Assembly (NCBI GenBank): GCA_030621225.1
Contig: JAUXIB010000003.1
Location: forward strand, 1-41,873
Direction of reading: 5' to 3'
Source: a candidate division FCPU426 bacterium
GTDB lineage: Bacteria; Oederibacteriota; JAUXIB01
DNA length: 41,873 bases
Shown: piece by piece, positions 1-41,873 of the stretch
Layout: the number at the start of each line of letters is the position of its first letter
How positions within the stretch are numbered: the first letter of the stretch is position 1
Made by a program: the position numbers and the translations under genes
Notes under the pieces: model-generated
What the model was told of the DNA's origin: nothing
The model's database searches: none
The model's input: only the letters and a program-made list of their open reading frames with translations

Positions 1-35
1 GAGGACAGGAATCGGTTGTTGGTTGTTGGTAAAAA

Positions 36-235
36 AATCTGTGGTACGGTTGTCGGAGACCACCTTGTGACTTCTTTCCACCGGAAATTATAAGAAGAAG
101 TCGCCAATCTGTGGTACGAACACCAAAAGTGTTCTCGCGAGTTTCTACCTTGTTAAATATAACAGAAACTTGCCAATCTGTGGATTAGCCGTTAAGGAGA
201 CCTAATTCAGAAGCTCCAAAGAGAGAAATCTGTGG
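36..235 (+). repeat. Quasi-periodic AATCTGTGG-anchored units in ribD leader
   Basis: AATCTGTGG at 36, 106, 175 and 227 (spacing 70, 69, 52). The first two units each contain two hairpins and end in GCC. Confidence 0.8.
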
Positions 236-1305
236 ATGAAAAATATATGCGTCTCGCGTTAGACTTGGCCGAAAAGGGCCGCGGCAAGACCGGCCCTAAC
301 CCACTGGTCGGCGCGGTAGTGGTGCGCCGGGGACGTATCGTTGGCAGTGGTTATCACCGCGGTTCGGGTAAGCCCCATGCGGAGGCGATAGCCTTGAAGC
401 GCGCGGGGAGCGGCGCGAAAGACGCTACGCTCTATGTCAGCCTGGAGCCCTGTGTGCACGTAGGTAGGACTCCGCCCTGTGTGCCGCAAATAATTTCCGC
501 TGGGGTGCGACGGGTAGTGGTTGCTATGAGTGATCCCGATCGGCGGGTGAACGGCCGTGGTTTGCGCTCGTTGCGCCGGCTCGGCATCAAGCTGAGTCAG
601 GGGATCCTGGAACCAGAGGCGCGGCATCAAAACAGGGTGTACCTGAAGAACAAGCGGCATGGCTTGCCTTATGTCATTCTGAAATGGGCGATGAGTTTGG
701 ACGGCAAGATCGCCACACGGCGCGGCGATTCAAAATGGATCAGTTCGGGTGTTTCACGGCGTTTGGTTAAAAAAATGCGCGGTGAGGCGGACGGGGTGTT
801 GGTCGGCAGCAGGACGGCGCAGCTGGATGATCCTGGCTTGCGTGGAGGAAGCGGCGATGGCGCGGCCGTGGTACTCGACCCGGAGTTGACGGTGCGGGGA
901 AAAATGAAGTTTGCTCGGGGCGGTCGTTCGCTGGTGGTGACGGCGCAGGGCGCGGGGAGCGCAACTCGCCGCAGGGAGTTGGCGCGGGCGGGTGTAGAGC
1001 TTATTGAATTGCCGCTGAGGCGTGGCCGGTTACCGTTGCGGCAGGCGTTGGCAAAATTATTCGATTCAGGGATGTATTCTTTGCTTGTGGAAGGCGGTGG
1101 TGAAACGAACGCCGCTTTTCTTGAGGCAGGTTTGGCGGACGAGCTAGCTGTTTTTGTCGCGCCTAAGCTGATCGGCGGCCGGGAAGCCATTACGCCGTTT
1201 GCGGGAGTTGGCATAGCCAAGCTTACCGGCGCGTTGCCGGTAAAGGGGTGGACGGTGGAGAAGTTGGGCCCGGATTTTTTGATTAAAGGGATTATCAAAA
1301 GTTAG
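232..1305 (+). CDS. ribD: Bifunctional diaminohydroxyphosphoribosylaminopyrimidine deaminase/reductase RibD
   Basis: PNPLVGAVVV, HAE and LEPC..GRTPPC zinc-deaminase motifs; KWAMSLDGKIA and LLVEGGG reductase motifs; GTG start. Confidence 0.97.
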   Translation: MDEKYMRLALDLAEKGRGKTGPNPLVGAVVVRRGRIVGSGYHRGSGKPHAEAIALKRAGSGAKDATLYVSLEPCVHVGRTPPCVPQIISAGVRRVVVAMSDPDRRVNGRGLRSLRRLGIKLSQGILEPEARHQNRVYLKNKRHGLPYVILKWAMSLDGKIATRRGDSKWISSGVSRRLVKKMRGEADGVLVGSRTAQLDDPGLRGGSGDGAAVVLDPELTVRGKMKFARGGRSLVVTAQGAGSATRRRELARAGVELIELPLRRGRLPLRQALAKLFDSGMYSLLVEGGGETNAAFLEAGLADELAVFVAPKLIGGREAITPFAGVGIAKLTGALPVKGWTVEKLGPDFLIKGIIKS

Positions 1306-1374
1306 TCGCGTGTCATGTGTCACGTGTCTTGCGTCGTTTGAGGCGACACGTGACAAGAGACCCGGGACGCGCGA
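1303..1374. repeat. Heptamer tandem array with inverted arms (GTGTCAC / GTGACAC type)
   Basis: gtgtcat gtgtcac gtgtctt gcgtcgt ... gcgacac gtgacaa gagaccc gggacgc. The core resembles those at 2695-2757 and 27456-27530. Confidence 0.8.
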
Positions 1375-1375
1375 T

Positions 1376-1422
1376 AGTAGTGGCGTCCCTCCGCGGGCGC
1401 CACCAGCCGAAGGCTGGTTAAC
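1376..1422 (+). repeat. 47-nt double-hairpin element, copy 1 (upstream of ribE)
   Basis: AGTAGTGGCGTCCCTCCGCGGGCGCCACCAGCCGAAGGCTGGTTAAC; 45/47 identical to 4093-4139. Confidence 0.9.
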
Positions 1423-1434
1423 GGCGACGAAAAA

Positions 1435-2076
1435 ATGTTTACAGGCATAATAAAATACCAGGGAAAATTGGAGCGCATTGAGCGCCGCGGTCCGGGTGGT
1501 CGCTTAGCGCTGAGTTGCCCTGAGCTTGACGGCAAGCTGGCGCATGGCGGTAGCCTGGCGGTGGATGGTGTGTGCCTGACAATGGTGGAAGCAGCCGGGG
1601 GTAGGTTTGTCTTTGATCTGTCAGGGGAGACTCTGGAATGTGCTACGTTCAAAGATCTGCCGGTGGGCCGGCTGCTTAACTTGGAATTGCCGCTGGCTGC
1701 CGGGGACCCTATCGGCGGGCACCTGGTTAGCGGTCATGTTGACGGGATTGCCGGGATCAAAGGGATCAAGACCGCACAGGATGGAACGGTGTTGTCCCTG
1801 GACTATATTAAGCCGCTGAAAGCGTATATATATGAGAAGTGTTCGGTGGCTGTTAACGGAGTTAGCTTGACGGTAGCATCTGTGAGCGGAGATATGTTTG
1901 AGATCGCTCTGATACCTGAGACGCTACGGGCTACTACTTTATATCTTTTGCGTGTTGGAGATATGGTTAACTTGGAAGCGGACACGCTGGTCAAGGCGAA
2001 ACTCCATGCTGAAAGTGAGCAGCAGGGGGATGGGTTGACGGTGGAGAAGTTAAGGCAGGCGGGATTCAGTCAGTAG
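1435..2076 (+). CDS. ribE: Riboflavin synthase (alpha subunit)
   Basis: N-terminal MFTGII, SLAVDGVCLT, GGHLVSGHVDG, SVAVNGVSLT, VNLEAD. Confidence 0.97.
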   Translation: MFTGIIKYQGKLERIERRGPGGRLALSCPELDGKLAHGGSLAVDGVCLTMVEAAGGRFVFDLSGETLECATFKDLPVGRLLNLELPLAAGDPIGGHLVSGHVDGIAGIKGIKTAQDGTVLSLDYIKPLKAYIYEKCSVAVNGVSLTVASVSGDMFEIALIPETLRATTLYLLRVGDMVNLEADTLVKAKLHAESEQQGDGLTVEKLRQAGFSQ

Positions 2077-2231
2077 CTCGTAGCTCGTAGTTCGTAGCTC
2101 GTTGTCTACTGATTACTGACTACTGACCATGACGTTTGACCTTTGACGTTGGACGGAAACAACGCTATACGTAATGCGCAATACGATACGTGGTCAGCAA
2201 ACAGGAGACGACCAACTAGATACGAGATACA
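2074..2231. repeat. Composite heptamer array (TAGCTCG / TACTGAC / TTTGACG blocks, then GATACG-type arm)
   Basis: Blocks are directly visible. 2074-2153 is an inverted counterpart of 16738-16838. Confidence 0.85.
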
Positions 2232-2248
2232 ACGTAAGGGGGGATACC

Positions 2249-2695
2249 ATGGAAATCGATGGTGTTGATCGGATCAAGCGTGGCGAGCTTGAGAAGGGGA
2301 AAAAGAAGGAAAAAACCGCTCCGACCGGCGAGGTTTTTAAGTCCGTGATGGGAGAGGCGGAAGGCCAGGAAAAACGCCGGGAGCTTGATCAGATCATGAA
2401 GGACGTGGAAGAGCAGGGCCAGAGCCTGCTCAAAAATTTCAAGCCGGAGGAAGTGAAGAAATATCGCGAGACTGTCGGTAGGTTTCTGTCTGTGGCGTTA
2501 GCTGAGAGCTACAAAGTATCGGAAAGCCATTCCATAGCGCGGGACGGCCGGTACACGGCACACTTGAACCTGGAGAAGATCGAGAGCGGTCTGGAGGAAC
2601 TGACCCAGACGGTAGTAAAGGGGCAGGTGGAACCATTGAAGTTGTTGGCTAAGATCGATGAGATCAAGGGGATGTTGTTCGATATGTATAAATAG
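2249..2695 (+). CDS. YaaR/DUF327-family protein
   Basis: Size and pattern (LDQIMKDVEEQGQSL, VKKYRETVGRFL, IDEIKGMLFDMY) resemble DUF327. ATG 2249 follows a G-rich SD; the longer ORF start at 2174 lies in repeat sequence. Confidence 0.75.
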   Translation: MEIDGVDRIKRGELEKGKKKEKTAPTGEVFKSVMGEAEGQEKRRELDQIMKDVEEQGQSLLKNFKPEEVKKYRETVGRFLSVALAESYKVSESHSIARDGRYTAHLNLEKIESGLEELTQTVVKGQVEPLKLLAKIDEIKGMLFDMYK

Positions 2696-2757
2696 GTCTC
2701 GCGTCTCGCGTCGTTTGTCCGCGGCGACGCGTGACACGTGACTTGTGACACGCGACA
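2695..2757. repeat. Heptamer hairpin array (GCGTCTC / GTGACAC)
   Basis: ggtctc gcgtctc gcgtcgt ... gcgacgc gtgacac gtgactt gtgacac gcgaca. Confidence 0.8.
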
Positions 2758-2770
2758 AAGAGGAGAATTA

Positions 2771-3973
2771 ATGAAGACCGCTAAAATAGAAGACGCGCTA
2801 AAGGATTTAAAAAAAGGCAAGATGGTTGTGATCGTGGATGATGCGGATCGCGAGAACGAAGGTGATCTGGCGATGGCCGCTGATAAGGTGACGCCGCAGG
2901 CGATCAATTTTATGGCTAAGTACGGCCGTGGACTGATCTGCGTTGCCCTGACCTCAAAACGGCTTGACGATCTGGGATTGCCGCAGATGGTGAATGACAA
3001 TACCTCTAATTACGGCACTGCCTTTACCGTCAGTGTGGACGCACGCTCCGGTACTACCACGGGCATATCAGCGGCTGATCGCGCCGGTACCATTAGCCAG
3101 TTGTTGGATCCCAAGCTCGGTGCGGATGATTTCATGCAGCCCGGGCATACTTTCCCGCTACGCGCAAGTGATGGCGGTGTTCTGGTGCGTGCTGGTCAGA
3201 CTGAGGCGGTGGTGGATATGGCGCGACTGGCGGGCCGTTATCCGGCGGGGGTCATCTGCGAGATCATGGATGAAGACGGGACGATGGCGCGTATGCCTAG
3301 ATTGCTCGCCTTTGCCAAGCGGCACCGTCTGAAAGTAGTTGCCATTGCCGATCTGATAAGTTATCGCCGTCGTACCGAGGTGCTGGTGCGCGAGACCGCG
3401 GTGGCTCGGATCGATAACGAATTTGGCGAGTGGCGACTGCATCTTTTCAAGTCTCTGACTGACAAGCGGGTGCATCTGGCTCTGGTCAAGGGAGAACTCA
3501 GTCCGGTGCGGGCGTCGCTGGTGCGGGTTCATTCAGAATGTCTTACCGGTGATGTTCTGGGGAGTATGCGCTGTGATTGTGGTGAGCAGTTAAACCGGGC
3601 GATGCGGATGATCTCTGAGGCGGGGAGCGGGGTACTATTGTATCTGCGCCAGGAAGGGCGCGGCATCGGTTTGGAGGAGAAGATAAAGGCCTACTGTTTG
3701 CAGGACAGCGGCTTGGATACCGTGGAGGCGAACCAGTTATTGGGGTATCCGGCAGACCTCAGGGAGTACGGTACGGGCGCGCAGATCTTGCGCTTGCTGG
3801 GGGTGAAGAATATTAATCTGCTGACCAATAATCCGCGCAAGATAGTGGGCCTGAAGGGGCATGGGCTCAAGGTTGTAAAGCGGGTGGCCTTGGAGGTAGG
3901 GGTGACTAAGCAGAGTCAGCGGTATCTGAAGACGAAGCGGGATAAACTGGGACATCTTCTCAAGGTAAAATGA
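2771..3973 (+). CDS. ribBA: Bifunctional DHBP synthase / GTP cyclohydrolase II
   Basis: DDADRENEGDL, GHTFPL, RAGQTEA, VICEIMDEDG, RVHSECLTGD, RCDCGEQL, QEGRGIGL, TNNPRK. AGGAG SD before ATG 2771. Confidence 0.97.
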   Translation: MKTAKIEDALKDLKKGKMVVIVDDADRENEGDLAMAADKVTPQAINFMAKYGRGLICVALTSKRLDDLGLPQMVNDNTSNYGTAFTVSVDARSGTTTGISAADRAGTISQLLDPKLGADDFMQPGHTFPLRASDGGVLVRAGQTEAVVDMARLAGRYPAGVICEIMDEDGTMARMPRLLAFAKRHRLKVVAIADLISYRRRTEVLVRETAVARIDNEFGEWRLHLFKSLTDKRVHLALVKGELSPVRASLVRVHSECLTGDVLGSMRCDCGEQLNRAMRMISEAGSGVLLYLRQEGRGIGLEEKIKAYCLQDSGLDTVEANQLLGYPADLREYGTGAQILRLLGVKNINLLTNNPRKIVGLKGHGLKVVKRVALEVGVTKQSQRYLKTKRDKLGHLLKVK

Positions 3974-4092
3974 GGCGCGTATCTTGTAGCTTCCGCCGTC
4001 GTTAACACTGCCATAAATATTACTTTTATGGTTAGGAGCGTCAACTATGGCGGACAAGCGTAGCTAGTAGTTCGTTGGCATGACCGCGAGCC

Positions 4093-4139
4093 AGTAGTGG
4101 CGTCCCTCTGTGGGCGCCACCAGCCGAAGGCTGGTTAAC
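4093..4139 (+). repeat. 47-nt double-hairpin element, copy 2 (upstream of ribH)
   Basis: Matches 1376-1422; both mismatches lie in the first hairpin loop. Confidence 0.9.
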
Positions 4140-4169
4140 CAGACGTGAACCAAAAAAAGGAGGTATGCA

Positions 4170-4640
4170 GTGATGAAGACCTACGAAGGAAAACTTAACG
4201 CCGAGGGGTTGAAGGTAGCCCTGGTAGTCAGTCGTTTCAATGATTTCATTACCGAGAAATTATTGGCAGGAGCGGTGGACACTTTGCAGAGGCATGGCGT
4301 CAAAGAGAGCGGGCTGAGTGTTTACCGGGTGCCCGGTTCATTTGAATTGCCCGTGGTAGCCGCGAAGGTGGCGCAGGCCGGCGGCGTTGACGCGGTTATC
4401 TGCCTGGGCGCGGTCATCCGCGGCGGCACGCCGCATTTTGACTATGTGGCCGGTGAGTCGGCCAAGGGTGTGGCTAAAGTAGCGATGGAAAGTAAGGTGC
4501 CGGTGATCTATGGAGTAGTTACCACGGATACTATCGAGCAGGCGGTGGAGCGCGCGGGGACGAAGATGGGTAATCGTGGCGCGGACGCGGCGATGTCCGC
4601 TATTGAAATGGCACAGCTTTATCGATCAATGGGAAAGTGA
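4170..4640 (+). CDS. ribH: 6,7-dimethyl-8-ribityllumazine synthase
   Basis: [48 protein letters not shown]; start is GTG 4170 or ATG 4173. Confidence 0.97.
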
Positions 4641-4715
4641 TGCGTCTATCGGCTATAGTCTATCGGGGTATAGGCGCGTAACGATCAACGATAGTCGATA
4701 AACGATTAACGCAAC
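4641..4715. repeat. Heptamer array with inverted arms (GTCTATC / ACGATAR)
   Basis: gtctatc ggctata gtctatc ... acgatca acgatag tcgataa acgatta. Confidence 0.7.
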
Positions 4716-4718
4716 AAA

Positions 4719-5114
4719 ATGACCAAAACAGCACGTCGTTTAGAAAGAGAAGCCGCGCTTAAGGAGCTTTACCGCTTGGAGTATGACTCCGAGAGTAAGG
4801 TTCGTCTGTGTGGGGAATACGCTTGCCGGCTTATTGACGGCGTGCGGGAGCAGCGGCAAGAGCTGGATAAGCTGATCAAGAAACGGCTTAAAAAGTCCTG
4901 GCCGTTTAAAAGGATAGCCTTGATGGATGTGCTGATCATGCGCATCGCTATTTACGAGATACTTGAGGTAGAGGAAGTTGACGCGGCCATCTCTATTAAT
5001 GAGGCCTTGGAACTGGTGCGCGAATTTTCCGAGGAAAAGTCGGTGGCTTTTGTCAACGGAGTGCTGGATGGGGTGGGTAAGGAAGCGGCGGGCGGTGGTC
5101 CGCTTCGTAGCTAG
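4719..5114 (+). CDS. nusB: Transcription antitermination factor NusB
   Basis: RRLEREAALKELY, W...RIALMDVLIMRIAIYE, ISINEALELVREF, FVNGVLD; canonical position after ribH. Confidence 0.93.
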   Translation: MTKTARRLEREAALKELYRLEYDSESKVRLCGEYACRLIDGVREQRQELDKLIKKRLKKSWPFKRIALMDVLIMRIAIYEILEVEEVDAAISINEALELVREFSEEKSVAFVNGVLDGVGKEAAGGGPLRS

Positions 5115-5153
5115 TAGCTCGGAGTTCGTAGCTCGTTGGCTGTTAGTAAAAAA

Positions 5154-7151
5154 ATGGATGAAGAAAAAGCAAAAAAAGAAATCGCTTCCCTGCGTGAGGA
5201 GATAGAGCGGCATAACAAGCGTTACTATCTTGACGCTGCTCCTGAGATCTCCGACCGCGATTATGACCGCCTAATGGATCGTTTGATCGCCCTTGAGCAG
5301 GAATACCCCGAGTTGATCACCCCTGATTCTCCTTCGCAACGCGTTGGCGGCGAGCCGCTCAAGAAATTCGCTAGCGTTGGGCACAAAGTGCCGATGATGA
5401 GTCTGGACAATACATATAACAGTGATGAACTGATTAAGTTTGACGAACGGGTAAAAAAGGGGCTTGGCGGAGAGGCTCCGGAATATATAGTGGAGTTGAA
5501 GTACGACGGGGTGGCGGTGGCGTTGAAATACGAGCAGGGTGTGTTGATACAGGGTAGCACTCGTGGCGATGGAAAAAAGGGAGATGATATCACTGCAAAC
5601 CTGCGTACCATCAAGAGTTTGCCCCTGCGGTTGACCAGGGAGGAGACGCTGGAAGTTCGCGGCGAGGTATATATTGACAAGAAGGATTTGGAGGAGATAA
5701 ATTTAGAACGGGACCAAAACGGCGAGCCGCTTTTCGCGAATCCAAGAAACGCCGCCGCTGGCTCGCTAAAGCTGTTGGATCCCGGGATTGTGGCGAAAAG
5801 ACCATTGAAGCTGTATATTTACACGTTGATATCAGATACGATCATGGTTGATAACCAGTATGATGCACTTGGTCACGTGAATAAGTTGGGCTTCCGTATA
5901 CAGTTAGAGTATCCCAAGCCACTTGATGATATCGGTCAGGTAACCACTTATTGCCGTAAAGATTTGGAAGGCGCGCGGGACACGTTCCCGTTCGAAGTAG
6001 ATGGTGCTGTTGTGAAGGTTAACTCATTTGCCCAACAGGAACGCCTTGGTGCTACCAGCAAGAGTCCCCGCTGGGCCATTTCTTATAAATTTGAGGTACA
6101 GCAGGTGCAGACGAGGCTCGAAAAGATAACACTACAAGTAGGGCGTACGGGTGCAATAACCCCTGTTGCGGAATTAGTGTCGCAGGATATTGCCGGAAGT
6201 ACAGTAAGCAGGGCCACCCTGCATAATGCGGACGAGATTGCTCGCAAGGATATTAGGGAAGGCGATGTTGTGACGATCGAGAAGGCTGGAGCGGTGATCC
6301 CCAAGGTAGTCGAGGTATTTGAGCCGTCCAAGAAACAGCGAGACGCAAACAGTAGGCCCTTTATTTTCCCCGAGAAGTGTCCCTCCTGTCATGGAGCGTT
6401 GACGCGGCCTGAAGGCGAGGTGGTGCATCGTTGTTTAAATATATCTTGTCCGGCCCAGTTCCTGAGGCGTTTGCAGCACTTTGTGGCGCGGGATGCCATG
6501 GATATCGAGGGGCTGGGACCGCAAACGCTGGAGCTTCTGGTGGAGCAGAGAATGGTTAATGATTTTTCGGATCTTTATAGTTTGGATCCGCTTAAGCTGG
6601 CCGAGTTGCCGCGCATGGGGGAAAAGTCTGCCGAGAATTTGAAGGAATCGTTGGCGCGTTCCAAGGGACATGGTATGTCGCGCTTGCTTTTCGCGCTGGG
6701 GCCCAGGCACGTGGGGCGTCAGACGGCGGAGTCGCTGGCGGAGCATTTTTCTTCTTTGGAGAAGCTGGCGCGCGCGGCGGAAGAGGAATTAGTCGAGGTG
6801 AACGATGTTGGTCCGGAAGTGGCGCAATCGTTGCTGAGTTTTTTTGCTCATGCGGATAATCAACTGATCATTGAGCGGCTTAAAGCGGCCGGTCTTTCGC
6901 TTAACGCGCCGCAACGGGTGGTCGGCAAGCTCTCGGGCAAGGTTTTCCTGTTTACCGGTGGTTTGGCCGACTATTCGCGTCCCCAGGCCGGAGAGAAGGT
7001 GAGGGCATTGGGCGGCCGGGTGGTGTCGGCGGTCAGCGCCAAGGTTGATTTCGTGGTGGCGGGGGAAGACCCGGGGAGTAAAGCCAAGAAAGCAGAGAAA
7101 CTCGGCCTAAAGATTATCAGTGAAGCCGAGTTTCTTCAGCTTATAAAGTAG
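5154..7151 (+). CDS. ligA: NAD-dependent DNA ligase
   Basis: ISDRDYD, ELKYDG adenylation motif, EVRGEV, NPRNAAAGSL, Cys4 zinc finger, HhH repeats, C-terminal BRCT. ATG 5154 preferred over TTG 5136, which lies in a repeat. Confidence 0.97.
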   Translation: MDEEKAKKEIASLREEIERHNKRYYLDAAPEISDRDYDRLMDRLIALEQEYPELITPDSPSQRVGGEPLKKFASVGHKVPMMSLDNTYNSDELIKFDERVKKGLGGEAPEYIVELKYDGVAVALKYEQGVLIQGSTRGDGKKGDDITANLRTIKSLPLRLTREETLEVRGEVYIDKKDLEEINLERDQNGEPLFANPRNAAAGSLKLLDPGIVAKRPLKLYIYTLISDTIMVDNQYDALGHVNKLGFRIQLEYPKPLDDIGQVTTYCRKDLEGARDTFPFEVDGAVVKVNSFAQQERLGATSKSPRWAISYKFEVQQVQTRLEKITLQVGRTGAITPVAELVSQDIAGSTVSRATLHNADEIARKDIREGDVVTIEKAGAVIPKVVEVFEPSKKQRDANSRPFIFPEKCPSCHGALTRPEGEVVHRCLNISCPAQFLRRLQHFVARDAMDIEGLGPQTLELLVEQRMVNDFSDLYSLDPLKLAELPRMGEKSAENLKESLARSKGHGMSRLLFALGPRHVGRQTAESLAEHFSSLEKLARAAEEELVEVNDVGPEVAQSLLSFFAHADNQLIIERLKAAGLSLNAPQRVVGKLSGKVFLFTGGLADYSRPQAGEKVRALGGRVVSAVSAKVDFVVAGEDPGSKAKKAEKLGLKIISEAEFLQLIK

Positions 7152-7214
7152 TGAAGGCGGAGAAACTCGACTTGACGATTATTGGTGAAAGTGAGTTTAA
7201 GAAGATGGTAGAAT

Positions 7215-7290
7215 GACCGGAAACAGAATACCGGATACAGGACACTGGGGTAGATGCCAACCCGTATTCTGTGTGCCGTGTACCGTGTCC
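7215..7290. repeat. Heptamer inverted-arm array (GGATACA / GTGTACC)
   Basis: ggaaaca gaatacc ggataca ggacact ... gtattct gtgtgcc gtgtacc gtgtccc. Confidence 0.7.
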
Positions 7291-7299
7291 CCATAGATT

Positions 7300-8289
7300 A
7301 TGAATATTATTCTCGAATTCGCAGGCTTGTTGGCGGTAATGACTTTTGCCGCCTGGTTACTCAGCATTGGCGCCGAGCGGCTCGCCGAGAAATACGGCGC
7401 TAATTTTACCGGTAGTATTGTGCTGGCGCTGATCACCACCCTGCCCGAATACTTGTTCGTTATTTTTGCGGCCTTAAAGGACAAATACGCGATGGCCATC
7501 GGCTCGGCGGTCGGTTCTTGCTCGTTGCTGATCACTTTTGGTTACGGTTCGATTATTTTGCTTTCCACTACCAATATCAGCCGCAAGCCGGTAAAAGAGA
7601 TAAAACTCTCAAAGGAGACGCGTTATGACGCCATCTATCTGGCGGTTACGGCGGTAATCGCCTTTATTCTGGCTTGGTGGGGGGACGGGTTCAGTATGCT
7701 GGATGGGATCATTCTCTGCGCGCTTTTTGGCGGCTATGTTTATCATATGGCGCGGGTCGCCTATCAATATCATTGCCAGCAGAAAGCCAGCGGACGGGTT
7801 AAGGTGCCGGGTTTACGGCGCGGCGTCGCTTATCTTGCTATGGGTGCGGTGATAATCTTTTTCCTGACGGAGCCGTTTGTGGATTCGATGATCAAGTTTT
7901 CGCTGCTGATCGGCGTCAGTCCGGTGACCATCGCTATTGTCATTGGACCGTTTGCCTCCGAGATGCCGGAAAAACTGACCGCCTATCTTACGGTCATCCG
8001 CGATGCGCGGCTGGCCGAGATATCTATCGCTAATTTTATCGGCTCCAAGGTCAACCACAACAGTCTGTTGCTCGGTACGCTGGCCCTGATCGCTGTTTTT
8101 CACGGCGGGATCGAAGTGAAGAACGTGCTCACCCCGTCCTTTGTCTTTATGACCGCGATTACCTTGTTGGCTACCATTAGTTTGGCGCGCCGCCGCCTCA
8201 GTCGTTGGCAGGGGGTTGTTTTTTTGTTGCTATATTTGGTGGTGGTCTACTTGGCCTTTCAGGAACCGGGACATCTGTCGGCCCATTGA
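7300..8289 (+). CDS. Ca2+:cation antiporter (CaCA / Na_Ca_ex) family membrane protein
   Basis: About 10 TM helices with two alpha-repeat-like motifs (ALITTLPEY...GSAVGS; PFASEMPEK...NFIGSKVNH). Confidence 0.8.
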   Translation: MNIILEFAGLLAVMTFAAWLLSIGAERLAEKYGANFTGSIVLALITTLPEYLFVIFAALKDKYAMAIGSAVGSCSLLITFGYGSIILLSTTNISRKPVKEIKLSKETRYDAIYLAVTAVIAFILAWWGDGFSMLDGIILCALFGGYVYHMARVAYQYHCQQKASGRVKVPGLRRGVAYLAMGAVIIFFLTEPFVDSMIKFSLLIGVSPVTIAIVIGPFASEMPEKLTAYLTVIRDARLAEISIANFIGSKVNHNSLLLGTLALIAVFHGGIEVKNVLTPSFVFMTAITLLATISLARRRLSRWQGVVFLLLYLVVVYLAFQEPGHLSAH

Positions 8290-8299
8290 CTGCGTGTAT

Positions 8300-8462
8300 C
8301 GGAGTGCGGGAGTAACGGTGTAACGGAGTAACAGGAACCCTAAGACTCAGGCCCCGAGATAGTTATTAGTCGTTGGTCGTTCGTCGTTAGTATTTGGTTG
8401 AAGTTAAGAAGTAAAAAGCAGTGAGATTGAGATACGAGCTGCGAGCTACGAGTTGCGAGTTC
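8300..8462. repeat. Mixed 7/8-mer array (GGAGTAAC, TRGTCGT, GAGCTRC)
   Basis: ggagtaac ggtgtaac ggagtaac; tagtcgt tggtcgt tcgtcgt; gagctgc gagctac gagttgc. Confidence 0.75.
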
Positions 8463-8471
8463 CGAATCAAA

Positions 8472-8500
8472 TTGACTTTCCCCCTTGTTCCCTGTAAAAT
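8472..8500 (+). promoter_or_regulatory. Sigma70-like promoter
   Basis: TTGACT-17 nt-TAAAAT, ending 9 nt before ATG 8510. Confidence 0.7.
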
Positions 8501-8509
8501 CCCCTTTCT

Positions 8510-9544
8510 ATGGTGATAACTGCCCTATTCATAATCCTTTTCTTTATTTTAATTTTACCGTTTCTCGTGCCGCGTGTAGAGCGGGAACTGGAGATATTCC
8601 TGTTTTTGATGGGGGTAATAGCGGTCAGCGTTAGCGGCAGGTGGAGTGTTGACTTAGTGCGGGAAGCTACATCGCATCCCTTACCGATTGCCGGTACTGT
8701 TTTGCTGGCCGGGTTTGTTTTCGCCCGGGGCAAACGTTATATTGCCAAAATGGTGGAATACATTTTGGCGCGGCGTAGTGGGCATACCTTTTTCTTTTTG
8801 TTGGTTCTTGTACTGAGTTTGTTGAGCAGTATGATAACCGCGATCATTGCCGCGCTCATCCTGGTAGAGGTGATCAGTATTCTCAAGCTGGACCGCAAGA
8901 CCGAGACGGAATTCACTATTATCGCCTGTTTTGCCATCGGACTGGGTGCTTGTCTTACGCCGGTGGGAGAGCCGCTTTCTACCATCGCGGTGGGTAAGCT
9001 GGCGGCGGAGCCATATAACGCCGGTTTTTTCTTTATGGTAGGGTTTCTGGGATGGCCGGTGTTGGTTGGGGTGGTGATTTTGGCGGTGGCCGCTGGTTTT
9101 TTGCACGGCAAAAAGGTAAGGACGCAGACTTTGTTCGATGTCGGCCCGCGTGAGGACACCCGGCGTATCTGCATTCGGGCGATAAAGGTATACCTTTTTG
9201 TAGCCGGGCTTTGGTTTCTTGGCGAGGGATACGCGGTGATCATCGATCGGTACGTAATCCATCTGCCTCATTACACGTTGTATTTTATTAACATTATATC
9301 GGCGGTACTGGATAACGCTACCCTGGCAGCGGCGGAGATCAGCCCCCAACTTAACGCCTTGCAGTTGAAGTCGGCGTTGCTTTCCCTGCTTGTTTCGGGC
9401 GGTATACTTATTCCTGGCAATATCCCCAATATAATCGCCGCCAATAAACTGGGTATTGGTAGTCGTGCCTGGGCGCGATACGGGGTGCCGATTGGCGTGG
9501 GGTTGCTATTGTTTTACTTTGTTTGGATTTTACTGGGCTGGTAG
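8510..9544 (+). CDS. DUF1646-family putative ion transporter (IT superfamily-like)
   Basis: LPFLVPRVERELEIFLFLMG, IGLGACLTPVGEPLSTIA, SAVLDNATLAAAEI, GILIPGNIPNIIAA. Confidence 0.8.
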   Translation: MVITALFIILFFILILPFLVPRVERELEIFLFLMGVIAVSVSGRWSVDLVREATSHPLPIAGTVLLAGFVFARGKRYIAKMVEYILARRSGHTFFFLLVLVLSLLSSMITAIIAALILVEVISILKLDRKTETEFTIIACFAIGLGACLTPVGEPLSTIAVGKLAAEPYNAGFFFMVGFLGWPVLVGVVILAVAAGFLHGKKVRTQTLFDVGPREDTRRICIRAIKVYLFVAGLWFLGEGYAVIIDRYVIHLPHYTLYFINIISAVLDNATLAAAEISPQLNALQLKSALLSLLVSGGILIPGNIPNIIAANKLGIGSRAWARYGVPIGVGLLLFYFVWILLGW

Positions 9545-9550
9545 TAAAGG

Positions 9551-9603
9551 AATTCTGAATTCTGAGTTATGAATTATGAATTCTCGGGACTAGGAACTCG
9601 GGG
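9551..9603. repeat. AATTCTG/AATTATG/AGTTATG heptamer array
   Basis: gaattct gaattct gagttat gaattat gaattct. The same family occurs at 14783, 16687 and 36572, and inverted at 30748. Confidence 0.8.
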
Positions 9604-9674
9604 ATCGTCGTTCATGGGATGTAGAATGCCACGCGAGTACCCGGCATCGAGCTCCAAGCCACGTTTATCTGTTG

Positions 9675-9692
9675 CCAGCCGAAGGCTGGTTA
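9675..9692 (+). repeat. Partial third copy of double-hairpin element (CCAGCC-GAA-GGCTGG)
   Basis: CCAGCCGAAGGCTGGTTA is identical to 1403-1420. Confidence 0.7.
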
Positions 9693-9709
9693 GTTAAAGC
9701 AAGGAAACA

Positions 9710-10699
9710 TTGAAACGTCTATATATAATCTTTGTGCTTTTTACCAGCGCTATCGCCTTTGGGGTGCTGGGGTATACGTTTCTGGAGGGGTGGACCTTTC
9801 TCGAGTCCCTTTATATGACGGTGATCACCCTGGCTACGGTAGGATACCGCGAGGTGCATCCGCTTTCTACTGCCGGACAGGTTTTTACCATTATCTTGAT
9901 CATCGTAGGATTAGGGATCTTTTTTCATGCCGCGAGATCTTTCGCGGTATTTATCGCGGACGGGAGTTTCCGTGAGTTGTTTATCAAACGTGCCAGGGAG
10001 AGAAAGATGAAGAGTATGAAAAATCACTATATTATATGTGGGTTTCACCGTATGGGGCGAGAGGTAGCTGTTGTTCTGCGGCGACGCCGGGAGCCTTTTG
10101 TCGTGGTGGATTGTGAACCTCCCCCGGATGACTGGCCGGCGTCGGGCGCTTATGTCCAGGGCAGTGCTGATGAAGAGGAGGTGCTGCTGCGGGCGGGGAT
10201 CAAGCAGGCCATCGGGCTTATTTCCGTGGTTGGGGAAGATGCCGAGAACGTTTTCATCACGCTTACGGCACGTAGCGTCAGTCCCAAGTTGAAGATAACC
10301 GCGCGGGCCAATACCACCGAGAGTGTGGCTAAGCTGAAAAGGGCCGGTGCCGATGTGGTTATATCGCCCTATGAGATATGCGGTCGCCGCCTGGTGGATT
10401 CATTGATGCGGCCGACCACGGTGGATTACATGGAAACAGTGATGACCTGTGGCGGATTGAAGTTTAATATATCGGAAGTGGAAGTTCCCGAGGATTCCCC
10501 GCTTGTTGGCAAGACGCTGTCTGAAGCGGACCCGCGTCGCCAGAGCGGCGCGCATATCCTGGCTATTCAGCGCCGGGCCGGGGCGCTGTTATCCAGCCCC
10601 GGGCCTGACGACCGCCTGGAGGAAGGGGACCAGTTGGTGGTGCTGGCGACTGATAACCAACTGAAGACCTTCCACCGGCTTATTGGCGACGGACGTTAG
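9710..10699 (+). CDS. 2-TM potassium channel with RCK (TrkA-N/TrkA-C) domains
   Basis: Pore helix and filter TLATVGYREV, RCK-N (ICGFHRMG, AGADVVISPY), RCK-C (AIQRRAG...GDQLVVLA). TTG start with AAGGA SD. Confidence 0.88.
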   Translation: MKRLYIIFVLFTSAIAFGVLGYTFLEGWTFLESLYMTVITLATVGYREVHPLSTAGQVFTIILIIVGLGIFFHAARSFAVFIADGSFRELFIKRARERKMKSMKNHYIICGFHRMGREVAVVLRRRREPFVVVDCEPPPDDWPASGAYVQGSADEEEVLLRAGIKQAIGLISVVGEDAENVFITLTARSVSPKLKITARANTTESVAKLKRAGADVVISPYEICGRRLVDSLMRPTTVDYMETVMTCGGLKFNISEVEVPEDSPLVGKTLSEADPRRQSGAHILAIQRRAGALLSSPGPDDRLEEGDQLVVLATDNQLKTFHRLIGDGR

Positions 10700-10788
10700 G
10701 GGACGGTTTTTAAGTTGATTTTGTTGAAAAACCATTTTCGCGAGGAGGGTTTTCGGACGGAATCAAGTTATTGTTGAGGAGGGAACCT

Positions 10789-12009
10789 GTGGAGTTGGAC
10801 TTTAGAAAAAGCATAATCTGTGTAATCTGTGTAATCTGTGGATTGACTGGTAATGCCAAGACCGTTAAGGATGAACTAAAGGAGCAGACGGCGTCCAAAT
10901 TGCCGGTCAAGCTGAGGATCAGCGAACTGCAGGTCAATCCCCAGACCACCTTCATCCTGCCCGACGGCAGCATTCGCATGAATGTGGAAGTGCTTAATCG
11001 CGGCGGTATATCTTTGGCGGCTACATCAAAATACAACTTTGTCAATAGTGACATAGACTATCGCATTAAATACTCGTATGTTTTCGGCAGAAACAACATC
11101 GGCCTGTCTGTTTTTGACAGTATAGATTTTGAGAAGGTTTTTTCCGATAGCCGTTTTATTGCCCGCAAGCGCGGCGGTGAAGGGGGATATTGGCGGCGTC
11201 TGGGCAGGTTTTACAGCATTGGCATGACGCTTTCAAGTGAGCAGCATTTCATGGTGCCGTTGGTGGAAGAGACTGTAGACTATGATAAGTCTACGCTCAA
11301 TAGCGGCACGACGCGTTTGGCTTATGATTCTCGCGACAATGGCAGCGACCCGCGCGCGGGTACTATGTACTGGGTGAGTTTCAAGCAGGCTACTGAGGAA
11401 CTGGACGGAGATTACCGTTACAACAAGGCCGAAATGGGACTGCGTAAATATTTCGGCTTGCGTTTTTTCGCCGCCGAAGATGCCGAGCCGAAAGAGAAGA
11501 AAAAGCGGAAAAGTAAGAAGAAAAAAAAGAATAAAGTGGCACCGGGAAAGAACCTGATCATTGCGCTGGAAGGTCTTTACGGAGCGGTTCCTTACAAGCG
11601 GCGGATCAGCGCCGAGCGTGAAGCGGTGCCTTATCTGGATCATTATCGTCTGGGCGGCTTTCGCAACTTGCGTGGTTACGCGGTAGACGAATTCATGGGG
11701 GAGGATGTTGTCAGTCAGCGGGTGGAGGTTCGTCTCTCCTACAAGGCCACGGAACCCGTGGGCAAGATTTGGGGGCTTTACTTTGACCGGATAGAGCTTG
11801 TTGGCAGCTATGACGTCGGGGTTATCGGCGAAAACGTCTATTGCCGTCGGGGTTACCTGCGGCAGGTCGCCCGCCAGGGGGTTGCCTATGGCTTTCGTTT
11901 CAAGCTTAATGTTAAACGGAAGATTAGTATGATACTATATTTGATGGAGGGGCGAGCTTTGCGGCAGAACAGGGACGGGGTGTTTTATCTTTCATATACT
12001 ATTTATTAG
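10789..12009 (+). CDS. Omp85-superfamily (Bac_surface_Ag-like) beta-barrel protein without obvious POTRA domains
   Basis: AYDSRDNGSDPRAG, YRLGGFRNLRGY (L6 VRGY-like motif), alternating aromatic C-terminal strand. GTG 10789 follows GAGGAGG; signal-peptide-like N-terminus. Confidence 0.65.
   Translation: MELDFRKSIICVICVICGLTGNAKTVKDELKEQTASKLPVKLRISELQVNPQTTFILPDGSIRMNVEVLNRGGISLAATSKYNFVNSDIDYRIKYSYVFGRNNIGLSVFDSIDFEKVFSDSRFIARKRGGEGGYWRRLGRFYSIGMTLSSEQHFMVPLVEETVDYDKSTLNSGTTRLAYDSRDNGSDPRAGTMYWVSFKQATEELDGDYRYNKAEMGLRKYFGLRFFAAEDAEPKEKKKRKSKKKKKNKVAPGKNLIIALEGLYGAVPYKRRISAEREAVPYLDHYRLGGFRNLRGYAVDEFMGEDVVSQRVEVRLSYKATEPVGKIWGLYFDRIELVGSYDVGVIGENVYCRRGYLRQVARQGVAYGFRFKLNVKRKISMILYLMEGRALRQNRDGVFYLSYTIY
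10814..10841 (+). repeat. 3 x 9-nt TAATCTGTG repeat inside CDS (ICVICVICG)
   Basis: taatctgtg taatctgtg taatctgtg g. Confidence 0.9.
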
Positions 12010-12083
12010 TCGCTAGTCTCTTGTCTCTAGTGCGTTTTGCCTTGATCCACCAGCGACTAGCGACCGGCGACCAGCGACAACGA
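12007..12083. repeat. Heptamer hairpin (TAGTCGC / YAGCGAC arms)
   Basis: tagtcgc tagtctc ttgtctc tagtgcg ... cagcgac tagcgac cggcgac cagcgac. Confidence 0.8.
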
Positions 12084-12096
12084 AGGAGCATAAACT

Positions 12097-14778
12097 ATGG
12101 TAATGAAATTACTGGCGAAAATATTCGGCACCAAGCACGAGCGCGAGGTGAAACGTTTGCAGCCGATAGTGGACAGCGTCAATGCTTTGGAAGCGGAGAT
12201 GCGCAAGCTTTCGGACGGGGAAATGCAGGCCAAGACGGCTGAGTTCCGGCGGCGCATCAAGCAGCAGCTGGCGCACGGCGATCAGGAGGAAGACGCGTTG
12301 AACGATATCCTGCCGGAAGCTTTCGCCCTGGTGCGCGAGGCCGGCCGGCGCACTATCAAGCAGCGGCATTTTGACGTGCAGTTGATGGGTGGTGTTATAT
12401 TACACGAGGGTAAAGTCGCTGAGATGAAGACCGGGGAAGGAAAGACCCTGGTAGCTACTTTGCCGCTTTATCTTAATGCTTTGACCGGCCGGGGAGCGCA
12501 TCTGGTTACGACCAACGAATATCTTGCCGAGTGCGGCAGTGTTGGCGCCGGCGATTTTCTCGGCATGGGTAATATCTACGAATTTCTGGGGCTGACCGTT
12601 GGCTGTCTTAAGCACGGTATGGAAACTGAGGAGCGGCAGGCTACTTATAACGCTGATGTTACCTACGGCACAGTGTCCGAGTTTGGCTTTGATTATCTGC
12701 GTGATAATATGGCGCCGCATAAGGACGCTCAGGTGCAGCAGAAGGGCAGGCATTTCGTTATCGTTGACGAGGTAGATAACACCCTGATCGACGAAGCGCG
12801 GACGCCGCTGATCATCTCCGGTCCCGCTGAAGAGGCGACGGAAAAGTATTCTCAGATAAATAATATCATGCCGCGCTTTAATCGGGACGAGGACTATACT
12901 ATAGACGAGAAAGCCAAGACGGCCACCTTGACCGAAAAGGGCGTTACCAAGGCGGAAAAACTGCTGGGTGTGGATAACCTTTACGAGGGAGAAAACATAG
13001 AACTGGTGCACCATGTCAACAAGGCACTAGTGGCACACGTCATCTATAAACGGGATGTGCACTATGTGGTCAAGGACAACGAGGTGATGATCGTGGACGA
13101 GTTCACTGGGCGGCTGATGCCCGGGCGCCGCTGGTCGGACGGCCTGCACCAGGCGGTGGAGGCCAAGGAGCGGGTGAAGATAGAACGAGAGAACCAGACC
13201 CTGGCCACGATCACTATCCAGAATTATTTCCGTATGTATGAAAAGCTCTCTGGTATGACCGGTACGGCCGCGACGGAGGCGGAGGAGCTCGGCGAGATAT
13301 ATAAGCTGGACGTGGCGGTCGTGCCGACAAACGAGCCGATGGTCCGCTTGGACATCGACGACGCCGTTTACCGTTCGGTGCGGGAGAAGGACGAGGCCAT
13401 TATCAAGGAGGTAAAGCGGGCGAACGAAAAAGGCCAGCCGGTGCTGGTGGGTACGGTCTCGGTGGAACGTAACGAGAAGATGAGTAAGATGCTGAGTCGG
13501 CAGGGTGTCAAACACGAGATCCTCAACGCCAAGAACCATGGCCGGGAAGCGGAGATAATATCGCTGGCGGGACAGAAAAGCTCGGTTACCGTGGCTACGA
13601 ATATGGCCGGTCGCGGCACGGATATCAAACTGGGCGAAGGGGTGAAGGAGGTGGGCGGTCTAAAGGTTATCGGTACCGAGCGGCATGAGGCGCGGCGCAT
13701 AGATAACCAGTTGCGTGGCCGTTCCGGCCGCCAGGGCGACGCCGGCGAGAGTCGTTTCTTTGTCTCGATGGAAGACGACTTGATGCGTATTTTTGGCTCG
13801 GAGCGTATGGTTGGTATGATGGACAAACTGGGCCTGGAAGACGGCCAAGTGATAGAACACCCCTGGGTGTCCAAGGCCATTCGGCGCGCCCAGACGAAGG
13901 TGGAACAGCACAACTTCGACATCCGTAAACACCTGCTGGAGTTTGATGACGTGATGAATCGGCAGCGCGAGGTGGTTTATGGCAGGCGTCAGGCCATCTT
14001 GGACGGCGCGGAGCAGAAAGAACGAGTGCAGGTGATGATGGAGGAAGTTTGCGAGGATAAAGTCGCTAGCTATGCGCCAGCGAAAACATATCCGGAAGAA
14101 TGGAACTGGGACGGGCTTAACGTTTGGCTGGAGAGCCACCGCTTGCCGCATGTCATTCTCTCCGAGGAAGATCAACGGGGTATGAAGCGCGATGTCCTGA
14201 AAGAGGAACTGGTTAAAAGGTTCCGTGAGGTTTTTGATAAAAAGGGAGACGATCTGGGCGCCGAGGTGATGCGCCATCTGGAGCGCCAGATGATCCTGCA
14301 GGAATTGGACTCTTTGTGGAAGGATCATCTTTACGCTATGGATTCGCTCAAGGAAGGTATCGGGCTGCGCGGTTACGGGCAACTGGATCCGATAATCGAG
14401 TACAAGAAGGAAGGCTTTGCGATGTTCGGGGAGCTGATCGTGCATTTGCAGGAAAACATTCTGCGTACGCTTTGTCTGGTTCAGGTGCACGGTGAGATCA
14501 GTGAAGCGCGGCATGTCTTTGCTTCTAAATTCCGGGAGGAGAAGGCTGAATTTGATCCGCGCCGCTACCGTCAGCAGCAACAACCGCCGCCCCAACAACA
14601 GCAGATGCCCGGCGGCGCAGAGGGATATTCCCAGGAGGACTGGCAGGCCGCGCAGCAGGCCGGCGGTGACAGTCCGCGCGGAGTTACCTTTAAGCGCGAT
14701 CAACCAAAGGTCGGCCGCAACGACCCGTGCCCCTGTGGCAGCGGTAAGAAGTATAAGAAGTGCTGTGGGGCGCAGTAG
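12097..14778 (+). CDS. secA: Preprotein translocase ATPase SecA
   Basis: [10 protein letters not shown] Walker [35 protein letters not shown]-terminal SEC-C motif [18 protein letters not shown]. Confidence 0.98.
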
Positions 14779-14876
14779 TATGAGAATTCTGAATTATGAG
14801 TTATGAATTATGAAGAAGGTACGCGGTACACAGGAAACAGGATACAGGGGGCTGGATAGGGAATTCTGAGTTATAA
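14779..14876. repeat. Composite array AATTATG(n) - GGTACAC/AGGATAC - GGGGGCTGGATAGGGAATTC
   Basis: The same ordered blocks occur at 16672-16715, 23876-23935 and 36572-36618, and inverted at 30721-30770. Confidence 0.8.
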
Positions 14877-14888
14877 GGGTATGGATTT

Positions 14889-14909
14889 CCTCTCCCTTGA
14901 GGGGAGAGG
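14889..14909. repeat. Palindrome CCTCTCCC-ttgag-GGGAGAGG
   Basis: Perfect 8-bp stem. Confidence 0.7.
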
Positions 14910-14952
14910 GTGATGTTCCCGGGCATACGAGTCCTAAACACGGAGGTAAACG

Positions 14953-16659
14953 TTGAAAAGTAAGCTAGCTGTTCTTTCGTTCATCCTGCTGGTTGCGATC
15001 GCAGGTTGCAACAAGCAATCCGCTGAGAAGCCGAAGGTTGACGAACTGCGGCAGGTGGGCAAATATGGCGGCCGTTTGACTTTGGCCACGCTCTCCGATC
15101 CCAAGTCTTTTAACATGATCATTGCGCAGGAGACGAGTACCACGAACGCACTGGCTTACCTCTTTGAAGGGTTGACCGATACCGACGGCGTGACCGCTGA
15201 GGTAAGGCCGAAATTGGCTGAGAGCTGGACGCATTCCGAGGACGGGAAGGTCTGGGATTTTAAATTGCGCGAGGATGTTCTTTGGTTCGATGGCGAGCGC
15301 TTTACTGCCGATGACGTGGTTTTTACTTTTAATAAGCTGGTCTATAATCCCGCGGTTCCCAACAGCGCCAGGGATGTACTGACCATCGAGGGCCAAGCGA
15401 TCAAGGTGGAGAAACTGGATGATTTCCGGGTGCGTTTTACGTTGCCTAAGCCTTTTGCCCCTTTTCTGCGTTACGTGGGTGAGTCTATCTTGCCGCAGCA
15501 TATCTTGGCCGAGTCAGTAAAGGCAGGGAAGTTTACCTCTACCTGGGGCGTGGACACCCCGCCTGAGCAGCTTATCGGCACCGGGCCCTATAAACTGGTC
15601 GAATACAAGTCCGGACAGCGTCTGGTATATCGCCGTAATCTTTCCTACTGGCAGCTGAACGAGGAGGGGGAACGGCTGCCGTATATTGAAGAGATCGTAG
15701 TGCTAATCGTGCCTAGTCTTGAGACACACCCCATCAAATTTCTTAACCGCGAGATAGACGCTTTCAGCATGCGCGGCGAGGACTACATGACCCTGCAGCC
15801 AAAAGAAGCACAGGAGAATTTCACTATATATGATGCGGGGCCTGCTACGGGAACGCTCTTTCTCGCTTTTAATCAAAATCCGGATCATCTAGCGCGCGCT
15901 AAGTATAAATGGTTTACCGATCTCAATTTCCGGCGGGCGATGGCCCACGCCATGGACAAGCAAAGTATGATAGATAACATTGCCTTTGGCCAGGGGTATC
16001 CTCAACACTCGGCCGCGTCGGTCGCAAATAAGATATTCCATAATCCTAATGTCCGTAAATACGAGTATGACCTGGAAAAGTCAAAGGCTTATCTGCGCAA
16101 AGCGGAGATGATCGACCGTGACGGCGACGGGGTGCGCGAGGACCGCGACGGTAACCCGGTTCGATTTATGTTGTTGACCAATAGCGGTAACACGGTGCGG
16201 CAGGATCTGGGGGTGATGATCAAGGACGATTTGGCCAAGCTGGGTGTGCAGGTGGATTTCAAGCCGATAGACTTTAATGTCCTAGTGACGCATCTTAACA
16301 GCAGTTTTGACTGGCAGGCGATGATCATTGGTTTTACCGGCGGCGTTGAGCCGCACGGCGGGAAAAACCTTTGGCATTCATCCGGCTCGCTGCACCTGTG
16401 GCATCCACTGCAGAAGAGTCCGGCTACCGTCTGGGAAGCGGAGATAGACGAACTTTTTGAGCGGGGCGCTCAGGAGTTGGACCAAGAGAAAAGACAACAG
16501 ATATATTACCGTTGGCAAGAAGTCGTTGCGGAGCAATTGCCGGTCATCTATACCATCAATCAGGCGTCGCTCTATGCGGTGCGTGACAGATTTGTGAACT
16601 TGCAGCCTACCGCTTATGGCGGCATCTTTCATAACATTGAGGAAATATACATTAAGTAG
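14953..16659 (+). CDS. Peptide/nickel ABC transporter substrate-binding lipoprotein (SBP family 5)
   Basis: Lipobox VAIAGC, LFEGL, PKLAESW, WFDGERFTADDVVFT, IGTGPYKL, DLNFRRAMAHAMD. TTG start with GGAGG SD. Confidence 0.93.
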   Translation: MKSKLAVLSFILLVAIAGCNKQSAEKPKVDELRQVGKYGGRLTLATLSDPKSFNMIIAQETSTTNALAYLFEGLTDTDGVTAEVRPKLAESWTHSEDGKVWDFKLREDVLWFDGERFTADDVVFTFNKLVYNPAVPNSARDVLTIEGQAIKVEKLDDFRVRFTLPKPFAPFLRYVGESILPQHILAESVKAGKFTSTWGVDTPPEQLIGTGPYKLVEYKSGQRLVYRRNLSYWQLNEEGERLPYIEEIVVLIVPSLETHPIKFLNREIDAFSMRGEDYMTLQPKEAQENFTIYDAGPATGTLFLAFNQNPDHLARAKYKWFTDLNFRRAMAHAMDKQSMIDNIAFGQGYPQHSAASVANKIFHNPNVRKYEYDLEKSKAYLRKAEMIDRDGDGVREDRDGNPVRFMLLTNSGNTVRQDLGVMIKDDLAKLGVQVDFKPIDFNVLVTHLNSSFDWQAMIIGFTGGVEPHGGKNLWHSSGSLHLWHPLQKSPATVWEAEIDELFERGAQELDQEKRQQIYYRWQEVVAEQLPVIYTINQASLYAVRDRFVNLQPTAYGGIFHNIEEIYIK

Positions 16660-16671
16660 GGGTGTGCAAAC

Positions 16672-16838
16672 GGGGGCTGGATAGGGAATTCTGAATTATG
16701 AATTCTGAGTTATGAAAACGGTGGGCAGGGGTCGGTAGTCCAAATGTCAAAGGTCTGAACGTCGAAGGTCAAACGTCGAACGTTGTGGTCAGTAGTCAGT
16801 AGACAGCGAGCTACGAACTACGCGCTACGAACTGCGAA
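16672..16838. repeat. Long composite heptamer array
   Basis: AATTCTG block, CAAAGGT/CAAACGT block, GTCAGTA block, CGAGCTA/CGAACTA block. The 3' part is an inverse of 2074-2153. Confidence 0.85.
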
Positions 16839-16855
16839 TTAAAAGGAGAACAATT

Positions 16856-17614
16856 ATGAAAAAAATCTATCCTAGCTTGCTTCTATGCGGCTTGCTGCTT
16901 ACTTCTTCCTGCTTAACCGCGCTCAGCGTTGATGACGTCTTCGCCATGCTGGAAGAGAACCAGCAGTCGATAGAGACAATACGTTTGGTGTCGCAGACGA
17001 AGATGACCATGTCTATGGGCGGTAGCCCGCCGCAACCGGCGATGAACCAGAAGATGAGTATGGTTTTTAAGAAACCCAACAAGGTCAGGATGACGACAGT
17101 GGTGGAGGCGATGGGGGCGCCGCCGCAGGAGACGGTCTACGCTTTTGACGGCAAGCAGGCGGTGCATAAGGGTTCAGACGGAACGGTGCAGCCGGTACCC
17201 GTGGATGAGCAGGTGGCCCGTTTGCCGATGGATTCATGGAAAATCCCCGAGGAGTTGAAGAGTAAATGTAAGATAGTCTCCCGGGACGGGGATCTTGTCA
17301 CGCTGGCGGTGGACGGTTTCTTCGGCGAAGGGGTGCGGGGGATGGAGAACATGCCCTTCAAGAAGACGATCGTTCAGGTGGATATGAAAAAAGGTGTTTT
17401 GACTGGCATGGACGTCTATGACGCCGCGGGCACGAAGATGATGACTACGACCATGACCTATGAAGCAAAGACTAGCGTCTGGATCCCCGAGCGGATAGAA
17501 ATGACCATGGATATGGAGCAGGGCGGTATGAGTATGAAGATGGCGATGGAGATGGTGTTTTCTGAGGTAGAGGTGAACGGGAAAATAGCCGATAGTGAGT
17601 TTCGTTTGGACTAA
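16856..17614 (+). CDS. Exported LolA-like / lipoprotein-sorting-fold protein, Met-rich
   Basis: Signal peptide, FKKPNKVRM, YAFDGK, VWIPERIEM and C-terminal EVNGKIADSEF resemble LolA-like folds. AAGGAG SD. Confidence 0.6.
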   Translation: MKKIYPSLLLCGLLLTSSCLTALSVDDVFAMLEENQQSIETIRLVSQTKMTMSMGGSPPQPAMNQKMSMVFKKPNKVRMTTVVEAMGAPPQETVYAFDGKQAVHKGSDGTVQPVPVDEQVARLPMDSWKIPEELKSKCKIVSRDGDLVTLAVDGFFGEGVRGMENMPFKKTIVQVDMKKGVLTGMDVYDAAGTKMMTTTMTYEAKTSVWIPERIEMTMDMEQGGMSMKMAMEMVFSEVEVNGKIADSEFRLD

Positions 17615-17780
17615 TTCCATATTATTTGATGGGGGCAATTTACTCACCTGAGGTTTGTCTTCTGGATCTAATCGTTGAGACATTGTTTTACGGCAATCGG
17701 TTGTTTTTGCTCTCAGTGATGCCACGTCATTACTTGGGAGGTTTTACGTTCACTGTTTTAAAACGGAAAAGGAGCAGCAA

Positions 17781-18080
17781 ATGTTACATGAACCATCCGG
17801 AGATTGTGGCCCGGACTATGCCGTGGAGTATAAGGCGCGTCTTGGAGTGAGGATGTTTATTTTATATACCGCAATTTACGCTGGTTTTGTGGTCGTGAAT
17901 GTCATTAGCCCATTATCCATGGAGAAAATCGTATTTTTCGGGCTTAATCTGGCGGTTGTTTACGGGTTTGGCCTGATTATTTTTGCTTTAATTCTTGCCC
18001 TCATATATAACTCGATGTGTGGTAGGGAAGAAGAAAAATGCCGTAAAATTGCTGAAAATGAAAAGGGTGGTGAAAAATGA
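17781..18080 (+). CDS. DUF485 (YjcH-like) small membrane protein
   Basis: RLGVRMFILYTAIYAGFVVVN..GLNLAVVYGFGLI; 4-nt overlap with the downstream actP-like gene, the usual arrangement. Confidence 0.88.
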   Translation: MLHEPSGDCGPDYAVEYKARLGVRMFILYTAIYAGFVVVNVISPLSMEKIVFFGLNLAVVYGFGLIIFALILALIYNSMCGREEEKCRKIAENEKGGEK

Positions 18081-19993
18081 CATACCTCCCTTTTGTTTTA
18101 TTTGTTCTCTTTGTAGGGACTGTCCTATGGCTTTCTTTTTACTTTGCCAATAAAACCAAGAGCGCCAGCGGTTATTTTGCCGCAGGCGGAGAGATTCACT
18201 GGGCTGTAAACGGTATAGCTTTTGCCGGGGATTATCTTTCGGCCGCTTCCTTTCTGGGCATCTGCGGTATGATCGCGGTGGTCGGTTTCGATGGATTTCT
18301 CTATTCCATCGGCTATTTAGCGGGGTGGATCGTTGCTCTTTTTGTAGTCGCGGAGCCGTTGAAACGTATGGGCAAATTTACTTTTGCTGACGCGCTTGAC
18401 GCTAAATTTAATTCGAGGGGGATCAAGATCTTCGCGGCCATTAGTACGTTAGTCGTGTCGATCTTTTATCTGATTCCGCAGATGGTCGGGGCGGGTGTGT
18501 TAGTAACCCCACTACTGGGATTGCCGCACTATGTGGGGGTGATAATGGTTGGAGCGATAGTTATCACGATAGTAGCGACCGCCGGTATGACTTCAACTAC
18601 CTATGTTCAATTTCTTAAGGGGGCTCTTCTGATAGTGTTCTCTTTAATACTTTGTATTGCTCTTTTTGTTCGCGGCTTGAATACTGAGCCGGACCAAGGT
18701 GGTGCGGTCCCGTTTTATAAATACGCGACACTTGAGACGGTGAATCAGGCCGGTGAGGTTAAGCCGTTGGATGCTTCGTATCTCAAGCAGGGAGAGGTTG
18801 CTATTAAAGATAAGACCTTTATTAAGCTTGCTAAAGCTGGAGTTACAAGCTGGTGGTTAAAGGACATTAACTCGGATGGAGCGGTCGTACTTCAGGAGAC
18901 GCAGTCCGAGGTCGCGGTTGCCGGCGGGCAGATGCTGGTAAACGGCATGCCTAAGTCCAAGGAAAATCAGCTTCGTCAGGTGGGGAATCTTGAAAAGATC
19001 GAAGGCAAGAGTGGTAAGCAAGCCGAAACAGGAAGCGTGAGCCCTTTTGGTTTTCTGGCTAAATTTACCAATAAAGATACTATTGTCAAGCGGTGGGAGA
19101 AGCTTGCTTTCAAGGACGGCGGGGATGATGTGTCCGTTTATTATGCGGTGACTACCCCGGGGAATAAAATAATGCGGCCAGGGATTAAGTTCAAGGTAGA
19201 GGGGACGCTGGTGGAGCGTTTGGACTTCATTTCTTTGATGCTGGCCTTATTTTTTGGCACCGCGGCTTTGCCGCATATTCTGATCAGGTACTACACGGTG
19301 AAAACGCCTGCCTGTGCCAGGAAATCTACGATTATCGCGATTGCCGCGATAGGTTTCTTTTATGTGCTAACATTATTCATGGGGTTAGGCGCGATGGTCA
19401 GCGGCGTACTGAATGTGACCACGAGTAACATGTCGGCGCCGTTGTTGGCCAAGTCGTTCGGTACCTTCCTGTTCTCGATGATCTCAGCGATTGCCTTTGC
19501 CACGGTGCTGGGGACAGTGAGCGGACTTATTGTCGCTGCCTCCGGCGCTGTTGCCCATGACCTGATGGATCGTTATGCAGGGGTGATTAAGTCAGAACAT
19601 CAAAAGGTAGTCGCCGGTAAGATCGCGGCTGTAGTCGTAGGGGTTATCGCGATAGTCTTAGGGATCCTCTTTAAAGGGATGAATGTTTCATTCCTGGTTG
19701 GCTGGGCCTTTGCCGTAGCTGCTTCCGCTAATTTGCCCGGTATCCTTATGGTCTTGTTCTGGAAAAAGACCACGGCCAAAGGCATCGTGGCTTCGATCAT
19801 CGTTGGTATCGTTTCAGCGCTCGGCTTGATTTTGATATCGCCGAGTATGTACGTGCGTTATGGACTTGATCCGGATACCGCGCTGATCCCGTTTAGTAAT
19901 CCGGGGATCATTTCAATACCGTTAAGTTTTATAACGATAATAATCGTTTCGTTAATGACTCAGAAGAAACAAAGTTTAAAGACCGCTAGTTGA
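18077..19993 (+). CDS. actP: Cation/acetate symporter ActP-like (SSS family) with large soluble insertion
   Basis: GIAFAGDYLSAASFLG, YLIPQMVGAG, FGTAALPHILIRYYTV, AFATVLGTVSGL, AFAVAASANLP. Substrate is not certain. Confidence 0.85.
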   Translation: MTYLPFVLFVLFVGTVLWLSFYFANKTKSASGYFAAGGEIHWAVNGIAFAGDYLSAASFLGICGMIAVVGFDGFLYSIGYLAGWIVALFVVAEPLKRMGKFTFADALDAKFNSRGIKIFAAISTLVVSIFYLIPQMVGAGVLVTPLLGLPHYVGVIMVGAIVITIVATAGMTSTTYVQFLKGALLIVFSLILCIALFVRGLNTEPDQGGAVPFYKYATLETVNQAGEVKPLDASYLKQGEVAIKDKTFIKLAKAGVTSWWLKDINSDGAVVLQETQSEVAVAGGQMLVNGMPKSKENQLRQVGNLEKIEGKSGKQAETGSVSPFGFLAKFTNKDTIVKRWEKLAFKDGGDDVSVYYAVTTPGNKIMRPGIKFKVEGTLVERLDFISLMLALFFGTAALPHILIRYYTVKTPACARKSTIIAIAAIGFFYVLTLFMGLGAMVSGVLNVTTSNMSAPLLAKSFGTFLFSMISAIAFATVLGTVSGLIVAASGAVAHDLMDRYAGVIKSEHQKVVAGKIAAVVVGVIAIVLGILFKGMNVSFLVGWAFAVAASANLPGILMVLFWKKTTAKGIVASIIVGIVSALGLILISPSMYVRYGLDPDTALIPFSNPGIISIPLSFITIIIVSLMTQKKQSLKTAS

Positions 19994-20005
19994 TAGAACG
20001 GGGAG

Positions 20006-21148
20006 ATGATTATGCGACATAATAAGGTCCTGATTATCGCGGTTCTGGCTGGGTTGGTCATGTTGCCGGCTGCCGTGTTGCAGGCGGCGGACGTTGAAGA
20101 AGAGGCAACGGTTCTGACCAAGGTTCCTGTTGGTTTGAAACTATACGGTTTCATCAAAGCCGACGCGGTTTTTAACGATTCTGTCGGGGATACATTGATT
20201 ATGAATGCTCCCTGGGAAGGTGATGCCGTGGATGATAATGAATTTAATATCACGGCAAACTGGAGCAGGATCGGTTTCATATTTGACGGTACTCAGCTGG
20301 GAGAGTCGGGGAAGGTGACCGGTAAGATCGAGGCTGATTTCTGGGACAGCTCCGACTATGATCTAAGACTCAGGCAGGCTTTCCTGACCGTTAGCTATAC
20401 TAAGTGGTCGCTGCTGGCCGGGCAAACCTGGGACTTTTTCTCGCCGTTTGGGATCGGCAGCCTCAATGATGGTTACGGCTGGCACGCCGGTAATATCGGC
20501 AGTCGTCATCCGCAGGTGGTATTATCGGCGAATTGCGCCAAGAGTTCCGCGGGTAAAGTGACCCTCAAGCTCGGTGCGATAGATGCTCAAGATGACGCGC
20601 AGGAAACAAGCGGTTATCCGGTGTGCGGCGGACTGCTCGGCATCGAACGGATGGTAGGCGGCGTTTCCGTAAATGTTTATTACGCCGGTATTTTTGGCAC
20701 GGCCCAGAGTGATGGGGCTGAGCTGGAGATCTCGGCGCAGACCACCGGAATGAAGCTGAAACTTTGCCCATGGTTATCGATAAACGGCGAAGGTTACAGG
20801 GGCTATAAGCTGGAAGACTTTATGGCAGGCAGCAAGATCGGTGTTTCTGATGGTTCGGAAGTCCGCACCAGGGGCGGTTGGCTGGAAGGTGTGATAAAAC
20901 TCAGTGATAAGCTGTCGGCCACCGGCGGCGCCGGCATTGATGATGTATATCCTGATCGCCAAGCGTACATCGACGAGGACGGGAACAGGCTCTGGCATCA
21001 GAACGTAATGCACTACGCTAACTTAAAGTATAAAGCCGCGCAGAACCTGACCTATGGTCTAGAGCATCAGTGTTTTATTACGCAATATGCTGATGGGGTG
21101 GAAGGTAAAATCAATAGGATCCAGGGCTCGATGATTTATGGTTTCTAG
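20006..21148 (+). CDS. DcaP-like outer-membrane porin
   Basis: Signal peptide, LKLYGFIKADAVF, ANWSRIGF, GKIEADF, LRLRQAF, LLAGQTWDFF; C-terminal Phe. Confidence 0.75.
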   Translation: MIMRHNKVLIIAVLAGLVMLPAAVLQAADVEEEATVLTKVPVGLKLYGFIKADAVFNDSVGDTLIMNAPWEGDAVDDNEFNITANWSRIGFIFDGTQLGESGKVTGKIEADFWDSSDYDLRLRQAFLTVSYTKWSLLAGQTWDFFSPFGIGSLNDGYGWHAGNIGSRHPQVVLSANCAKSSAGKVTLKLGAIDAQDDAQETSGYPVCGGLLGIERMVGGVSVNVYYAGIFGTAQSDGAELEISAQTTGMKLKLCPWLSINGEGYRGYKLEDFMAGSKIGVSDGSEVRTRGGWLEGVIKLSDKLSATGGAGIDDVYPDRQAYIDEDGNRLWHQNVMHYANLKYKAAQNLTYGLEHQCFITQYADGVEGKINRIQGSMIYGF

Positions 21149-21151
21149 TCC

Positions 21152-21241
21152 TGTGTTGAGCTGAAAATGACCGCTTTAGGGTGATAGAATAAACTAATAA
21201 AAGATAAGTGGGTCGCGGGTTGAAGGTTAAAAGTTCCAAGT
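21152..21241 (+). repeat. 90-bp direct repeat, left copy
   Basis: TGTGTTGAGCTGAAAATGACCGCTTTAGGG...GGTTAAAAGTTCCAAGT; 89/90 identical to 22405-22494. Confidence 0.95.
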
Positions 21242-21381
21242 GAAAACGGAGGCACGGTGGTCAGGTGGTCATACCTTCGGTGGTAAAGTTGAAAGTATTT
21301 AAATGAGCCCTGGTCTTGTGCGAGAACGCAGTAGGGCTGATCGTTTTTCTCGTCGATAGCCATTCTAGAGGCAAGAAGAGG

Positions 21382-21771
21382 TTAACTATTCAGGAGTCCT
21401 TTTACGTGTTCCGCGAACTTTAAAATATCACGCAGAACAGAAGATCTGTCGAGAGATTCTTTTGTGATTTCTGAGGTATCATAACGGAGTTGAACGGCAA
21501 AATCAGTCAAATCCTTCAACGGTTGGAACCTATCGGGAACCTGCTCGCCATTTTCATCAAGTAAGGCGAAAAGTTCTCCGAGATCATGGGTCTTGGGATA
21601 CTCAATGCCGGATATGCTCAACCAGGCCTTAGCTGTTTTTTCAACCGCTTGCTGGGCATGAAACCCGAAAATTGCGTTGGTAAAAGTATCAACGTCATCC
21701 ATGCCCTTGAGAGCTTTCAAGTCATTGGCGGCTATGTCAAACATCGCCTGAGCGTGCTTAATGTCTTTCAT
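21382..21771 (-). CDS. HEPN domain protein (putative toxin)
   Basis: FHAQQAVEKTAKA, KTHDL and LRY motifs. ATG 21771 overlaps the MNT stop (TATGAAAGACATTAA), implying translational coupling. Confidence 0.88.
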   Translation of the reverse strand: MKDIKHAQAMFDIAANDLKALKGMDDVDTFTNAIFGFHAQQAVEKTAKAWLSISGIEYPKTHDLGELFALLDENGEQVPDRFQPLKDLTDFAVQLRYDTSEITKESLDRSSVLRDILKFAEHVKGLLNS

Positions 21772-22093
21772 ATAGCACTTTCCCTTTACGCAGACAACGA
21801 GCGATAATATGATTAACGGAACAACGCCATTTTTCAACTTCACTCGTGCTATAGACTAGGATATCTTTGGGGATACGGTAACTGGATAATGCTTTTCGGA
21901 TGCGACTCATTTCTTCGCGTCGACTGTTCTTCGGCCCAAACGTTTTTCGCTCTACGACGAGGAAGTCTATGTCCGAATCGACATTCGCGTCTCCGGAAGC
22001 GTGAGAACCGAAGAGGATGACCTGTTCCGGAGTAACCTCATCTACGATAGCTTTTACCATTTCATCAAGGACTTGATTTGTAACTTTAAGCAT
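21758..22093 (-). CDS. Minimal nucleotidyltransferase (MNT; putative antitoxin)
   Basis: ILFGSHASG..DSDIDFLVV (GS-x10-DxD), 111 aa, ends GKVLYE. Confidence 0.92.
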   Translation of the reverse strand: MLKVTNQVLDEMVKAIVDEVTPEQVILFGSHASGDANVDSDIDFLVVERKTFGPKNSRREEMSRIRKALSSYRIPKDILVYSTSEVEKWRCSVNHIIARCLRKGKVLYERH

Positions 22094-22404
22094 ATCTTAA
22101 TTATACGTCACGCAAGTTTGCGGTTCAATGTTTTATTCTGATACTTTAGAGTAATAGGGATCCTGCTTGAGCTGATCCAGTGATGTTCTTTTCATGGTTA
22201 AGCGAACATCATTGACTGCGATGTTTATTACCGGGGGCGGAAAATGGTTCCCACATATTTAGTCAGTGACTCAGTAGTGCCCCCGGTAACACGGGGCATG
22301 CAAGCTAAACGCTTGCTCTAATAGATACCGTTAATAACCAAGATGAGAACTATTCATTGCTCATCCTTAGTATATTTGCTACCTTAAGACTGACACATAG
22401 ACTT

Positions 22405-22494
22405 TGTGTTGAGCTGAAAATGACTGCTTTAGGGTGATAGAATAAACTAATAAAAGATAAGTGGGTCGCGGGTTGAAGGTTAAAAGTTCCAAGT
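22405..22494 (+). repeat. 90-bp direct repeat, right copy
   Basis: One C/T difference from 21152-21241. Confidence 0.95.
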
Positions 22495-22527
22495 TTGTCG
22501 TTGTAGGAGCGTGACAAGGATTCGAAA

Positions 22528-23799
22528 TTGGACCACATTAATATAAAAAAGGTGCTTGCGGCGATAAAGGAGCCTGACGCCTACGGTGGCAACCCCGAAT
22601 ACTGGCAGGAGGCGATGGAGGCGATGCCGCATGGCTTGTTGCCATTCCTGGATAAGGAAGTTTTGCCCGCGCGGGTGAAGGACGCTAAGCTTTCCGATGA
22701 TCACATCGAGCTGCTTGCCGCCGTGGCGGCGGAGGTGGAGCGGGACGCCGAGCTTAGCGCTTTCGCCTGGTATATGTACTGGCGCGTCTTCGTTGTGCCC
22801 GAGAAGGGCGTTCCCTGGGGCGCGCCGTCACTGCTGAAACGGCTGGGCAAGCAAGCGGGACTATTCTATCTGCTCTTGTCGCTTGAGTGGCCGCCGCGCT
22901 TGAAAGCTTACCACGAGAAGCTCGGCTACCCGCCCGCGGTTACCGACGATACGCTGGGGCAGATCCCTGGCTTTGAGGAGAACCACAAGCGTGGCCGGGG
23001 CGAGCTCGGCATCTACGAAAACCAGTTTCCCTGGCTGGCCACCTATATTTCCACGCCTTACGTCAAGCTGGGGCGTTTTGAGTATCAATTGCACCCCTAC
23101 GGCGGTGGAGTGAGCGTTTGGCGGCGCGAGCAGGACGGCGTTGTACTCGCCCTGGCCGAGGACGGCACAAGAGTGGGTGATGACGGTCTGCGTCTGGTGG
23201 GTGAGGAGGGCGGTTGGACGGCGAGCTTGAAGGAAACGGACGATGTGGTTACGGGTTACCCGGTGGATCCTTCAGGTTACTATGTAAAGAAGGAAGTGCG
23301 CCTGCCCCGCCCTGACTGGACGTCCTATCTCAAGGCGGGGGAGACGGTGCTCGACCTGCACATCCCCGCGGGAGGCAAGATGGACTGGGAGGGTATGGTA
23401 GCGAGCTTTAAGCAGGCGCCCGCTTTCTTCAAGAAGCACCACCCTGACCGTCCTTGGCAGGCGCTTATCGTCACCACTTGGTTCGCGGACCCGCGCCTGG
23501 CGCAGGTGTTGCCCGAGGATAGCAACCCGATGCTGTTGCAGCACGCTTCCTATCTCTACCCCAGTCGGCCCGACCCGGATTGTCTCTGGTTCATATTCCT
23601 TTGCCCGGTGAAGGGAGCGGACCCCGCCAAACTGCCTCGTGATACTTCCATCCAGCGCAAGCTGGCGGAGTTCCTGGAGCAGGGTAACACCTGGCACGGC
23701 GGCAGTTTCCTTATCCTGCCCGAGGATGTGACGGAGCCGAAGCTGGACGTCTACCGGAGGGGCTTTGAGAAGCTGCGGCAGGAACTGGGTGTTGGCTAG
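22528..23799 (+). CDS. GNAT-like acyltransferase-domain protein (DUF5596 / GNAT_C-like)
   Basis: KLGRFEYQ, VLDLHIPAGG and TWFADPRLAQVLPEDSN match the pattern I recall for this family. TTG start with AGGA SD. Confidence 0.7.
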   Translation: MDHINIKKVLAAIKEPDAYGGNPEYWQEAMEAMPHGLLPFLDKEVLPARVKDAKLSDDHIELLAAVAAEVERDAELSAFAWYMYWRVFVVPEKGVPWGAPSLLKRLGKQAGLFYLLLSLEWPPRLKAYHEKLGYPPAVTDDTLGQIPGFEENHKRGRGELGIYENQFPWLATYISTPYVKLGRFEYQLHPYGGGVSVWRREQDGVVLALAEDGTRVGDDGLRLVGEEGGWTASLKETDDVVTGYPVDPSGYYVKKEVRLPRPDWTSYLKAGETVLDLHIPAGGKMDWEGMVASFKQAPAFFKKHHPDRPWQALIVTTWFADPRLAQVLPEDSNPMLLQHASYLYPSRPDPDCLWFIFLCPVKGADPAKLPRDTSIQRKLAEFLEQGNTWHGGSFLILPEDVTEPKLDVYRRGFEKLRQELGVG

Positions 23800-23819
23800 T
23801 ATTTACAGAAATTTTGTTT

Positions 23820-23970
23820 CAGGTTGCAGGTTGAAGGTTCAAAGTTTCAAGTAGGGGCGGTTGTGGGAATTGTGCAGGATACCGGAAACAGGATACGGGG
23901 GGCTGGATGAGGAATTCAGAATTAAAAATTCAAAATTTGCGGCTAGATACTAGCTTTACGCTATACGCAC
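23820..23970. repeat. Composite heptamer array (GGTTGMA, GGATAC, AATTCA, TACGC blocks)
   Basis: ggttgca ggttgaa ggttcaa agtttca (same type as the 3' end of the 90-bp DR); ggatacc ggaaaca ggatacg ggggctggat. Confidence 0.75.
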
Positions 23971-23973
23971 CAA

Positions 23974-25281
23974 ATGCCTAGAAAAAAACTGAAACAACTG
24001 GTAGGCAGTCTCCAACTCCTGGTCAAGACGCGTCTCTGGGCGCAGATCCTTGCCGGGATGTTGTTGGGCATTACCACGGGGCTCTTGCTCTCCCCCTCGG
24101 GAGCGGCCCTGGTTAGCGAAGAGAACGCCTACGCTATCTCCGGCTGGTTAGCCCTGCCGGGTTACGTCTTCCTCGCCCTGGTAAAAATGGTGGTGATCCC
24201 GCTGATACTCTCCTCGATCATCCTCGGGCTGACATCCAGCGGCGACCCTGCATACCTCAAGCGAATCTCTCTGCGCATCTTCCCGTATTTTGCCGTGATG
24301 GCGACCACTGCTGTGGTCATCGGCATCAGCCTCTCCATGCTGATACAGCCCGGCAAGTATGTGGACAGCGAACTGATCAGCAGTGCGATGGGCGGAGTGA
24401 AGGCTGAAGCGGTTGCGGCGCCCGTGGGGGCAGCAGAATCTATTTCGCTCCCCGAACGCATCGTCTCGCTAATCCCCACCAACCCTCTCGGCGCGGCGCT
24501 TGAAGGCCAGATGCTCCAGGTGGTGATCTTTGCCATCCTGATGGGCATCGCCCTGGTAGGTATAGCGGAGACGCGTGCCAAGCCCCTGCTGGATATGCTT
24601 GACTCACTGCGCGAGGTATCTATGAAGGTAGTCAGCTGGGCGATGATGCTGGCGCCCTATGCTGTCTTTGGGCTTTTAAGCCAGGTGACAATAAAGGTGG
24701 GCTTAGCCACTCTGCTTGGCATGTCCGTCTATGTCGGCACTGTCCTGCTTGGCCTATTCATCGTGCTTTGTTGGTATCTGGTGATAGCGGCTGTCTTCGC
24801 CAAGCGCTCGCCCCTGGAGTTTTTGCGGGCCATTCGTGAGGTGCAACTGCTTGCTTTCTCTACCTCAAGTTCCGCGGCGGTGATGCCTCTTTCCATTAAG
24901 ACGGCGGAGGAGAAGTTGGGTATTAGGCCGGCCATCGCCCAGTTTATCGTGCCTCTGGGCGCTACCGTCAACATGGACGGTACCGCTTGTTACCAAGTGA
25001 TCGCGGCCGTATTTCTCACGCAGGTATTTGGCATCGAGCTTACCCTGGCCAGCCTGATCCTCTTGACGATCACCACGGTTGGTGCCTCCATCGGTACGCC
25101 CTCCGCGCCCGGCGTGGGCATCGTCATTCTCGCTACCATCCTCCAGACCATTGGTGTACCTCCCGGTGGCATCGCGCTGATAATCGGCGTTGACCGTATC
25201 CTGGACATGTCGCGTACTGCGGTAAACGTGACGGGGGACCTTGCCGCTTGCGCGGTGATGAATAAGTGGTTGAAGAAATGA
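23974..25281 (+). CDS. Dicarboxylate/amino acid:cation symporter (DAACS, GltP-like)
   Basis: AFSTSSSAAVMP, PLGATVNMDGT, GVDRILDMSRTAVNVTGD. Confidence 0.95.
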   Translation: MPRKKLKQLVGSLQLLVKTRLWAQILAGMLLGITTGLLLSPSGAALVSEENAYAISGWLALPGYVFLALVKMVVIPLILSSIILGLTSSGDPAYLKRISLRIFPYFAVMATTAVVIGISLSMLIQPGKYVDSELISSAMGGVKAEAVAAPVGAAESISLPERIVSLIPTNPLGAALEGQMLQVVIFAILMGIALVGIAETRAKPLLDMLDSLREVSMKVVSWAMMLAPYAVFGLLSQVTIKVGLATLLGMSVYVGTVLLGLFIVLCWYLVIAAVFAKRSPLEFLRAIREVQLLAFSTSSSAAVMPLSIKTAEEKLGIRPAIAQFIVPLGATVNMDGTACYQVIAAVFLTQVFGIELTLASLILLTITTVGASIGTPSAPGVGIVILATILQTIGVPPGGIALIIGVDRILDMSRTAVNVTGDLAACAVMNKWLKK

Positions 25282-25284
25282 ATT

Positions 25285-25415
25285 GGTTAGTACGAACTGC
25301 TAATCTTGGGAAGCAACGAGCTACTAGCTACGAACTTCGAGCTACGAAGCAGACCACTTTATAACCCTTAAACCTGCTCAACCTTGTAACTCCTGATCTT
25401 AGCGAAGAATGAGGG
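25285..25415. repeat. 7-mer (CGAGCTA) and 9-mer-like (AACCYTGYW) arrays between convergent genes
   Basis: cgagcta ctagcta cgaactt cgagcta cgaag; aacccttaa acctgctca accttgtaa. Confidence 0.6.
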
Positions 25416-25426
25416 TCATCTCATAC

Positions 25427-26269
25427 CTAGTATGAGTAGGCCGAACCCCTTTTTATCTTCCTAATGGTATCTGCATCCGCTGCAAAAGGTGTCTCCGGTC
25501 GCGTCGGCAGCGGCAGGCGGTGGCTTTCCTCAAAAGGAGTTCCCTCCAGGTTTTTGTTGTAAGTGAGGACGGCCAGCATTTCCAGATTGACGGTATCCAT
25601 AATATTATAGGCCAGCAGGGTCTCCAGGGCTTTCTTATTTCCGTTGTTATTGTAGTCATGCCAGAGCAGGACGGCGAAGTAACCGTCGATATCTTCCACA
25701 TCCTCGCGCTCGATACCCAATGTTCTCTCGCAGGCTTTCAAGCCGCCGCGGTATCCCAGGCTGGCCAAGGGGAAGCGCAGATCGATATGCGCCTGCTCCA
25801 TCGGCGCGTTCAGATAAGAGCGGATGAAGGGCAGGTCGAACATCTTGCCGTTATAAGTGACCAGCATCTGATACTCGCTGATGTCATTCTTGAAATCCAT
25901 CAGATTATCGTCGTGGACGTAGTGGCGGATAGTCTTGCCGTCGTATAGGGCGATGGTCGTGATATAGTCACCCGGGTTGCCCAGACCGGTGGTTTCGATG
26001 TCGAGATAAGCGATGGAGTGGCGGAAATGCGGAAACATTCGCCACTGTTGGTTGGCGGCCAGACTTTTGTAGAAATAAGCCGCGTTTTCCGCGACGAGGT
26101 GCTTCTGGGATTGATCGATCGTATCTATCAATAGCTCCTGTTTGGCGGCGGAAAGCGGCAGGTCTTTCATCGCGGCTAGTTTATCCCATGAGGTAAGCCC
26201 GGCACGCCAAAGTTCCTGTTCTGTCTTTGGCCCGATAGTGGGGATGTGGGTGAAGGTGTTTTTAAGCAT
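25427..26269 (-). CDS. RNase H-like DEDD exonuclease (YprB/RNase_H_2-like) with N-terminal HhH
   Basis: HIPTIGPKTEQELW; DIETTG, TYNGKMFDLPFI, HIDL, YNIMD. ATG 26269 preferred over the ORF start at 26308. Confidence 0.85.
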   Translation of the reverse strand: MLKNTFTHIPTIGPKTEQELWRAGLTSWDKLAAMKDLPLSAAKQELLIDTIDQSQKHLVAENAAYFYKSLAANQQWRMFPHFRHSIAYLDIETTGLGNPGDYITTIALYDGKTIRHYVHDDNLMDFKNDISEYQMLVTYNGKMFDLPFIRSYLNAPMEQAHIDLRFPLASLGYRGGLKACERTLGIEREDVEDIDGYFAVLLWHDYNNNGNKKALETLLAYNIMDTVNLEMLAVLTYNKNLEGTPFEESHRLPLPTRPETPFAADADTIRKIKRGSAYSY

Positions 26270-26400
26270 GGGATACATACTACCATAAAAACAGTATCTA
26301 GTAAGCAAGGCAAGTTGCTCACCTCTTGAGGCCGGCAGGCTATTATGCTAGTATCTGTTCACTGGGTGGCAGGCATAGTTTTTGCAGCGACTAAATACTA

Positions 26401-26445
26401 GCCCTTCGACTCACTTTGTTCGCTCAGGGCCCTGCACCTGAGCGT
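26401..26445. repeat. REP-like palindrome CCCTTCGAC..CGCTCAGGG..CCTGAGCG
   Basis: cgctcagg-gccctgca-cctgagcg stem-loop. Confidence 0.55.
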
Positions 26446-26489
26446 ACTAACGTGAATGGTACAGGGATACCAGATACTGAATACTGATC

Positions 26490-27458
26490 ATGTGGCTATA
26501 TATAGTTAAACGCCTCTTACAGATGATCCCGCTGATAATCGGCATTACGCTGGTATCCTTCCTGATAATGCAGCTTGCCCCCGGCGACTTTCTCAGCCAG
26601 ATGGCGATGAATCCGCAGATCCCGCCGGAGATAATAGAGGATCTGCGCAGTGAATACGGTCTGGATCAGCCTTTGCTGGTACAGTATTTCAAATGGCTCT
26701 GGGGGGTGATTCGCCTGGATTTTGGCTATTCTTTTTCCTACCGCGCGCCGGTTGTGCATCTGGTGGGGACGCGCGTGCTCAATACGTTGATCCTCTCGCT
26801 GGCCGCGCTGCTGGTGACCTGGGTGTTTTCTATTCCCATGGGTATTTACTGCGCGGTGCACCGTGGTAAGCTGGGGGACCAAGTGTTTTCAGTGTTGGCC
26901 TTTCTGGGGATGTCCATCCCCGGGTTCTTTTTCGCGCTGCTGCTGATCTATTTCGCCGCGCGAACTGGCTGGCTGCCGACCGGTGGTATGATCAGTCCCG
27001 CACATGCCGAGCTGGGCTTTTTTGGCGGTATTTGGGACTACCTGCGTCACCTGATCATTCCGACCATCGTTCTCTCCACTTCCGCCTTGGCTTACTACCA
27101 ACGTATCCTGCGCGGCAGCATGCTGGAGGTATTGGGCCAGCAGTATATTACTACCGCGCGGGCCAAGGGCCTGCCGGAGAGGGTGGTGGTCTATAAACAC
27201 GCCTTGCGCAACGCTATTAACCCGCTGGTGACGATATTCGGATATGAGCTTTCCGCCTTGCTTTCGGGCGCGGCGCTGGTGGAGATAATCTGCAGTTGGC
27301 CGGGGCTGGGCCGCTTGATGCTCGATGCTGTTTTGAGCCAGGATCTGTATCTGGTGATGGGGGGCTTTGTAATGAGTTCAGTGCTTTTGATAATAGGTAA
27401 CCTGGTAGCGGACGTGCTGCTGGTAGTGGTTGATCCGAGGATAAGATATCATCAATGA
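26490..27458 (+). CDS. Peptide ABC transporter permease (OppB/DppB-like)
   Basis: APGDF, YGLDQPLLVQY, LDFGYSF, YITTARAKGL..VVYKHALRNA (EAA loop). Confidence 0.95.
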   Translation: MWLYIVKRLLQMIPLIIGITLVSFLIMQLAPGDFLSQMAMNPQIPPEIIEDLRSEYGLDQPLLVQYFKWLWGVIRLDFGYSFSYRAPVVHLVGTRVLNTLILSLAALLVTWVFSIPMGIYCAVHRGKLGDQVFSVLAFLGMSIPGFFFALLLIYFAARTGWLPTGGMISPAHAELGFFGGIWDYLRHLIIPTIVLSTSALAYYQRILRGSMLEVLGQQYITTARAKGLPERVVVYKHALRNAINPLVTIFGYELSALLSGAALVEIICSWPGLGRLMLDAVLSQDLYLVMGGFVMSSVLLIIGNLVADVLLVVVDPRIRYHQ

Positions 27459-27530
27459 GTCGTGCGTCGTGTGTCCCGTGTCGCGAGTCGCATATGACAC
27501 GAGACGCGTGACCCGAGACCCGTGACAGGA
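27456..27530. repeat. Heptamer hairpin array
   Basis: gagtcgt gcgtcgt gtgtccc gtgtcgc gagtcgc ... tgacac gagacgc gtgaccc gagaccc gtgaca. Confidence 0.8.
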
Positions 27531-27532
27531 CA

Positions 27533-28573
27533 ATGAAGAGATCACTGATAAAAGGAATAATGAAACACCGCCTGGGACGAGTAGGCTTCACCGTCCTGCT
27601 TGTGTTATACACTGCGGTACTGTTCGCCGGATTCCTTTCCCCCTATCATCCGGCCGAGCACCATCGCCGCGCGGCGTATCATCCGCCAACGCCGATTAAA
27701 TTCAGCCTGGCGCAGGGATTTTACGTTAATGGATATGAACTTACTGATGTAGCTTTCAAGCGGTATAAGTTGCTCCAGCAACAGCGGTACAAGGTAAAAT
27801 TTTTAGCCAAAGGGTTTTCGTATCGTATTTTTGGGGTCATTCCCGCGGAGCGTCACTTTATCCAGACGGCGCAGGGGGGGCATCTCTTTCTGTTCGGTAG
27901 CGATCATTTTGGCCGGGATGTTTTTGCGCGCATACTATACGGCGGCCGGGTTTCTCTGAGCATCGGACTGATCGGTGTGGCTATTTCTTTTTCGCTGGGC
28001 TTGTTTGTCGGCGGCATATCCGGGTATTTCGGCGGTCGGGTGGATGATATTTTGATGCGGCTGTGTGAGGTGATCATGAGTGTGCCCGGCTTTTATCTGC
28101 TGCTGGCTTTGCGTGCCGTCATCCCGTTGCAGCTCTCTTCCACGCAAACTTACCTGGCGCTGGTCGGGTTGCTTTCCTTTATCGGCTGGCCGGGGTTGGC
28201 GCGGGTGATCCGTGGACAGGTTTTGTCTATTCGTGAACGGGACTTTGTCGCGGCGGCGAAGGCGATCGGCGCCTCGCCCGTGCGGATCATCGTTAGGCAT
28301 ATAATTCCTAATACTTTTTCTTATACGATCGTTGCCGCTACTCTTTCCATTCCTGGTTATATCCTGGGAGAGTCCGGGCTTTCCTTTCTGGGGCTGGGTA
28401 TCCAGGAACCGGACGCCAGTTGGGGTAATATGCTTTCCGCGGCGATGAGTATCCACGCGCTCTCCTCTTTTTTCTGGATACTTGTGCCGGGATTGTTCAT
28501 CTTCATTGCGATTATGAGTTTTAATCTGCTGGGGGACGCGATAAGGGATGTTACGGATCCGAGAATTAACTAG
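27533..28573 (+). CDS. Peptide ABC transporter permease (OppC/DppC-like)
   Basis: FGSDHFGRDVFARILYGGRVSL, DFVAAAKAIGAS..RHIIPN, ESGLSFLGLG. Confidence 0.95.
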   Translation: MKRSLIKGIMKHRLGRVGFTVLLVLYTAVLFAGFLSPYHPAEHHRRAAYHPPTPIKFSLAQGFYVNGYELTDVAFKRYKLLQQQRYKVKFLAKGFSYRIFGVIPAERHFIQTAQGGHLFLFGSDHFGRDVFARILYGGRVSLSIGLIGVAISFSLGLFVGGISGYFGGRVDDILMRLCEVIMSVPGFYLLLALRAVIPLQLSSTQTYLALVGLLSFIGWPGLARVIRGQVLSIRERDFVAAAKAIGASPVRIIVRHIIPNTFSYTIVAATLSIPGYILGESGLSFLGLGIQEPDASWGNMLSAAMSIHALSSFFWILVPGLFIFIAIMSFNLLGDAIRDVTDPRIN

Positions 28574-28665
28574 TGGACAGGGGCCAGGGGTCGGTGGTCA
28601 GTGGGCAAGAATATACCAGCGACAGGTGACACGGGATGCGTGATGAGTATTGAGTGAAAGGAAAT

Positions 28666-29688
28666 ATGAAGAAGACAGCGCCAGCCAAGAATAAGAAGCG
28701 ACGCAATACGCAATACCCAATACGCAATACCAAACCATTGCTTGAGGTGGAGGGACTCACCGTCCGTTTTTCCACCACCAGTGGCACGTTGACTGCTGTT
28801 GACGACATAAGCTACAGCATCCGGCGCGGTGAGTTCGTTGCTGTTTTAGGGGAGAGTGGTTGCGGCAAGAGCGTATCGGCGCTATCACTGCTTCGGCTGG
28901 TGCCGTCTCCGGGGCGGATCACCGCGCGGGGGATCAGGTTCGCGGCGAAGGACTTGCTGGAGTTGAGCGAGGATAAAATGCGCCGGGTGCGCGGCAAAGA
29001 GATCGCTATGATCTTTCAGGAGCCGATGACCTCACTTAATCCTTTGTTCAGGGTGGGAGACCAGATCGGTGAGGCCATCAAAATGCACCACCGATTAGCG
29101 AAGGGACAGCTGTATGCTCGATTGATGAAATCTTTAAGCGGCATGGGTCTAGCGGACCCGGCGAGAGTTGCTGAGAGTTACCCACATGAATTATCCGGTG
29201 GTATGCGTCAACGGGCGATGATCGCTATGGCTCTTTCTTGCCGCCCGAAGCTGTTGATCGCTGATGAGCCAACAACGGCGCTTGATGTTACCATTCAGGC
29301 GCAGATATTGAAGTTACTGACCGGATTACAGAAGGATAAGAACCTGGCCGTGCTGTTGATAACGCACGATGTCGGAGTGGTCTACGAGACTGCCGAGCGG
29401 GTGATGGTCATGTATACAGGCCGTGTAGTGGAGGACGCTCCGGTACGACAGCTCTTTGATAAGCCTTTGCACCCTTATACTATCGGTCTGTTGGCATCGG
29501 TTCCGGATATTAGAAAGGCGGGCAGGGAATTGCCAACGATAAAAGGTCAAGTGCCTAATATGCTCCAGCTATCTTCAGGTTGTCACTTTAGAGATCGTTG
29601 TCCCCGTGCTATCAAGAGGTGCGCGAAAGAGCGGCCTGAACTTCGCACTGTGGGTGACGGCCGACGGGTGGCGTGTATTAGGGTTTAA
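28666..29688 (+). CDS. Peptide ABC transporter ATP-binding protein (OppD/DppD-like)
   Basis: GESGCGKS, LSGGMRQR, IADEPTTALD, HPYT, C-terminal Cys motif. ATG 28666 follows AAGGA. Confidence 0.95.
   Translation: MKKTAPAKNKKRRNTQYPIRNTKPLLEVEGLTVRFSTTSGTLTAVDDISYSIRRGEFVAVLGESGCGKSVSALSLLRLVPSPGRITARGIRFAAKDLLELSEDKMRRVRGKEIAMIFQEPMTSLNPLFRVGDQIGEAIKMHHRLAKGQLYARLMKSLSGMGLADPARVAESYPHELSGGMRQRAMIAMALSCRPKLLIADEPTTALDVTIQAQILKLLTGLQKDKNLAVLLITHDVGVVYETAERVMVMYTGRVVEDAPVRQLFDKPLHPYTIGLLASVPDIRKAGRELPTIKGQVPNMLQLSSGCHFRDRCPRAIKRCAKERPELRTVGDGRRVACIRV
28701..28731 (+). repeat. ACGCAAT heptamer array inside oppD-like N-terminus
   Basis: acgcaat acgcaat acccaat acgcaat acc; the same unit is intergenic at about 38278. 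Confidence 0.85.
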
Positions 29689-29748
29689 TCGAGTCGAATG
29701 TCCAATGTCAAACGTCTGAACGTCCGATGTCTCTTCCGGACTCGATAC

Positions 29749-29917
29749 TAGTCGTTAGTATTTGGTATCTGGTATTTGGTTGGTCCTCCGGACACTCCAA
29801 CATTAAACAGAATATGGTCGGCCTTCGGACACTCCAATATACAAAAAAATAGTTGGCCGTCCCGGCACTCCGATATTAAACAGAATTTGGTCGCCGACTA
29901 AACACTAAATACCAACG
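29749..29917. repeat. Inverted-arm element with three 34-39 nt internal tandem units
   Basis: Arms are related to 36626-36700 and 38137-38250. Units at 29781, 29815 and 29854 share TGGYC..CGG(A)CACTCC. Confidence 0.8.
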
Positions 29918-29998
29918 AGCTACGAACTACGAACTACTAGCTACGAGTAAGATGGCATACCACATATAGTCTTTCCTCAAGTCTTATAATAATACCGC

Positions 29999-30028
29999 TT
30001 GACCCATCTACATATAGTATGCTATAAT
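29999..30028 (+). promoter_or_regulatory. Sigma70-like promoter for nrdR
   Basis: TTGACC-18 nt-TATAAT with extended -10 (TGc). Confidence 0.7.
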
Positions 30029-30088
30029 ACGATTATTCAATATCCTGTGCGACGATAGATAATAGACGAATAACGAAAGACGAAAAGA

Positions 30089-30541
30089 ATGCGTTGCCCA
30101 TACTGTGGACATGATGACGATAAGGTAGTTGATTCTCGCTCCAGCAAGGACGGTGCCGCGGTAAGGCGGCGGCGTGAGTGCTTGAAGTGCGAGAAGCGTT
30201 TTACTACCTATGAGCAGGTTGAGGAGTTGATGCCGGTGGTGGTGAAAAAGGACAGTCGGCGTGAGCCTTATGACCGGTCGAAGGTAATGGGGGGCTTGCA
30301 GGTAGCCTGCCGTAAACTGCCTGTGTCTCAGAAGGTACTGGAAGATGTTTGCGATAAGATCGAGAAATTTGTGATGGATCGTTCCGATAAGGAAGTGAAT
30401 AGCTCTGAGATCGGCGAGATGGTTATTCGTTTGTTGCACAAGGTTGATGAAGTTGCCTATATCAGGTTTGCTTCCGTTTACCGTGAGTTTAAAGACAGAA
30501 AAGCCTTTATTAATGAGTTATCCCGCTTCATGAAGAAGTAA
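30089..30541 (+). CDS. nrdR: Transcriptional repressor NrdR
   Basis: MRCPYC zinc ribbon, VVDSR, RRRRECLKCEKRFTTYE, ATP-cone, AYIRFASVYREF. Confidence 0.97.
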   Translation: MRCPYCGHDDDKVVDSRSSKDGAAVRRRRECLKCEKRFTTYEQVEELMPVVVKKDSRREPYDRSKVMGGLQVACRKLPVSQKVLEDVCDKIEKFVMDRSDKEVNSSEIGEMVIRLLHKVDEVAYIRFASVYREFKDRKAFINELSRFMKK

Positions 30542-30573
30542 CCCGCCGACTTAGTTAGCAGCCAAGTCATAAG

Positions 30574-30708
30574 AGCCACAGAGGTCACAGAGTTCACAGA
30601 GAAACGACTTTTCCTGGATAACACCAACAAAACACTCCATCTTTTTTGTTGTCTCCGTGGTACGCACAGAAAAAAATCTTTTGTCTTTCCTCTGTGATCT
30701 CTGTGGCT
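30574..30708. repeat. 9-mer (CACAGAGRT) inverted-repeat element with no gene inside
   Basis: AGCCACAGAGGTCACAGAG (30574-30592) versus CTCTGTGATCTCTGTGGCT (30690-30708); 18/19 complementary. Confidence 0.85.
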
Positions 30709-30833
30709 AATTAGCCGTTCCCCGTATCCTGTATACTGATTTGTTTATAACTCATAATTCCTGACTCATACCCTCTATTCCTATAGAATAACCGGAAAAA
30801 CTGCTTTAATATTTCAATTTCGTCCAAAATTCC

Positions 30834-30862
30834 TTGACACTTTAATAGCAAAATGCCACAAT
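30834..30862 (+). promoter_or_regulatory. Sigma70-like promoter for citrate synthase
   Basis: TTGACA-17 nt-CACAAT with TGc extension. Confidence 0.6.
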
Positions 30863-30995
30863 GACCACCTTTGAAGTACGCTATATGGGGGGGTTAGCCG
30901 CTGTTTTTGATTAGCGGAGTAGAACCCGTCACGGTACTTCTTCCCCCTGCGAATAGCTTGTAGTCAACTGCATTCCTTAAAAAAGGAGAGAGATC

Positions 30996-32273
30996 ATGGG
31001 AAAACTCCAGGAGAAACTGGCCGGCCAGATTCCCGTTTGGCGGGAAGAAGCAAAAGCGCTGGTTAAAGAGCACGGCGATAAGGTGATTGATCAGGTCAAG
31101 GTTTCACAGGTTTTCGGCGGGATTCGCGGGGTGAAGTGTCTTATCTGTGATACCTCTGAAGTCGCTTTGGACAGTGGTCTTATCATTCGCGGTAAGCCGC
31201 TCAAAGAGCTGACCGATAAAATTCCCGAGGAGATACTCTGGCTGCTGATGACCGGCGAGATGCCCAGCGAGGAGGAGACGGAAGATCTGCGCAAGGATCT
31301 GGCCGAGCGGATGGAGGTTCCTGATTACGTTTGGAAAGTATTGGAGGCGATGCCGGAGGATTCCCATCCGATGTGTATGCTGAATACAGGTATCCTGGTA
31401 ATGGAGCGGGAAGCTAAGTTCCGCCAGGCGTATAACAAGGGTGTGAAGAAACCGGATTATTGGGTGTCTACTCTGGAAGACGCTCTTGATATTATCGCTA
31501 GGACTGCTACCCTGGCTGCCGGCGTCTATCGCATGCGTTACAACAAGGGCGAGCGGATCTCTACCGATAAGAGCAAGGACTACGGCACCAATTATGCCGC
31601 TATGTTGGGGGTGGATGATCCCTCTGGGGATTTCGCTAAGCTGATGCAGCTTTACCTAACGCTGCATTCCGACCACGAGAGTGGCAATGTCAGCGCTAAT
31701 GCGGCTCAGGTTGTTAATTCCGCGCTCTCCGATCTTTACTATGCTGTTTCCGCCGGCTTTAACGGCTTGGCCGGGCCATTGCACGGTTTGGCTAATCAGG
31801 AGTGTCTTGCTTGGGTGATAGAGGTACACAAGAAGTTCAAGGGCGTGCCTTCGGATGAGGATTTGACAAAGTTTGCCTGGGAGACGTTGAATTCCGGCAA
31901 GGTCATTCCCGGTTACGGGCACGCTGTGTTACGCGTCACCGACCCGCGTTTTGACGCTTTCCTGGCCTTTGGTAAGGAGCATTGTCCGGATGACGAGATC
32001 TTTAATATCGTGGCAAAGATCTTCAATATCGTGCCCGGTGTTCTAAAGGAACATGGCAAGGCCAAGAGTCCCTGGCCGAATGTCGATGCCGGTAGCGGTT
32101 CTCTGCTCAATCATTACGGGCTTCAGGAGTTTGAGTATTACACCGTACTGTTCAGTGTTTCGCGTACGCTCGGCGTCTGTTCCCAGGCGGTGGTGGCACG
32201 TGCCCTGGGTGCGCCGATCATCCGGCCGAAGTCAGTGACCACGGGCTGGGTCAAGGAGCAGGTGAGCAAGTAA
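30996..32273 (+). CDS. gltA: Citrate (Si)-synthase, eukaryote-like type
   Basis: DHESGNVSA, GLAGPLHGLANQE, VIPGYGHAVLRVTDPRF, PWPNVDAGSG; catalytic His/His/Asp present. GGAG SD. Confidence 0.93.
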   Translation: MGKLQEKLAGQIPVWREEAKALVKEHGDKVIDQVKVSQVFGGIRGVKCLICDTSEVALDSGLIIRGKPLKELTDKIPEEILWLLMTGEMPSEEETEDLRKDLAERMEVPDYVWKVLEAMPEDSHPMCMLNTGILVMEREAKFRQAYNKGVKKPDYWVSTLEDALDIIARTATLAAGVYRMRYNKGERISTDKSKDYGTNYAAMLGVDDPSGDFAKLMQLYLTLHSDHESGNVSANAAQVVNSALSDLYYAVSAGFNGLAGPLHGLANQECLAWVIEVHKKFKGVPSDEDLTKFAWETLNSGKVIPGYGHAVLRVTDPRFDAFLAFGKEHCPDDEIFNIVAKIFNIVPGVLKEHGKAKSPWPNVDAGSGSLLNHYGLQEFEYYTVLFSVSRTLGVCSQAVVARALGAPIIRPKSVTTGWVKEQVSK

Positions 32274-32309
32274 CCACGGGTCGCTGACTAACAAGGTCTC
32301 TAGACGCAC

Positions 32310-32344
32310 GTAGGGGCGCAGCATGCTGCGCCCCTACTTTTTTT
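32310..32344. terminator. Perfect 28-bp GTAG-class palindrome plus T7; likely terminator/REP between convergent gltA and eno
   Basis: GTAGGGGCGCAGCATGCTGCGCCCCTAC followed by TTTTTTT. Confidence 0.85.
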
Positions 32345-32385
32345 CAGTCGTCTTGTTGTCCGCTAACGATCAGCGGTGTCGCGGG

Positions 32386-33684
<1,299 letters not shown>

Positions 33685-33825
33685 TTAGGTTTCAAAGATG
33701 GTTAGATTAGCTTTTTATTCGGGCAAAGTCAAACAGAATTTTTGTGGTGGATTTTTACGATAAAATCTCTTGACAGAGGGGCGGGAGAGTATGCTATACA
33801 TATGGTAGAGATTGGAGGGCTTGGA

Positions 33826-34224
33826 ATGAAAAAAATCATTGTTTGGGTGTGTTTTATAGGGACTTTGTCTTTTGTTCTTGGTCAAAGCACAATGATCGTT
33901 GATTTTCTTGAGTCGAAGTTAATTGACCAAGAGTCTGAGTCAACTGACGCCCCCAAGCTCCTCTACCAAATGGGGAAATATTGTTATTCTCTTTCGAACC
34001 TTGAGCGTGCGGCAAAATGTTTTGGGCGGGTATTGGAAGATCACTCGGAGGTCATCCCCTGGGCACCGGCCAGTCTTTTCATGATCGGGAAGATCCACGA
34101 GAAGAAGGGAGCGATACTTCAGGCTAGGTTGACCTTCGAACGTATGGAGGAGGATTACCCATACGAGGAAGAATATTTGGAGAAAGCCGCGGCTAAATTG
34201 TCAGAACTAGAAAGGGCTTATTGA
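33826..34224 (+). CDS. Small exported/membrane-anchored TPR protein
   Basis: N-terminal hydrophobic segment and TPR-like helices (LYQMGKY, SLFMIGKIHEK). GGAGG SD before ATG 33826. Confidence 0.6.
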   Translation: MKKIIVWVCFIGTLSFVLGQSTMIVDFLESKLIDQESESTDAPKLLYQMGKYCYSLSNLERAAKCFGRVLEDHSEVIPWAPASLFMIGKIHEKKGAILQARLTFERMEEDYPYEEEYLEKAAAKLSELERAY

Positions 34225-35237
34225 TGTCTAAAAAATACTGGAGATGCTTGATAGTTCTCGTGTTTTTTGCGCTGGTGTTTTTTCCCGGTATTTCTTTGAA
34301 TGCGCAAGATGATGATATCGTGATCATAGACGATGAGGAGGAAGCGGCGGCGGGAGTGGAAAGCGGTGATTTAATCATAGAAGACGGTGAGCAAGAAGCG
34401 GGCGGGGAAGACGAGTACTATTATGAAGCAGCGGGAGGGGAGGAGTGGGATGAAGGGGATGAAGGAGAATTTGAGGTTAGCGAATTAGCGGAGACAGAAG
34501 AGCCGCTGGTGTATGGCGAGGAGTTATACCGCCCGGATTTTAAATTATCCCTTTCGCGATTAGAGCGTACAGGGCGTGTTCTTAATGAACGGAAGACGCC
34601 GCGGTATGACGGGGTTATCAAGCGGGCCTATGATTCTCGGGAGATGATAAGTACGGGTGATAAGATAATAATAACTTTGCGTAACGCGAGTGAAGTGGGA
34701 ATAGGGGAGGAGTTCACCATATTTCGTAAAGGTAAGTTAGTGGCTCATCCGCACAGTGGAAAACCTATCGGCTATTATATTAAGAATGTTGGCTACCTTT
34801 GTGTGATCGAGAAAAAAGAAGGTAGGATCCTGGCGGTGGTTAAGCAGGTTTATGACACGGTATATATCGGGAATAAGTTGAGGAGTCGGGAAGTGATTAA
34901 ACGGCAGCAGGCGGAAAGCAATAGGCCCCCCAGGATGCCCGAAGCCGGGGAAGTGCGCGGGTGTGTGGTGTGGACGGAGAATTCTTACGCGAGTAACGGG
35001 CATATCATTTGCCTGGACAGGGGGGCGGATGCCAACCTGGTGCCGGGGTTGATCGTAGAAATATATAATGTGCCCAAGGGAGTTGATATAACTAAAAAAG
35101 ATAATGGAGTTCGTTTTGCCATTGGCGAGATAGAGCTCATACGGGTTGACCGAAATACTTCGATGGCCGTAATTGTGAAGGCCAAAGATGGGATAAAGGT
35201 GGGGCAGCAGGCGGTATTGACCATAAGTGTAGAATAG
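34224..35237 (+). CDS. Exported protein with TsaP/FlgT-C-like C-terminal region and acidic N-terminal tract
   Basis: Signal peptide; D/E-rich residues about 28-95; GDKIII..GEEFTIFRKGKLVAHPHSGKPIG..VG pattern seen in dprA-linked TsaP-like proteins. TGATG overlap with the upstream gene. Confidence 0.55.
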   Translation: MSKKYWRCLIVLVFFALVFFPGISLNAQDDDIVIIDDEEEAAAGVESGDLIIEDGEQEAGGEDEYYYEAAGGEEWDEGDEGEFEVSELAETEEPLVYGEELYRPDFKLSLSRLERTGRVLNERKTPRYDGVIKRAYDSREMISTGDKIIITLRNASEVGIGEEFTIFRKGKLVAHPHSGKPIGYYIKNVGYLCVIEKKEGRILAVVKQVYDTVYIGNKLRSREVIKRQQAESNRPPRMPEAGEVRGCVVWTENSYASNGHIICLDRGADANLVPGLIVEIYNVPKGVDITKKDNGVRFAIGEIELIRVDRNTSMAVIVKAKDGIKVGQQAVLTISVE

Positions 35238-35263
35238 GTCATGAGAACTGAGCTGTGTAAATC

Positions 35264-35286
35264 ACCGGCCCCCGGGGCGGTTTTTT
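35264..35286 (+). terminator. Putative intrinsic terminator
   Basis: ACC(G)GCCC-ccg-GGGCGGT followed by a T-run. Confidence 0.55.
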
Positions 35287-35377
35287 GTTTCCTCTTTTTG
35301 GCCGGGCTCTCCCGTGTTAGTTTATGAAACAGCGATAGTAGCGATTTGGTTGTGTGACGCTGAATGGGTATAGCTTT

Positions 35378-36562
35378 ATGAACGAACAAGCGGCGGAATA
35401 TTTCAAAGTAGGAACTCGTTTGTTAAGCGAGGGTGATCTGGATGGAGCACAGGAAAACCTGGTGCGTGTTCTGGAGATAGAGCCGGACTTGCCGGAAGCC
35501 TTGTTGGGGTTGGGTAGTGTTTATTGCCAACAGGGGGAGACAAAGGCGGCGATAACTAAATACAAGCGGTACTTGGAGCTGGAGCCGGATAGCGCGGCAA
35601 TTCATTCGGAGCTGGGCGAGCTTTACGATCAGGAAGACAAAGCGGAGTTGGCGCGCGGCATGTATTTACGGGCGATAGAGTTGGACGGTAAGAACGCTAA
35701 AATACACGAGCGGTTGGGGGATTTTTATTACGGTCGGTTTGAGCATGAGGAAGCCTTGAAGAGTTATAAGCAGGCCTTGAAATTGGACGCCGATAATGCC
35801 GAAATCGCTTTTAAGATAGCTGACATTTATGAGTCGAAAGGGGACACTGACGAAGCGATTATTGCTTACGAGAAGACGGTGGAATTAAACCCTAATCATG
35901 CAATGGTTCACGTAATGCTGGGTAATCTTTATAAGAAGATAGGGTTGCCGGATGAAGCGGAACGTATGTATGAGAAGGCTTTGAAGATAAGTCCCAAGGA
36001 AGGCGAGGCGTTACTGGCCCTGGGACTGGCTAAATTAGACAAGGGGGATTATAAGCAGGCGGTAAAATCACTGCAACGCTGTCTGAAAGGGGACGAGGAT
36101 AACGTTGGCGCGCTTGATGCATTGGCATATTCTTATGTCTGTCTCTCCCGCAAGGATGACGCTTTGATGTCTTACAAGCGGATACTTGTCCTGCAGCCGG
36201 AAGGGGAGCTGTATAATCGAGCGATGGCTTTCGTTTATCAGAGCGAGGGGGAATCGGCGAAAGCCGTGGATGAATATAAACAGGCGATCGAGGCGCAGCC
36301 TGAGAGTCGTCAGAATCGCTGGCTATTGGCGGACCTTTATTATCGTTTAGAGGATTATACGAAAGCGGTGAAGGAGTTTAAGACTCTACTCAAAGGAACA
36401 AGTGATGATCTCAGTATACTTTGCCGTTTAGGTGAATCCTATATGAAGCTTGGCGATGCTCCGGCTGCCATCAAGAGCTGGGATCAATCATTGAAATTAG
36501 AGCCGAATAACGATATCCTTCGGCTTAAGGTGAAGCGGTTGAAAGAAAGCCTGGAGGGGTGA
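35378..36562 (+). CDS. Tetratricopeptide-repeat protein (about 10-11 TPRs)
   Basis: Regular 34-aa repeats (e.g. ALLGLGSVY..QG...A...Y.R.LE.EP). Start uncertain (GTG 35354 or ATG 35378). Confidence 0.9.
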   Translation: MNEQAAEYFKVGTRLLSEGDLDGAQENLVRVLEIEPDLPEALLGLGSVYCQQGETKAAITKYKRYLELEPDSAAIHSELGELYDQEDKAELARGMYLRAIELDGKNAKIHERLGDFYYGRFEHEEALKSYKQALKLDADNAEIAFKIADIYESKGDTDEAIIAYEKTVELNPNHAMVHVMLGNLYKKIGLPDEAERMYEKALKISPKEGEALLALGLAKLDKGDYKQAVKSLQRCLKGDEDNVGALDALAYSYVCLSRKDDALMSYKRILVLQPEGELYNRAMAFVYQSEGESAKAVDEYKQAIEAQPESRQNRWLLADLYYRLEDYTKAVKEFKTLLKGTSDDLSILCRLGESYMKLGDAPAAIKSWDQSLKLEPNNDILRLKVKRLKESLEG

Positions 36563-36625
36563 AGAATTGTGAGTTATGAATTATGAGTTATGAATAAGGC
36601 GGTACACAGGATACGGGATATGAGT

Positions 36626-36700
36626 TAGTCGTTAGTCGTTGGTATTTAGTATTTAGTCGTCAACCAAATACCAATGACTAAATACTAACGACCAAAACAG
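36626..36700. repeat. Inverted-arm element, empty form
   Basis: TAGTCGTTAGTCGTTGGTATTTAGTATTTAGTCGTCAACCAAA-ta-CCAATGACTAAATACTAACGACCAAAACAG. Confidence 0.85.
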
Positions 36701-36756
36701 CAAATAGGAAGTGGCAAACCAGATACTAGATACGAGATACCAGATACGCTTGTCAC

Positions 36757-36806
36757 GCCGTAGCCCCCGAGCTTGTTTGCCAACAGGCAAACGCGGGGGC
36801 GAAGGT
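36757..36806. repeat. Nested REP-like hairpin
   Basis: GCCCCCG..GTTTGCC-aaca-GGCAAAC..CGGGGGC followed by GAAGG. Confidence 0.6.
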
Positions 36807-36809
36807 GGA

Positions 36810-36963
36810 TGTCGTCGTGGTGAAAAGGACGTTAGCCGTTACGGTGCGCGTTGGTGTTTGAAAAGAAAGAACGTCGTGTCGTCGTGGTGAAAAGGACGTT
36901 AGCCGTTACGGTGCGCGTTGGTGTTTGAAAAGAAAGAACATCGTGTCGTCGTGGTGAAAAAGG
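36810..36963 (+). repeat. 67-bp tandem repeat, 2.3 copies
   Basis: Units start at 36810, 36877 and 36944. Units 1 and 2 differ at one position. Confidence 0.92.
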
Positions 36964-37003
36964 TAGTTCATTGGTAGTTGGGATAGATGGGGGTTTGAAA
37001 TCT

Positions 37004-38113
37004 GTGGACAAAAAATATGATTTTGAGGAACGGCTGGCTCGGATAGCGCTTAATTTCCTGCCGCAGATAGGCGGTTTGCGCTTGCAGGCTCTGCTCAAGA
37101 GATATCGCCGGGCGAAGAGCGTGCTCGAGGCGCGGCAAAGTGAGCTGTCCCGGGTGCCGGGGATCGGCGTCAAGGGGGCGGCTGGTATCAAGGCACTGAG
37201 TTTGCAGGACGCTGAGGTGGAATATGAAAAGGCCGCTGGCCGGGGGATAGAGATAGTTTGTCTGGGGGAGAGCGGCTATCCTGAGTCTTTGGCTTGCATT
37301 CCGCAACCACCGGCGGTGCTTTATATTTGGGGGTGTCGGCAAACGTTAGCGGAACCCATGGTTGGTATTGTCGGTTGTCGGCGACCAACGTCCTATGGGA
37401 TCAGAACGGCCGGGGTGATGAGCCGCGGACTGGTTCGGGCCGGGTTTGTCGTTGTTAGTGGTCTGGCGCGCGGTATAGATAGTGAAGCGCATCGGGCCGC
37501 TCTGGCAGCCGGGGGTAGAACGGTGGCTGCACTCGCGGCGGGGTTTGACCATATTTATCCGCCCGAGAACAAACAGCTTTTGCGGAAGATGGTCGACGGC
37601 GGGGTGGCGGTGAGTGAGTTCCCATTGCGGATGAAACCCCTGAAACAGAATTTCCCCTTCCGTAACAGAATTATCAGCGGACTCAGTCGGGGGGTGGTGG
37701 TCGTGCAGGGGCAGCGGGGGAGTGGCGCGTTGATCACTGCGAATTTTGCGCTGGAGCAGGGGCGGGAAGTGTTCGCGGTGCCGGGAGAAGTAGGGATAAA
37801 GGAATCGGAGGGTCCGCACACGCTTATTCGCCAGGGAGCACGATTAGTGCGGGACGTAACAGATATCCTGAAGGACTTGGAATATGAGTCGGAACGATTG
37901 AGGCCCCAGCGGGGACCGGATCTCAAGGACTTGACAGCTGTGGAGGAAAAGGTGCTACGCGCCATCGGCAAGGCAACGCTGCATCCGGATGAAGTAATAG
38001 TCAAGACCGAGATCTCAGCCGGAGACCTGATGCAAGTGTTGCTCGGGTTGGAGTTGAAAGGTTTCGTGCGCCGCACGGCAGGGGAACGTTATTTTTTAAG
38101 CGGCAAGCTATAG
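37004..38113 (+). CDS. dprA: DNA-processing protein DprA (Smf)
   Basis: YPESLACI..PPAVLY, GIVGCRRPTSYG, VVSGLARGIDSEAH, VSEFP, FPFRNRIISGLS, SGALITA, C-terminal winged helix. GTG 37004 preferred. Confidence 0.96.
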   Translation: MDKKYDFEERLARIALNFLPQIGGLRLQALLKRYRRAKSVLEARQSELSRVPGIGVKGAAGIKALSLQDAEVEYEKAAGRGIEIVCLGESGYPESLACIPQPPAVLYIWGCRQTLAEPMVGIVGCRRPTSYGIRTAGVMSRGLVRAGFVVVSGLARGIDSEAHRAALAAGGRTVAALAAGFDHIYPPENKQLLRKMVDGGVAVSEFPLRMKPLKQNFPFRNRIISGLSRGVVVVQGQRGSGALITANFALEQGREVFAVPGEVGIKESEGPHTLIRQGARLVRDVTDILKDLEYESERLRPQRGPDLKDLTAVEEKVLRAIGKATLHPDEVIVKTEISAGDLMQVLLGLELKGFVRRTAGERYFLSGKL

Positions 38114-38136
38114 GCAGGGGTTGGGGGTCAGTAAGC

Positions 38137-38250
38137 TAGTCGTTGGTCGTTGGTATTTAGTATTTAGTTGGCAACCAAACGCCCCCTACGGGGACTAACT
38201 GATATTAAATAGGATAGCGGCCAATGACCAAATACTGACGACCAAAACAG
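38137..38250. repeat. Inverted-arm element with 41-nt central insert
   Basis: Arms differ from 36626-36700 at 3 and 2 positions. The centre carries CCCC-ctac-GGGG and GATATTAAATAGGAT. Confidence 0.85.
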
Positions 38251-38374
38251 GATGCAAGGAACGGCGCTTGACAAACTACGCAATACGCAATACGACATAC
38301 GATATCCGGTAGACGGGGGGGCTTAACTTGGTAATGCACGCTATACGCTATACGCGGTACGTGGTACGAGAACT

Positions 38375-38824
38375 ATGGATGAATTAGCGAAAATAATGCG
38401 CTACTTGCAAAAGAATCGCGGCCTTGGTTTGACGGAGGTCAGACGGCGTCTGGCCAAGTCAGGTGTCGAGGGGTGGCAGGTAGATTATTGTCTGGAATGG
38501 CTGCAAACGGTATCCGGTTGCCGCAACCCGGAGGAATTGCGGGCGCGTATGTCCCGTTCGGGCGCGCAGGGAAGTTGGCCGCCGTATGACCCCGGCTTTA
38601 ACCTTTCGCCGGAGGCGTACACTATGTTGGTCGGCTTGCGTGGTTTGGGGGTGATCGGCGAGGAAGACTTTCGGGATATCTTGCAGCGTATTTTTCGTTT
38701 GTCCGACGCGGTGGATGCCGAGGAATTGCAGGATATTCTATTGCATGACGCTTACGGCCGGATGTTGTTTCGCGGTGAAGGGATATTTATAGGAGAAAGA
38801 GAGCAATGGGGAAACAAAAACTAG
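38375..38824 (+). CDS. Smg/DUF494-like protein
   Basis: L.KSGVEGWQVDYCLEWL and LSPEAYTMLVGLRGLGVI pattern; canonical position between dprA and topA. Confidence 0.65.
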   Translation: MDELAKIMRYLQKNRGLGLTEVRRRLAKSGVEGWQVDYCLEWLQTVSGCRNPEELRARMSRSGAQGSWPPYDPGFNLSPEAYTMLVGLRGLGVIGEEDFRDILQRIFRLSDAVDAEELQDILLHDAYGRMLFRGEGIFIGEREQWGNKN

Positions 38825-41094
38825 ATAAAAAAGGAACGTTGGTTATCGTAGAGTCTTCTGCCAAGGCCCGGACGATTGGTAAGTACCTTGGCCCAGGGTA
38901 TCACGTGGTCGCTTGCATGGGTCATGTCATCGATCTGCCCAAGAGCGAGCTAGGTGTTGACGTGGAGAACGGTTTTCGGGCACGGTATATAACGGTGCGT
39001 GGCAAGGGGAAGATCCTGCAGGAGCTTAAACGTCTTGCCAAACGTTTGTCTGGTGTTTTGATCGCGGCTGATCCGGACCGGGAGGGGGAAGCGATCTCCT
39101 GGCATCTTAGAGAGGCCCTGGTGAAAAACGGGGTAGAGACTATCCAGCGGATCAGTTTTAACGAGATCACCAAAAAAGCAGTACTTGGTGCGCTTGACCA
39201 GAAAAAAGAAATTAATCTGGATATGGTCTACGCACAGCAGGCGCGGCGCATCCTTGATCGACTGGTCGGGTATATGATCAGCCCTATTCTTTGGCAGAAC
39301 GTAAGAAGGGGGCTTTCCGCGGGGCGGGTGCAGTCGGTGGCCCTGATGATAGTCTGTGATCGCGAGGAGGCGATCAAGGAGTTTAAGCCTCTGGAGTACT
39401 GGACCATAGACGCCGAGGTGAAGGGTAGTCGCGGCGCTGGGTTCATTGTGAATTTGTTCCAGTACGCGGGGGAGAAGGTGGAAATCAATTCTGCCGCAGA
39501 GGCCAAGAAGATCAGCGACAAATTGCGCGAATCGTCTTTTCTTGTGGAAGCTCTGGACAAGACGCGTAAAAGAGCGATGCCGCCGGCGCCGCTGACGACC
39601 AGCAAGCTGCAGCAGCTGGCGTCCGGCAAATTACGTTTTTCGGTAAAGAAGACGATGTTCATCGCTCAGCAACTATACGAGGGCATGGATATTGGCGAGG
39701 AAGTACCGGCGGGCCTGATCACTTATTTGCGTACCGATTCACGTCGAGTGTCCGATGAGGCGAAGCAGGACGCGGCGCGTTACATAGAGGAGAATTTTTC
39801 CGCGGACTACTTGCAGACGAAGCCGATCGTTTACAAGGCTAAAGCCGGGGTGCAGGATGCGCATGAAGCGATAAGGCCGACTTCTGTCTATCGTCAACCG
39901 GAAGCGATGCAGCAGTATCTCTCGCGCGACCAATTTGAGCTTTACAAGTTGATCTGGAATGTATTTCTTGCCTCCCAGATGAAGCCGGCGGAATACGATA
40001 ATATAAGTGTGACCATACGTGCCGGGGAAGGGCGGCTTCGGGCCAATGGGCGCAAGCTGGTCTTCGATGGGTTCAAGCGGGTGCTTAAGGAGAAGGAAAG
40101 CAGCAGCCAAAAGATACCTCGTCTGGCGCTGGAACAGGAAGTGGAGTTGTTGGATTTGAAAAACGAGCAGCACTTCACTCAGCCGCCGCCGCGTTTCACC
40201 GAGGCGTTGCTGGTCAAGACCTTGGAAGAAAACGGCATTGGCAGGCCCAGCACTTATTCGCCGATCATCGGTACCATCCAGGGACGGGGGTACGTCGAGC
40301 GTAACCAGGACGGGCGTTTGCAGCCGACGGAATTGGGACAGTTGGTGATAACACTGCTCAAACAGAATTTCCCGGGGATAATGAACGTCAGTTTTACCGC
40401 CGAAATGGAACGGGATCTGGATAGTGTGGAGGAGGGCGGGCGGAAATGGCTTGAGCTCCTGGAAACTTTCTATGGGAAATTCGAAAAGGAGGTGCAGGAA
40501 GCCGGAGTGAACATGAAGGAGCAGAGCCGAGAACTCAGCGGCGAGACGGATGAGGTATGTCCTAACTGCGGCAAACAGTTGGCGGTAAAATGGAGCCGCC
40601 TGGGAAAGTTCCTGGCGTGTCCCGGTTATCCTGAATGCCAATTTACCAAGTCGTTCGGTGAAGAGGGAGAGGTGGCGAGCGAATTTTGGCAAGGTCGTAA
40701 ATGTGATAAATGCGGCGGCAGGTTGAAATTGAAGGTCGGGCGGTTTGGGAAGTTTTTGGCCTGCGAGAAATACCCGGATTGTAAATTCACCGCGTCTCTG
40801 CCCATAGATGTGAAGTGTCCGCAGCAGGGATGCGGCGGCGATGTGGTGCAGTGCCGTTCTAAACGCGGCAGGCATTTTTTCGGCTGCAGCCGCTATCCCG
40901 AGTGTGAGTTTATGAGTTGGTCCCGGCCGGTGCAGATTGAGTGTACCGCTTGTAAAGGGCCGATCATGGTGAAAAAGTCCTCGCGCAAGAAGGGTCAATA
41001 TCTGGCCTGTCCGAATAAGGAGTGTGGGCATGAGGTGGGGGTTGAGGTGGAACAGCCGGAAACGACGGAGGAAGTTGAGGAAAACGCTGATTGA
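38806..41094 (+). CDS. topA: DNA topoisomerase I (type IA)
   Basis: LVIVESSAKA, ADPDREGEAI, SAGRVQS, ITYLRTDS (catalytic Tyr), GIGRPSTY, several C-terminal Cys4 zinc ribbons. Confidence 0.98.
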   Translation: MGKQKLDKKGTLVIVESSAKARTIGKYLGPGYHVVACMGHVIDLPKSELGVDVENGFRARYITVRGKGKILQELKRLAKRLSGVLIAADPDREGEAISWHLREALVKNGVETIQRISFNEITKKAVLGALDQKKEINLDMVYAQQARRILDRLVGYMISPILWQNVRRGLSAGRVQSVALMIVCDREEAIKEFKPLEYWTIDAEVKGSRGAGFIVNLFQYAGEKVEINSAAEAKKISDKLRESSFLVEALDKTRKRAMPPAPLTTSKLQQLASGKLRFSVKKTMFIAQQLYEGMDIGEEVPAGLITYLRTDSRRVSDEAKQDAARYIEENFSADYLQTKPIVYKAKAGVQDAHEAIRPTSVYRQPEAMQQYLSRDQFELYKLIWNVFLASQMKPAEYDNISVTIRAGEGRLRANGRKLVFDGFKRVLKEKESSSQKIPRLALEQEVELLDLKNEQHFTQPPPRFTEALLVKTLEENGIGRPSTYSPIIGTIQGRGYVERNQDGRLQPTELGQLVITLLKQNFPGIMNVSFTAEMERDLDSVEEGGRKWLELLETFYGKFEKEVQEAGVNMKEQSRELSGETDEVCPNCGKQLAVKWSRLGKFLACPGYPECQFTKSFGEEGEVASEFWQGRKCDKCGGRLKLKVGRFGKFLACEKYPDCKFTASLPIDVKCPQQGCGGDVVQCRSKRGRHFFGCSRYPECEFMSWSRPVQIECTACKGPIMVKKSSRKKGQYLACPNKECGHEVGVEVEQPETTEEVEENAD

Positions 41095-41200
41095 GTTTTT
41101 ACGCTGATTACGCGGATTATACGCTGCTTGCCGCAGCTAGTCGCTGGTGCCTGGTGGAGGCGTTACTAGCAACCAGCAACCAGCAACGAGCAACAACTTT
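41095..41200. repeat. 9-mer (ACGCKGATT) plus 7-mer (CAGCAAC) arrays
   Basis: acgctgatt acgcggatt; tagtcgc tggtgcc tggtgga ... tagcaac cagcaac cagcaac gagcaac. Confidence 0.75.
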
Positions 41201-41214
41201 GTAGGAGGTGTATT

Positions 41215-41757
41215 ATGCAATTTAAGGGAACAACGATATTGGCGCTGCGCCGTAAGGGAGAGGCGGTCATCGGCGGCGACGGTCAGGTGACCTTGGGCGA
41301 TATGATCGTCAAGGGACAGGCGAGAAAAATACGCAAGTTGTATAAGGGCAAGATATTAGTCGGTTTTGCGGGGAGTGCCGCTGATGCGATGACGCTTTTT
41401 GACCGTTTTGAGGCCAAACTGGAGGAGTATAAGGGTCAGTTGGCGCGTTCGGCCATAGAATTGGCCAAGGATTGGCGTATGGACCGGGCGTTACGCCGCT
41501 TGGAAGCGATGTTGGTGGCGATCGACGAGAAAAGTCTGTTGCTGATATCCGGTAGTGGCGATGTAATAGAACCGGAGCACGAAGTCGTTGGCATTGGCTC
41601 CGGTGGCGGATACGCGATGGCGGCCGGGCGAGCGCTTTTGGCTAATAGTAAACTAGCGGGGGAGGATATCGTGCGTAGGTCGTTAGAAGTCGCCGCGGGC
41701 TTGTGTGTATATACAAACGATCAGATCACGGTGGAAACTTTAAAACAGAAAAAGTAG
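41215..41757 (+). CDS. hslV: ATP-dependent protease subunit HslV
   Basis: TTILA N-terminal nucleophile, [26 protein letters not shown]. Confidence 0.97.
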
Positions 41758-41822
41758 TTGCTGGTGAAAGGATGCGCGAGCGACTAGCGACTAGCGACAA
41801 TATTTATTTAGGAGCTAATGAA

Positions 41823-41873
41823 ATGATGGAATTAACCCCACAACAGATAGTAAGAGAGCTGGATAAATATATC
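41823..41873 (+). CDS. hslU: HslU ATPase subunit, 5' fragment (truncated by window end)
   Basis: My translation MMELTPQQIVRELDKYI matches the HslU N-terminus; follows hslV; GGAG SD. Confidence 0.9.
   Translation, partial: MMELTPQQIVRELDKYI

Follow-up and report, generated by a model that had tools for sequence, protein, structure and literature searches.

The units in front of ribD on this contig fold alike and differ in sequence, and the question that the locus raises is whether they are a regulatory RNA of the rib operon or something of another kind. A sequence-only reading of the DNA had proposed a candidate tandem cis-regulatory RNA or, alternatively, an array of recombination sites. We observe that the modules belong to a known kind of element, small dispersed structured intergenic repeats, and the whole explanation that we regard as highly probable is that lineage-specific modular hairpin repeats lie in the ribD leader, with an FMN riboswitch upstream of them as the regulator.

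The unit array in the ribD leader

The window, i.e., the whole stretch of 41,873 nucleotides that was analysed (G000:C110:1-41873), is the start of contig C110 in a 2.6-Mb source assembly of 266 contigs, and its first 235 nucleotides are the unit array. The features are listed here with scores for R1, a covariance model of the two-hairpin fold that is described in the next section.

1 to 35, forward strand: probable right end of a ~230-nt non-coding core repeat, with GGTTGTTGGTAAAAA immediately 5' of the first nonamer
36 to 44, forward strand: nonamer AATCTGTGG, copy 1, unit of the arm repeat
36 to 105, forward strand: module A, two-hairpin, subfamily A (R1, 86.7 bits at C110:36-107)
106 to 174, forward strand: module B, two-hairpin, subfamily B, starting with nonamer copy 2 (106 to 114; R1, 80.7 bits at C110:106-176)
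175 to 226, forward strand: module C, 52 nt, starting with nonamer copy 3 (175 to 183)
227 to 235, forward strand: nonamer copy 4, containing GTG at 232 to 234
232 to 1305, forward strand: ribD (deaminase and reductase; PF00383 and PF01872)

The nonamer recurs on the forward strand at 36 to 44, 106 to 114, 175 to 183 and 227 to 235, i.e., at spacings of 70, 69 and 52 nt, and the whole window holds six copies versus 0.30 expected, a count reached in 0 of 100 shuffles. Nucleotides 1 to 35 match the right junction of the core repeat, GGTTGTTRGYWAAAAA followed by ATCTGTG, which also ends the core at C56:7613 and C76:4553. Units A and B, recognised by the sequence-only reading as related in structure, are homologous two-hairpin units whose stem sequences are completely different. 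In module A, AATCTGTGG-TAC is followed by hairpin 1 (48 to 64) and then hairpin 2. Hairpin 1 is present where it had been seen, with GGTTGTC (48 to 54), a GGA loop and GACCACC (58 to 64), but the right arm had been misread as GACACC and the stem contains one T.C mismatch; hairpin 2 pairs GTGACTTCT (67 to 75) with AGAAGTCGC (96 to 104) through one T.G wobble. Module B has the same order, with hairpin 1 at 118 to 134 after AATCTGTGG-TAC (GAACAC at 118 to 123, CAAAA, GTGTTC at 129 to 134) and hairpin 2 formed by GCGAGTTTCT (137 to 146) and AGAAACTTGC (164 to 173). Module C carries the short hairpin already noticed, ATTAG (184 to 188) with CTAAT (202 to 206), and a purine-rich 3' end, AAAGAGAGA. 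The stability of the three folds in the window is uneven, with minimum free energy (MFE) z-scores of −4.3 for B, −1.3 for A and −0.6 for C.

The fourth nonamer does hold the GTG that had been proposed as a start codon (232 to 234). This GTG is most likely the start of ribD, being the sole canonical start upstream of the RibD N-terminus DEKYM, which is conserved with RibD of the sister genus. The gene is the first in the order ribD-ribE-DUF327-ribBA-ribH-nusB (downstream of ribD: PF00677, PF03885, PF00926 with PF00925, PF00885 and PF01029), and its nearest RibD relatives in the genome collection show 43 to 45% identity and belong to mixed phyla. An Rfam scan of window positions 1 to 6000 at E ≤ 10 gave chance-level matches only (wcaG, 22.8 bits, cut-off 42), and a consensus scan of positions 1 to 400 found no promoter or terminator on the forward strand.

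A two-hairpin fold in two genera

For the structural scoring, 35 distinct copies of A, B and a third subfamily, D, were taken from this genome and aligned, and R1 was built on this alignment. Across these copies, 93.6% of cells are paired, versus 38 to 55% with the partners slid by one to three columns, and both sides have changed in 13 of the 17 pairs, most of these double changes separating the three subfamilies and therefore representing few independent events. Double changes within subfamily A exist as well (GTGAC/GTCAC, GTGAC/GTCGC and GCGAC/GTCGC). An unconstrained RNAalifold run also arrives at these two hairpins, and 11 of its 15 pairs are compensatory, so that the covariation suspected from the stems of A and B alone proves to be real and general. 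The module has the general shape of a 6- to 7-bp hairpin with a GGA or GNRA-like loop, followed by an 8- to 10-bp hairpin with a loop of 18 to 20 nt, which reads nCC(A/G)YC-n-(G/T)ATAT(C/T)A in both genera discussed here. The fold of unit C is weak, with a consensus of only −3.0 kcal/mol over 33 distinct copies.

With respect to strand, the forward strand is the more stable one by MFE in 9 of 35 copies here and in 12 of 20 copies in the sister genome G001. Fold energy thus shows no strand asymmetry and does not identify the acting strand; the idea that G.U wobbles mark the functional strand was dropped on the same comparison. A loop-loop pseudoknot (GGA with UCC) was also considered and rejected, as by-eye inspection of the alignments showed that B, F and the G001 copies do not preserve it.

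Whether related genomes keep the hairpins was a point raised by the sequence-only reading, and in the sister genus they do. A blastn search with unit B against 30 relatives gave no match outside its own genome, yet the covariance model finds the fold in the sister genus, indicating that a sequence search alone is misleading for this family. In G001, the single sister-genus genome and the only other genome of the family, R1 detects at least 20 copies, with 96.8% of cells paired and 10 of 17 pairs covarying in an alignment fitted to model R1. These copies read GCCCGCC-GGA-GGCGGGC, GCGC, then GGCTTCTC-loop-GAGAAGC, and they sit between short repeats of AAGTGGG or TACCGNN, not AATCTGTGG. The R1 search of the 97 other genomes of the phylum gave only two marginal matches. 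We thus describe a compact, structured intergenic module family with strong covariation, a family that two genera share and that is all but missing in those 97 genomes.

Dispersed copies and the nonamer-armed element

The nonamer AATCTGTGG occurs 220 times in the 2.6-Mb genome, versus 10 to 24 times for control words, and CCAATCTGTGG occurs 28 times versus once for its control. Iterated nhmmer searches of the whole genome recovered about 15 near-full copies of A, about 26 copies of B (94 to 100% identical), 11 copies of D, a third relative of A and B that sits among AATC(C/A)GCG nonamers, and 37 copies of C. R1, which represents the A/B fold, has 89 matches in this genome, 52 of them at 74 bits or more, and about 37 more divergent matches make up at least four additional subfamilies, whose stems and flanking contexts are particular to each. 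Subfamilies A, B and D and these divergent ones together form one family of ~60- to 70-nt two-hairpin modules, each subfamily being embedded in its own short tandem repeat; C is a second family, of 52 nt.

Ninety-nine module copies are organised in 67 arrays, which take the forms AB, BA, BC, AC, CBC, CAB, BAC and CC or are singletons. The modules of an array are always joined exactly at the nonamer, and an identical left-flank sequence precedes different module strings at different loci. The checked A, B, D and C arrays are intergenic, except for one that overlaps a crude ORF call, a status judged with a crude caller of our own (ORF and codon usage). They adjoin unrelated genes, in sense orientation to the downstream gene in 31 cases and antisense in 27, i.e., they are neither co-oriented nor tied to one functional class of genes as a leader RNA would be. 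Furthermore, 32 of 104 module matches lie within 300 nt of a contig end, versus 6.1% of the genome (a five-fold enrichment), indicating that the repeats break the assembly and that the true copy numbers are higher. In all likelihood, then, A, B and C at ribD are copies of dispersed repeats and not a rib-specific RNA.

The arrays have a larger setting. The nonamer AATCTGTGG and the related AATCTGTG(T/A) stand in short tandem runs, and inverted pairs of the form CCACAGATT...AATCTGTGG (−/+) number 40, versus 2 in the +/− arrangement. These pairs enclose 135 to 650 nt, typically 220 to 330, and their interiors are homologous in 39 of the 40 and contain no open frame; the core recurs at least 60 times. 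This ~230-nt non-coding core with inverted arms of nonamer runs is a MITE-like element, and modules A, B and C lie inside its arms, with nonamers on either side. In front of ribD we probably see the right arm of one of these elements, carrying A, B and C, and contig C110 starts within the element because the assembly broke at the repeats. The likeness to MITEs holds for the nonamer-armed element, with its 40 inverted pairs, whereas the modules themselves have no terminal inverted repeats in the aligned copies and no target-site duplication. A target-site duplication model fits A and B, but it is ruled out by the D nonamers, in which left and right differ at positions 5 and 9. Small PF13366 and PF05635 genes elsewhere in the genome are flanked on both sides by related arms, made of NCTCTGTG nonamers or of heptamers. 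DnaA-box-like TGTGGATAA words in this genome belong for the most part to the repeat, and those are uninformative about the replication origin.

Among known repeat systems, NIMEs, BOX and REP/BIME are the closest in layout, and none of them is matched in its defining details. In the NIMEs of Neisseria (intergenic mosaic elements), dRS3 repeats separate about 100 families of 50- to 150-bp RS units, and the arrays, whose content varies from locus to locus, are considered substrates for recombination (PMC1797815). Like NIMEs, the arrays described here are mosaics in which a short conserved repeat stands between diverse modules in variable intergenic strings. However, dRS3 is a 20-bp palindrome (ATTCCCN8GGGAAT), whereas the repeat here is the non-palindromic 9-nt AATCTGTGG, which is direct and also forms tandem runs; RS elements have been portrayed as spacers that may be inert, whereas the modules here keep their fold by covariation; the arrays here are arms of a ~230-nt core repeat; and dRS3 is targeted by a phage recombinase, a link that we did not find for the nonamer. 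BOX elements of Streptococcus pneumoniae consist of boxA, boxB and boxC, modules of ~45 to 60 nt with a variable internal number, and can affect neighbouring genes (PMC3049150). They are likewise composites of small modules with predicted stem-loops in intergenic and co-transcribed positions, but they have a fixed A-Bn-C order with ends that pair, whereas here the order is free and each module folds alone, and they have no sequence similarity to our modules.

The likeness to REP/BIME/REPIN elements and their RAYT transposases lies in short extragenic hairpin repeats in many copies, whose structure is kept while the sequence varies by lineage; the 89 R1 matches, with the checked A, B, D and C copies being intergenic, fit this description. 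On the other hand, modules do not occur next to any of the Y1 genes in the way that REPs flank a single-copy RAYT gene, and the units here are direct and tandem, with two unlike hairpins, in contrast to inverted doublets. The tetranucleotide 5' of hairpin 1 is GTAC in A, B and D and GTCC or CTCC in the other subfamilies; GTAC resembles what we take to be the GTAG of enterobacterial REPs.

A further comparison is with the intergenic heptamer repeats of Xanthomonas and Nostoc, of the GGGNATC type (Rehm et al. 2015, PMC4692102). There, as here, tandem units of 7 to 9 nt are enriched between co-directional genes, often near start or stop codons, and the AATCTGTGN runs are of the same general class. 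The units here differ from those described there in that they are not G-rich and cannot form quadruplexes, in that they frame a core or small genes as inverted arms, and in their intercalated structured modules, on which the abstract of that paper is silent. Against this background, the module family offers a tractable handle on the origin of the dense repeat landscape in these uncultured bacteria.

Probable FMN control of ribD and the proposed spread of the modules

The observation that the FMN consensus is not visible in front of ribD is true of the window, since positions 1 to 6000 give no FMN riboswitch match even at E ≤ 10 and A to C are dissimilar to RF00050. It does not extend to the genome, in which a canonical FMN riboswitch lies at the end of contig C33, predicted to be upstream of the window. 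This is the sole RF00050 match in the genome (C33:108-352, reverse strand, 102.9 bits; gathering score 66.2), with a promoter of the form TTGACC-16-TATAAT and, at 69 to 45, a terminator made of a GC-rich hairpin and a T-run; the contig ends 44 nt on, in a run of GCTCGTA heptamers. In G001, a conserved gene is followed by an FMN riboswitch (101.5 bits) and then a terminator, and inverted heptamer arrays lead from there to ribD (66% identical protein); the gene upstream of the riboswitch shows 77 to 83% amino-acid identity between both genomes. No common sequence overlaps the ends of C33 and C110. A riboswitch that lacks its gene and a rib operon that lacks a promoter, one of each and both at contig ends in repeats, suggest most simply that C33 in reverse runs into C110. 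Synteny with the one sister genome, together with the single riboswitch and single ribD, makes it very probable that the riboswitch end of C33 abuts the window start, and its absence from the window follows from the contig starting 231 nt before ribD.

We infer that ribD is under ordinary FMN control by the riboswitch on C33. Both C33 and the ribD leader of the sister genus carry RF00050, from which A to C differ and of whose terminator they would lie downstream. Rib control in this lineage would accordingly be ordinary FMN attenuation, given the predicted join, hidden by an assembly break that the repeats caused, and a false lead to a new riboswitch class is removed. New here are the definition of the two-hairpin family, its covariation and conservation in a second genus, its placement in nonamer arms, and the recovery of the FMN riboswitch on C33 as the presumed neighbouring contig.

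These results bear directly on the claim that A-B-C is a rib-specific tandem cis-regulatory RNA, riboswitch-like and sensing flavin or a related signal. The position of the units directly upstream of ribD, their conserved fold and the window's want of an FMN aptamer all speak for it. However, the same units stand genome-wide beside dozens of unrelated genes (89 R1 matches, 37 C copies), an outcome that the sequence-only reading had itself named as refuting the claim, and in either orientation (31 sense, 27 antisense), their order and number are free, and the operon already has a canonical FMN riboswitch on C33. In addition, the sister genus controls ribD by an FMN riboswitch from a leader (L107) that has heptamer arms and no A/B unit, and none of the 20 R1 matches listed for G001 falls on its ribD contig, i.e., the unit is not conserved upstream of the orthologous ribD there. 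We consider this claim hardly credible any longer. Equally remote is an assembly artefact, i.e., a chimeric or collapsed contig end. The array does lie within the first 235 nt of its contig, and module matches are five-fold enriched near contig ends, but the array runs without a break into the ribD coding sequence, whose start codon is in the last nonamer, the A and B copies of the window carry private substitutions and are thus not a collapsed consensus, and internal arrays with the same junctions occur far from contig ends, e.g., on C77, C113, C156 and C216. Exact-protein look-up and metagenome pattern scans returned no independent assembly of the ribD locus.

The other proposal of the sequence-only reading, an array of recombination sites, corresponds to nonamers that act as crossover points, by site-specific or short-homology recombination at AATCTGTGG, with the modules as passive spacers. 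Every module order is seen with junctions exactly at the nonamer, one left flank leads into different module strings at different loci, and the NIME architecture is a close formal analogue (PMC1797815). Passive spacers, however, would not keep their hairpins through 13 compensatory pairs or across two genera, no recombinase linked to the nonamer was found, and the sister genus has the module between AAGTGGG and TACCGNN, which makes the nonamer itself inessential. As a full account this is unlikely; recombination at the nonamer explains the shuffling and not the conserved fold, and it thus complements the main explanation and does not replace it. It is less probable still that the modules act as RNA, either in untranslated regions, as hairpins for the stabilisation or processing of transcripts, or as a small RNA family, with the ribD copies modulating ribD mRNA. 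Covariation of the structured-RNA kind and a loop sequence conserved between genera are consistent with such a role, the ribD-leader modules are sense and, lying downstream of the riboswitch terminator, would be transcribed whenever the switch is open, and transcribed BOX and BIME repeats affect neighbouring genes (PMC3049150). Against it, about half of the arrays are antisense to the genes on both sides, the ribD copies have no forward-strand promoter or terminator in window positions 1 to 400 and no Rfam match, the forward strand has no advantage in stability, and the module is absent from the orthologous leader of the sister genus. Upon read-through, the sense modules of the ribD leader may have an incidental effect on mRNA stability or translation. 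A separate reading of the modules as mobile promoters or terminators was rejected, with neither signal on the forward strand of window positions 1 to 400 and with random orientation relative to genes.

In the preferred explanation, dispersed repeat modules would have settled in the leader, downstream of the riboswitch terminator and upstream of the ribD start codon. The GTG start would there be an incidental contribution of the last nonamer, and the purine-rich stretch that precedes it would come from module C. A need for a folded single strand when the module is copied or mobilised may explain why both hairpins and the loop motif are kept, and reshuffling of modules would occur by recombination between nonamers. 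The most plausible agent would be an HUH/Y1-type enzyme acting on hairpins of single-stranded DNA, as in REP elements with their RAYT transposases, a mechanism that we put forward tentatively and by analogy. The genome encodes seven Y1_Tnp ORFs and no TnpB (PF07282), and the Y1 gene on C248 (150 residues) is flanked by a GTAG-type double hairpin of its own, forming a classical REP-RAYT pair, which makes an HUH enzyme a reasonable agent. R1 gives no match above 8 bits within the ~1.5-kb flanks of these seven Y1 genes or of three in G001, several of these flanks being partly missing at contig ends, and the two hairpins within a module are unlike each other, in contrast to IS200/IS605 ends. A long Y1 family is present in 60 of 99 genomes of the phylum, nearly all of them without modules, and is so widespread that it is uninformative about a link to the modules. 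A DnaA-box-binding transposase acting on TGTGGATAA is speculation; the Bac_DnaA_C match of a protein on C29 is below threshold (21.2 versus 31.5 bits).

A more specific version of the preferred explanation, which we regard as quite doubtful, would make the R1 module the recognition unit, i.e., a nick site or origin-like site, of a lineage-specific copying system run by an HUH-type or other single-stranded DNA enzyme. Such an enzyme would seed modules into whichever 7- to 9-nt tandem array surrounds each subfamily, and this reading, if true, would provide a connection between a structured mobile unit and the arrays of short repeats that these genomes contain. A scan of viral contigs for the module gave no match. 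Some loops of subfamily D read TAATATTAC, presumably the nine-nucleotide site at which Rep proteins cut circular single-stranded DNA replicons.

A MITE-like element armed with tandem nonamers

We observe 40 inverted nonamer-run pairs genome-wide (CCACAGATT...AATCTGTGG) around a homologous non-coding core, which mostly spans 220 to 330 nt and is present in at least 60 copies; the core together with its tandem-nonamer arms is a MITE-like element.

Nonamer-armed cores (examples) and the two other AATCTGTGG copies in the window
C55:95-335, nonamer-armed core
C77:8153-8452, nonamer-armed core
C10:6287-6572, nonamer-armed core
window 10833-10841, AATCTGTGG copy outside the ribD leader
window 36999-37007, AATCTGTGG copy outside the ribD leader

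Genome-wide there are 61 copies of TGTGGATAA, which is the DnaA-box consensus TTATCCACA read on the opposite strand, and 37 of them fall within AATCTGTGGATAA; in the window this concerns 175-187 and 227-239. Since such words are mostly part of the repeat, they should not be taken to indicate a replication origin.

Inverted repeat runs around small genes and on viral contigs

Small PF13366 (PDDEXK_3) and PF05635 (23S rRNA IVS protein) genes have inverted runs of 7- to 9-nt repeats on both sides, and these runs include NCTCTGTG nonamers with a GTGG end, as in the AATCTGTGG arms.

Bracketed PF13366 or PF05635 genes
C126:17367-17714
C235:5977-6327
C111:88-435
C146, C237, C232, C122 and C264

With respect to viral sequences, the triple nonamer (AATCTGTGN x3) was found in IMG/VR in eight stretches on seven contigs, and the R1 module (the two-hairpin unit set between nonamers) was absent from all eight. 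On the GC-rich contig L115 (IMGVR_UViG_3300037264_001851) the triple nonamer is present six times, and an inverted pair (5570-5596 and 6349-6375) encloses a 221-residue ORF, adjoining a 736-residue ORF. A GGGGCGCACGGCGTGCGCCC hairpin on this contig is similar to one in the core repeat.

REPs, Y1 transposases and the rib operon

Two REPs lie within the rib operon, each reading GTAGTGGCGTCCC...GCGCCAC and then CCAGCC-GAA-GGCTGG; the genome holds 24 matches to GTAGTGGCG[TC]CCC. This element also flanks a Y1_Tnp gene on C248, with three copies upstream in direct order and one downstream inverted, which is a classical REP-RAYT arrangement. The sister genus has a Y1 gene with 42% identity.

Rib-operon and Y1_Tnp features
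window 1377-1421, 47-nt double hairpin, GTAG-type REP, before ribE
window 4094-4138, the same, before ribH
window 2174-2695, DUF327 (PF03885) gene, between ribE and ribBA
C248:23741-24211, Y1_Tnp gene with flanking REPs, 150-residue product
C29:5517-6443, C118:3-815, C131:3429-4067, C241, C127 and C239, long Y1_Tnp loci
C33:108-352, minus strand, FMN riboswitch, very probably just beyond the window start
L107:1435-1704, FMN riboswitch of the sister genus

Long Y1_Tnp proteins (270 to 310 residues) are encoded in several copies, frequently at contig ends, with relatives in 60 of the 99 genomes of the phylum, in numerous cases in many copies. The C-terminal part of the C29 protein shows a sub-threshold Bac_DnaA_C match (21.2 bits, E 2.9e-4).

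In both genera, the variable P3 loop of the FMN riboswitch aptamer carries an insertion of about 109 nt made up of short repeats (words GCGGAGA, ACGCGGA and TTCCGCG). Short-repeat arrays have thus also invaded a functional RNA, at a loop that tolerates insertions.

Follow-up and report, generated by a model that had tools for sequence, protein, structure and literature searches.

The tandem arrays of short units that punctuate the gene junctions of this candidate division FCPU426 genome are best accounted for, with moderate confidence, as a lineage-specific bloom of repeat modules that are small, devoid of genes, copied at the DNA level and akin to the intervening sequences of rRNA that bear an ORF; they occupy roughly four in ten intergenic spacers. 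The array class is known but unexplained, and the present genome is an extreme, many-family example of it. Three kinds of module coexist: palindromic ones, whose two arms, first GT-form and then AC-form, belong to one family and are separated by a loop of ~10-80 nt, and which lack a gene but otherwise correspond to the arms found around four-helix-bundle (TIGR02436/PF05635) genes elsewhere in the genome; solo, sense-oriented GARTTMT arrays right after stop codons, which give stops in all three frames; and MITE-like elements with 8/9-mer arms, whose full-length versions bear a GxxExxY (PD-(D/E)XK) gene. Whole modules would be copied and replaced as DNA, landing in spacers as well as in hairpin loops that were already present.

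The window, that is, the entire stretch of 41,873 nucleotides analysed here, yields 34 period-7 rows in Tandem Repeats Finder (TRF), against 0.74 on average, and never more than 3, in 100 order-3 Markov shuffles, which confirms the period-7 enrichment suggested by the preliminary description. Across the genome assembly (90% complete), 1306 period-7 and 304 period-14 rows are found (a shuffled genome gives 55 and 11, respectively); ~1,340 arrays are present genome-wide, and some arrays have an 8- or 9-base rather than a 7-base period. Intergenic DNA, as delimited by a simple ORF model made for this analysis, represents 17.5% of the genome, yet it holds 82% of array bases; ~41% of spacers contain at least one array, with every orientation class alike. 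The preliminary description had placed arrays at 24 positions in the window, and TRF reports a period-7 or period-14 array at, or a few bases from, most of them (starts at 1305, 2073, 2696, 5105, 7210, 9550, 14784, 16686, 23816, 28572, 30061, 36564, 36624, 38139, 38277 and 41779 and, with period 8, at 8309). For 4641, 12007, 27456, 29690 and 41135 the TRF array lies farther along the same spacer (4680, 12049, 27495, 29758 and 41168, respectively); degenerate units are visible at the first four originally listed positions themselves as well, while 41135 itself is weak, and 25285 and 26455 show degenerate units by eye only.

Table. Repeat arrays and modules of the window, with strand and supporting evidence.
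Position	Strand	Feature	Evidence
1..231	+	ribD leader with AATCTGTGG-type units, like right end of 9-mer-armed MITE-like element	sequence
1303..1375	.	palindromic GTCNCGN module at ribD/ribE junction, left arm beginning at ribD stop	TRF 1305-1328; RNA fold -38 kcal/mol, z -4.3
2073..2155	+	GTAGCTC x4.3, CTACTGA x3.1 and TGACGTT x3.7 after ribE stop, without clear local partner	TRF; z -1.15
2693..2757	.	palindromic GTCNCGN module occupying whole spacer upstream of ribBA	TRF 2696-2712, 2726-2757; -29.8 kcal/mol, z -2.0
4641..4711	.	degenerate palindrome CTATCGG / AACGATA, ribH-nusB spacer	TRF 4680-4711; z -2.5
5105..5136	+	solo GTAGCTC-type array over nusB 3' end; in-frame stop TAG (5112-5114) inside	TRF, sequence
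7210..7290	.	weak period-14 array after ligA, partly complementary stretch downstream	TRF 7210-7240; sequence
8309..8459	+	mosaic of 8-mer GGAGTAAC x3, GTCGTTN x2.9 and AC-form CGAGCTG	TRF 8309-8332, 8369-8388, 8429-8459
9550..9584	+	solo sense GARTTMT x5, 5 nt past stop codon	TRF; family statistics
10814..10840	+	TAATCTGTG x3, 9-mer array of right-arm type	TRF 100% match; family counts
12007..12078	.	palindrome GTCNCTN / NAGNGAC filling pre-secA spacer	TRF 12049-12078; -28.3 kcal/mol, z -3.6
14784..14848	+	solo GARTTMT x4.4, 5 nt past secA stop, then ACAGGAA array; unstructured, given fold z	TRF; z -0.08
16686..16838	+	GARTTMT, then GTCAGTA and AC-form CGAACTA arrays reaching SD of next gene	TRF 16686-16716, 16788-16806, 16807-16838
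23816..23839	+	GTTGCAG x3.4 soon after stop codon	TRF
25310..25352	+	degenerate AC-form CGAGCTA units, convergent spacer	by eye; under TRF threshold
27459..27527	.	GTCNCGN-type left arm, GAGACNC/GTGACNC right arm; weakly complementary, given fold z	TRF 27495-27527; z -1.2
28572..28604	+	GTGGTCA-family array overlapping stop codon; family also flanks four-helix-bundle gene on G000:C232	TRF
29695..29947	.	composite of GAATGTC-type units, GTCGTTA-GTATTTG left arm, 37-nt insert x3, right arm and AC-form ACGAGCT	TRF 29758-29780, 29777-29893, 29915-29947; alignment
30061..30088	+	degenerate 7/8-mer array (AATAGACG) running up to start codon	TRF
30577..30708	.	gene-less 9-mer-armed element, left CACAGAGNN x2.8, right CTCTGTGNN	TRF 30577-30601; sequence
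36564..36595	+	solo GARTTMT x4.6 beginning at stop codon	TRF
36624..36696	.	palindromic GTCGTTR-GTATTTR module, loop near-empty ("empty" state)	TRF; -26.8 kcal/mol, z -5.8; alignment
36718..36747	+	AC-form ACCAGAT x4.3	TRF
36810..36960	+	67-nt unit x2.3 with CGTCGTGTCGTCGTGGTGA	TRF 98% match
38139..38250	.	second GTCGTTR-GTATTTR module, 39-nt loop insert ("filled" state)	fold -42.7 kcal/mol, z -3.5; alignment
38277..38355	+	AC-form TACGCAA x2.6 and ACGCTAT x2.6 upstream of next gene	TRF
41168..41194	+	AC-form AGCAACC x3.9 ending just before SD; family forms arms round four-helix-bundle gene on G000:C264	TRF
41779..41798	+	AC-form AGCGACT x2.9 preceding last gene	TRF

The 7-nt units group into families in which five positions are fixed and two are free, at least nine of these families being abundant. 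Arrays display a preferred length of 30-32 nt (4-5 units) with a sharp fall-off above it, in hairpin and solo families alike; ~300 show a period-14 higher-order structure by TRF, and unit number differs among copies of one module family. Seen from the nearest gene, the G/T-rich form is read inward, adjacent pairs in the order (GT,AC) numbering 172 against 33 for (AC,GT). G/T-rich arrays lie at a median of 13 nt downstream of the stop codon; A/C-rich arrays have a median distance of 79 nt to the stop and of 49 nt (quartile 14) to the following start, the latter distance being approximate because the gene calls rest on the simple ORF model. The asymmetry of the arms noted earlier is real, and the same can be said of the presence of stop codons within units, since 63% of stop-proximal units contain a stop triplet (expected, 32%) and the in-frame TAG of nusB is located inside an array. 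The largest family, GARTTMT, is positioned just after stop codons, is 85% sense-oriented and is never paired.

The idea that the arrays are generally arranged as inverted arms stands for a subset only: in three families, ~20-35% of the arrays form same-family hairpins. Pairs of one family are in left-to-right order 82 times and in right-to-left order 3 times, with short gaps. Complementarity between neighbours is modest, with strong duplexes in 23% of neighbouring array pairs versus 13% with permuted partners (p = 4e-4), and a strict complementarity test retaining 76 arrays versus about 56. A REP-like role in structuring mRNA suits single window modules, which fold well (z -3.5 to -5.8), but not the class as a whole, array-bearing spacers being no more structured (mean fold z -1.6) than array-free ones (-2.0). 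At the free unit positions, module stems are interrupted by regularly spaced mismatches, and because these positions remain unpaired, unit cores rather than pairing seem to be conserved. Palindromic modules, presumably transcribed inside operons, would form intercistronic stems, which RNase III could cut as it does rRNA intervening sequences. Their construction resembles that of ORF-bearing intervening sequences in 23S rRNA, and a published parallel to heptamer-armed modules enclosing four-helix-bundle genes is the IVS of Coxiella, where an S23p ORF lies in a stem with GACAGAT heptamers that is cut by RNase III (PMC4990558).

Duplication at the level of the module can be followed within the window, where the copies at 36624 and 38139 have near-identical arms and differ by the 39-nt loop insert, while a third copy (29695..29947) contains three inserts; these observations point to modules being copied whole and to insertion into loops. 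In composite arms the copying is in mirror order. An FMN riboswitch of the related genome G001 has, in a terminal loop, an insert of 138 nt bearing 9-mer arrays in inverted orientation. Orthologous junctions in G001, the only genome of the same family, carry arrays of other families, as in the pre-secA spacer, or none, as at the nusB 3' end, indicating that array turnover is fast and, between these related genomes, complete. Twenty relatives from the phylum hold 0-4 arrays per 20 kb, versus 34 in the 42-kb window. The heptamer modules could be tied to no transposase, recombinase or target-site duplication.

As the preliminary description reported, no TIGR02436 or TIGR04256 (GxxExxY) gene is found in the window; both exist elsewhere in the genome, and the link between such genes and the arrays, which the preliminary description had mentioned for other bacteria, proved real here. 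Heptamer arrays, for the most part inverted arms of the same families, enclose five TIGR02436 genes that are intact and three that are disrupted, and the arm family differs from one gene to the next; those of four loci (GTTGCTC, GTGGTCA, GTCACGT and GTATCTA) are all seen gene-less too. Three intact GxxExxY genes lie between 8/9-mer arms of the CACAGAGNN/CTCTGTGNN or CCACGACGACACGACG type, a remnant being detected by tblastn at C221. Gene-less versions of both gene-enclosing kinds occur in the window. Among relatives, ~7 of 27 four-helix-bundle genes lie between such arrays, and array-poor relatives have as many of these genes as the present genome. At one orthologous locus the four-helix-bundle gene is in place and its arms have changed, which in-situ evolution explains at least as well as transposition.

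The last observation bears on the strict cassette model put forward initially, in which arrays mark places from which four-helix-bundle or GxxExxY cassettes were excised, as footprints or empty docking sites. Shared arm families in the filled versions, broken four-helix-bundle genes and the GxxExxY remnant are in its favor, but as stated it is quite improbable: ~1,340 arrays face ~8 four-helix-bundle genes, array-poor relatives are equally endowed with them, arms changed around a stationary gene, no filled/empty pair was found for a gene at one orthologous junction, gene-less 9-mer elements hold a conserved interior of their own rather than a scar, and the largest family is solo, strand-specific and devoid of a partner arm. 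It is very improbable that the palindromic modules are REPIN-like and mobilized by REP-associated tyrosine transposases (RAYT), even if seven Y1-transposase genes are present, of which one scores above the NCBIfam RAYT cut-off. The gene on C118 has a GTCNCGN hairpin just upstream and others have palindromes or tandem 8/12-mers on their flanks; insertion into hairpin loops is also reminiscent of IS200/IS605-type enzymes, which act on single-stranded DNA hairpins. However, a lone array beside such a gene is expected by chance, as ~41% of spacers hold one, so that the C118 case is at chance level, and the one gene with clear cognate repeats (C248) goes with a different, classical REP sequence. 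Furthermore, 30 RAYT loci (28 from relatives) are without flanking 4-5-unit heptamer arrays, the exceptions being C118 and one array located where a G001 contig ends, and gene number, being similar in array-poor genomes, does not track array density.

In-place generation by polymerase slippage, thought to favor 7-nt units, would make the arrays ordinary long SSRs and neutral spacer filler. Among long SSRs, heptamers are the most frequent class in many bacteria according to PMC4679880 (summarizing Mrazek 2007) and PMC4692102, and the period-14 structure, the variable unit number and the changed arms at the stationary gene are compatible with this process. It is nonetheless improbable, given that slippage expects monotonic decay in place of a 30-32 nt mode, and that it must contend with few families of fixed cores, inward polarity, mirror-order copying and whole-module duplication, ties to two gene families and relatives of similar composition that have no arrays. 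Unlikely, though with more in its support, is that the arrays are putative binding sites, on RNA or single-stranded DNA, for pentameric four-helix-bundle proteins or another multimeric binder, each subunit contacting one unit and each paralogue a specific five-base core. The arrays would then constitute a post-transcriptional regulon, with each four-helix-bundle gene autoregulated through its own arms. The pattern of fixed and free positions (five and two), the 4-5-unit mode in hairpin and solo families, unpaired free positions in stems, distinct arm families at each gene and the orientation of GARTTMT all agree with such sites; solved homologues (2gsc, 2rld) have five chains each, and PMC4990558 cites a homopentamer. 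Against this, at least nine abundant families confront only five intact genes, GARTTMT has no matching-armed gene in the 90%-complete assembly, four-helix-bundle genes are just as numerous in array-poor relatives, arms are not alike at an orthologous gene, and divergent spacers carry arrays equally.

The bloom of copied modules would also comprise the MITE-like elements, of which 58 gene-less 9-mer-armed pairs exist in the genome, with a left-to-right polarity of 58 versus 2; they have arms and a conserved interior in common with GxxExxY loci. In the window, the left subterminal sequence of the element at 30577..30708 matches the upstream side of the GxxExxY gene on G000:C126, and the unit at 36810..36960 matches right-end sequence downstream of that on G000:C235, its CGTCGTGTCGTCGTGGTGA motif being present in seventy copies. 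The contig itself begins inside the ribD leader, whose arrangement equals the right end of an element at G000:C56 7381-7713, and the genome contains 220 occurrences of AATCTGTGG.

Why 7-base tandem repeats are over-represented between bacterial genes has been a question since about 2007, and the genome of the window (G000; 2.6 Mb, 266 contigs, 52% G+C) is an extreme, multi-family instance of these known intergenic heptamer repeats, here directly linked to two families of small genes. In the window, an entire contig (C110, 41,873 nt) whose genes include ribD, ribE, ribBA, ribH, nusB, ligA and secA and lie nearly all on the plus strand, Tandem Repeats Finder reports 34 rows of period 7 and 7 rows of period 14; in 100 order-3 Markov shuffles of the window, period-7 rows average 0.74 and never exceed 3. 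Over the whole genome, 1306 period-7 rows are found against 55 in the shuffled genome, with enrichment also at periods 14 (304 against 11), 9 (449 against 45) and 8 (212 against 62). The period-7 excess over shuffled sequence that the preliminary description had proposed as a check is thus present at both scales, and rows fall at or near most of the 24 coordinates where it had placed arrays, with degenerate copies at most of the others. Merging of rows yielded 1340 arrays, placed relative to our own simple gene model, by which intergenic DNA makes up 17.5% of the genome and yet holds 82% of array bases. Arrays account for 7% of intergenic DNA, and at least one is present in approximately 41% of spacers, each orientation class being alike in this respect. 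Across 159 unrelated SecA neighbourhoods, 2.3 Mb in total, rows number 7.3 per 100 kb (median 0), as compared to 81 per 100 kb in the window.

The 1297 consensus units collapse to 196 canonical heptamers, with at least nine abundant families, rather than to the one palindrome conserved in all copies that characterizes a REP. The dominant units, TAGCTCG, GAATTAT/GAATTCT, GTATCTA and GTATTTG, hold no runs of G such as a quadruplex-prone repeat would require. Each family keeps five unit positions almost constant and lets the other two vary (a "5+2" pattern), as in GTNGCTN, GTATYTN, GARTTMT and GTCNCGN. Array length has its mode at 30-32 nt, or 4-5 units, with no decay from the detection limit and a sharp drop beyond 35 nt, and this mode is common to hairpin-forming and solo families.

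Arrays are strongly polarized. The G/T-rich form follows a stop codon at a median of 13 nt, while the A/C-rich form precedes a start codon at a median of 49 nt (quartile 14 nt), and neighbouring arrays are ordered (GT,AC) in 172 pairs and (AC,GT) in 33, in agreement with the strand bias described from the sequence alone. Since the GT-to-AC order of an inverted repeat is identical on both strands, the rule can be stated as the GT-form reading inward from the nearest gene, at either end, and it holds family by family. A stop triplet occurs in the unit of 63% of arrays lying at most 30 nt past a stop codon, as opposed to 32% of random intergenic heptamers, an excess due in part to the way in which ORF ends are defined; a stop triplet within a heptamer unit provides stops in all three frames, and the nusB ORF terminates at a TAG within its array.

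The preliminary description had also presented the arrays as inverted arms throughout, which proved correct for a part of them. In three families, same-family pairs run almost exclusively left to right (25 against 2 for GTNGCTN, 36 against 0 for GTATYTN, 21 against 1 for GTCNCGN), mostly with gaps of 10-80 nt. Four palindromic modules of the window fold with z values (fold energy relative to shuffles) of -3.5 to -5.8. Stems are broken at both free unit positions. The largest family, GARTTMT, does not participate: its approximately 216 arrays, 85% of which are in sense orientation, form no same-family pairs genome-wide, and they lie directly 3' of stop codons (quartile 1 nt, median 14 nt). Over all arrays, specific complementarity is a real but modest excess: an energy-based test of adjacent pairs finds strong duplexes in 23% against 13% for permuted partners (p = 4e-4), and a strict consensus test finds an inverted partner for 76 of 1271 arrays against roughly 56 in controls. 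A general RNA structure signal was rejected: when measured against shuffles, spacers with arrays show no gain in stability over those without (mean z -1.6 and -2.0, respectively); the advantage of 5 kcal/mol of sense over antisense is equal in all spacer classes, and is therefore uninformative with regard to arrays. Rfam yields no hit to an RNA family within the window.

Neither of the gene families that the preliminary description had named as companions of such arrays is found in the window, as it had stated, and both occur between arrays elsewhere in the genome. Five full-length and three disrupted genes for four-helix-bundle proteins (TIGR02436) are present, all outside of the window, with scores of 105-121 bits at five loci against a cut-off of 24, a PF05635 match of 116.7 bits, and relatives in the PDB, 2gsc (E = 3e-19) and 2rld, that each have five chains. 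Most of these loci carry arrays on both sides, which are inverted with respect to each other at five. The arm families of C264, C232, C237 and C247/C258 also occur without a gene, those of the first three within the window. PF05635 proteins are encoded in rRNA intervening sequences and are relatives of the Avd protein of diversity-generating retroelements; to our knowledge they have no known function. A literature search returned no paper that ties TIGR02436 or GxxExxY genes to flanking spacer repeat arrays. As separate observations, one four-helix-bundle gene is interrupted by a repeated element of about 130 nt and another is divided between the ends of two contigs by an element of ccaccgactttagtcggtgg type, of which there are 16 copies, and a conserved promoter-like motif, CCRTTTTTGTCR followed some 17 nt later by TAGGAT/TATAAT, occurs at 34 sites, upstream of both four-helix-bundle and RAYT (REP-associated tyrosine transposase) genes.

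The second family, GxxExxY (TIGR04256), is represented by three full-length genes (139-154 bits, cut-off 35), flanked either by CACAGAGNN and CTCTGTGNN arrays or by 8-mers of the CCACGACGACACGACG type; a sequence search identified no relative of solved structure. The motifs of these arms are the commonest 14-mers of the genome. Gene-less pairs of 9-mer arms run left to right in 58 cases and right to left in 2, and bracket a conserved interior of approximately 200 nt.

Locations of array modules, associated genes and neighbouring repeats (window coordinates unless a contig is named)
Feature	Location	Arms or unit	Fold or remark
Palindromic module	1300-1375		-38 kcal/mol, z -4.3
Palindromic module	12006-12082		z -3.6
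Palindromic module	36620-36700		z -5.8
Palindromic module	38136-38270		z -3.5
Solo array, folded	9550 (9548-9590)	GARTTMT	weak internal hairpin, -11.7 kcal/mol, z -2.8
Solo array, folded	14784 (14782-14816)	GARTTMT	z -0.08, unstructured
Solo arrays	16686; 36564	GARTTMT	
9-mer-armed class	1-231; 10814-10840; 30577-30708; 36810-36960		
TIGR02436 locus	G000:C264	GTTGCTC x4 / GAGCAAC x4	
TIGR02436 locus	G000:C232	GTGGTCR x17 / CTGACCM	
TIGR02436 locus	G000:C237	GTCACGY / GTGACAY	
TIGR02436 locus	G000:C60	GGTGAAT x9 / ATTCACT	
TIGR02436 locus	G000:C247/C258	GTATCTA type	
Interrupted four-helix-bundle gene	G000:C60 3287-3732		
Split four-helix-bundle gene	G000:C247 16415-16555 and C258 11388-11570		
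Promoter-like sites (examples)	G000: C118:869, C142:8383, C146:18303, C151:23623, C237:4970	CCRTTTTTGTCR	
Linker	14830-14880; 16672-16690; 23905-23935	GGGGCTGGATRRGGAATT	non-periodic
Mini-element	29777-29893; 38175-38215	ACTCCAAYATTAAACAGAATA	
Classical REP-like element	1376-1420; 4092-4135; 9668-9690	gtggcgtccctc..gggcgccaccagccgaaggctggtta	
Direct repeat	21160-21260; 22400-22495	tgttgagctgaaaatgac.gctttagggtgatagaataaactaataaaagataagtgggtcgcgggttgaaggttaaaagttccaagt	about 90 nt, x2
secA 5' end, contig 1	L115 (G001:C439) 1-146	GTCGTTN	
secA 5' end, contig 2	L146 (G001:C392, reverse) last 160 nt	GTCACGG	
FMN riboswitch	L145 (G001:C42) 5834-6103, minus	CGCGGAGNA / TTCCGCGNN	101.5 bits

Comparison of orthologous junctions, which had been suggested in order to distinguish filled from empty alleles, revealed that alleles do differ, in family or by absence of the array, the comparison being with G001, the only same-family genome in the collection compared (SecA 80% identical; other relatives about 58%); a metagenome scan for nearer relatives gave none above 56% SecA identity. 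A G001 contig (C42) that is syntenic with window positions 235-5797 has arrays of other families at the same junctions: GTATTGR hairpins occupy 4 of 6 rib junctions, the nusB|ligA junction has no array, and ribD|ribE has one arm only. The families likewise differ upstream of secA: each of the two G001 contigs that run into its 5' end has an array family of its own there, suggesting that the bin contains two strains or that the junction is polymorphic. An orthologous four-helix-bundle gene (G000:C60, G001:C219) is followed in both genomes by the same lipoprotein gene, whereas neither the family nor the arrangement of its arms is shared. Insertion is also visible within modules. Nearly identical in their composite arms, those at 36624 and 38139 are distinguished by a 39-nt loop insert, and a third copy, at 29744, has three such inserts. 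The mini-element, of which heptamer-hairpin loops contain one or three insertions, measures 37-41 nt and combines a small GC hairpin with ACTCCAAYATTAAACAGAATA; the genome has 24 occurrences of its core, GGACACTCCAAYAT. In the FMN riboswitch upstream of G001 ribD, a terminal loop with a consensus length of 10 nt is enlarged by an insert of 138 nt that bears inverted 9-mer arrays; the 231 nt available upstream of the window's ribD, where the contig begins, gave no FMN riboswitch. In addition, a non-periodic linker, GGGGCTGGATRRGGAATT, recurs between ACAGGAW and GARTTMT arrays, its strict pattern occurring 5 times in the genome, and this recurrence indicates that at least some arrays travel within larger composite repeats.

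Long simple-sequence repeats, reported by Mrazek et al. in 2007, are among the closest known systems. As in the LSSR class, the present arrays are head-to-tail 7-nt units in at least about three copies, above chance, with a strong preference for intergenic DNA, and in four families the GT-form of most arrays has its nearest gene on the 5' side. The GGGAATC repeats of Xanthomonas and GGGGAYT repeats of Nostoc (Rehm et al. 2015, PMC4692102) share with them the period, a location that is about 90% intergenic, the nearer ORF on the 5' side whatever its orientation, many convergent (inverted) pairs, and differences in length and sequence between close relatives; the same inward rule was described for GGGAATC in Xanthomonas. 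Those systems, however, have one G-rich, quadruplex-prone unit each, whereas the families here are not G-rich, and the sharp size mode, the far higher density, the solo strand-specific family and the link to small genes set this genome apart from them. The ORF-bearing 23S rRNA intervening sequences of Coxiella burnetii (S23p) and Leptospira (Warrier et al. 2016, PMC4990558) resemble the filled loci in having a PF05635/TIGR02436 ORF in the loop and stem repeats with tandem heptamers, whose number varies between strains; such an ORF is absent from the window and present at 8 other loci, and heptamer-bearing inverted stems occur both in the window folds and in the arms at C264, C232, C237 and C60. 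Intervening sequences sit in a 23S rRNA helix and are excised by RNase III, while the modules lie between protein-coding genes, mostly with no ORF. The TAACTGA direct repeats that MacGregor (2015, PMC4679880) describes from marine Beggiatoaceae, cyanobacteria and Bacteroidetes are, like GARTTMT, strand-specific solo heptamers in spacers, in 2-6 copies, with stops in three frames and some overlap with the end of the upstream ORF; TAACTGA is located just 5' of start codons and GARTTMT just 3' of stop codons, and Beggiatoaceae have a single repeated unit as opposed to many families. REP/REPIN elements are likewise short, palindromic and intergenic, in hundreds of copies and with RAYT genes present, but a REP is one sequence conserved per genome, whereas the arrays have period and architecture in common and not sequence. 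The 8/9-mer-armed elements are MITE-like in their terminal inverted repeats, conserved non-coding interior and many copies (58 gene-less, 3 gene-bearing); the gene carried is a small PD-(D/E)XK-fold GxxExxY (PDDEXK_3), no known transposase, and the terminal repeats are tandem 9-mers. The STRR heptanucleotide repeats of heterocystous cyanobacteria, attributed to Mazel et al. in 1990, reportedly comprise several tandem-heptamer families dispersed intergenically, in a different lineage and with different units; we know of no description of arm polarity or gene link for them.

These data are best accounted for by a bloom, specific to this lineage, of repeat modules that carry no gene, a reading to which we give an even chance of being correct. 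Each module would be copied and replaced in its entirety, as DNA, in spacers and hairpin loops, and would have its relatives in the arms of four-helix-bundle cassettes and in the ORF-bearing rRNA intervening sequences (PMC4990558). The main rival, which we regard as rather improbable, takes the arrays as candidate binding sites of pentameric four-helix-bundle proteins: the ring would read one unit, with its five fixed and two free bases, per subunit, a 4-5-unit array being one predicted site; the core read would differ between paralogues, and gene-less operon arrays would be cellular (or parasitic) targets. Binding would account for the 5+2 pattern, for the size mode and for the unpaired free positions, which mobility alone leaves unexplained. 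The two readings are compatible and not exclusive. The 7-base excess and PF05635 meet in G000, which has many unit families with a fixed five-base core, arrays preferably of 4-5 units, constant inward polarity and the same arms around the small genes; binding, if true, would explain the long-known repeat excess between bacterial genes.

Pure slippage is a less likely origin for arrays that are tandem in nature and share one preferred length and an inward polarity. Footprints of a small-gene cassette, one of the readings that the preliminary description had offered, are also less likely, although the connection it drew to two small-gene families is direct; around secA, the count is 0-4 arrays per 20 kb in 20 relatives from the phylum, and several of these have 7-9 four-helix-bundle matches, about equal to the 9 of G000. 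Mobilisation by a RAYT is likewise judged the less likely course. A gene on G000:C248 exceeds the NCBIfam cut-off for this transposase and has three copies of a classical REP upstream and one inverted copy downstream; it is this REP, and not the heptamer arrays, that accompanies a RAYT as its cognate repeat. Heptamer arrays of 4-5 units do not flank the RAYT genes of relatives, one array at a contig end in G001 excepted, and RAYT number does not track array density. Reverse transcriptase was similarly discarded as a driver, the genome having a single RVT_1 gene that nothing links to arrays. Copies of the REP-like element also adjoin arrays in the window.

For annotation, it is relevant that arrays provide stop codons, and that spacers are wholly replaced between related genomes; a contribution of arrays to assembly breaks can be guessed at. 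The 90-nt direct repeats of the window bracket a minus-strand gene (21382-21843) and a long spacer. The heptamer-array phenomenon is sporadic across phyla, and locally dense arrays, often in complementary pairs, were also seen in six unrelated comparison loci (L040, L061, L032, L201, L210 and L249), examples among genomes and metagenome contigs being a Desulfobacterales MAG, Pyrinomonadaceae and Acidobacteriota.

Follow-up and report, generated by a model that had tools for sequence, protein, structure and literature searches.

An MNT-HEPN toxin-antitoxin pair between 90-bp direct repeats: a possible long-target-duplication scar in an uncultured Omnitrophota bacterium

Results and Discussion

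Organization of the repeat-bracketed segment

In the non-coding spacer between a porin-like gene and a GNAT-like acyltransferase gene, an MNT-HEPN toxin-antitoxin (TA) pair is enclosed by two long and nearly identical direct repeats. We give an even chance to the reading that this arrangement is the scar of an insertion with long target duplication, at a spacer that is prone to insertions. Scars of this kind are already known for restriction-modification genes (Nobusato et al. 2000, Gene 259:99; Furuta, Abe and Kobayashi 2010, PMC2853133), whereas the present case concerns an MNT-HEPN pair as cargo in an uncultured Omnitrophota bacterium. The features of the locus, located within a window of 41,873 nt (the whole stretch of DNA that was analyzed), are presented in Table 1.

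Table 1. Features of the porin-GNAT region (positions are those of the window)
Feature	Position	Strand	Basis or remark
Porin-like outer-membrane gene, left neighbour	20006..21148	+	ORF; homologues with DcaP-type domain PF19577
90-mer, left copy (C at 21172)	21152..21241	.	non-coding, unstructured; plus-strand promoter-like site 21161-21190
140-bp spacer, left repeat to HEPN stop	21242..21381	.	GGTGGTC-type heptamers; hairpin + T-run ~21305-21350
HEPN-domain putative toxin, 130 aa	21382..21774	-	PF05168, E 4e-16
MNT (minimal nucleotidyltransferase) putative antitoxin, 111 aa	21758..22093	-	PF01909, E 1.6e-10, PF18765; motif GS...DSDID
Promoter-like site of the MNT-HEPN operon	22100..22128	-	TTGAAC-17-TATAAT, 10/12 matches
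Solo 3' end of multi-copy RAYT-like Y1-transposase element	22197..22401	+	strong hairpin 22228-22289; copies elsewhere in the genome
Stretch missing from the closest relative, 119 bp	22401..22519	.	ACTT + right 90-mer + 25 nt; alignment and blastn
90-mer, right copy (T at 22425)	22405..22494	.	same promoter-like site 22414-22443, facing the GNAT gene
GNAT-like acyltransferase (NAT_N + GNAT_C), right neighbour	22528..23799	+	PF18164, E 5e-25; PF18082, E 5e-13
Heptamer array 3' of the GNAT gene	23822..23852	+	resembles the 90-mer 3' end

The two copies of the 90-mer agree at 89 of 90 positions, the sole mismatch being C in the left copy and T in the right one, and they start 1253 nt apart, which leaves 1163 bp between them. 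These repeats had been described in an earlier note made from the sequence alone, and several of its observations were borne out: the left copy begins 3 nt beyond the TAG stop codon of the porin gene (21146-21148), the bracketed segment, judged AT-rich by eye, has a GC content of 44.1% compared with 52.2% for the genome (within the lowest 1.8% of same-size windows), and a length of 90 bp is far above that of a transposon target duplication. Chance cannot account for a match of this length with a single mismatch, and the duplication around the TA pair is supported as real, recent, locus-specific, and long.

In the profile search, the porin-like gene itself gave no Pfam match, PF19577 being carried by its annotated Omnitrophota homologues. 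The promoter-like site within the 90-mer reads CTGAAA-18-TG-TAGAAT, and the 90 bp of spacer contained in the repeat probably carry the GNAT promoter. The 140-bp spacer next to the left repeat occurs only once in the genome, and arrays of the GGTGGTC type are also found at other genomic sites; its hairpin with the T-run was read by eye and falls below the criteria of the terminator scan.

The 90-mer and the absence of site-specific recombination genes

It was revealed that the 90-mer is present in exactly two copies in the whole 2.6-Mb assembly, with no match in 40 related genomes and none in a collection of species-representative genomes, among which there is only one family-level relative. 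With two genomic copies only, the repeat is not a repeated IS end, so that the IS family with copies elsewhere, considered in the earlier note, was ruled out. A classical DNA transposon or IS was likewise rejected, because the duplication is 90 bp long, no inverted termini were found at the bracketed segment and there is no transposase gene inside it. The 90-mer does not fold (minimum free energy of -1.7 and -1.0 kcal/mol, z-score of +1.2 on both strands), which, together with the lack of a tyrosine recombinase in the genome, eliminated the attC/integron reading. No tRNA or tmRNA gene was found in positions 19500-24500 and no known RNA family within 20900-24100; as the site is thus free of tRNA genes and the 90-mer is non-coding, a tRNA or gene-3'-end target of an integrase-mediated island was excluded as well.

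Searches for tyrosine recombinases (PF00589) gave no match in this genome, which is 89.6% complete, so that the absence is not absolute, and matches in all 14 control genomes; the only serine recombinase of the genome is located on an unrelated contig. Neither a mobility gene nor a recombinase gene was identified inside the bracketed segment by inspection of the ORFs and the Pfam search. The earlier statement that there is no recombinase holds for the bracketed DNA itself, but it must be limited to this DNA, because the nearest relative has an intact transposase gene at this position. The genome encodes ComEC, which makes the uptake of DNA plausible.

The MNT-HEPN pair

The antisense MNT-HEPN pair recognized earlier between the repeats was confirmed by minus-strand matches to PF05168 and PF01909. 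The genes share 17 nt (21758-21774), and the operon is intact, with a putative promoter of its own. In having two overlapping genes, the nucleotidyltransferase first and the HEPN second, as well as its own promoter-like site and the nucleotidyltransferase motif GS...DxD, the operon resembles the MNT-HEPN modules, which include the type VII HepT/MntA systems, although its HEPN protein belongs to PF05168 and not to DUF86/HepT. The MNT protein matches the MntA model NF047752 weakly (31.8 bits; cut-off 60) and the PADLOC candidate family PDC-S09 (E 2.5e-11), and no Rx4-6H (R-x(4-6)-H) RNase motif was seen in the HEPN sequence when it was read by eye. The gene pair has a foreign composition. The closest outside homologue of the HEPN protein is 58% identical and its closest paralogue in the genome 43%; for the operon as a whole, close homologues and paralogues are lacking (identities of 58% outside and 43-51% inside the genome).

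An element end within the bracket and a variable slot in relatives

The bracketed segment is not one clean cassette but composite, and its right ~205 bp are the end of a RAYT-like element. The tail of this element, ...ACACATAG, ends at 22400, 4 nt ahead of the right 90-mer. Copies of the 3' end were found on contigs C152, C165, C127, C207, C148, and C37, and the same 3' end stands after a transposase gene on C127 and on contig L020 of the closest relative, to which the element end is ~94% identical outside the hairpin loop. The fold of the element end has a z-score of -5.1, and no Rfam family matched it. The L020 transposase matches PF01797 and scores 77 bits with the RAYT model NF047646 (cut-off 80); its gene is multi-copy and has an extra DnaA-like C-terminal HTH. 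As the transposase is multi-copy, with copies that are 88-96% identical to each other and at which contigs break, it is probably active. The assembly breaks at every full copy, and comparison of the left and right flanks of the copies gave no matches. The hairpin-bearing non-coding end of a Y1-transposase element thus provides a likeness to RAYT and IS200/IS605 elements, although the score is just below the cut-off and there is no transposase gene at this locus.

Comparison of the porin-GNAT junction in relatives, to which the earlier note had pointed, showed that the slot is variable, but the two genes are not neighbours in the closest relative and no empty site was encountered. In that genome, they are placed at different loci: the porin gene corresponds to contig L022 (80% identity, ending at the stop codon), whereas the GNAT ortholog (95% identical) is located on L020, directly preceded by an intact copy of the RAYT-like transposase, and the 90-mer is absent at both flanks. 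The 119-bp gap of L020 opens exactly where the transposase element stops. Among three related genomes, the slot before GNAT is therefore occupied by MNT-HEPN (here), the RAYT-like transposase (L020), and a DUF6290-ParE pair (L001, with a GNAT ortholog of 81% identity); in more distant relatives it contains ordinary genes. Because of these varied occupants and the separation of porin and GNAT in a close relative, the site is an insertion-prone synteny breakpoint.

The right ~205 bp of the insert match the L020 DNA directly before GNAT, including an identical 18-nt tail. If this match reflects common descent and not a second hit of the hot spot, the fragment was already in place when the duplication arose and the history of the locus comprised several steps. 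Under common descent, the near-identity of the 90-mers (one mismatch, compared with a lineage divergence of 6%) would require gene conversion or a very recent rearrangement.

No empty site with a single 90-mer was found; in the closest relative, neither flank contains the 90-mer and the synteny is broken. Exact-protein look-ups in search of an empty site returned no matches, and protein searches of the JGI proteins gave none above 65% (GNAT), 40% (porin), or 56% (HEPN) identity. The bracketed segment was unmatched in plasmid and phage collections, and neither a second copy of the cassette nor a circle junction was found in the assembled sequences.

A parallel case on contig C136

A second MNT-HEPN pair of the same genome, located on contig C136, lies between 89-nt copies (90% identical, with nine differences) of the 3' end of an HTH-EIIA gene, and it has its own predicted promoter and terminator. 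The left copy also provides the final codons of an older neighbouring toxin gene and is therefore target DNA. In G001, a genome of the same family, there is, at the protein level, one copy of the HTH-EIIA gene end with no TA pair after it. Where the C136 copies differ from each other, the gene-attached copy retains the residues of G001; synonymous and non-synonymous differences affect four codons each, and the direction was resolved only by this outgroup. The cassettes of C110 and C136 have no ends in common, and 32 nt of the C136 cassette, at a distance of 13 nt from its left repeat, agree exactly with the left edge of a RAYT copy. The arrangement is not general among such pairs, as flanking repeats of 14 nt or more, sought within 900 bp, accompany only two of nine MNT-HEPN pairs.

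Possible origin of the duplication

According to the reading that we favour, insertion with long target duplication, ~1.16 kb would have been placed into the non-coding porin-GNAT spacer. The inserted DNA would have consisted of an acquired, self-promoted MNT-HEPN operon with the 140-bp spacer on one side and the RAYT-like element fragment on the other, and 90 bp of the spacer would have been duplicated to both sides of it. Against this reading, the closest relative lacks the 90-mer and has porin and GNAT at different loci, so that the 90-mer is a putative target. The joint may have been made by host recombination or repair, with no site-specific recombinase involved, either by an exchange, unequal or staggered, in which sister or incoming DNA took part, or by re-integration of a circle via the 90-bp homology. 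Afterwards, the two copies of the 90-mer would permit RecA-type excision, so the loss of the pair by recombination between the repeats, proposed in the earlier note, could follow from the duplication; the TA pair would penalise the cells losing it and might in this way stabilise the insertion.

An alternative origin, put forward in the earlier note, is a circular cassette which already had a 90-mer of its own, entered the chromosome through one crossover (Campbell type) with a resident 90-mer, and could leave in the same way. A single crossover of a circle with the chromosome leaves exactly such near-identical direct repeats, and host RecA would suffice for it, which fits the absence of integrases. 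We nevertheless regard this course of events as unlikely, since it gives no account of how the circle gained its first 90-mer, since cassette and 90-mer were not found elsewhere (in the genome, the 40 relatives, the representative genomes, or the plasmid and phage collections), and since part of the supposed circle matches the resident DNA of a relative; moreover, the outer copy on C136 completes an older gene, which identifies it as target DNA and not as an element-borne homologue. An error of assembly or a mixed population, in which an empty site (porin-90-mer-GNAT) and a separate 1253-bp circle or tandem array were threaded together, was also weighed, as the source is a metagenome-assembled genome of 266 contigs. 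The mismatch, 21 nt from the left edge of the repeat, leaves a shared stretch of 69 nt and, for word sizes of k <=69, the same assembly graph therefore fits both structures. However, in their final steps common assemblers use words or reads of more than 69 nt, and these resolve such a node, the SNP was kept and not collapsed, and a similar architecture with nine differences between the copies, impossible as a threading error, is present on C136. We consider an artefact or a mixed population of this kind most improbable.

The RAYT-like element may also have been directly involved. The repeats could be a by-product of this Y1 (HUH) element, with nicking at the element end leading to the duplication here and to the 119-bp deletion in the relative, or with one-ended mobilisation of the adjacent TA genes. 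The element tail lies 4 nt from the right 90-mer and the 119-bp difference of L020 starts exactly there; a piece of RAYT edge is present in the C136 cassette; element fragments occur in three of 11 locus-specific repeat-bracketed segments, compared with ~0.3 expected by length; and the multi-copy, contig-breaking transposase is probably active. On the other hand, IS200/IS605- and RAYT-type Y1 transposases are established as moving single-stranded DNA without target duplication, and we know of no target duplication by these enzymes. In addition, the flanks of the element copies are unmatched, the other end of the element is absent from both cassettes, ~30 nt of the C136 match lie beyond the element proper, the counts are low, and the same permissive spacers tend to accumulate selfish DNA. 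Such a by-product is, in our view, distinctly unlikely. Even lower likelihood was assigned to a specific form of capture, in which the element end bounds the moved DNA, a nick there frees or primes copying of the adjacent TA genes, and host repair pastes this DNA elsewhere with target duplications of ~90 bp; we rate this as very unlikely.

Comparison with known systems

The published class of long target duplications is defined by repeats longer than 30 bp (46-423 bp in the described cases) that are unique in the genome, enclose a module of less than 20 kb, lack an associated recombinase, often extend over the starts or stops of genes, and have an unexplained mechanism (PMC2853133). The present locus is similar in that a small selfish module is placed between repeats far longer than transposon duplications (90 nt around 1163 bp), the repeat is confined to two copies in the genome, the insert is free of integrase and transposase genes, the GC content is atypical, and the repeats are located by gene ends and starts. 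The class leaves out inserts with other mobile-element sequences (PMC2853133), whereas the insert described here holds the 205-bp fragment of a Y1-transposase element. Comparison with an empty-site genome is the defining test of the class (PMC2853133); a one-copy site is provided for C136, at the protein level, by G001, and no such genome was found for the porin-GNAT site.

Integron cassettes are comparable as small promoter-independent cassettes between similar repeats, which often carry TA genes, sometimes in reversed orientation, but the 90-mer has no attC-like imperfect palindrome, there is no IntI, and only two copies without an array are present. In integrase-less att-flanked elements, such as the cis-mobilisable elements of streptococci and islands in tRNA genes or gene 3' ends, the repeats are att sites and the integrase is supplied by a related element. 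Long direct repeats around DNA without a recombination gene of its own are shared with these elements; in contrast, no integrase was found in the present genome and the 90-mer corresponds to no tRNA and to no gene end.

It is a long-standing question how small selfish or defence modules, TA pairs among them, spread when they carry no recombinase. This genome offers two independent TA cases, one of them (C136) with an outgroup comparator, and the porin-GNAT site is a slot that holds three different selfish elements in three related genomes. A testable lead comes from both inserts, each of which has a piece of an active-looking Y1-transposase element at its edge; if true, one-ended RAYT capture would be a new mode of cargo capture as well as a mechanistic account of long target duplication. 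If presence/absence variants were confirmed in populations, the locus would offer a natural system in which to study how addiction modules are gained and lost without a recombinase in an uncultured phylum.

Heptamer arrays

The 3' end of the 90-mer consists of the heptamers GGTTGAA GGTTAAA AGTTCCA and is 87% identical over 31 nt to the array following the GNAT gene, which agrees with the resemblance reported earlier. The proposed link between heptamer arrays and the insertion of cargo failed, as the genome has 707 arrays of period 7 with 3.5 or more copies (compared with none in a shuffled genome) and the C136 repeat has no such array. Arrays of the GGTTGAA type are restricted to four in the genome, two of which are the copies of the 90-mer themselves.

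A toxin-antitoxin operon between long direct repeats

All of the sequence features described in the earlier note, including the repeats, the MNT-HEPN pair and the heptamer tail, are present, and its observation is confirmed, with its interpretation being only partly supported. The left copy of the 90-mer begins 3 nt past the porin stop codon, and the sole mismatch between the copies is C at 21172 vs. T at 22425. The 1163 bp between them have a GC content of 44.1% vs. 52.2% genome-wide, a value as low being found in only 1.8% of same-size genome windows. The MNT and HEPN genes, overlapping by 17 nt, form an operon that is acquired, having 58% identity to its best outside homologue and 43-51% to its best paralogue.

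Features of the repeat-bracketed locus and of related loci
Feature	Location	Strand	Remarks
Direct repeats, 90 nt	21152-21241 and 22405-22494		89/90 identical
Extended -10 promoter-like site CTGAAA-18-TG-TAGAAT	in each 90-mer copy	plus
HEPN protein	21382-21774	minus	PF05168
MNT nucleotidyltransferase	21758-22093	minus	PF01909, PF18765
Strong promoter-like site TTGAAC-17-TATAAT	22128-22100	minus
Right end of bracketed DNA (element 3' end)	22197-22401
Strong hairpin inside the element end	22228-22289		z = -5.1
Element copies elsewhere	C152:1067-1324, C165:6975-7227, C127:16931-17573; also C131, C241, C118, C228
Two stacked MNT/HEPN-type pairs at HTH-EIIA regulator gene 3' end	C136 (locus L010) 260-2536
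DUF6290-ParE pair	L001:5455-5934
Dispersed intergenic repeat, ~140 bp	L022:2194-2340		36-nt match at window 10807-10842
131-bp copies	C202 (locus L013) 6008-6138 and 7612-7743
Island of repeated segments	C217 (locus L012) 2245-13324

The 90-mer occurs exactly twice in the genome and has no matches in 40 related genomes, in the species-representative genome collection or in the plasmid and phage collections, which rules it out as the end of a repeated IS. An attC site was rejected as well, since the 90-mer folds on neither strand (z = +1.2). Neither a tRNA or tmRNA near the site nor any Rfam match at it was found. No tyrosine recombinase (PF00589), XerC and XerD included, was detected in this genome (89.6% complete; control genomes positive, 14/14), and its one serine recombinase is on an unrelated contig. 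As the promoter-like site of the right copy points toward the GNAT-like gene, the 90-mer may be the promoter and leader of this gene. The heptamer tail, which had been tentatively linked to cargo insertion, is real, but this genome has 707 arrays of period 7 with 3.5 or more copies vs. 0 in a shuffled genome, and the tail is thus ordinary spacer texture of the organism and no signature of cargo insertion.

A composite insert at a hot spot

The right end of the bracketed DNA is also present on six or more other contigs and in G001, the only genome from the same family. In contig L020 of the closest relative found (NCBI assembly GCA_030621565.1, contigs L020 and L022), the same stretch immediately precedes the GNAT gene, behind an intact 329-aa Y1 transposase gene; its 18-nt tail, CCTTAAGACTGACACATA, is common to the window and L020 and is present in no other copy of the window's genome. 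The best-scoring model for this transposase was that of the REP-associated tyrosine transposase (RAYT) NF047646 (77 bits, cut-off 80), and its C-terminus is a DnaA-like HTH. RAYTs are usually single-copy; this transposase is multi-copy in the window's genome (88-96% identity between copies), contig ends coincide with nearly every copy, and element fragments were found at 32 loci. Alignment of the element copies assigns the right end of the bracketed DNA to the 3' non-coding end of a RAYT-like element. The cassette proposed in the earlier note is thus a composite of four pieces, namely a 140-bp spacer, the acquired operon, about 100 bp of unassigned sequence and a solo element end. In some copies of the element 3' end, a ~150-bp hairpin module is inserted within a promoter-like unit (TTGACG-17-TATCTT) that points toward the downstream gene.

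The GNAT ortholog in L020 is 95% identical to that of the window in amino acids and 94% in nucleotides; it starts with ATG vs. ATA at 22543-22545 in the window, where the longest open frame starts at TTG 22528, 15 nt upstream. At 22401-22519 the window has 119 bp that L020 lacks; they consist of ACTT, followed by the right 90-mer and a further 25 nt, and start exactly where the element tail ends. The SSF transporter and porin genes of the relative lie apart, on L022 (80% identity to the window, ending at the porin stop), followed by a dispersed repeat and a glycosyltransferase gene located on C205 in the window's genome, and the 90-mer is absent from both flanks in this relative. Directly upstream of the GNAT gene of L001, a family member of a different genus (81% GNAT identity), there is a DUF6290-ParE toxin-antitoxin pair, around which no long repeats were found, and relatives with 58% GNAT identity have ordinary neighbour genes in this slot. 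MNT-HEPN, Y1 transposase and DUF6290-ParE are therefore three different selfish occupants of one slot in three related genomes, and the comparison indicates that the site is both a synteny breakpoint and a hot spot. The outgroup motif GTGCGTAACAAGAG resembles GAGCGTGACAAGGA, found in the window 3' of the right 90-mer, at a similar spacing from the gene, which is weak evidence for an ancestral origin of the 25 nt and for a loss of the 119 bp by L020 beside the element end.

The dispersed repeat of L022 begins right at the porin stop codon; it has dozens of copies (78-87% identity), and in the window's genome over 50 contigs carry it. Divergence from the same relative is mosaic across 18986-23874 (SSF-porin 80%, GNAT 94%), and two C205 genes show 87% and 97% identity, a pattern that points to recombination among related populations or to very uneven constraint.

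A second case on contig C136

A screen for local direct repeats that occur just twice in the genome yielded 11 pairs, one of which, on C136, closely parallels the window's case. There, 89-nt copies (90% identical, 9 mismatches) surround 1383 bp in which a promoter is accompanied by genes for a wHTH-MNT and a HEPN protein and by a terminator hairpin. The right copy coincides with the 3' end of the convergent HTH-EIIA regulator gene, whereas the left one is target DNA, since an older MNT/HepT-like pair takes its last codons from it; the inner pair lies between the gene-end duplicates, the outer of which contains the end of the older toxin gene. In G001, only 62 bp separate the end of the regulator gene from a convergent TPR gene, there is no toxin-antitoxin pair, and the gene-attached C136 copy keeps the G001 state at 3/3 informative residues differing between the copies. 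Judged from these sequences, the C136 structure is an insertion that duplicated 89 bp of its target, and it cannot be an assembly error. Between the cassettes of C136 and the window there is no common DNA and, at the protein level, only remote similarity, so shared element ends are not involved. None of the other seven MNT-HEPN pairs of the genome has flanking repeats.

Origin of the structure

Insertion with long target duplication was described for restriction-modification genes by Nobusato et al. (2000) and extended by Furuta et al. (2010, PMC2853133), whose direct repeats are 46-423 bp long, genome-unique, often across gene ends and without mobility genes; most cases came from naturally competent species, and the mechanism was given as unknown. 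The window matches this pattern, though as an incomplete member: an empty site, by which the class is defined, was not found in the closest relative, and the insert contains mobile-element sequence. In the literature searched, the pattern is not described for MNT-HEPN or other classical toxin-antitoxin modules. The genome has ComEC, which makes DNA uptake conceivable. In our view there is about an even chance that the structure is a recombinase-free insertion with long target duplication, made at a hot spot by host recombination or repair. If the element end was a second hit in the hot spot, one insertion explains the window; if the window and L020 inherited it from a common ancestor, it was already in place when the duplication arose, and the near-identity of the 90-mers would in that case require gene conversion or a very recent rearrangement.

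We regard as unlikely that a circle entered in Campbell fashion through a shared 90-bp site, as the earlier note had it. Somewhat less probable again is a by-product of the RAYT-like transposase element. At 13 nt from its left repeat, the C136 insert matches the left edge of the C176 RAYT copy exactly over 32 nt, so that, with the 3' end in the window, each repeat-bracketed toxin-antitoxin insert has an element fragment at one edge, and such fragments occur inside 3 of the 11 repeat-bracketed segments vs. about 0.3 expected by length. About 30 of the 32 matching nt lie outside the part common to all RAYT copies. Three points argue against a causal role of the element: the flanks of one copy show no match to those of another, Y1 transposases are not known to duplicate their targets, and selfish DNA tends to gather in the same tolerant spacers. 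An assembly or population artefact is quite improbable. The window is one entire contig (C110) of a metagenome-assembled genome (266 contigs, 2.6 Mb), and homologues are annotated as Candidatus Omnitrophota.

Other repeat-associated loci

The 131-bp copies on C202 correspond to the 5' region of a RAYT-like gene, including its start codon, and bracket a DUF1016/YhcG PD-(D/E)XK nuclease gene. On C217, a Fic/Doc gene, a Gp49/HI1420-type toxin-antitoxin pair and three paralogues of ~490 aa are interspersed with repeated non-coding segments of 70-240 bp; this island may be a further array of selfish genes delimited by repeats.

Follow-up and report, generated by a model that had tools for sequence, protein, structure and literature searches.

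Three palindromic loci as probable members of a genome-wide mosaic repeat system of heptamer hairpins and REP-like modules

We report that the window, i.e. the whole stretch of 41,873 nucleotides that was analysed, contains three composite hairpins, two of which lie on either side of dprA. The hairpin arms are tandem runs of heptamers (GTCGTTR, GTATTTR and GTATCTR) and their complements, and two of the composites carry small modules in their interior, referred to here as module A (37-38 nt) and module B (approximately 39 nt). The features, all on the forward strand, are:

8367-8398, + strand: solo left-arm run GTCGTTG GTCGTTC GTCGTTA GTATTTG, no local partner
29749-29917, + strand: composite with three module A units (fold z -2.4)
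29779-29890, + strand: the three module A units, starting at approximately 29779, 29816 and 29852
36626-36700, + strand: 'empty' composite (fold -27 kcal/mol, z -4.7)
36971-38113, + strand: dprA (PF02481, 238 bits; PF17782), with TopA downstream
38114-38136, + strand: G-rich heptamer-type module GGCAGGGGTTGGGGGTCA, then GTAAGCT, an arrangement seen also elsewhere
38137-38250, + strand: composite with one module B, of the same subfamily as 36626-36700 (fold -47.8 kcal/mol, z -4.6)
38181-38219, + strand: module B, GCCCCCTACGGGGACTAACTGATATTAAATAGGATAGCGG, with a CCCC-TAC-GGGG stem-loop and a conserved tail behind it

The 'empty' composite has the left arm GTCGTTA GTCGTTG GTATTTA GTATTTA, the loop GTCGTCAAC and the right arm CAAATAC CAATGAC TAAATAC TAACGAC, followed by an asymmetric tail, CCAAAACAGCAAATAGGAAGTGGC, that extends to approximately 36715; when folded, the arms are slipped by one heptamer. 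Its nearest paralogue is C78:6845 (2 mismatches in 43 nt). As claimed in the initial annotation, which was based on the sequence alone, the left arms of the two composites next to dprA (36626-36668 and 38137-38179) align over 43 nt with three mismatches, and their right arms (36671-36700 and 38221-38250) over 30 nt with 93% identity; none of 200 shuffled sequences was as stably folded as either composite. The 38137 copy indeed holds extra sequence, but what had been described as a 41-nt cargo is a 39-nt module placed after the first right-arm heptamer (CAAATRC^CARTGAC), here between CAAACGC and CAATGAC. An independent Logan contig, identified by exact-protein look-up, ends inside this module B and is a base-for-base match of its right half and the entire spacer to the next gene; the TPR protein gave no record in the exact-protein look-up. 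Moreover, GGCAGGGGTTGGGGGTCA followed by GTAAGCT precedes the arm also at other loci (C39, C124, C165, C190 and C33), hence the mosaic extends outward to the stop codon.

At the third site, the left arm (GTCGTTA GTATTTG GTATCTG GTATTTG) is followed by units of the order A1-A2-A1, the loop GTCGCCGAC and the right arm TAAACAC TAAATAC CAACGAG. Units 1 and 3 belong to subtype A1 (tail ATATTAAACAGAAT) and unit 2 to subtype A2 (tail ATATACAAAAAAAT), with the stems, in order, GTCC/GGAC, a GCC/GAC-type stem and GCCG/CGGC; covariance-model matches cover 29779-29817 and 29852-29890. The related arm noted earlier at this site was recovered, since the reverse complement of 29886-29918 shares 30 of 33 positions with the left arm, and so were the tandem units (29777-29893, corresponding to 3.2 units of 37 nt) and the words common to the two cargoes, GATATTAAACAGAAT at 29872 and GATATTAAATAGGAT at 38201. 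The left-arm fragment previously placed near 8368-8398 is likewise real (86% over 8367-8395) and shows no significant fold (z +0.6).

Arm-type heptamer runs are found 443 times in the 2.6-Mb genome compared to approximately 10 times in the shuffled genome, and an explanation in terms of chance therefore fails. Pairs of arms face inward in 86 cases and outward in 2. The same arms recur with variable interiors at many other loci, so the absence of such copies, named in the initial annotation as a refutation, is not observed. Approximately 20 of the 86 hairpins are empty while the others hold Ax1, Ax2, Ax3, Ax4, B, A+B, A+C and further combinations; the number and order of arm units also differ between copies. 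Among the intergenic short tandem runs, period 7 is strongly over-represented relative to periods 5-11, and 34% of the intergenic bases belong to 14-mers that occur four times or more. The interior catalogue and the alignments reveal a lexicon shared across loci (arms, loop and the A1, A2, B, C and D modules), and its variable combinations at many intergenic sites bear out the earlier label BIME-like. The proposal of one element in three states does not hold, because the interiors comprise at least two distinct but related modules plus others (A, AxN, B, A+B and A+C).

Modules A and B share a 4-bp stem, a 3-nt loop and a conserved ATATTAAA tail; in both, the stem sequence is variable yet paired, and the tails read ACTCCAATATTAAAYAGAAT in A and ACTAACYGATATTAAA in B. 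The genome has 14 copies of module B and 61-68 copies of module A, i.e. 55 pattern matches (the reversed pattern gave 0), 68 when the A2 subtype is included and 61 according to the covariance model. The stems are paired in 96.6% of the cells compared to 18-48% in slid controls, with compensatory changes in all four pairs and 34 cells changed on both sides, a level reached by 0 of 500 shuffles. The module A consensus is GGTTG-stem-ACTCC..., with no GTAG and with CTAC in some loop variants only, and it has no terminal inverted repeats. Module A occurs as single units and in arrays of two, three and four units (n = 42, 5, 4 and 1, respectively), head-to-tail in every array and with no regular alternation of orientation. 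No Rfam match was obtained at the gathering threshold for the whole window, nor at E ≤ 5 over 29650-30000. Readings of module A as an NrdR box or a CsrA site were rejected, since the motif has neither palindromic symmetry nor a conserved GGA and its approximately 50 loci have unrelated flanking genes.

Paralogous composites differ by exact module indels bounded by direct repeats of 4-9 nt, where the 8-9-nt word repeated on both sides of the module is CRAC|CAAAT for A and CCAAATAC for B. Alignment of copies without module B (win36650 and C78) and with it (C214, win38161 and C161) leaves a 39-nt gap; C92 and C215 constitute a corresponding pair for module A. Module A adjoins the loop whereas B is positioned one heptamer into the right arm. 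Hence, the precision of the gain or loss proposed in the initial annotation stands while its position at the centre does not apply to module B, which is located approximately 16 nt to the right of the dyad. In all 13 hairpin-borne module A arrays the stem-loop end adjoins the arm. Arm heptamers alternate and are consequently missed by a strict period-7 mask, so the association between modules and heptamer arrays was assessed by flank complementarity: 36% of the module A sites reach -25 kcal/mol or lower compared to 11% of random spacer sites (p = 3e-4).

Both modules are confined to one Omnitrophota family. Among the 185,579 species searched only the sister genome has them, none of 97 other Omnitrophota genomes does, and metagenome scans with the module A and module B cores gave no matches. 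In the sister genus, where module B is present in 15 copies, A and B reside within different heptamer arrays (GAAAGTT, GCGGATT, CGGAATT and GGTATTG), which shows the modules to be independent of particular arm heptamers. The family is accordingly abundant and lineage-restricted, with hairpin arms of 7-base repeats that enclose 0-4 small REP-like modules. We consider it probable that the three loci in the window are members of this genome-wide, non-coding mosaic repeat system, in which hairpin arms surround REP-like modules. Its modular architecture, the exact module indels between paralogues, the fixed polarity of module A, dispersal, some local duplication, restriction to one family and neutrality with respect to gene orientation are established, and we infer that the elements are selfish or neutral repeats acting at the DNA level.

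With respect to how the interiors change, a single element whose interior is altered solely through local slippage or unequal crossing-over, and never by transfer between loci, would account for the short direct repeats that bound every unit and for the full or almost full identity of adjacent units at C158, C159 and C230; identical neighbours at C158 and C159 do indicate local duplication. The units in the window, however, are 58-68% identical to their array neighbours but 87-95% identical to the best units at other loci, which argues that the triple array, a mixture of A1 and A2, was assembled from dispersed units and not by slippage. Considering also that A and B are different modules, and that modules recur in unrelated frames and in another genus, slippage as the sole process is improbable. 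The same comparison bears on the earlier statement that the arrays provide direct evidence of recombination: that they are not simple slippage products is upheld, but the wording was too strong, as the data show dispersal between loci and not its route. A MITE of the classical kind, mobilised by a DDE transposase and with the heptamer arms as terminal inverted repeats and target-site duplications on insertion, is in our view very improbable. The arms are inverted, the copies many and intergenic, and the folds tight, but the number and order of arm units vary, no longer element with the same arms surrounds a transposase gene (no arm pair 300-4000 nt apart encloses a transposase-like gene), and module A itself lacks inverted ends. 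Outside the arms there are again shared modules (CTTTTCACCACGACGAC, GGKGGTCA runs and GTAAGCY), such that neither ends, nor unique flanks, nor a target duplication can be defined for the composite. The label MITE-like was therefore abandoned for the composite, also because no insertion sequence with matching terminal repeats was found. As to dprA, its position between two copies in direct orientation is correct, and their 93% identity might suggest a mobile or integron-like cassette with the two copies as recombination sites. The sister genome, however, keeps the gene order TPR-dprA-hypothetical-topA with spacers of 64 and 80 nt that are devoid of elements, similar hairpins follow many unrelated genes, and gene and site do not form a unit as they do in attC cassettes. 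We give the cassette reading next to no credence: dprA is an ordinary chromosomal gene and no part of the repeat.

A different possibility is that the hairpins have a function at the 3' ends of genes, as RNA or DNA structures (a terminator, a REP-like mRNA stabiliser or a nuclease site). The modules would then be tolerated loop insertions, and selection would maintain a hairpin behind the stop codon despite turnover of its sequence. Based on genes called with a crude longest-ORF method in a fragmented MAG, strict-family hairpins with called genes on both sides lie between co-directional genes in 34 cases, in convergent spacers in 3 and in divergent spacers in 0 (baseline 14%); 20 of 34 begin approximately 15-18 nt or less from the upstream stop codon. 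Furthermore, in the sister genus a hairpin built from a different heptamer sits flush with the stop codon in the orthologous ABC-ATPase/nrdR spacer. Together, the avoidance of divergent spacers (0 of 39), the proximity to stop codons and the sister-genus hairpin may point to selection for a role at the 3' ends of genes. Against such a role, the hairpins are followed by CCAAAACAG and not by a U-tract, and the gene-oriented combination of GC-rich stem and U-tract expected for an intrinsic terminator is absent. Fold stability favours sense and antisense equally (30:30, p = 0.79), module A lies on the same strand as the flanking genes in 11 cases and on the opposite strand in 12, and there is no orientation bias pointing to an RNA function. 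Taking into account also the missing Rfam match and the sister-genome dprA spacers, which have no such hairpin, we find a functional 3'-end structure unlikely. In a further scenario, A and B would be previously undescribed minimal mobile units, each a 4-bp hairpin with an approximately 25-nt tail and no terminal inverted repeats, that home with fixed polarity to the boundary between heptamer repeat and loop. The 3' end of a unit (ATWTG) would recreate the target and in this way give rise to head-to-tail arrays behind resident units; the heptamer hairpins would be safe-harbour landing pads or even by-products, and an enzyme, RAYT-like Y1 or other, would act in trans on single-stranded DNA. We offer this scenario tentatively and regard it as unlikely.

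Returning to the mosaic repeat system, its interiors may change through two processes, copying of units from other loci and exchange between flanking repeats. Single units or A1-A2 pairs would be copied from other loci into the junction between arm and loop, either by a trans-acting enzyme on single-stranded hairpins, for which the seven RAYT-like Y1 transposase genes are candidates, or by gene conversion primed by the approximately 40-nt homologous arms. Slipped-strand or unequal exchange at the short flanking direct repeats could add or delete units, down to the 'empty' state. These direct repeats coincide with an arm heptamer and are for that reason indistinguishable from target duplications or from placement between repeat units. 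With regard to an enzyme, the genome has seven Y1/RAYT-like genes and the sister genome three; neither module was detected near any of these 7 + 3 loci (within 1.5 kb on each side, less at contig ends), and among RAYT and other transposase genes, none was found with module A, module B or these arms on its flanks. The Y1 gene flanks carry other repeats, including a separate GTAG-type REP family at one gene (C248), and TnpB is absent from the genome.

Among known systems, BOX elements in Streptococcus pneumoniae and S. suis have the arrangement boxA-boxB(n)-boxC, where the terminal modules pair as a stem and enclose 0 to several self-folding internal tandem modules of approximately 40 nt; no dedicated transposase is known, and in S. 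suis the same internal module resides inside different terminal frames, with further module types (Croucher et al. 2011, PMC3049150). The likeness is architectural only, in that paired terminal parts enclose 0, 1, 2, 3 or 4 tandem modules of approximately 40 nt. Here, however, the termini are heptamer runs of variable number and order instead of a fixed boxA and boxC, the internal modules are of two related kinds with a covarying mini-hairpin, and the host belongs to another phylum. In common with REP, BIME and REPIN sequences and their RAYT (TnpA-REP) enzymes (Ton-Hoang et al. 2012, PMC3333891; Nunvar et al. 2010, PMC2817692; Bertels and Rainey 2011, PMC3116915), the repeats are short intergenic palindromes with covarying stems, linker mosaics and a tandem copy number that varies between loci, and the genome encodes RAYT-like Y1 transposases, with a canonical GTAG-type REP family flanking the C248 gene. 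Unlike REP and REPIN, modules A and B lack a 5' GTAG and flank no RAYT gene; in both, a stem of only 4 bp precedes a long, conserved tail rich in A and T, and they are arranged in direct tandem and not, as in BIMEs, in alternating orientation. Intergenic heptamers have been described as STRR and G-rich repeats in Nostoc and Xanthomonas (Rehm et al. 2015, PMC4692102) and as TAACTGA repeats in Beggiatoaceae and cyanobacteria (MacGregor 2015, PMC4679880). Those units, too, are 7 nt long, form short runs of 2-6 copies and are concentrated between genes, whereas the present heptamers are many, face each other as hairpin arms that host nested modules, are not rich in G and have no preference for sites upstream of start codons. 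A fixed insertion point within an extragenic palindrome is also known for insertion sequences that have REP palindromes as their target (IS1397, ISKpn1, IS621 and ISPpu9/10; Tobes and Pareja 2006, PMC1525189), but they encode their own transposase while the inserts here are non-coding and 37-39 nt long. Overall, the mosaic is similar to pneumococcal BOX elements and E. coli BIMEs, and we regard it as a variant of BIME/BOX-type mosaic repeats.

Mosaic repeats of the BIME/BOX type have been studied in a few cultivated pathogens and, to our knowledge, their mode of spread is still unclear. In this uncultivated Omnitrophota lineage a small set of modules makes up about one third of the intergenic DNA. 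These are nested in an unusually clear manner, with species- or locus-specific heptamer arms on the outside and, on the inside, a structurally constrained module conserved across genera. Fast-evolving arms together with conserved modules of fixed insertion point and polarity provide a tractable case for how modules are copied, by a hairpin-directed enzyme or by arm-primed gene conversion. On a practical level, the repeats break assembly, with contigs that end within module A arrays, and they can generate false ORF extensions as well as a false appearance of cassettes, as for dprA.

We report that the three related loci in the window, which lie in a genome of 2.6 Mb (266 contigs, 52% GC), are best explained as parts of a BIME/BOX-like mosaic repeat system working at the DNA level. 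By content they are:

36626-36700: "empty" copy
38137-38250: copy carrying module B (41-nt cargo)
29749-29917: copy carrying three units of module A

The initial annotation described these loci as one palindromic element in three states, and all its coordinates were correct. Specifically, there are 3 mismatches in 43 nt between the left arms (36626-36668 and 38137-38179) and 2 in 30 nt between the right arms (36671-36700 and 38221-38250), while the third copy is related through 29886-29918, whose reverse complement agrees with the left arm in 30 of 33 positions. The tandem units (3.2 units of 37 nt in 29777-29893) and both GATATTAAA words (29872 and 38201) were recovered, and the left-arm fragment at 8367-8395 is a solo copy. 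Folded as single strands, the empty copy reaches -27 kcal/mol and the B copy -47.8 kcal/mol (z ≈ -4.7 and 0 of 200 shuffles as good for both); the triple copy folds more weakly (z = -2.4).

The arms consist of tandem heptamer runs (GTCGTTR, GTATTTR and GTATCTR) rather than unique sequence, with the complementary series as right arm. Requiring at least three consecutive units from this set of heptamers and tolerating one mismatch per unit, we found 443 arm-type runs in the genome vs 5 on one strand of a shuffled genome (approximately 10 for both strands), and adjacent runs face inward in 86 cases and outward in 2. A stricter definition gives ≈206 arms and 42 close pairs. Period 7 accounts for 5.3% of the intergenic DNA (strict mask) and each other period between 5 and 11 for at most 1%.

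Listing the 86 interiors and aligning representatives gave a common grammar: left arm, loop GTYNGCRAC, 0 to 4 modules, right arm. Approximately 20 interiors are empty; others hold one to four copies of module A, a single module B, A+B, A+C or other recurrent modules. A and B are related, since each opens with a 4-bp stem and a 3-nt loop followed by a conserved tail:

Module A (37-38 nt): GTCC-TTC-GGAC, then ACTCCAATATTAAACAGAAT
Subtype A2 of module A: tail ATATATAAAAAG
Module B (≈39 nt): CCCC-TAC-GGGG, then ACTAACTGATATTAAATAGGAT

The core pattern of A matches 55 times (reversed control, 0) and a covariance model 61 times; with A2 counted there are 68 units in 52 arrays, of size one (42 arrays), two (5), three (4) and four (1). 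Module B is present in 14 copies. Among 51 distinct A units 96.6% of the stem cells are paired, with two-sided changes at all four pairs (GTCC/GGAC, GTCG/CGAC, GCCG/CGGC, GCCC/GGGC, GCAC/GTGC); none of 500 shuffles reaches the values of A, and sliding the 3' partner lowers pairing to 18-48%. In this fragmented MAG the contigs C12, C149, C159 and C184 end within A arrays, so the repeats fragment the assembly and array copy numbers at contig ends are minimum values.

Paralogous composites that are almost the same in sequence differ by entire modules. Empty copies (36650 and C78:6872) and B-bearing copies (C214:9466, 38161 and C161) differ solely by one 39-nt gap between CAACCAAAT and RCCAATGAC, which places the insertion of B behind the first right-arm heptamer rather than at the dyad and corrects the view that cargo is exchanged exactly at the centre. 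Likewise, C92:21522 and C215:1746 share 45 nt to the left and ≈35 nt to the right without a single difference, and one has a reverse-complemented module A where the other has one heptamer. The CRAC/CAAAT junction flanks each hairpin-borne A unit on either side and occurs once in the empty state, and GGYYG is present at both borders of every A array in all contexts. A has the same orientation in 13 of 13 hairpin-borne arrays, with its stem-loop end next to the arm and its AT-rich tail next to the loop.

That the arrays are not simple slippage products, as previously proposed, holds for the array in the window: neighbouring units in the triple array are 58-68% identical, vs 95%, 87% and 95% when the same three units are compared with units on C36, C141 and C159. 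Moreover, the array mixes subtypes in the order A1-A2-A1, and the A1-A2 pair recurs on C25, C42 and C102. The window array was therefore assembled from units with relatives elsewhere. On C158, C159 and C230 adjacent units are identical or nearly so, which indicates local duplication; dispersal and local duplication both operate.

The modules do not depend on the arms. GTATYTR hairpins contain about half of the A arrays, and the remainder recur in different frames, several of which are palindromic as well:

CCCCTCCCC...GGGGAGGGG
GTGGCTCTGT...GATAGCC
...CACCACGACGAC

Flanks of A arrays reach a mutual pairing of -25 kcal/mol or lower in 36% of cases vs 11% of random spacer positions (p = 3e-4). 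A belongs to no larger gene-bearing element, shared flanks extending at most 220 nt. In the sister genome (G001, MAG CBDVCL01; different genus, same family), A is present in 7-8 copies and B in 15, nearly unchanged in sequence and hosted by the heptamer arrays GAAAGTT, GCGGATT, CGGAATT and GGTATTG. The comparison base is this one related genome in the collections searched: the modules had no match in 97 further Omnitrophota genomes (covariance model), in any other genome among 185,579 species representatives (exact pattern) or in the JGI metagenome collection.

As noted initially, two copies stand as direct repeats on either side of dprA. DprA is encoded at 36971-38113, and the next products are a 149-aa protein and TopA; the sister genome keeps the order TPR-dprA-hypothetical-topA (DprA 73% identical), and its two spacers around dprA (64 and 80 nt) hold no elements. 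Therefore, dprA is not cargo. Directly upstream of dprA, at 36810-36960, is a 67-nt tandem repeat (2.3 copies, 98-99% identity); its piece GTCGTCGTGGTGAAAAGG is the reverse complement of the CTTTTCACCACGACGAC module, which precedes GTAAGCY and an arm at no fewer than 10 other loci.

Upstream of an arm, additional shared modules (GTAAGCY, CTTTTCACCACGACGAC, GGKGGTCA runs) reach the adjacent gene, and the elements are composites without definable outer ends. The BIME-like character proposed initially is borne out by this mosaic of common modules across spacers: 14-mers present at least four times cover 34% of intergenic and 2.5% of coding bases (50%, 82% and 51% in the spacers of the three window loci). 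G-rich GGKGGTCA-type runs (window 38114-38136 and 28572-28604) stand directly after stop codons, ahead of GTAAGCY and an arm, at several loci, which suggests a preferred module order within spacers.

A selected role at 3' ends is an alternative to a DNA-level system. Its best argument is the ABC-ATPase/nrdR spacer, where the sister genome has a GAAAGTT-heptamer hairpin directly 3' of the stop codon, followed by the conserved nrdR promoter, so that a hairpin occupies the equivalent place in both genera and the heptamer "dialect" differs. Many strict-family hairpins begin within ≈15 nt of a stop codon, and those with called genes on both sides (simple longest-ORF calls) lie between co-directional genes in 34 cases, convergent in 3 and divergent in 0 (baseline 14%). 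A directional signal is absent for hairpins and module A alike: A lies on the strand of the flanking gene 11 times and opposite 12 times, the more stable fold is sense in 30 and antisense in 30 (p = 0.79), no U-tract follows the hairpins, and Rfam gave no match.

Around the same genes, the region of the nrdR promoter (cTTGACC...tacatatagtatgcTATAAT) is kept in both genera (window ≈30000-30035; sister locus L038, 2356-2390), with ACATATAGTATG as a possible autoregulatory NrdR box, and conservation does not extend to the portion of the spacer filled with repeats. In both genera the reading frame of the oligopeptide ABC ATPase contains, in its open 5' end, a four-unit CGCAATA/CCCAATA array (window 28701-28730; L038 1247-1280); either translation includes the array as an N-terminal extension or the true start codon is downstream of it. 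Upstream of this gene, the sister genome has a module B in the spacer, and this genome has none there.

For the mosaic repeat system, interiors would change in two ways: modules would be copied from locus to locus, entering at a specific arm/loop junction, and local duplication or deletion of units would take place between short direct repeats. We infer that the copying could be done by a hairpin-directed enzyme acting in trans or by gene conversion primed from the arms. In architecture, the nearest analogue is the BOX element of pneumococcus and S. suis, in which paired terminal modules surround internal modules in variable number and one internal module is shared by different frames (PMC3049150). 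BIME-2 copy-number variation and linker recombination catalysed by RAYT (PMC3333891) suggest a plausible enzymology, and REP-targeting insertion sequences provide a precedent for fixed-point insertion into palindromes (PMC1525189).

Seven Y1 (IS200/RAYT-like) genes are present in the genome. Neither A, B nor arms flank these or the three Y1 genes of the sister genome, TnpB is absent, and a search for an insertion sequence with matching arms gave none. The Y1 gene on C248 (G000:C248:23741-24211) scores above the NCBIfam cut-off for REP-associated transposases (90.7 bits on NF047646) and is flanked by a canonical REP, AGTAGTGGCGTCCCTCYGYGGGCGCCACCAGCCGAAGGCTGGT, with 5' GTAG (three direct copies upstream, one inverted downstream). 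This REP type is present in the window at 1368-1422 and 4085-4139; these copies, initially noted as a "double hairpin before ribE/ribH", are REPs and probably not riboflavin regulators. Further RAYT-like genes each have their own flanking repeat:

C142:7959-8303: GTGACAG-type direct repeats
C151:23940-24176: CCACACCTCTGGGGTGCGCACCCCAGAGGTGTGG hairpin
C29:5544-5879: ≈28-nt inverted ends, GGGTCAGAGCTTGACATGTGACA
C118:450-788: RAYT-like gene with own repeat

A conserved 5' leader containing CCCATTTTTGTCA is common to the genes on C118, C142 and C151.
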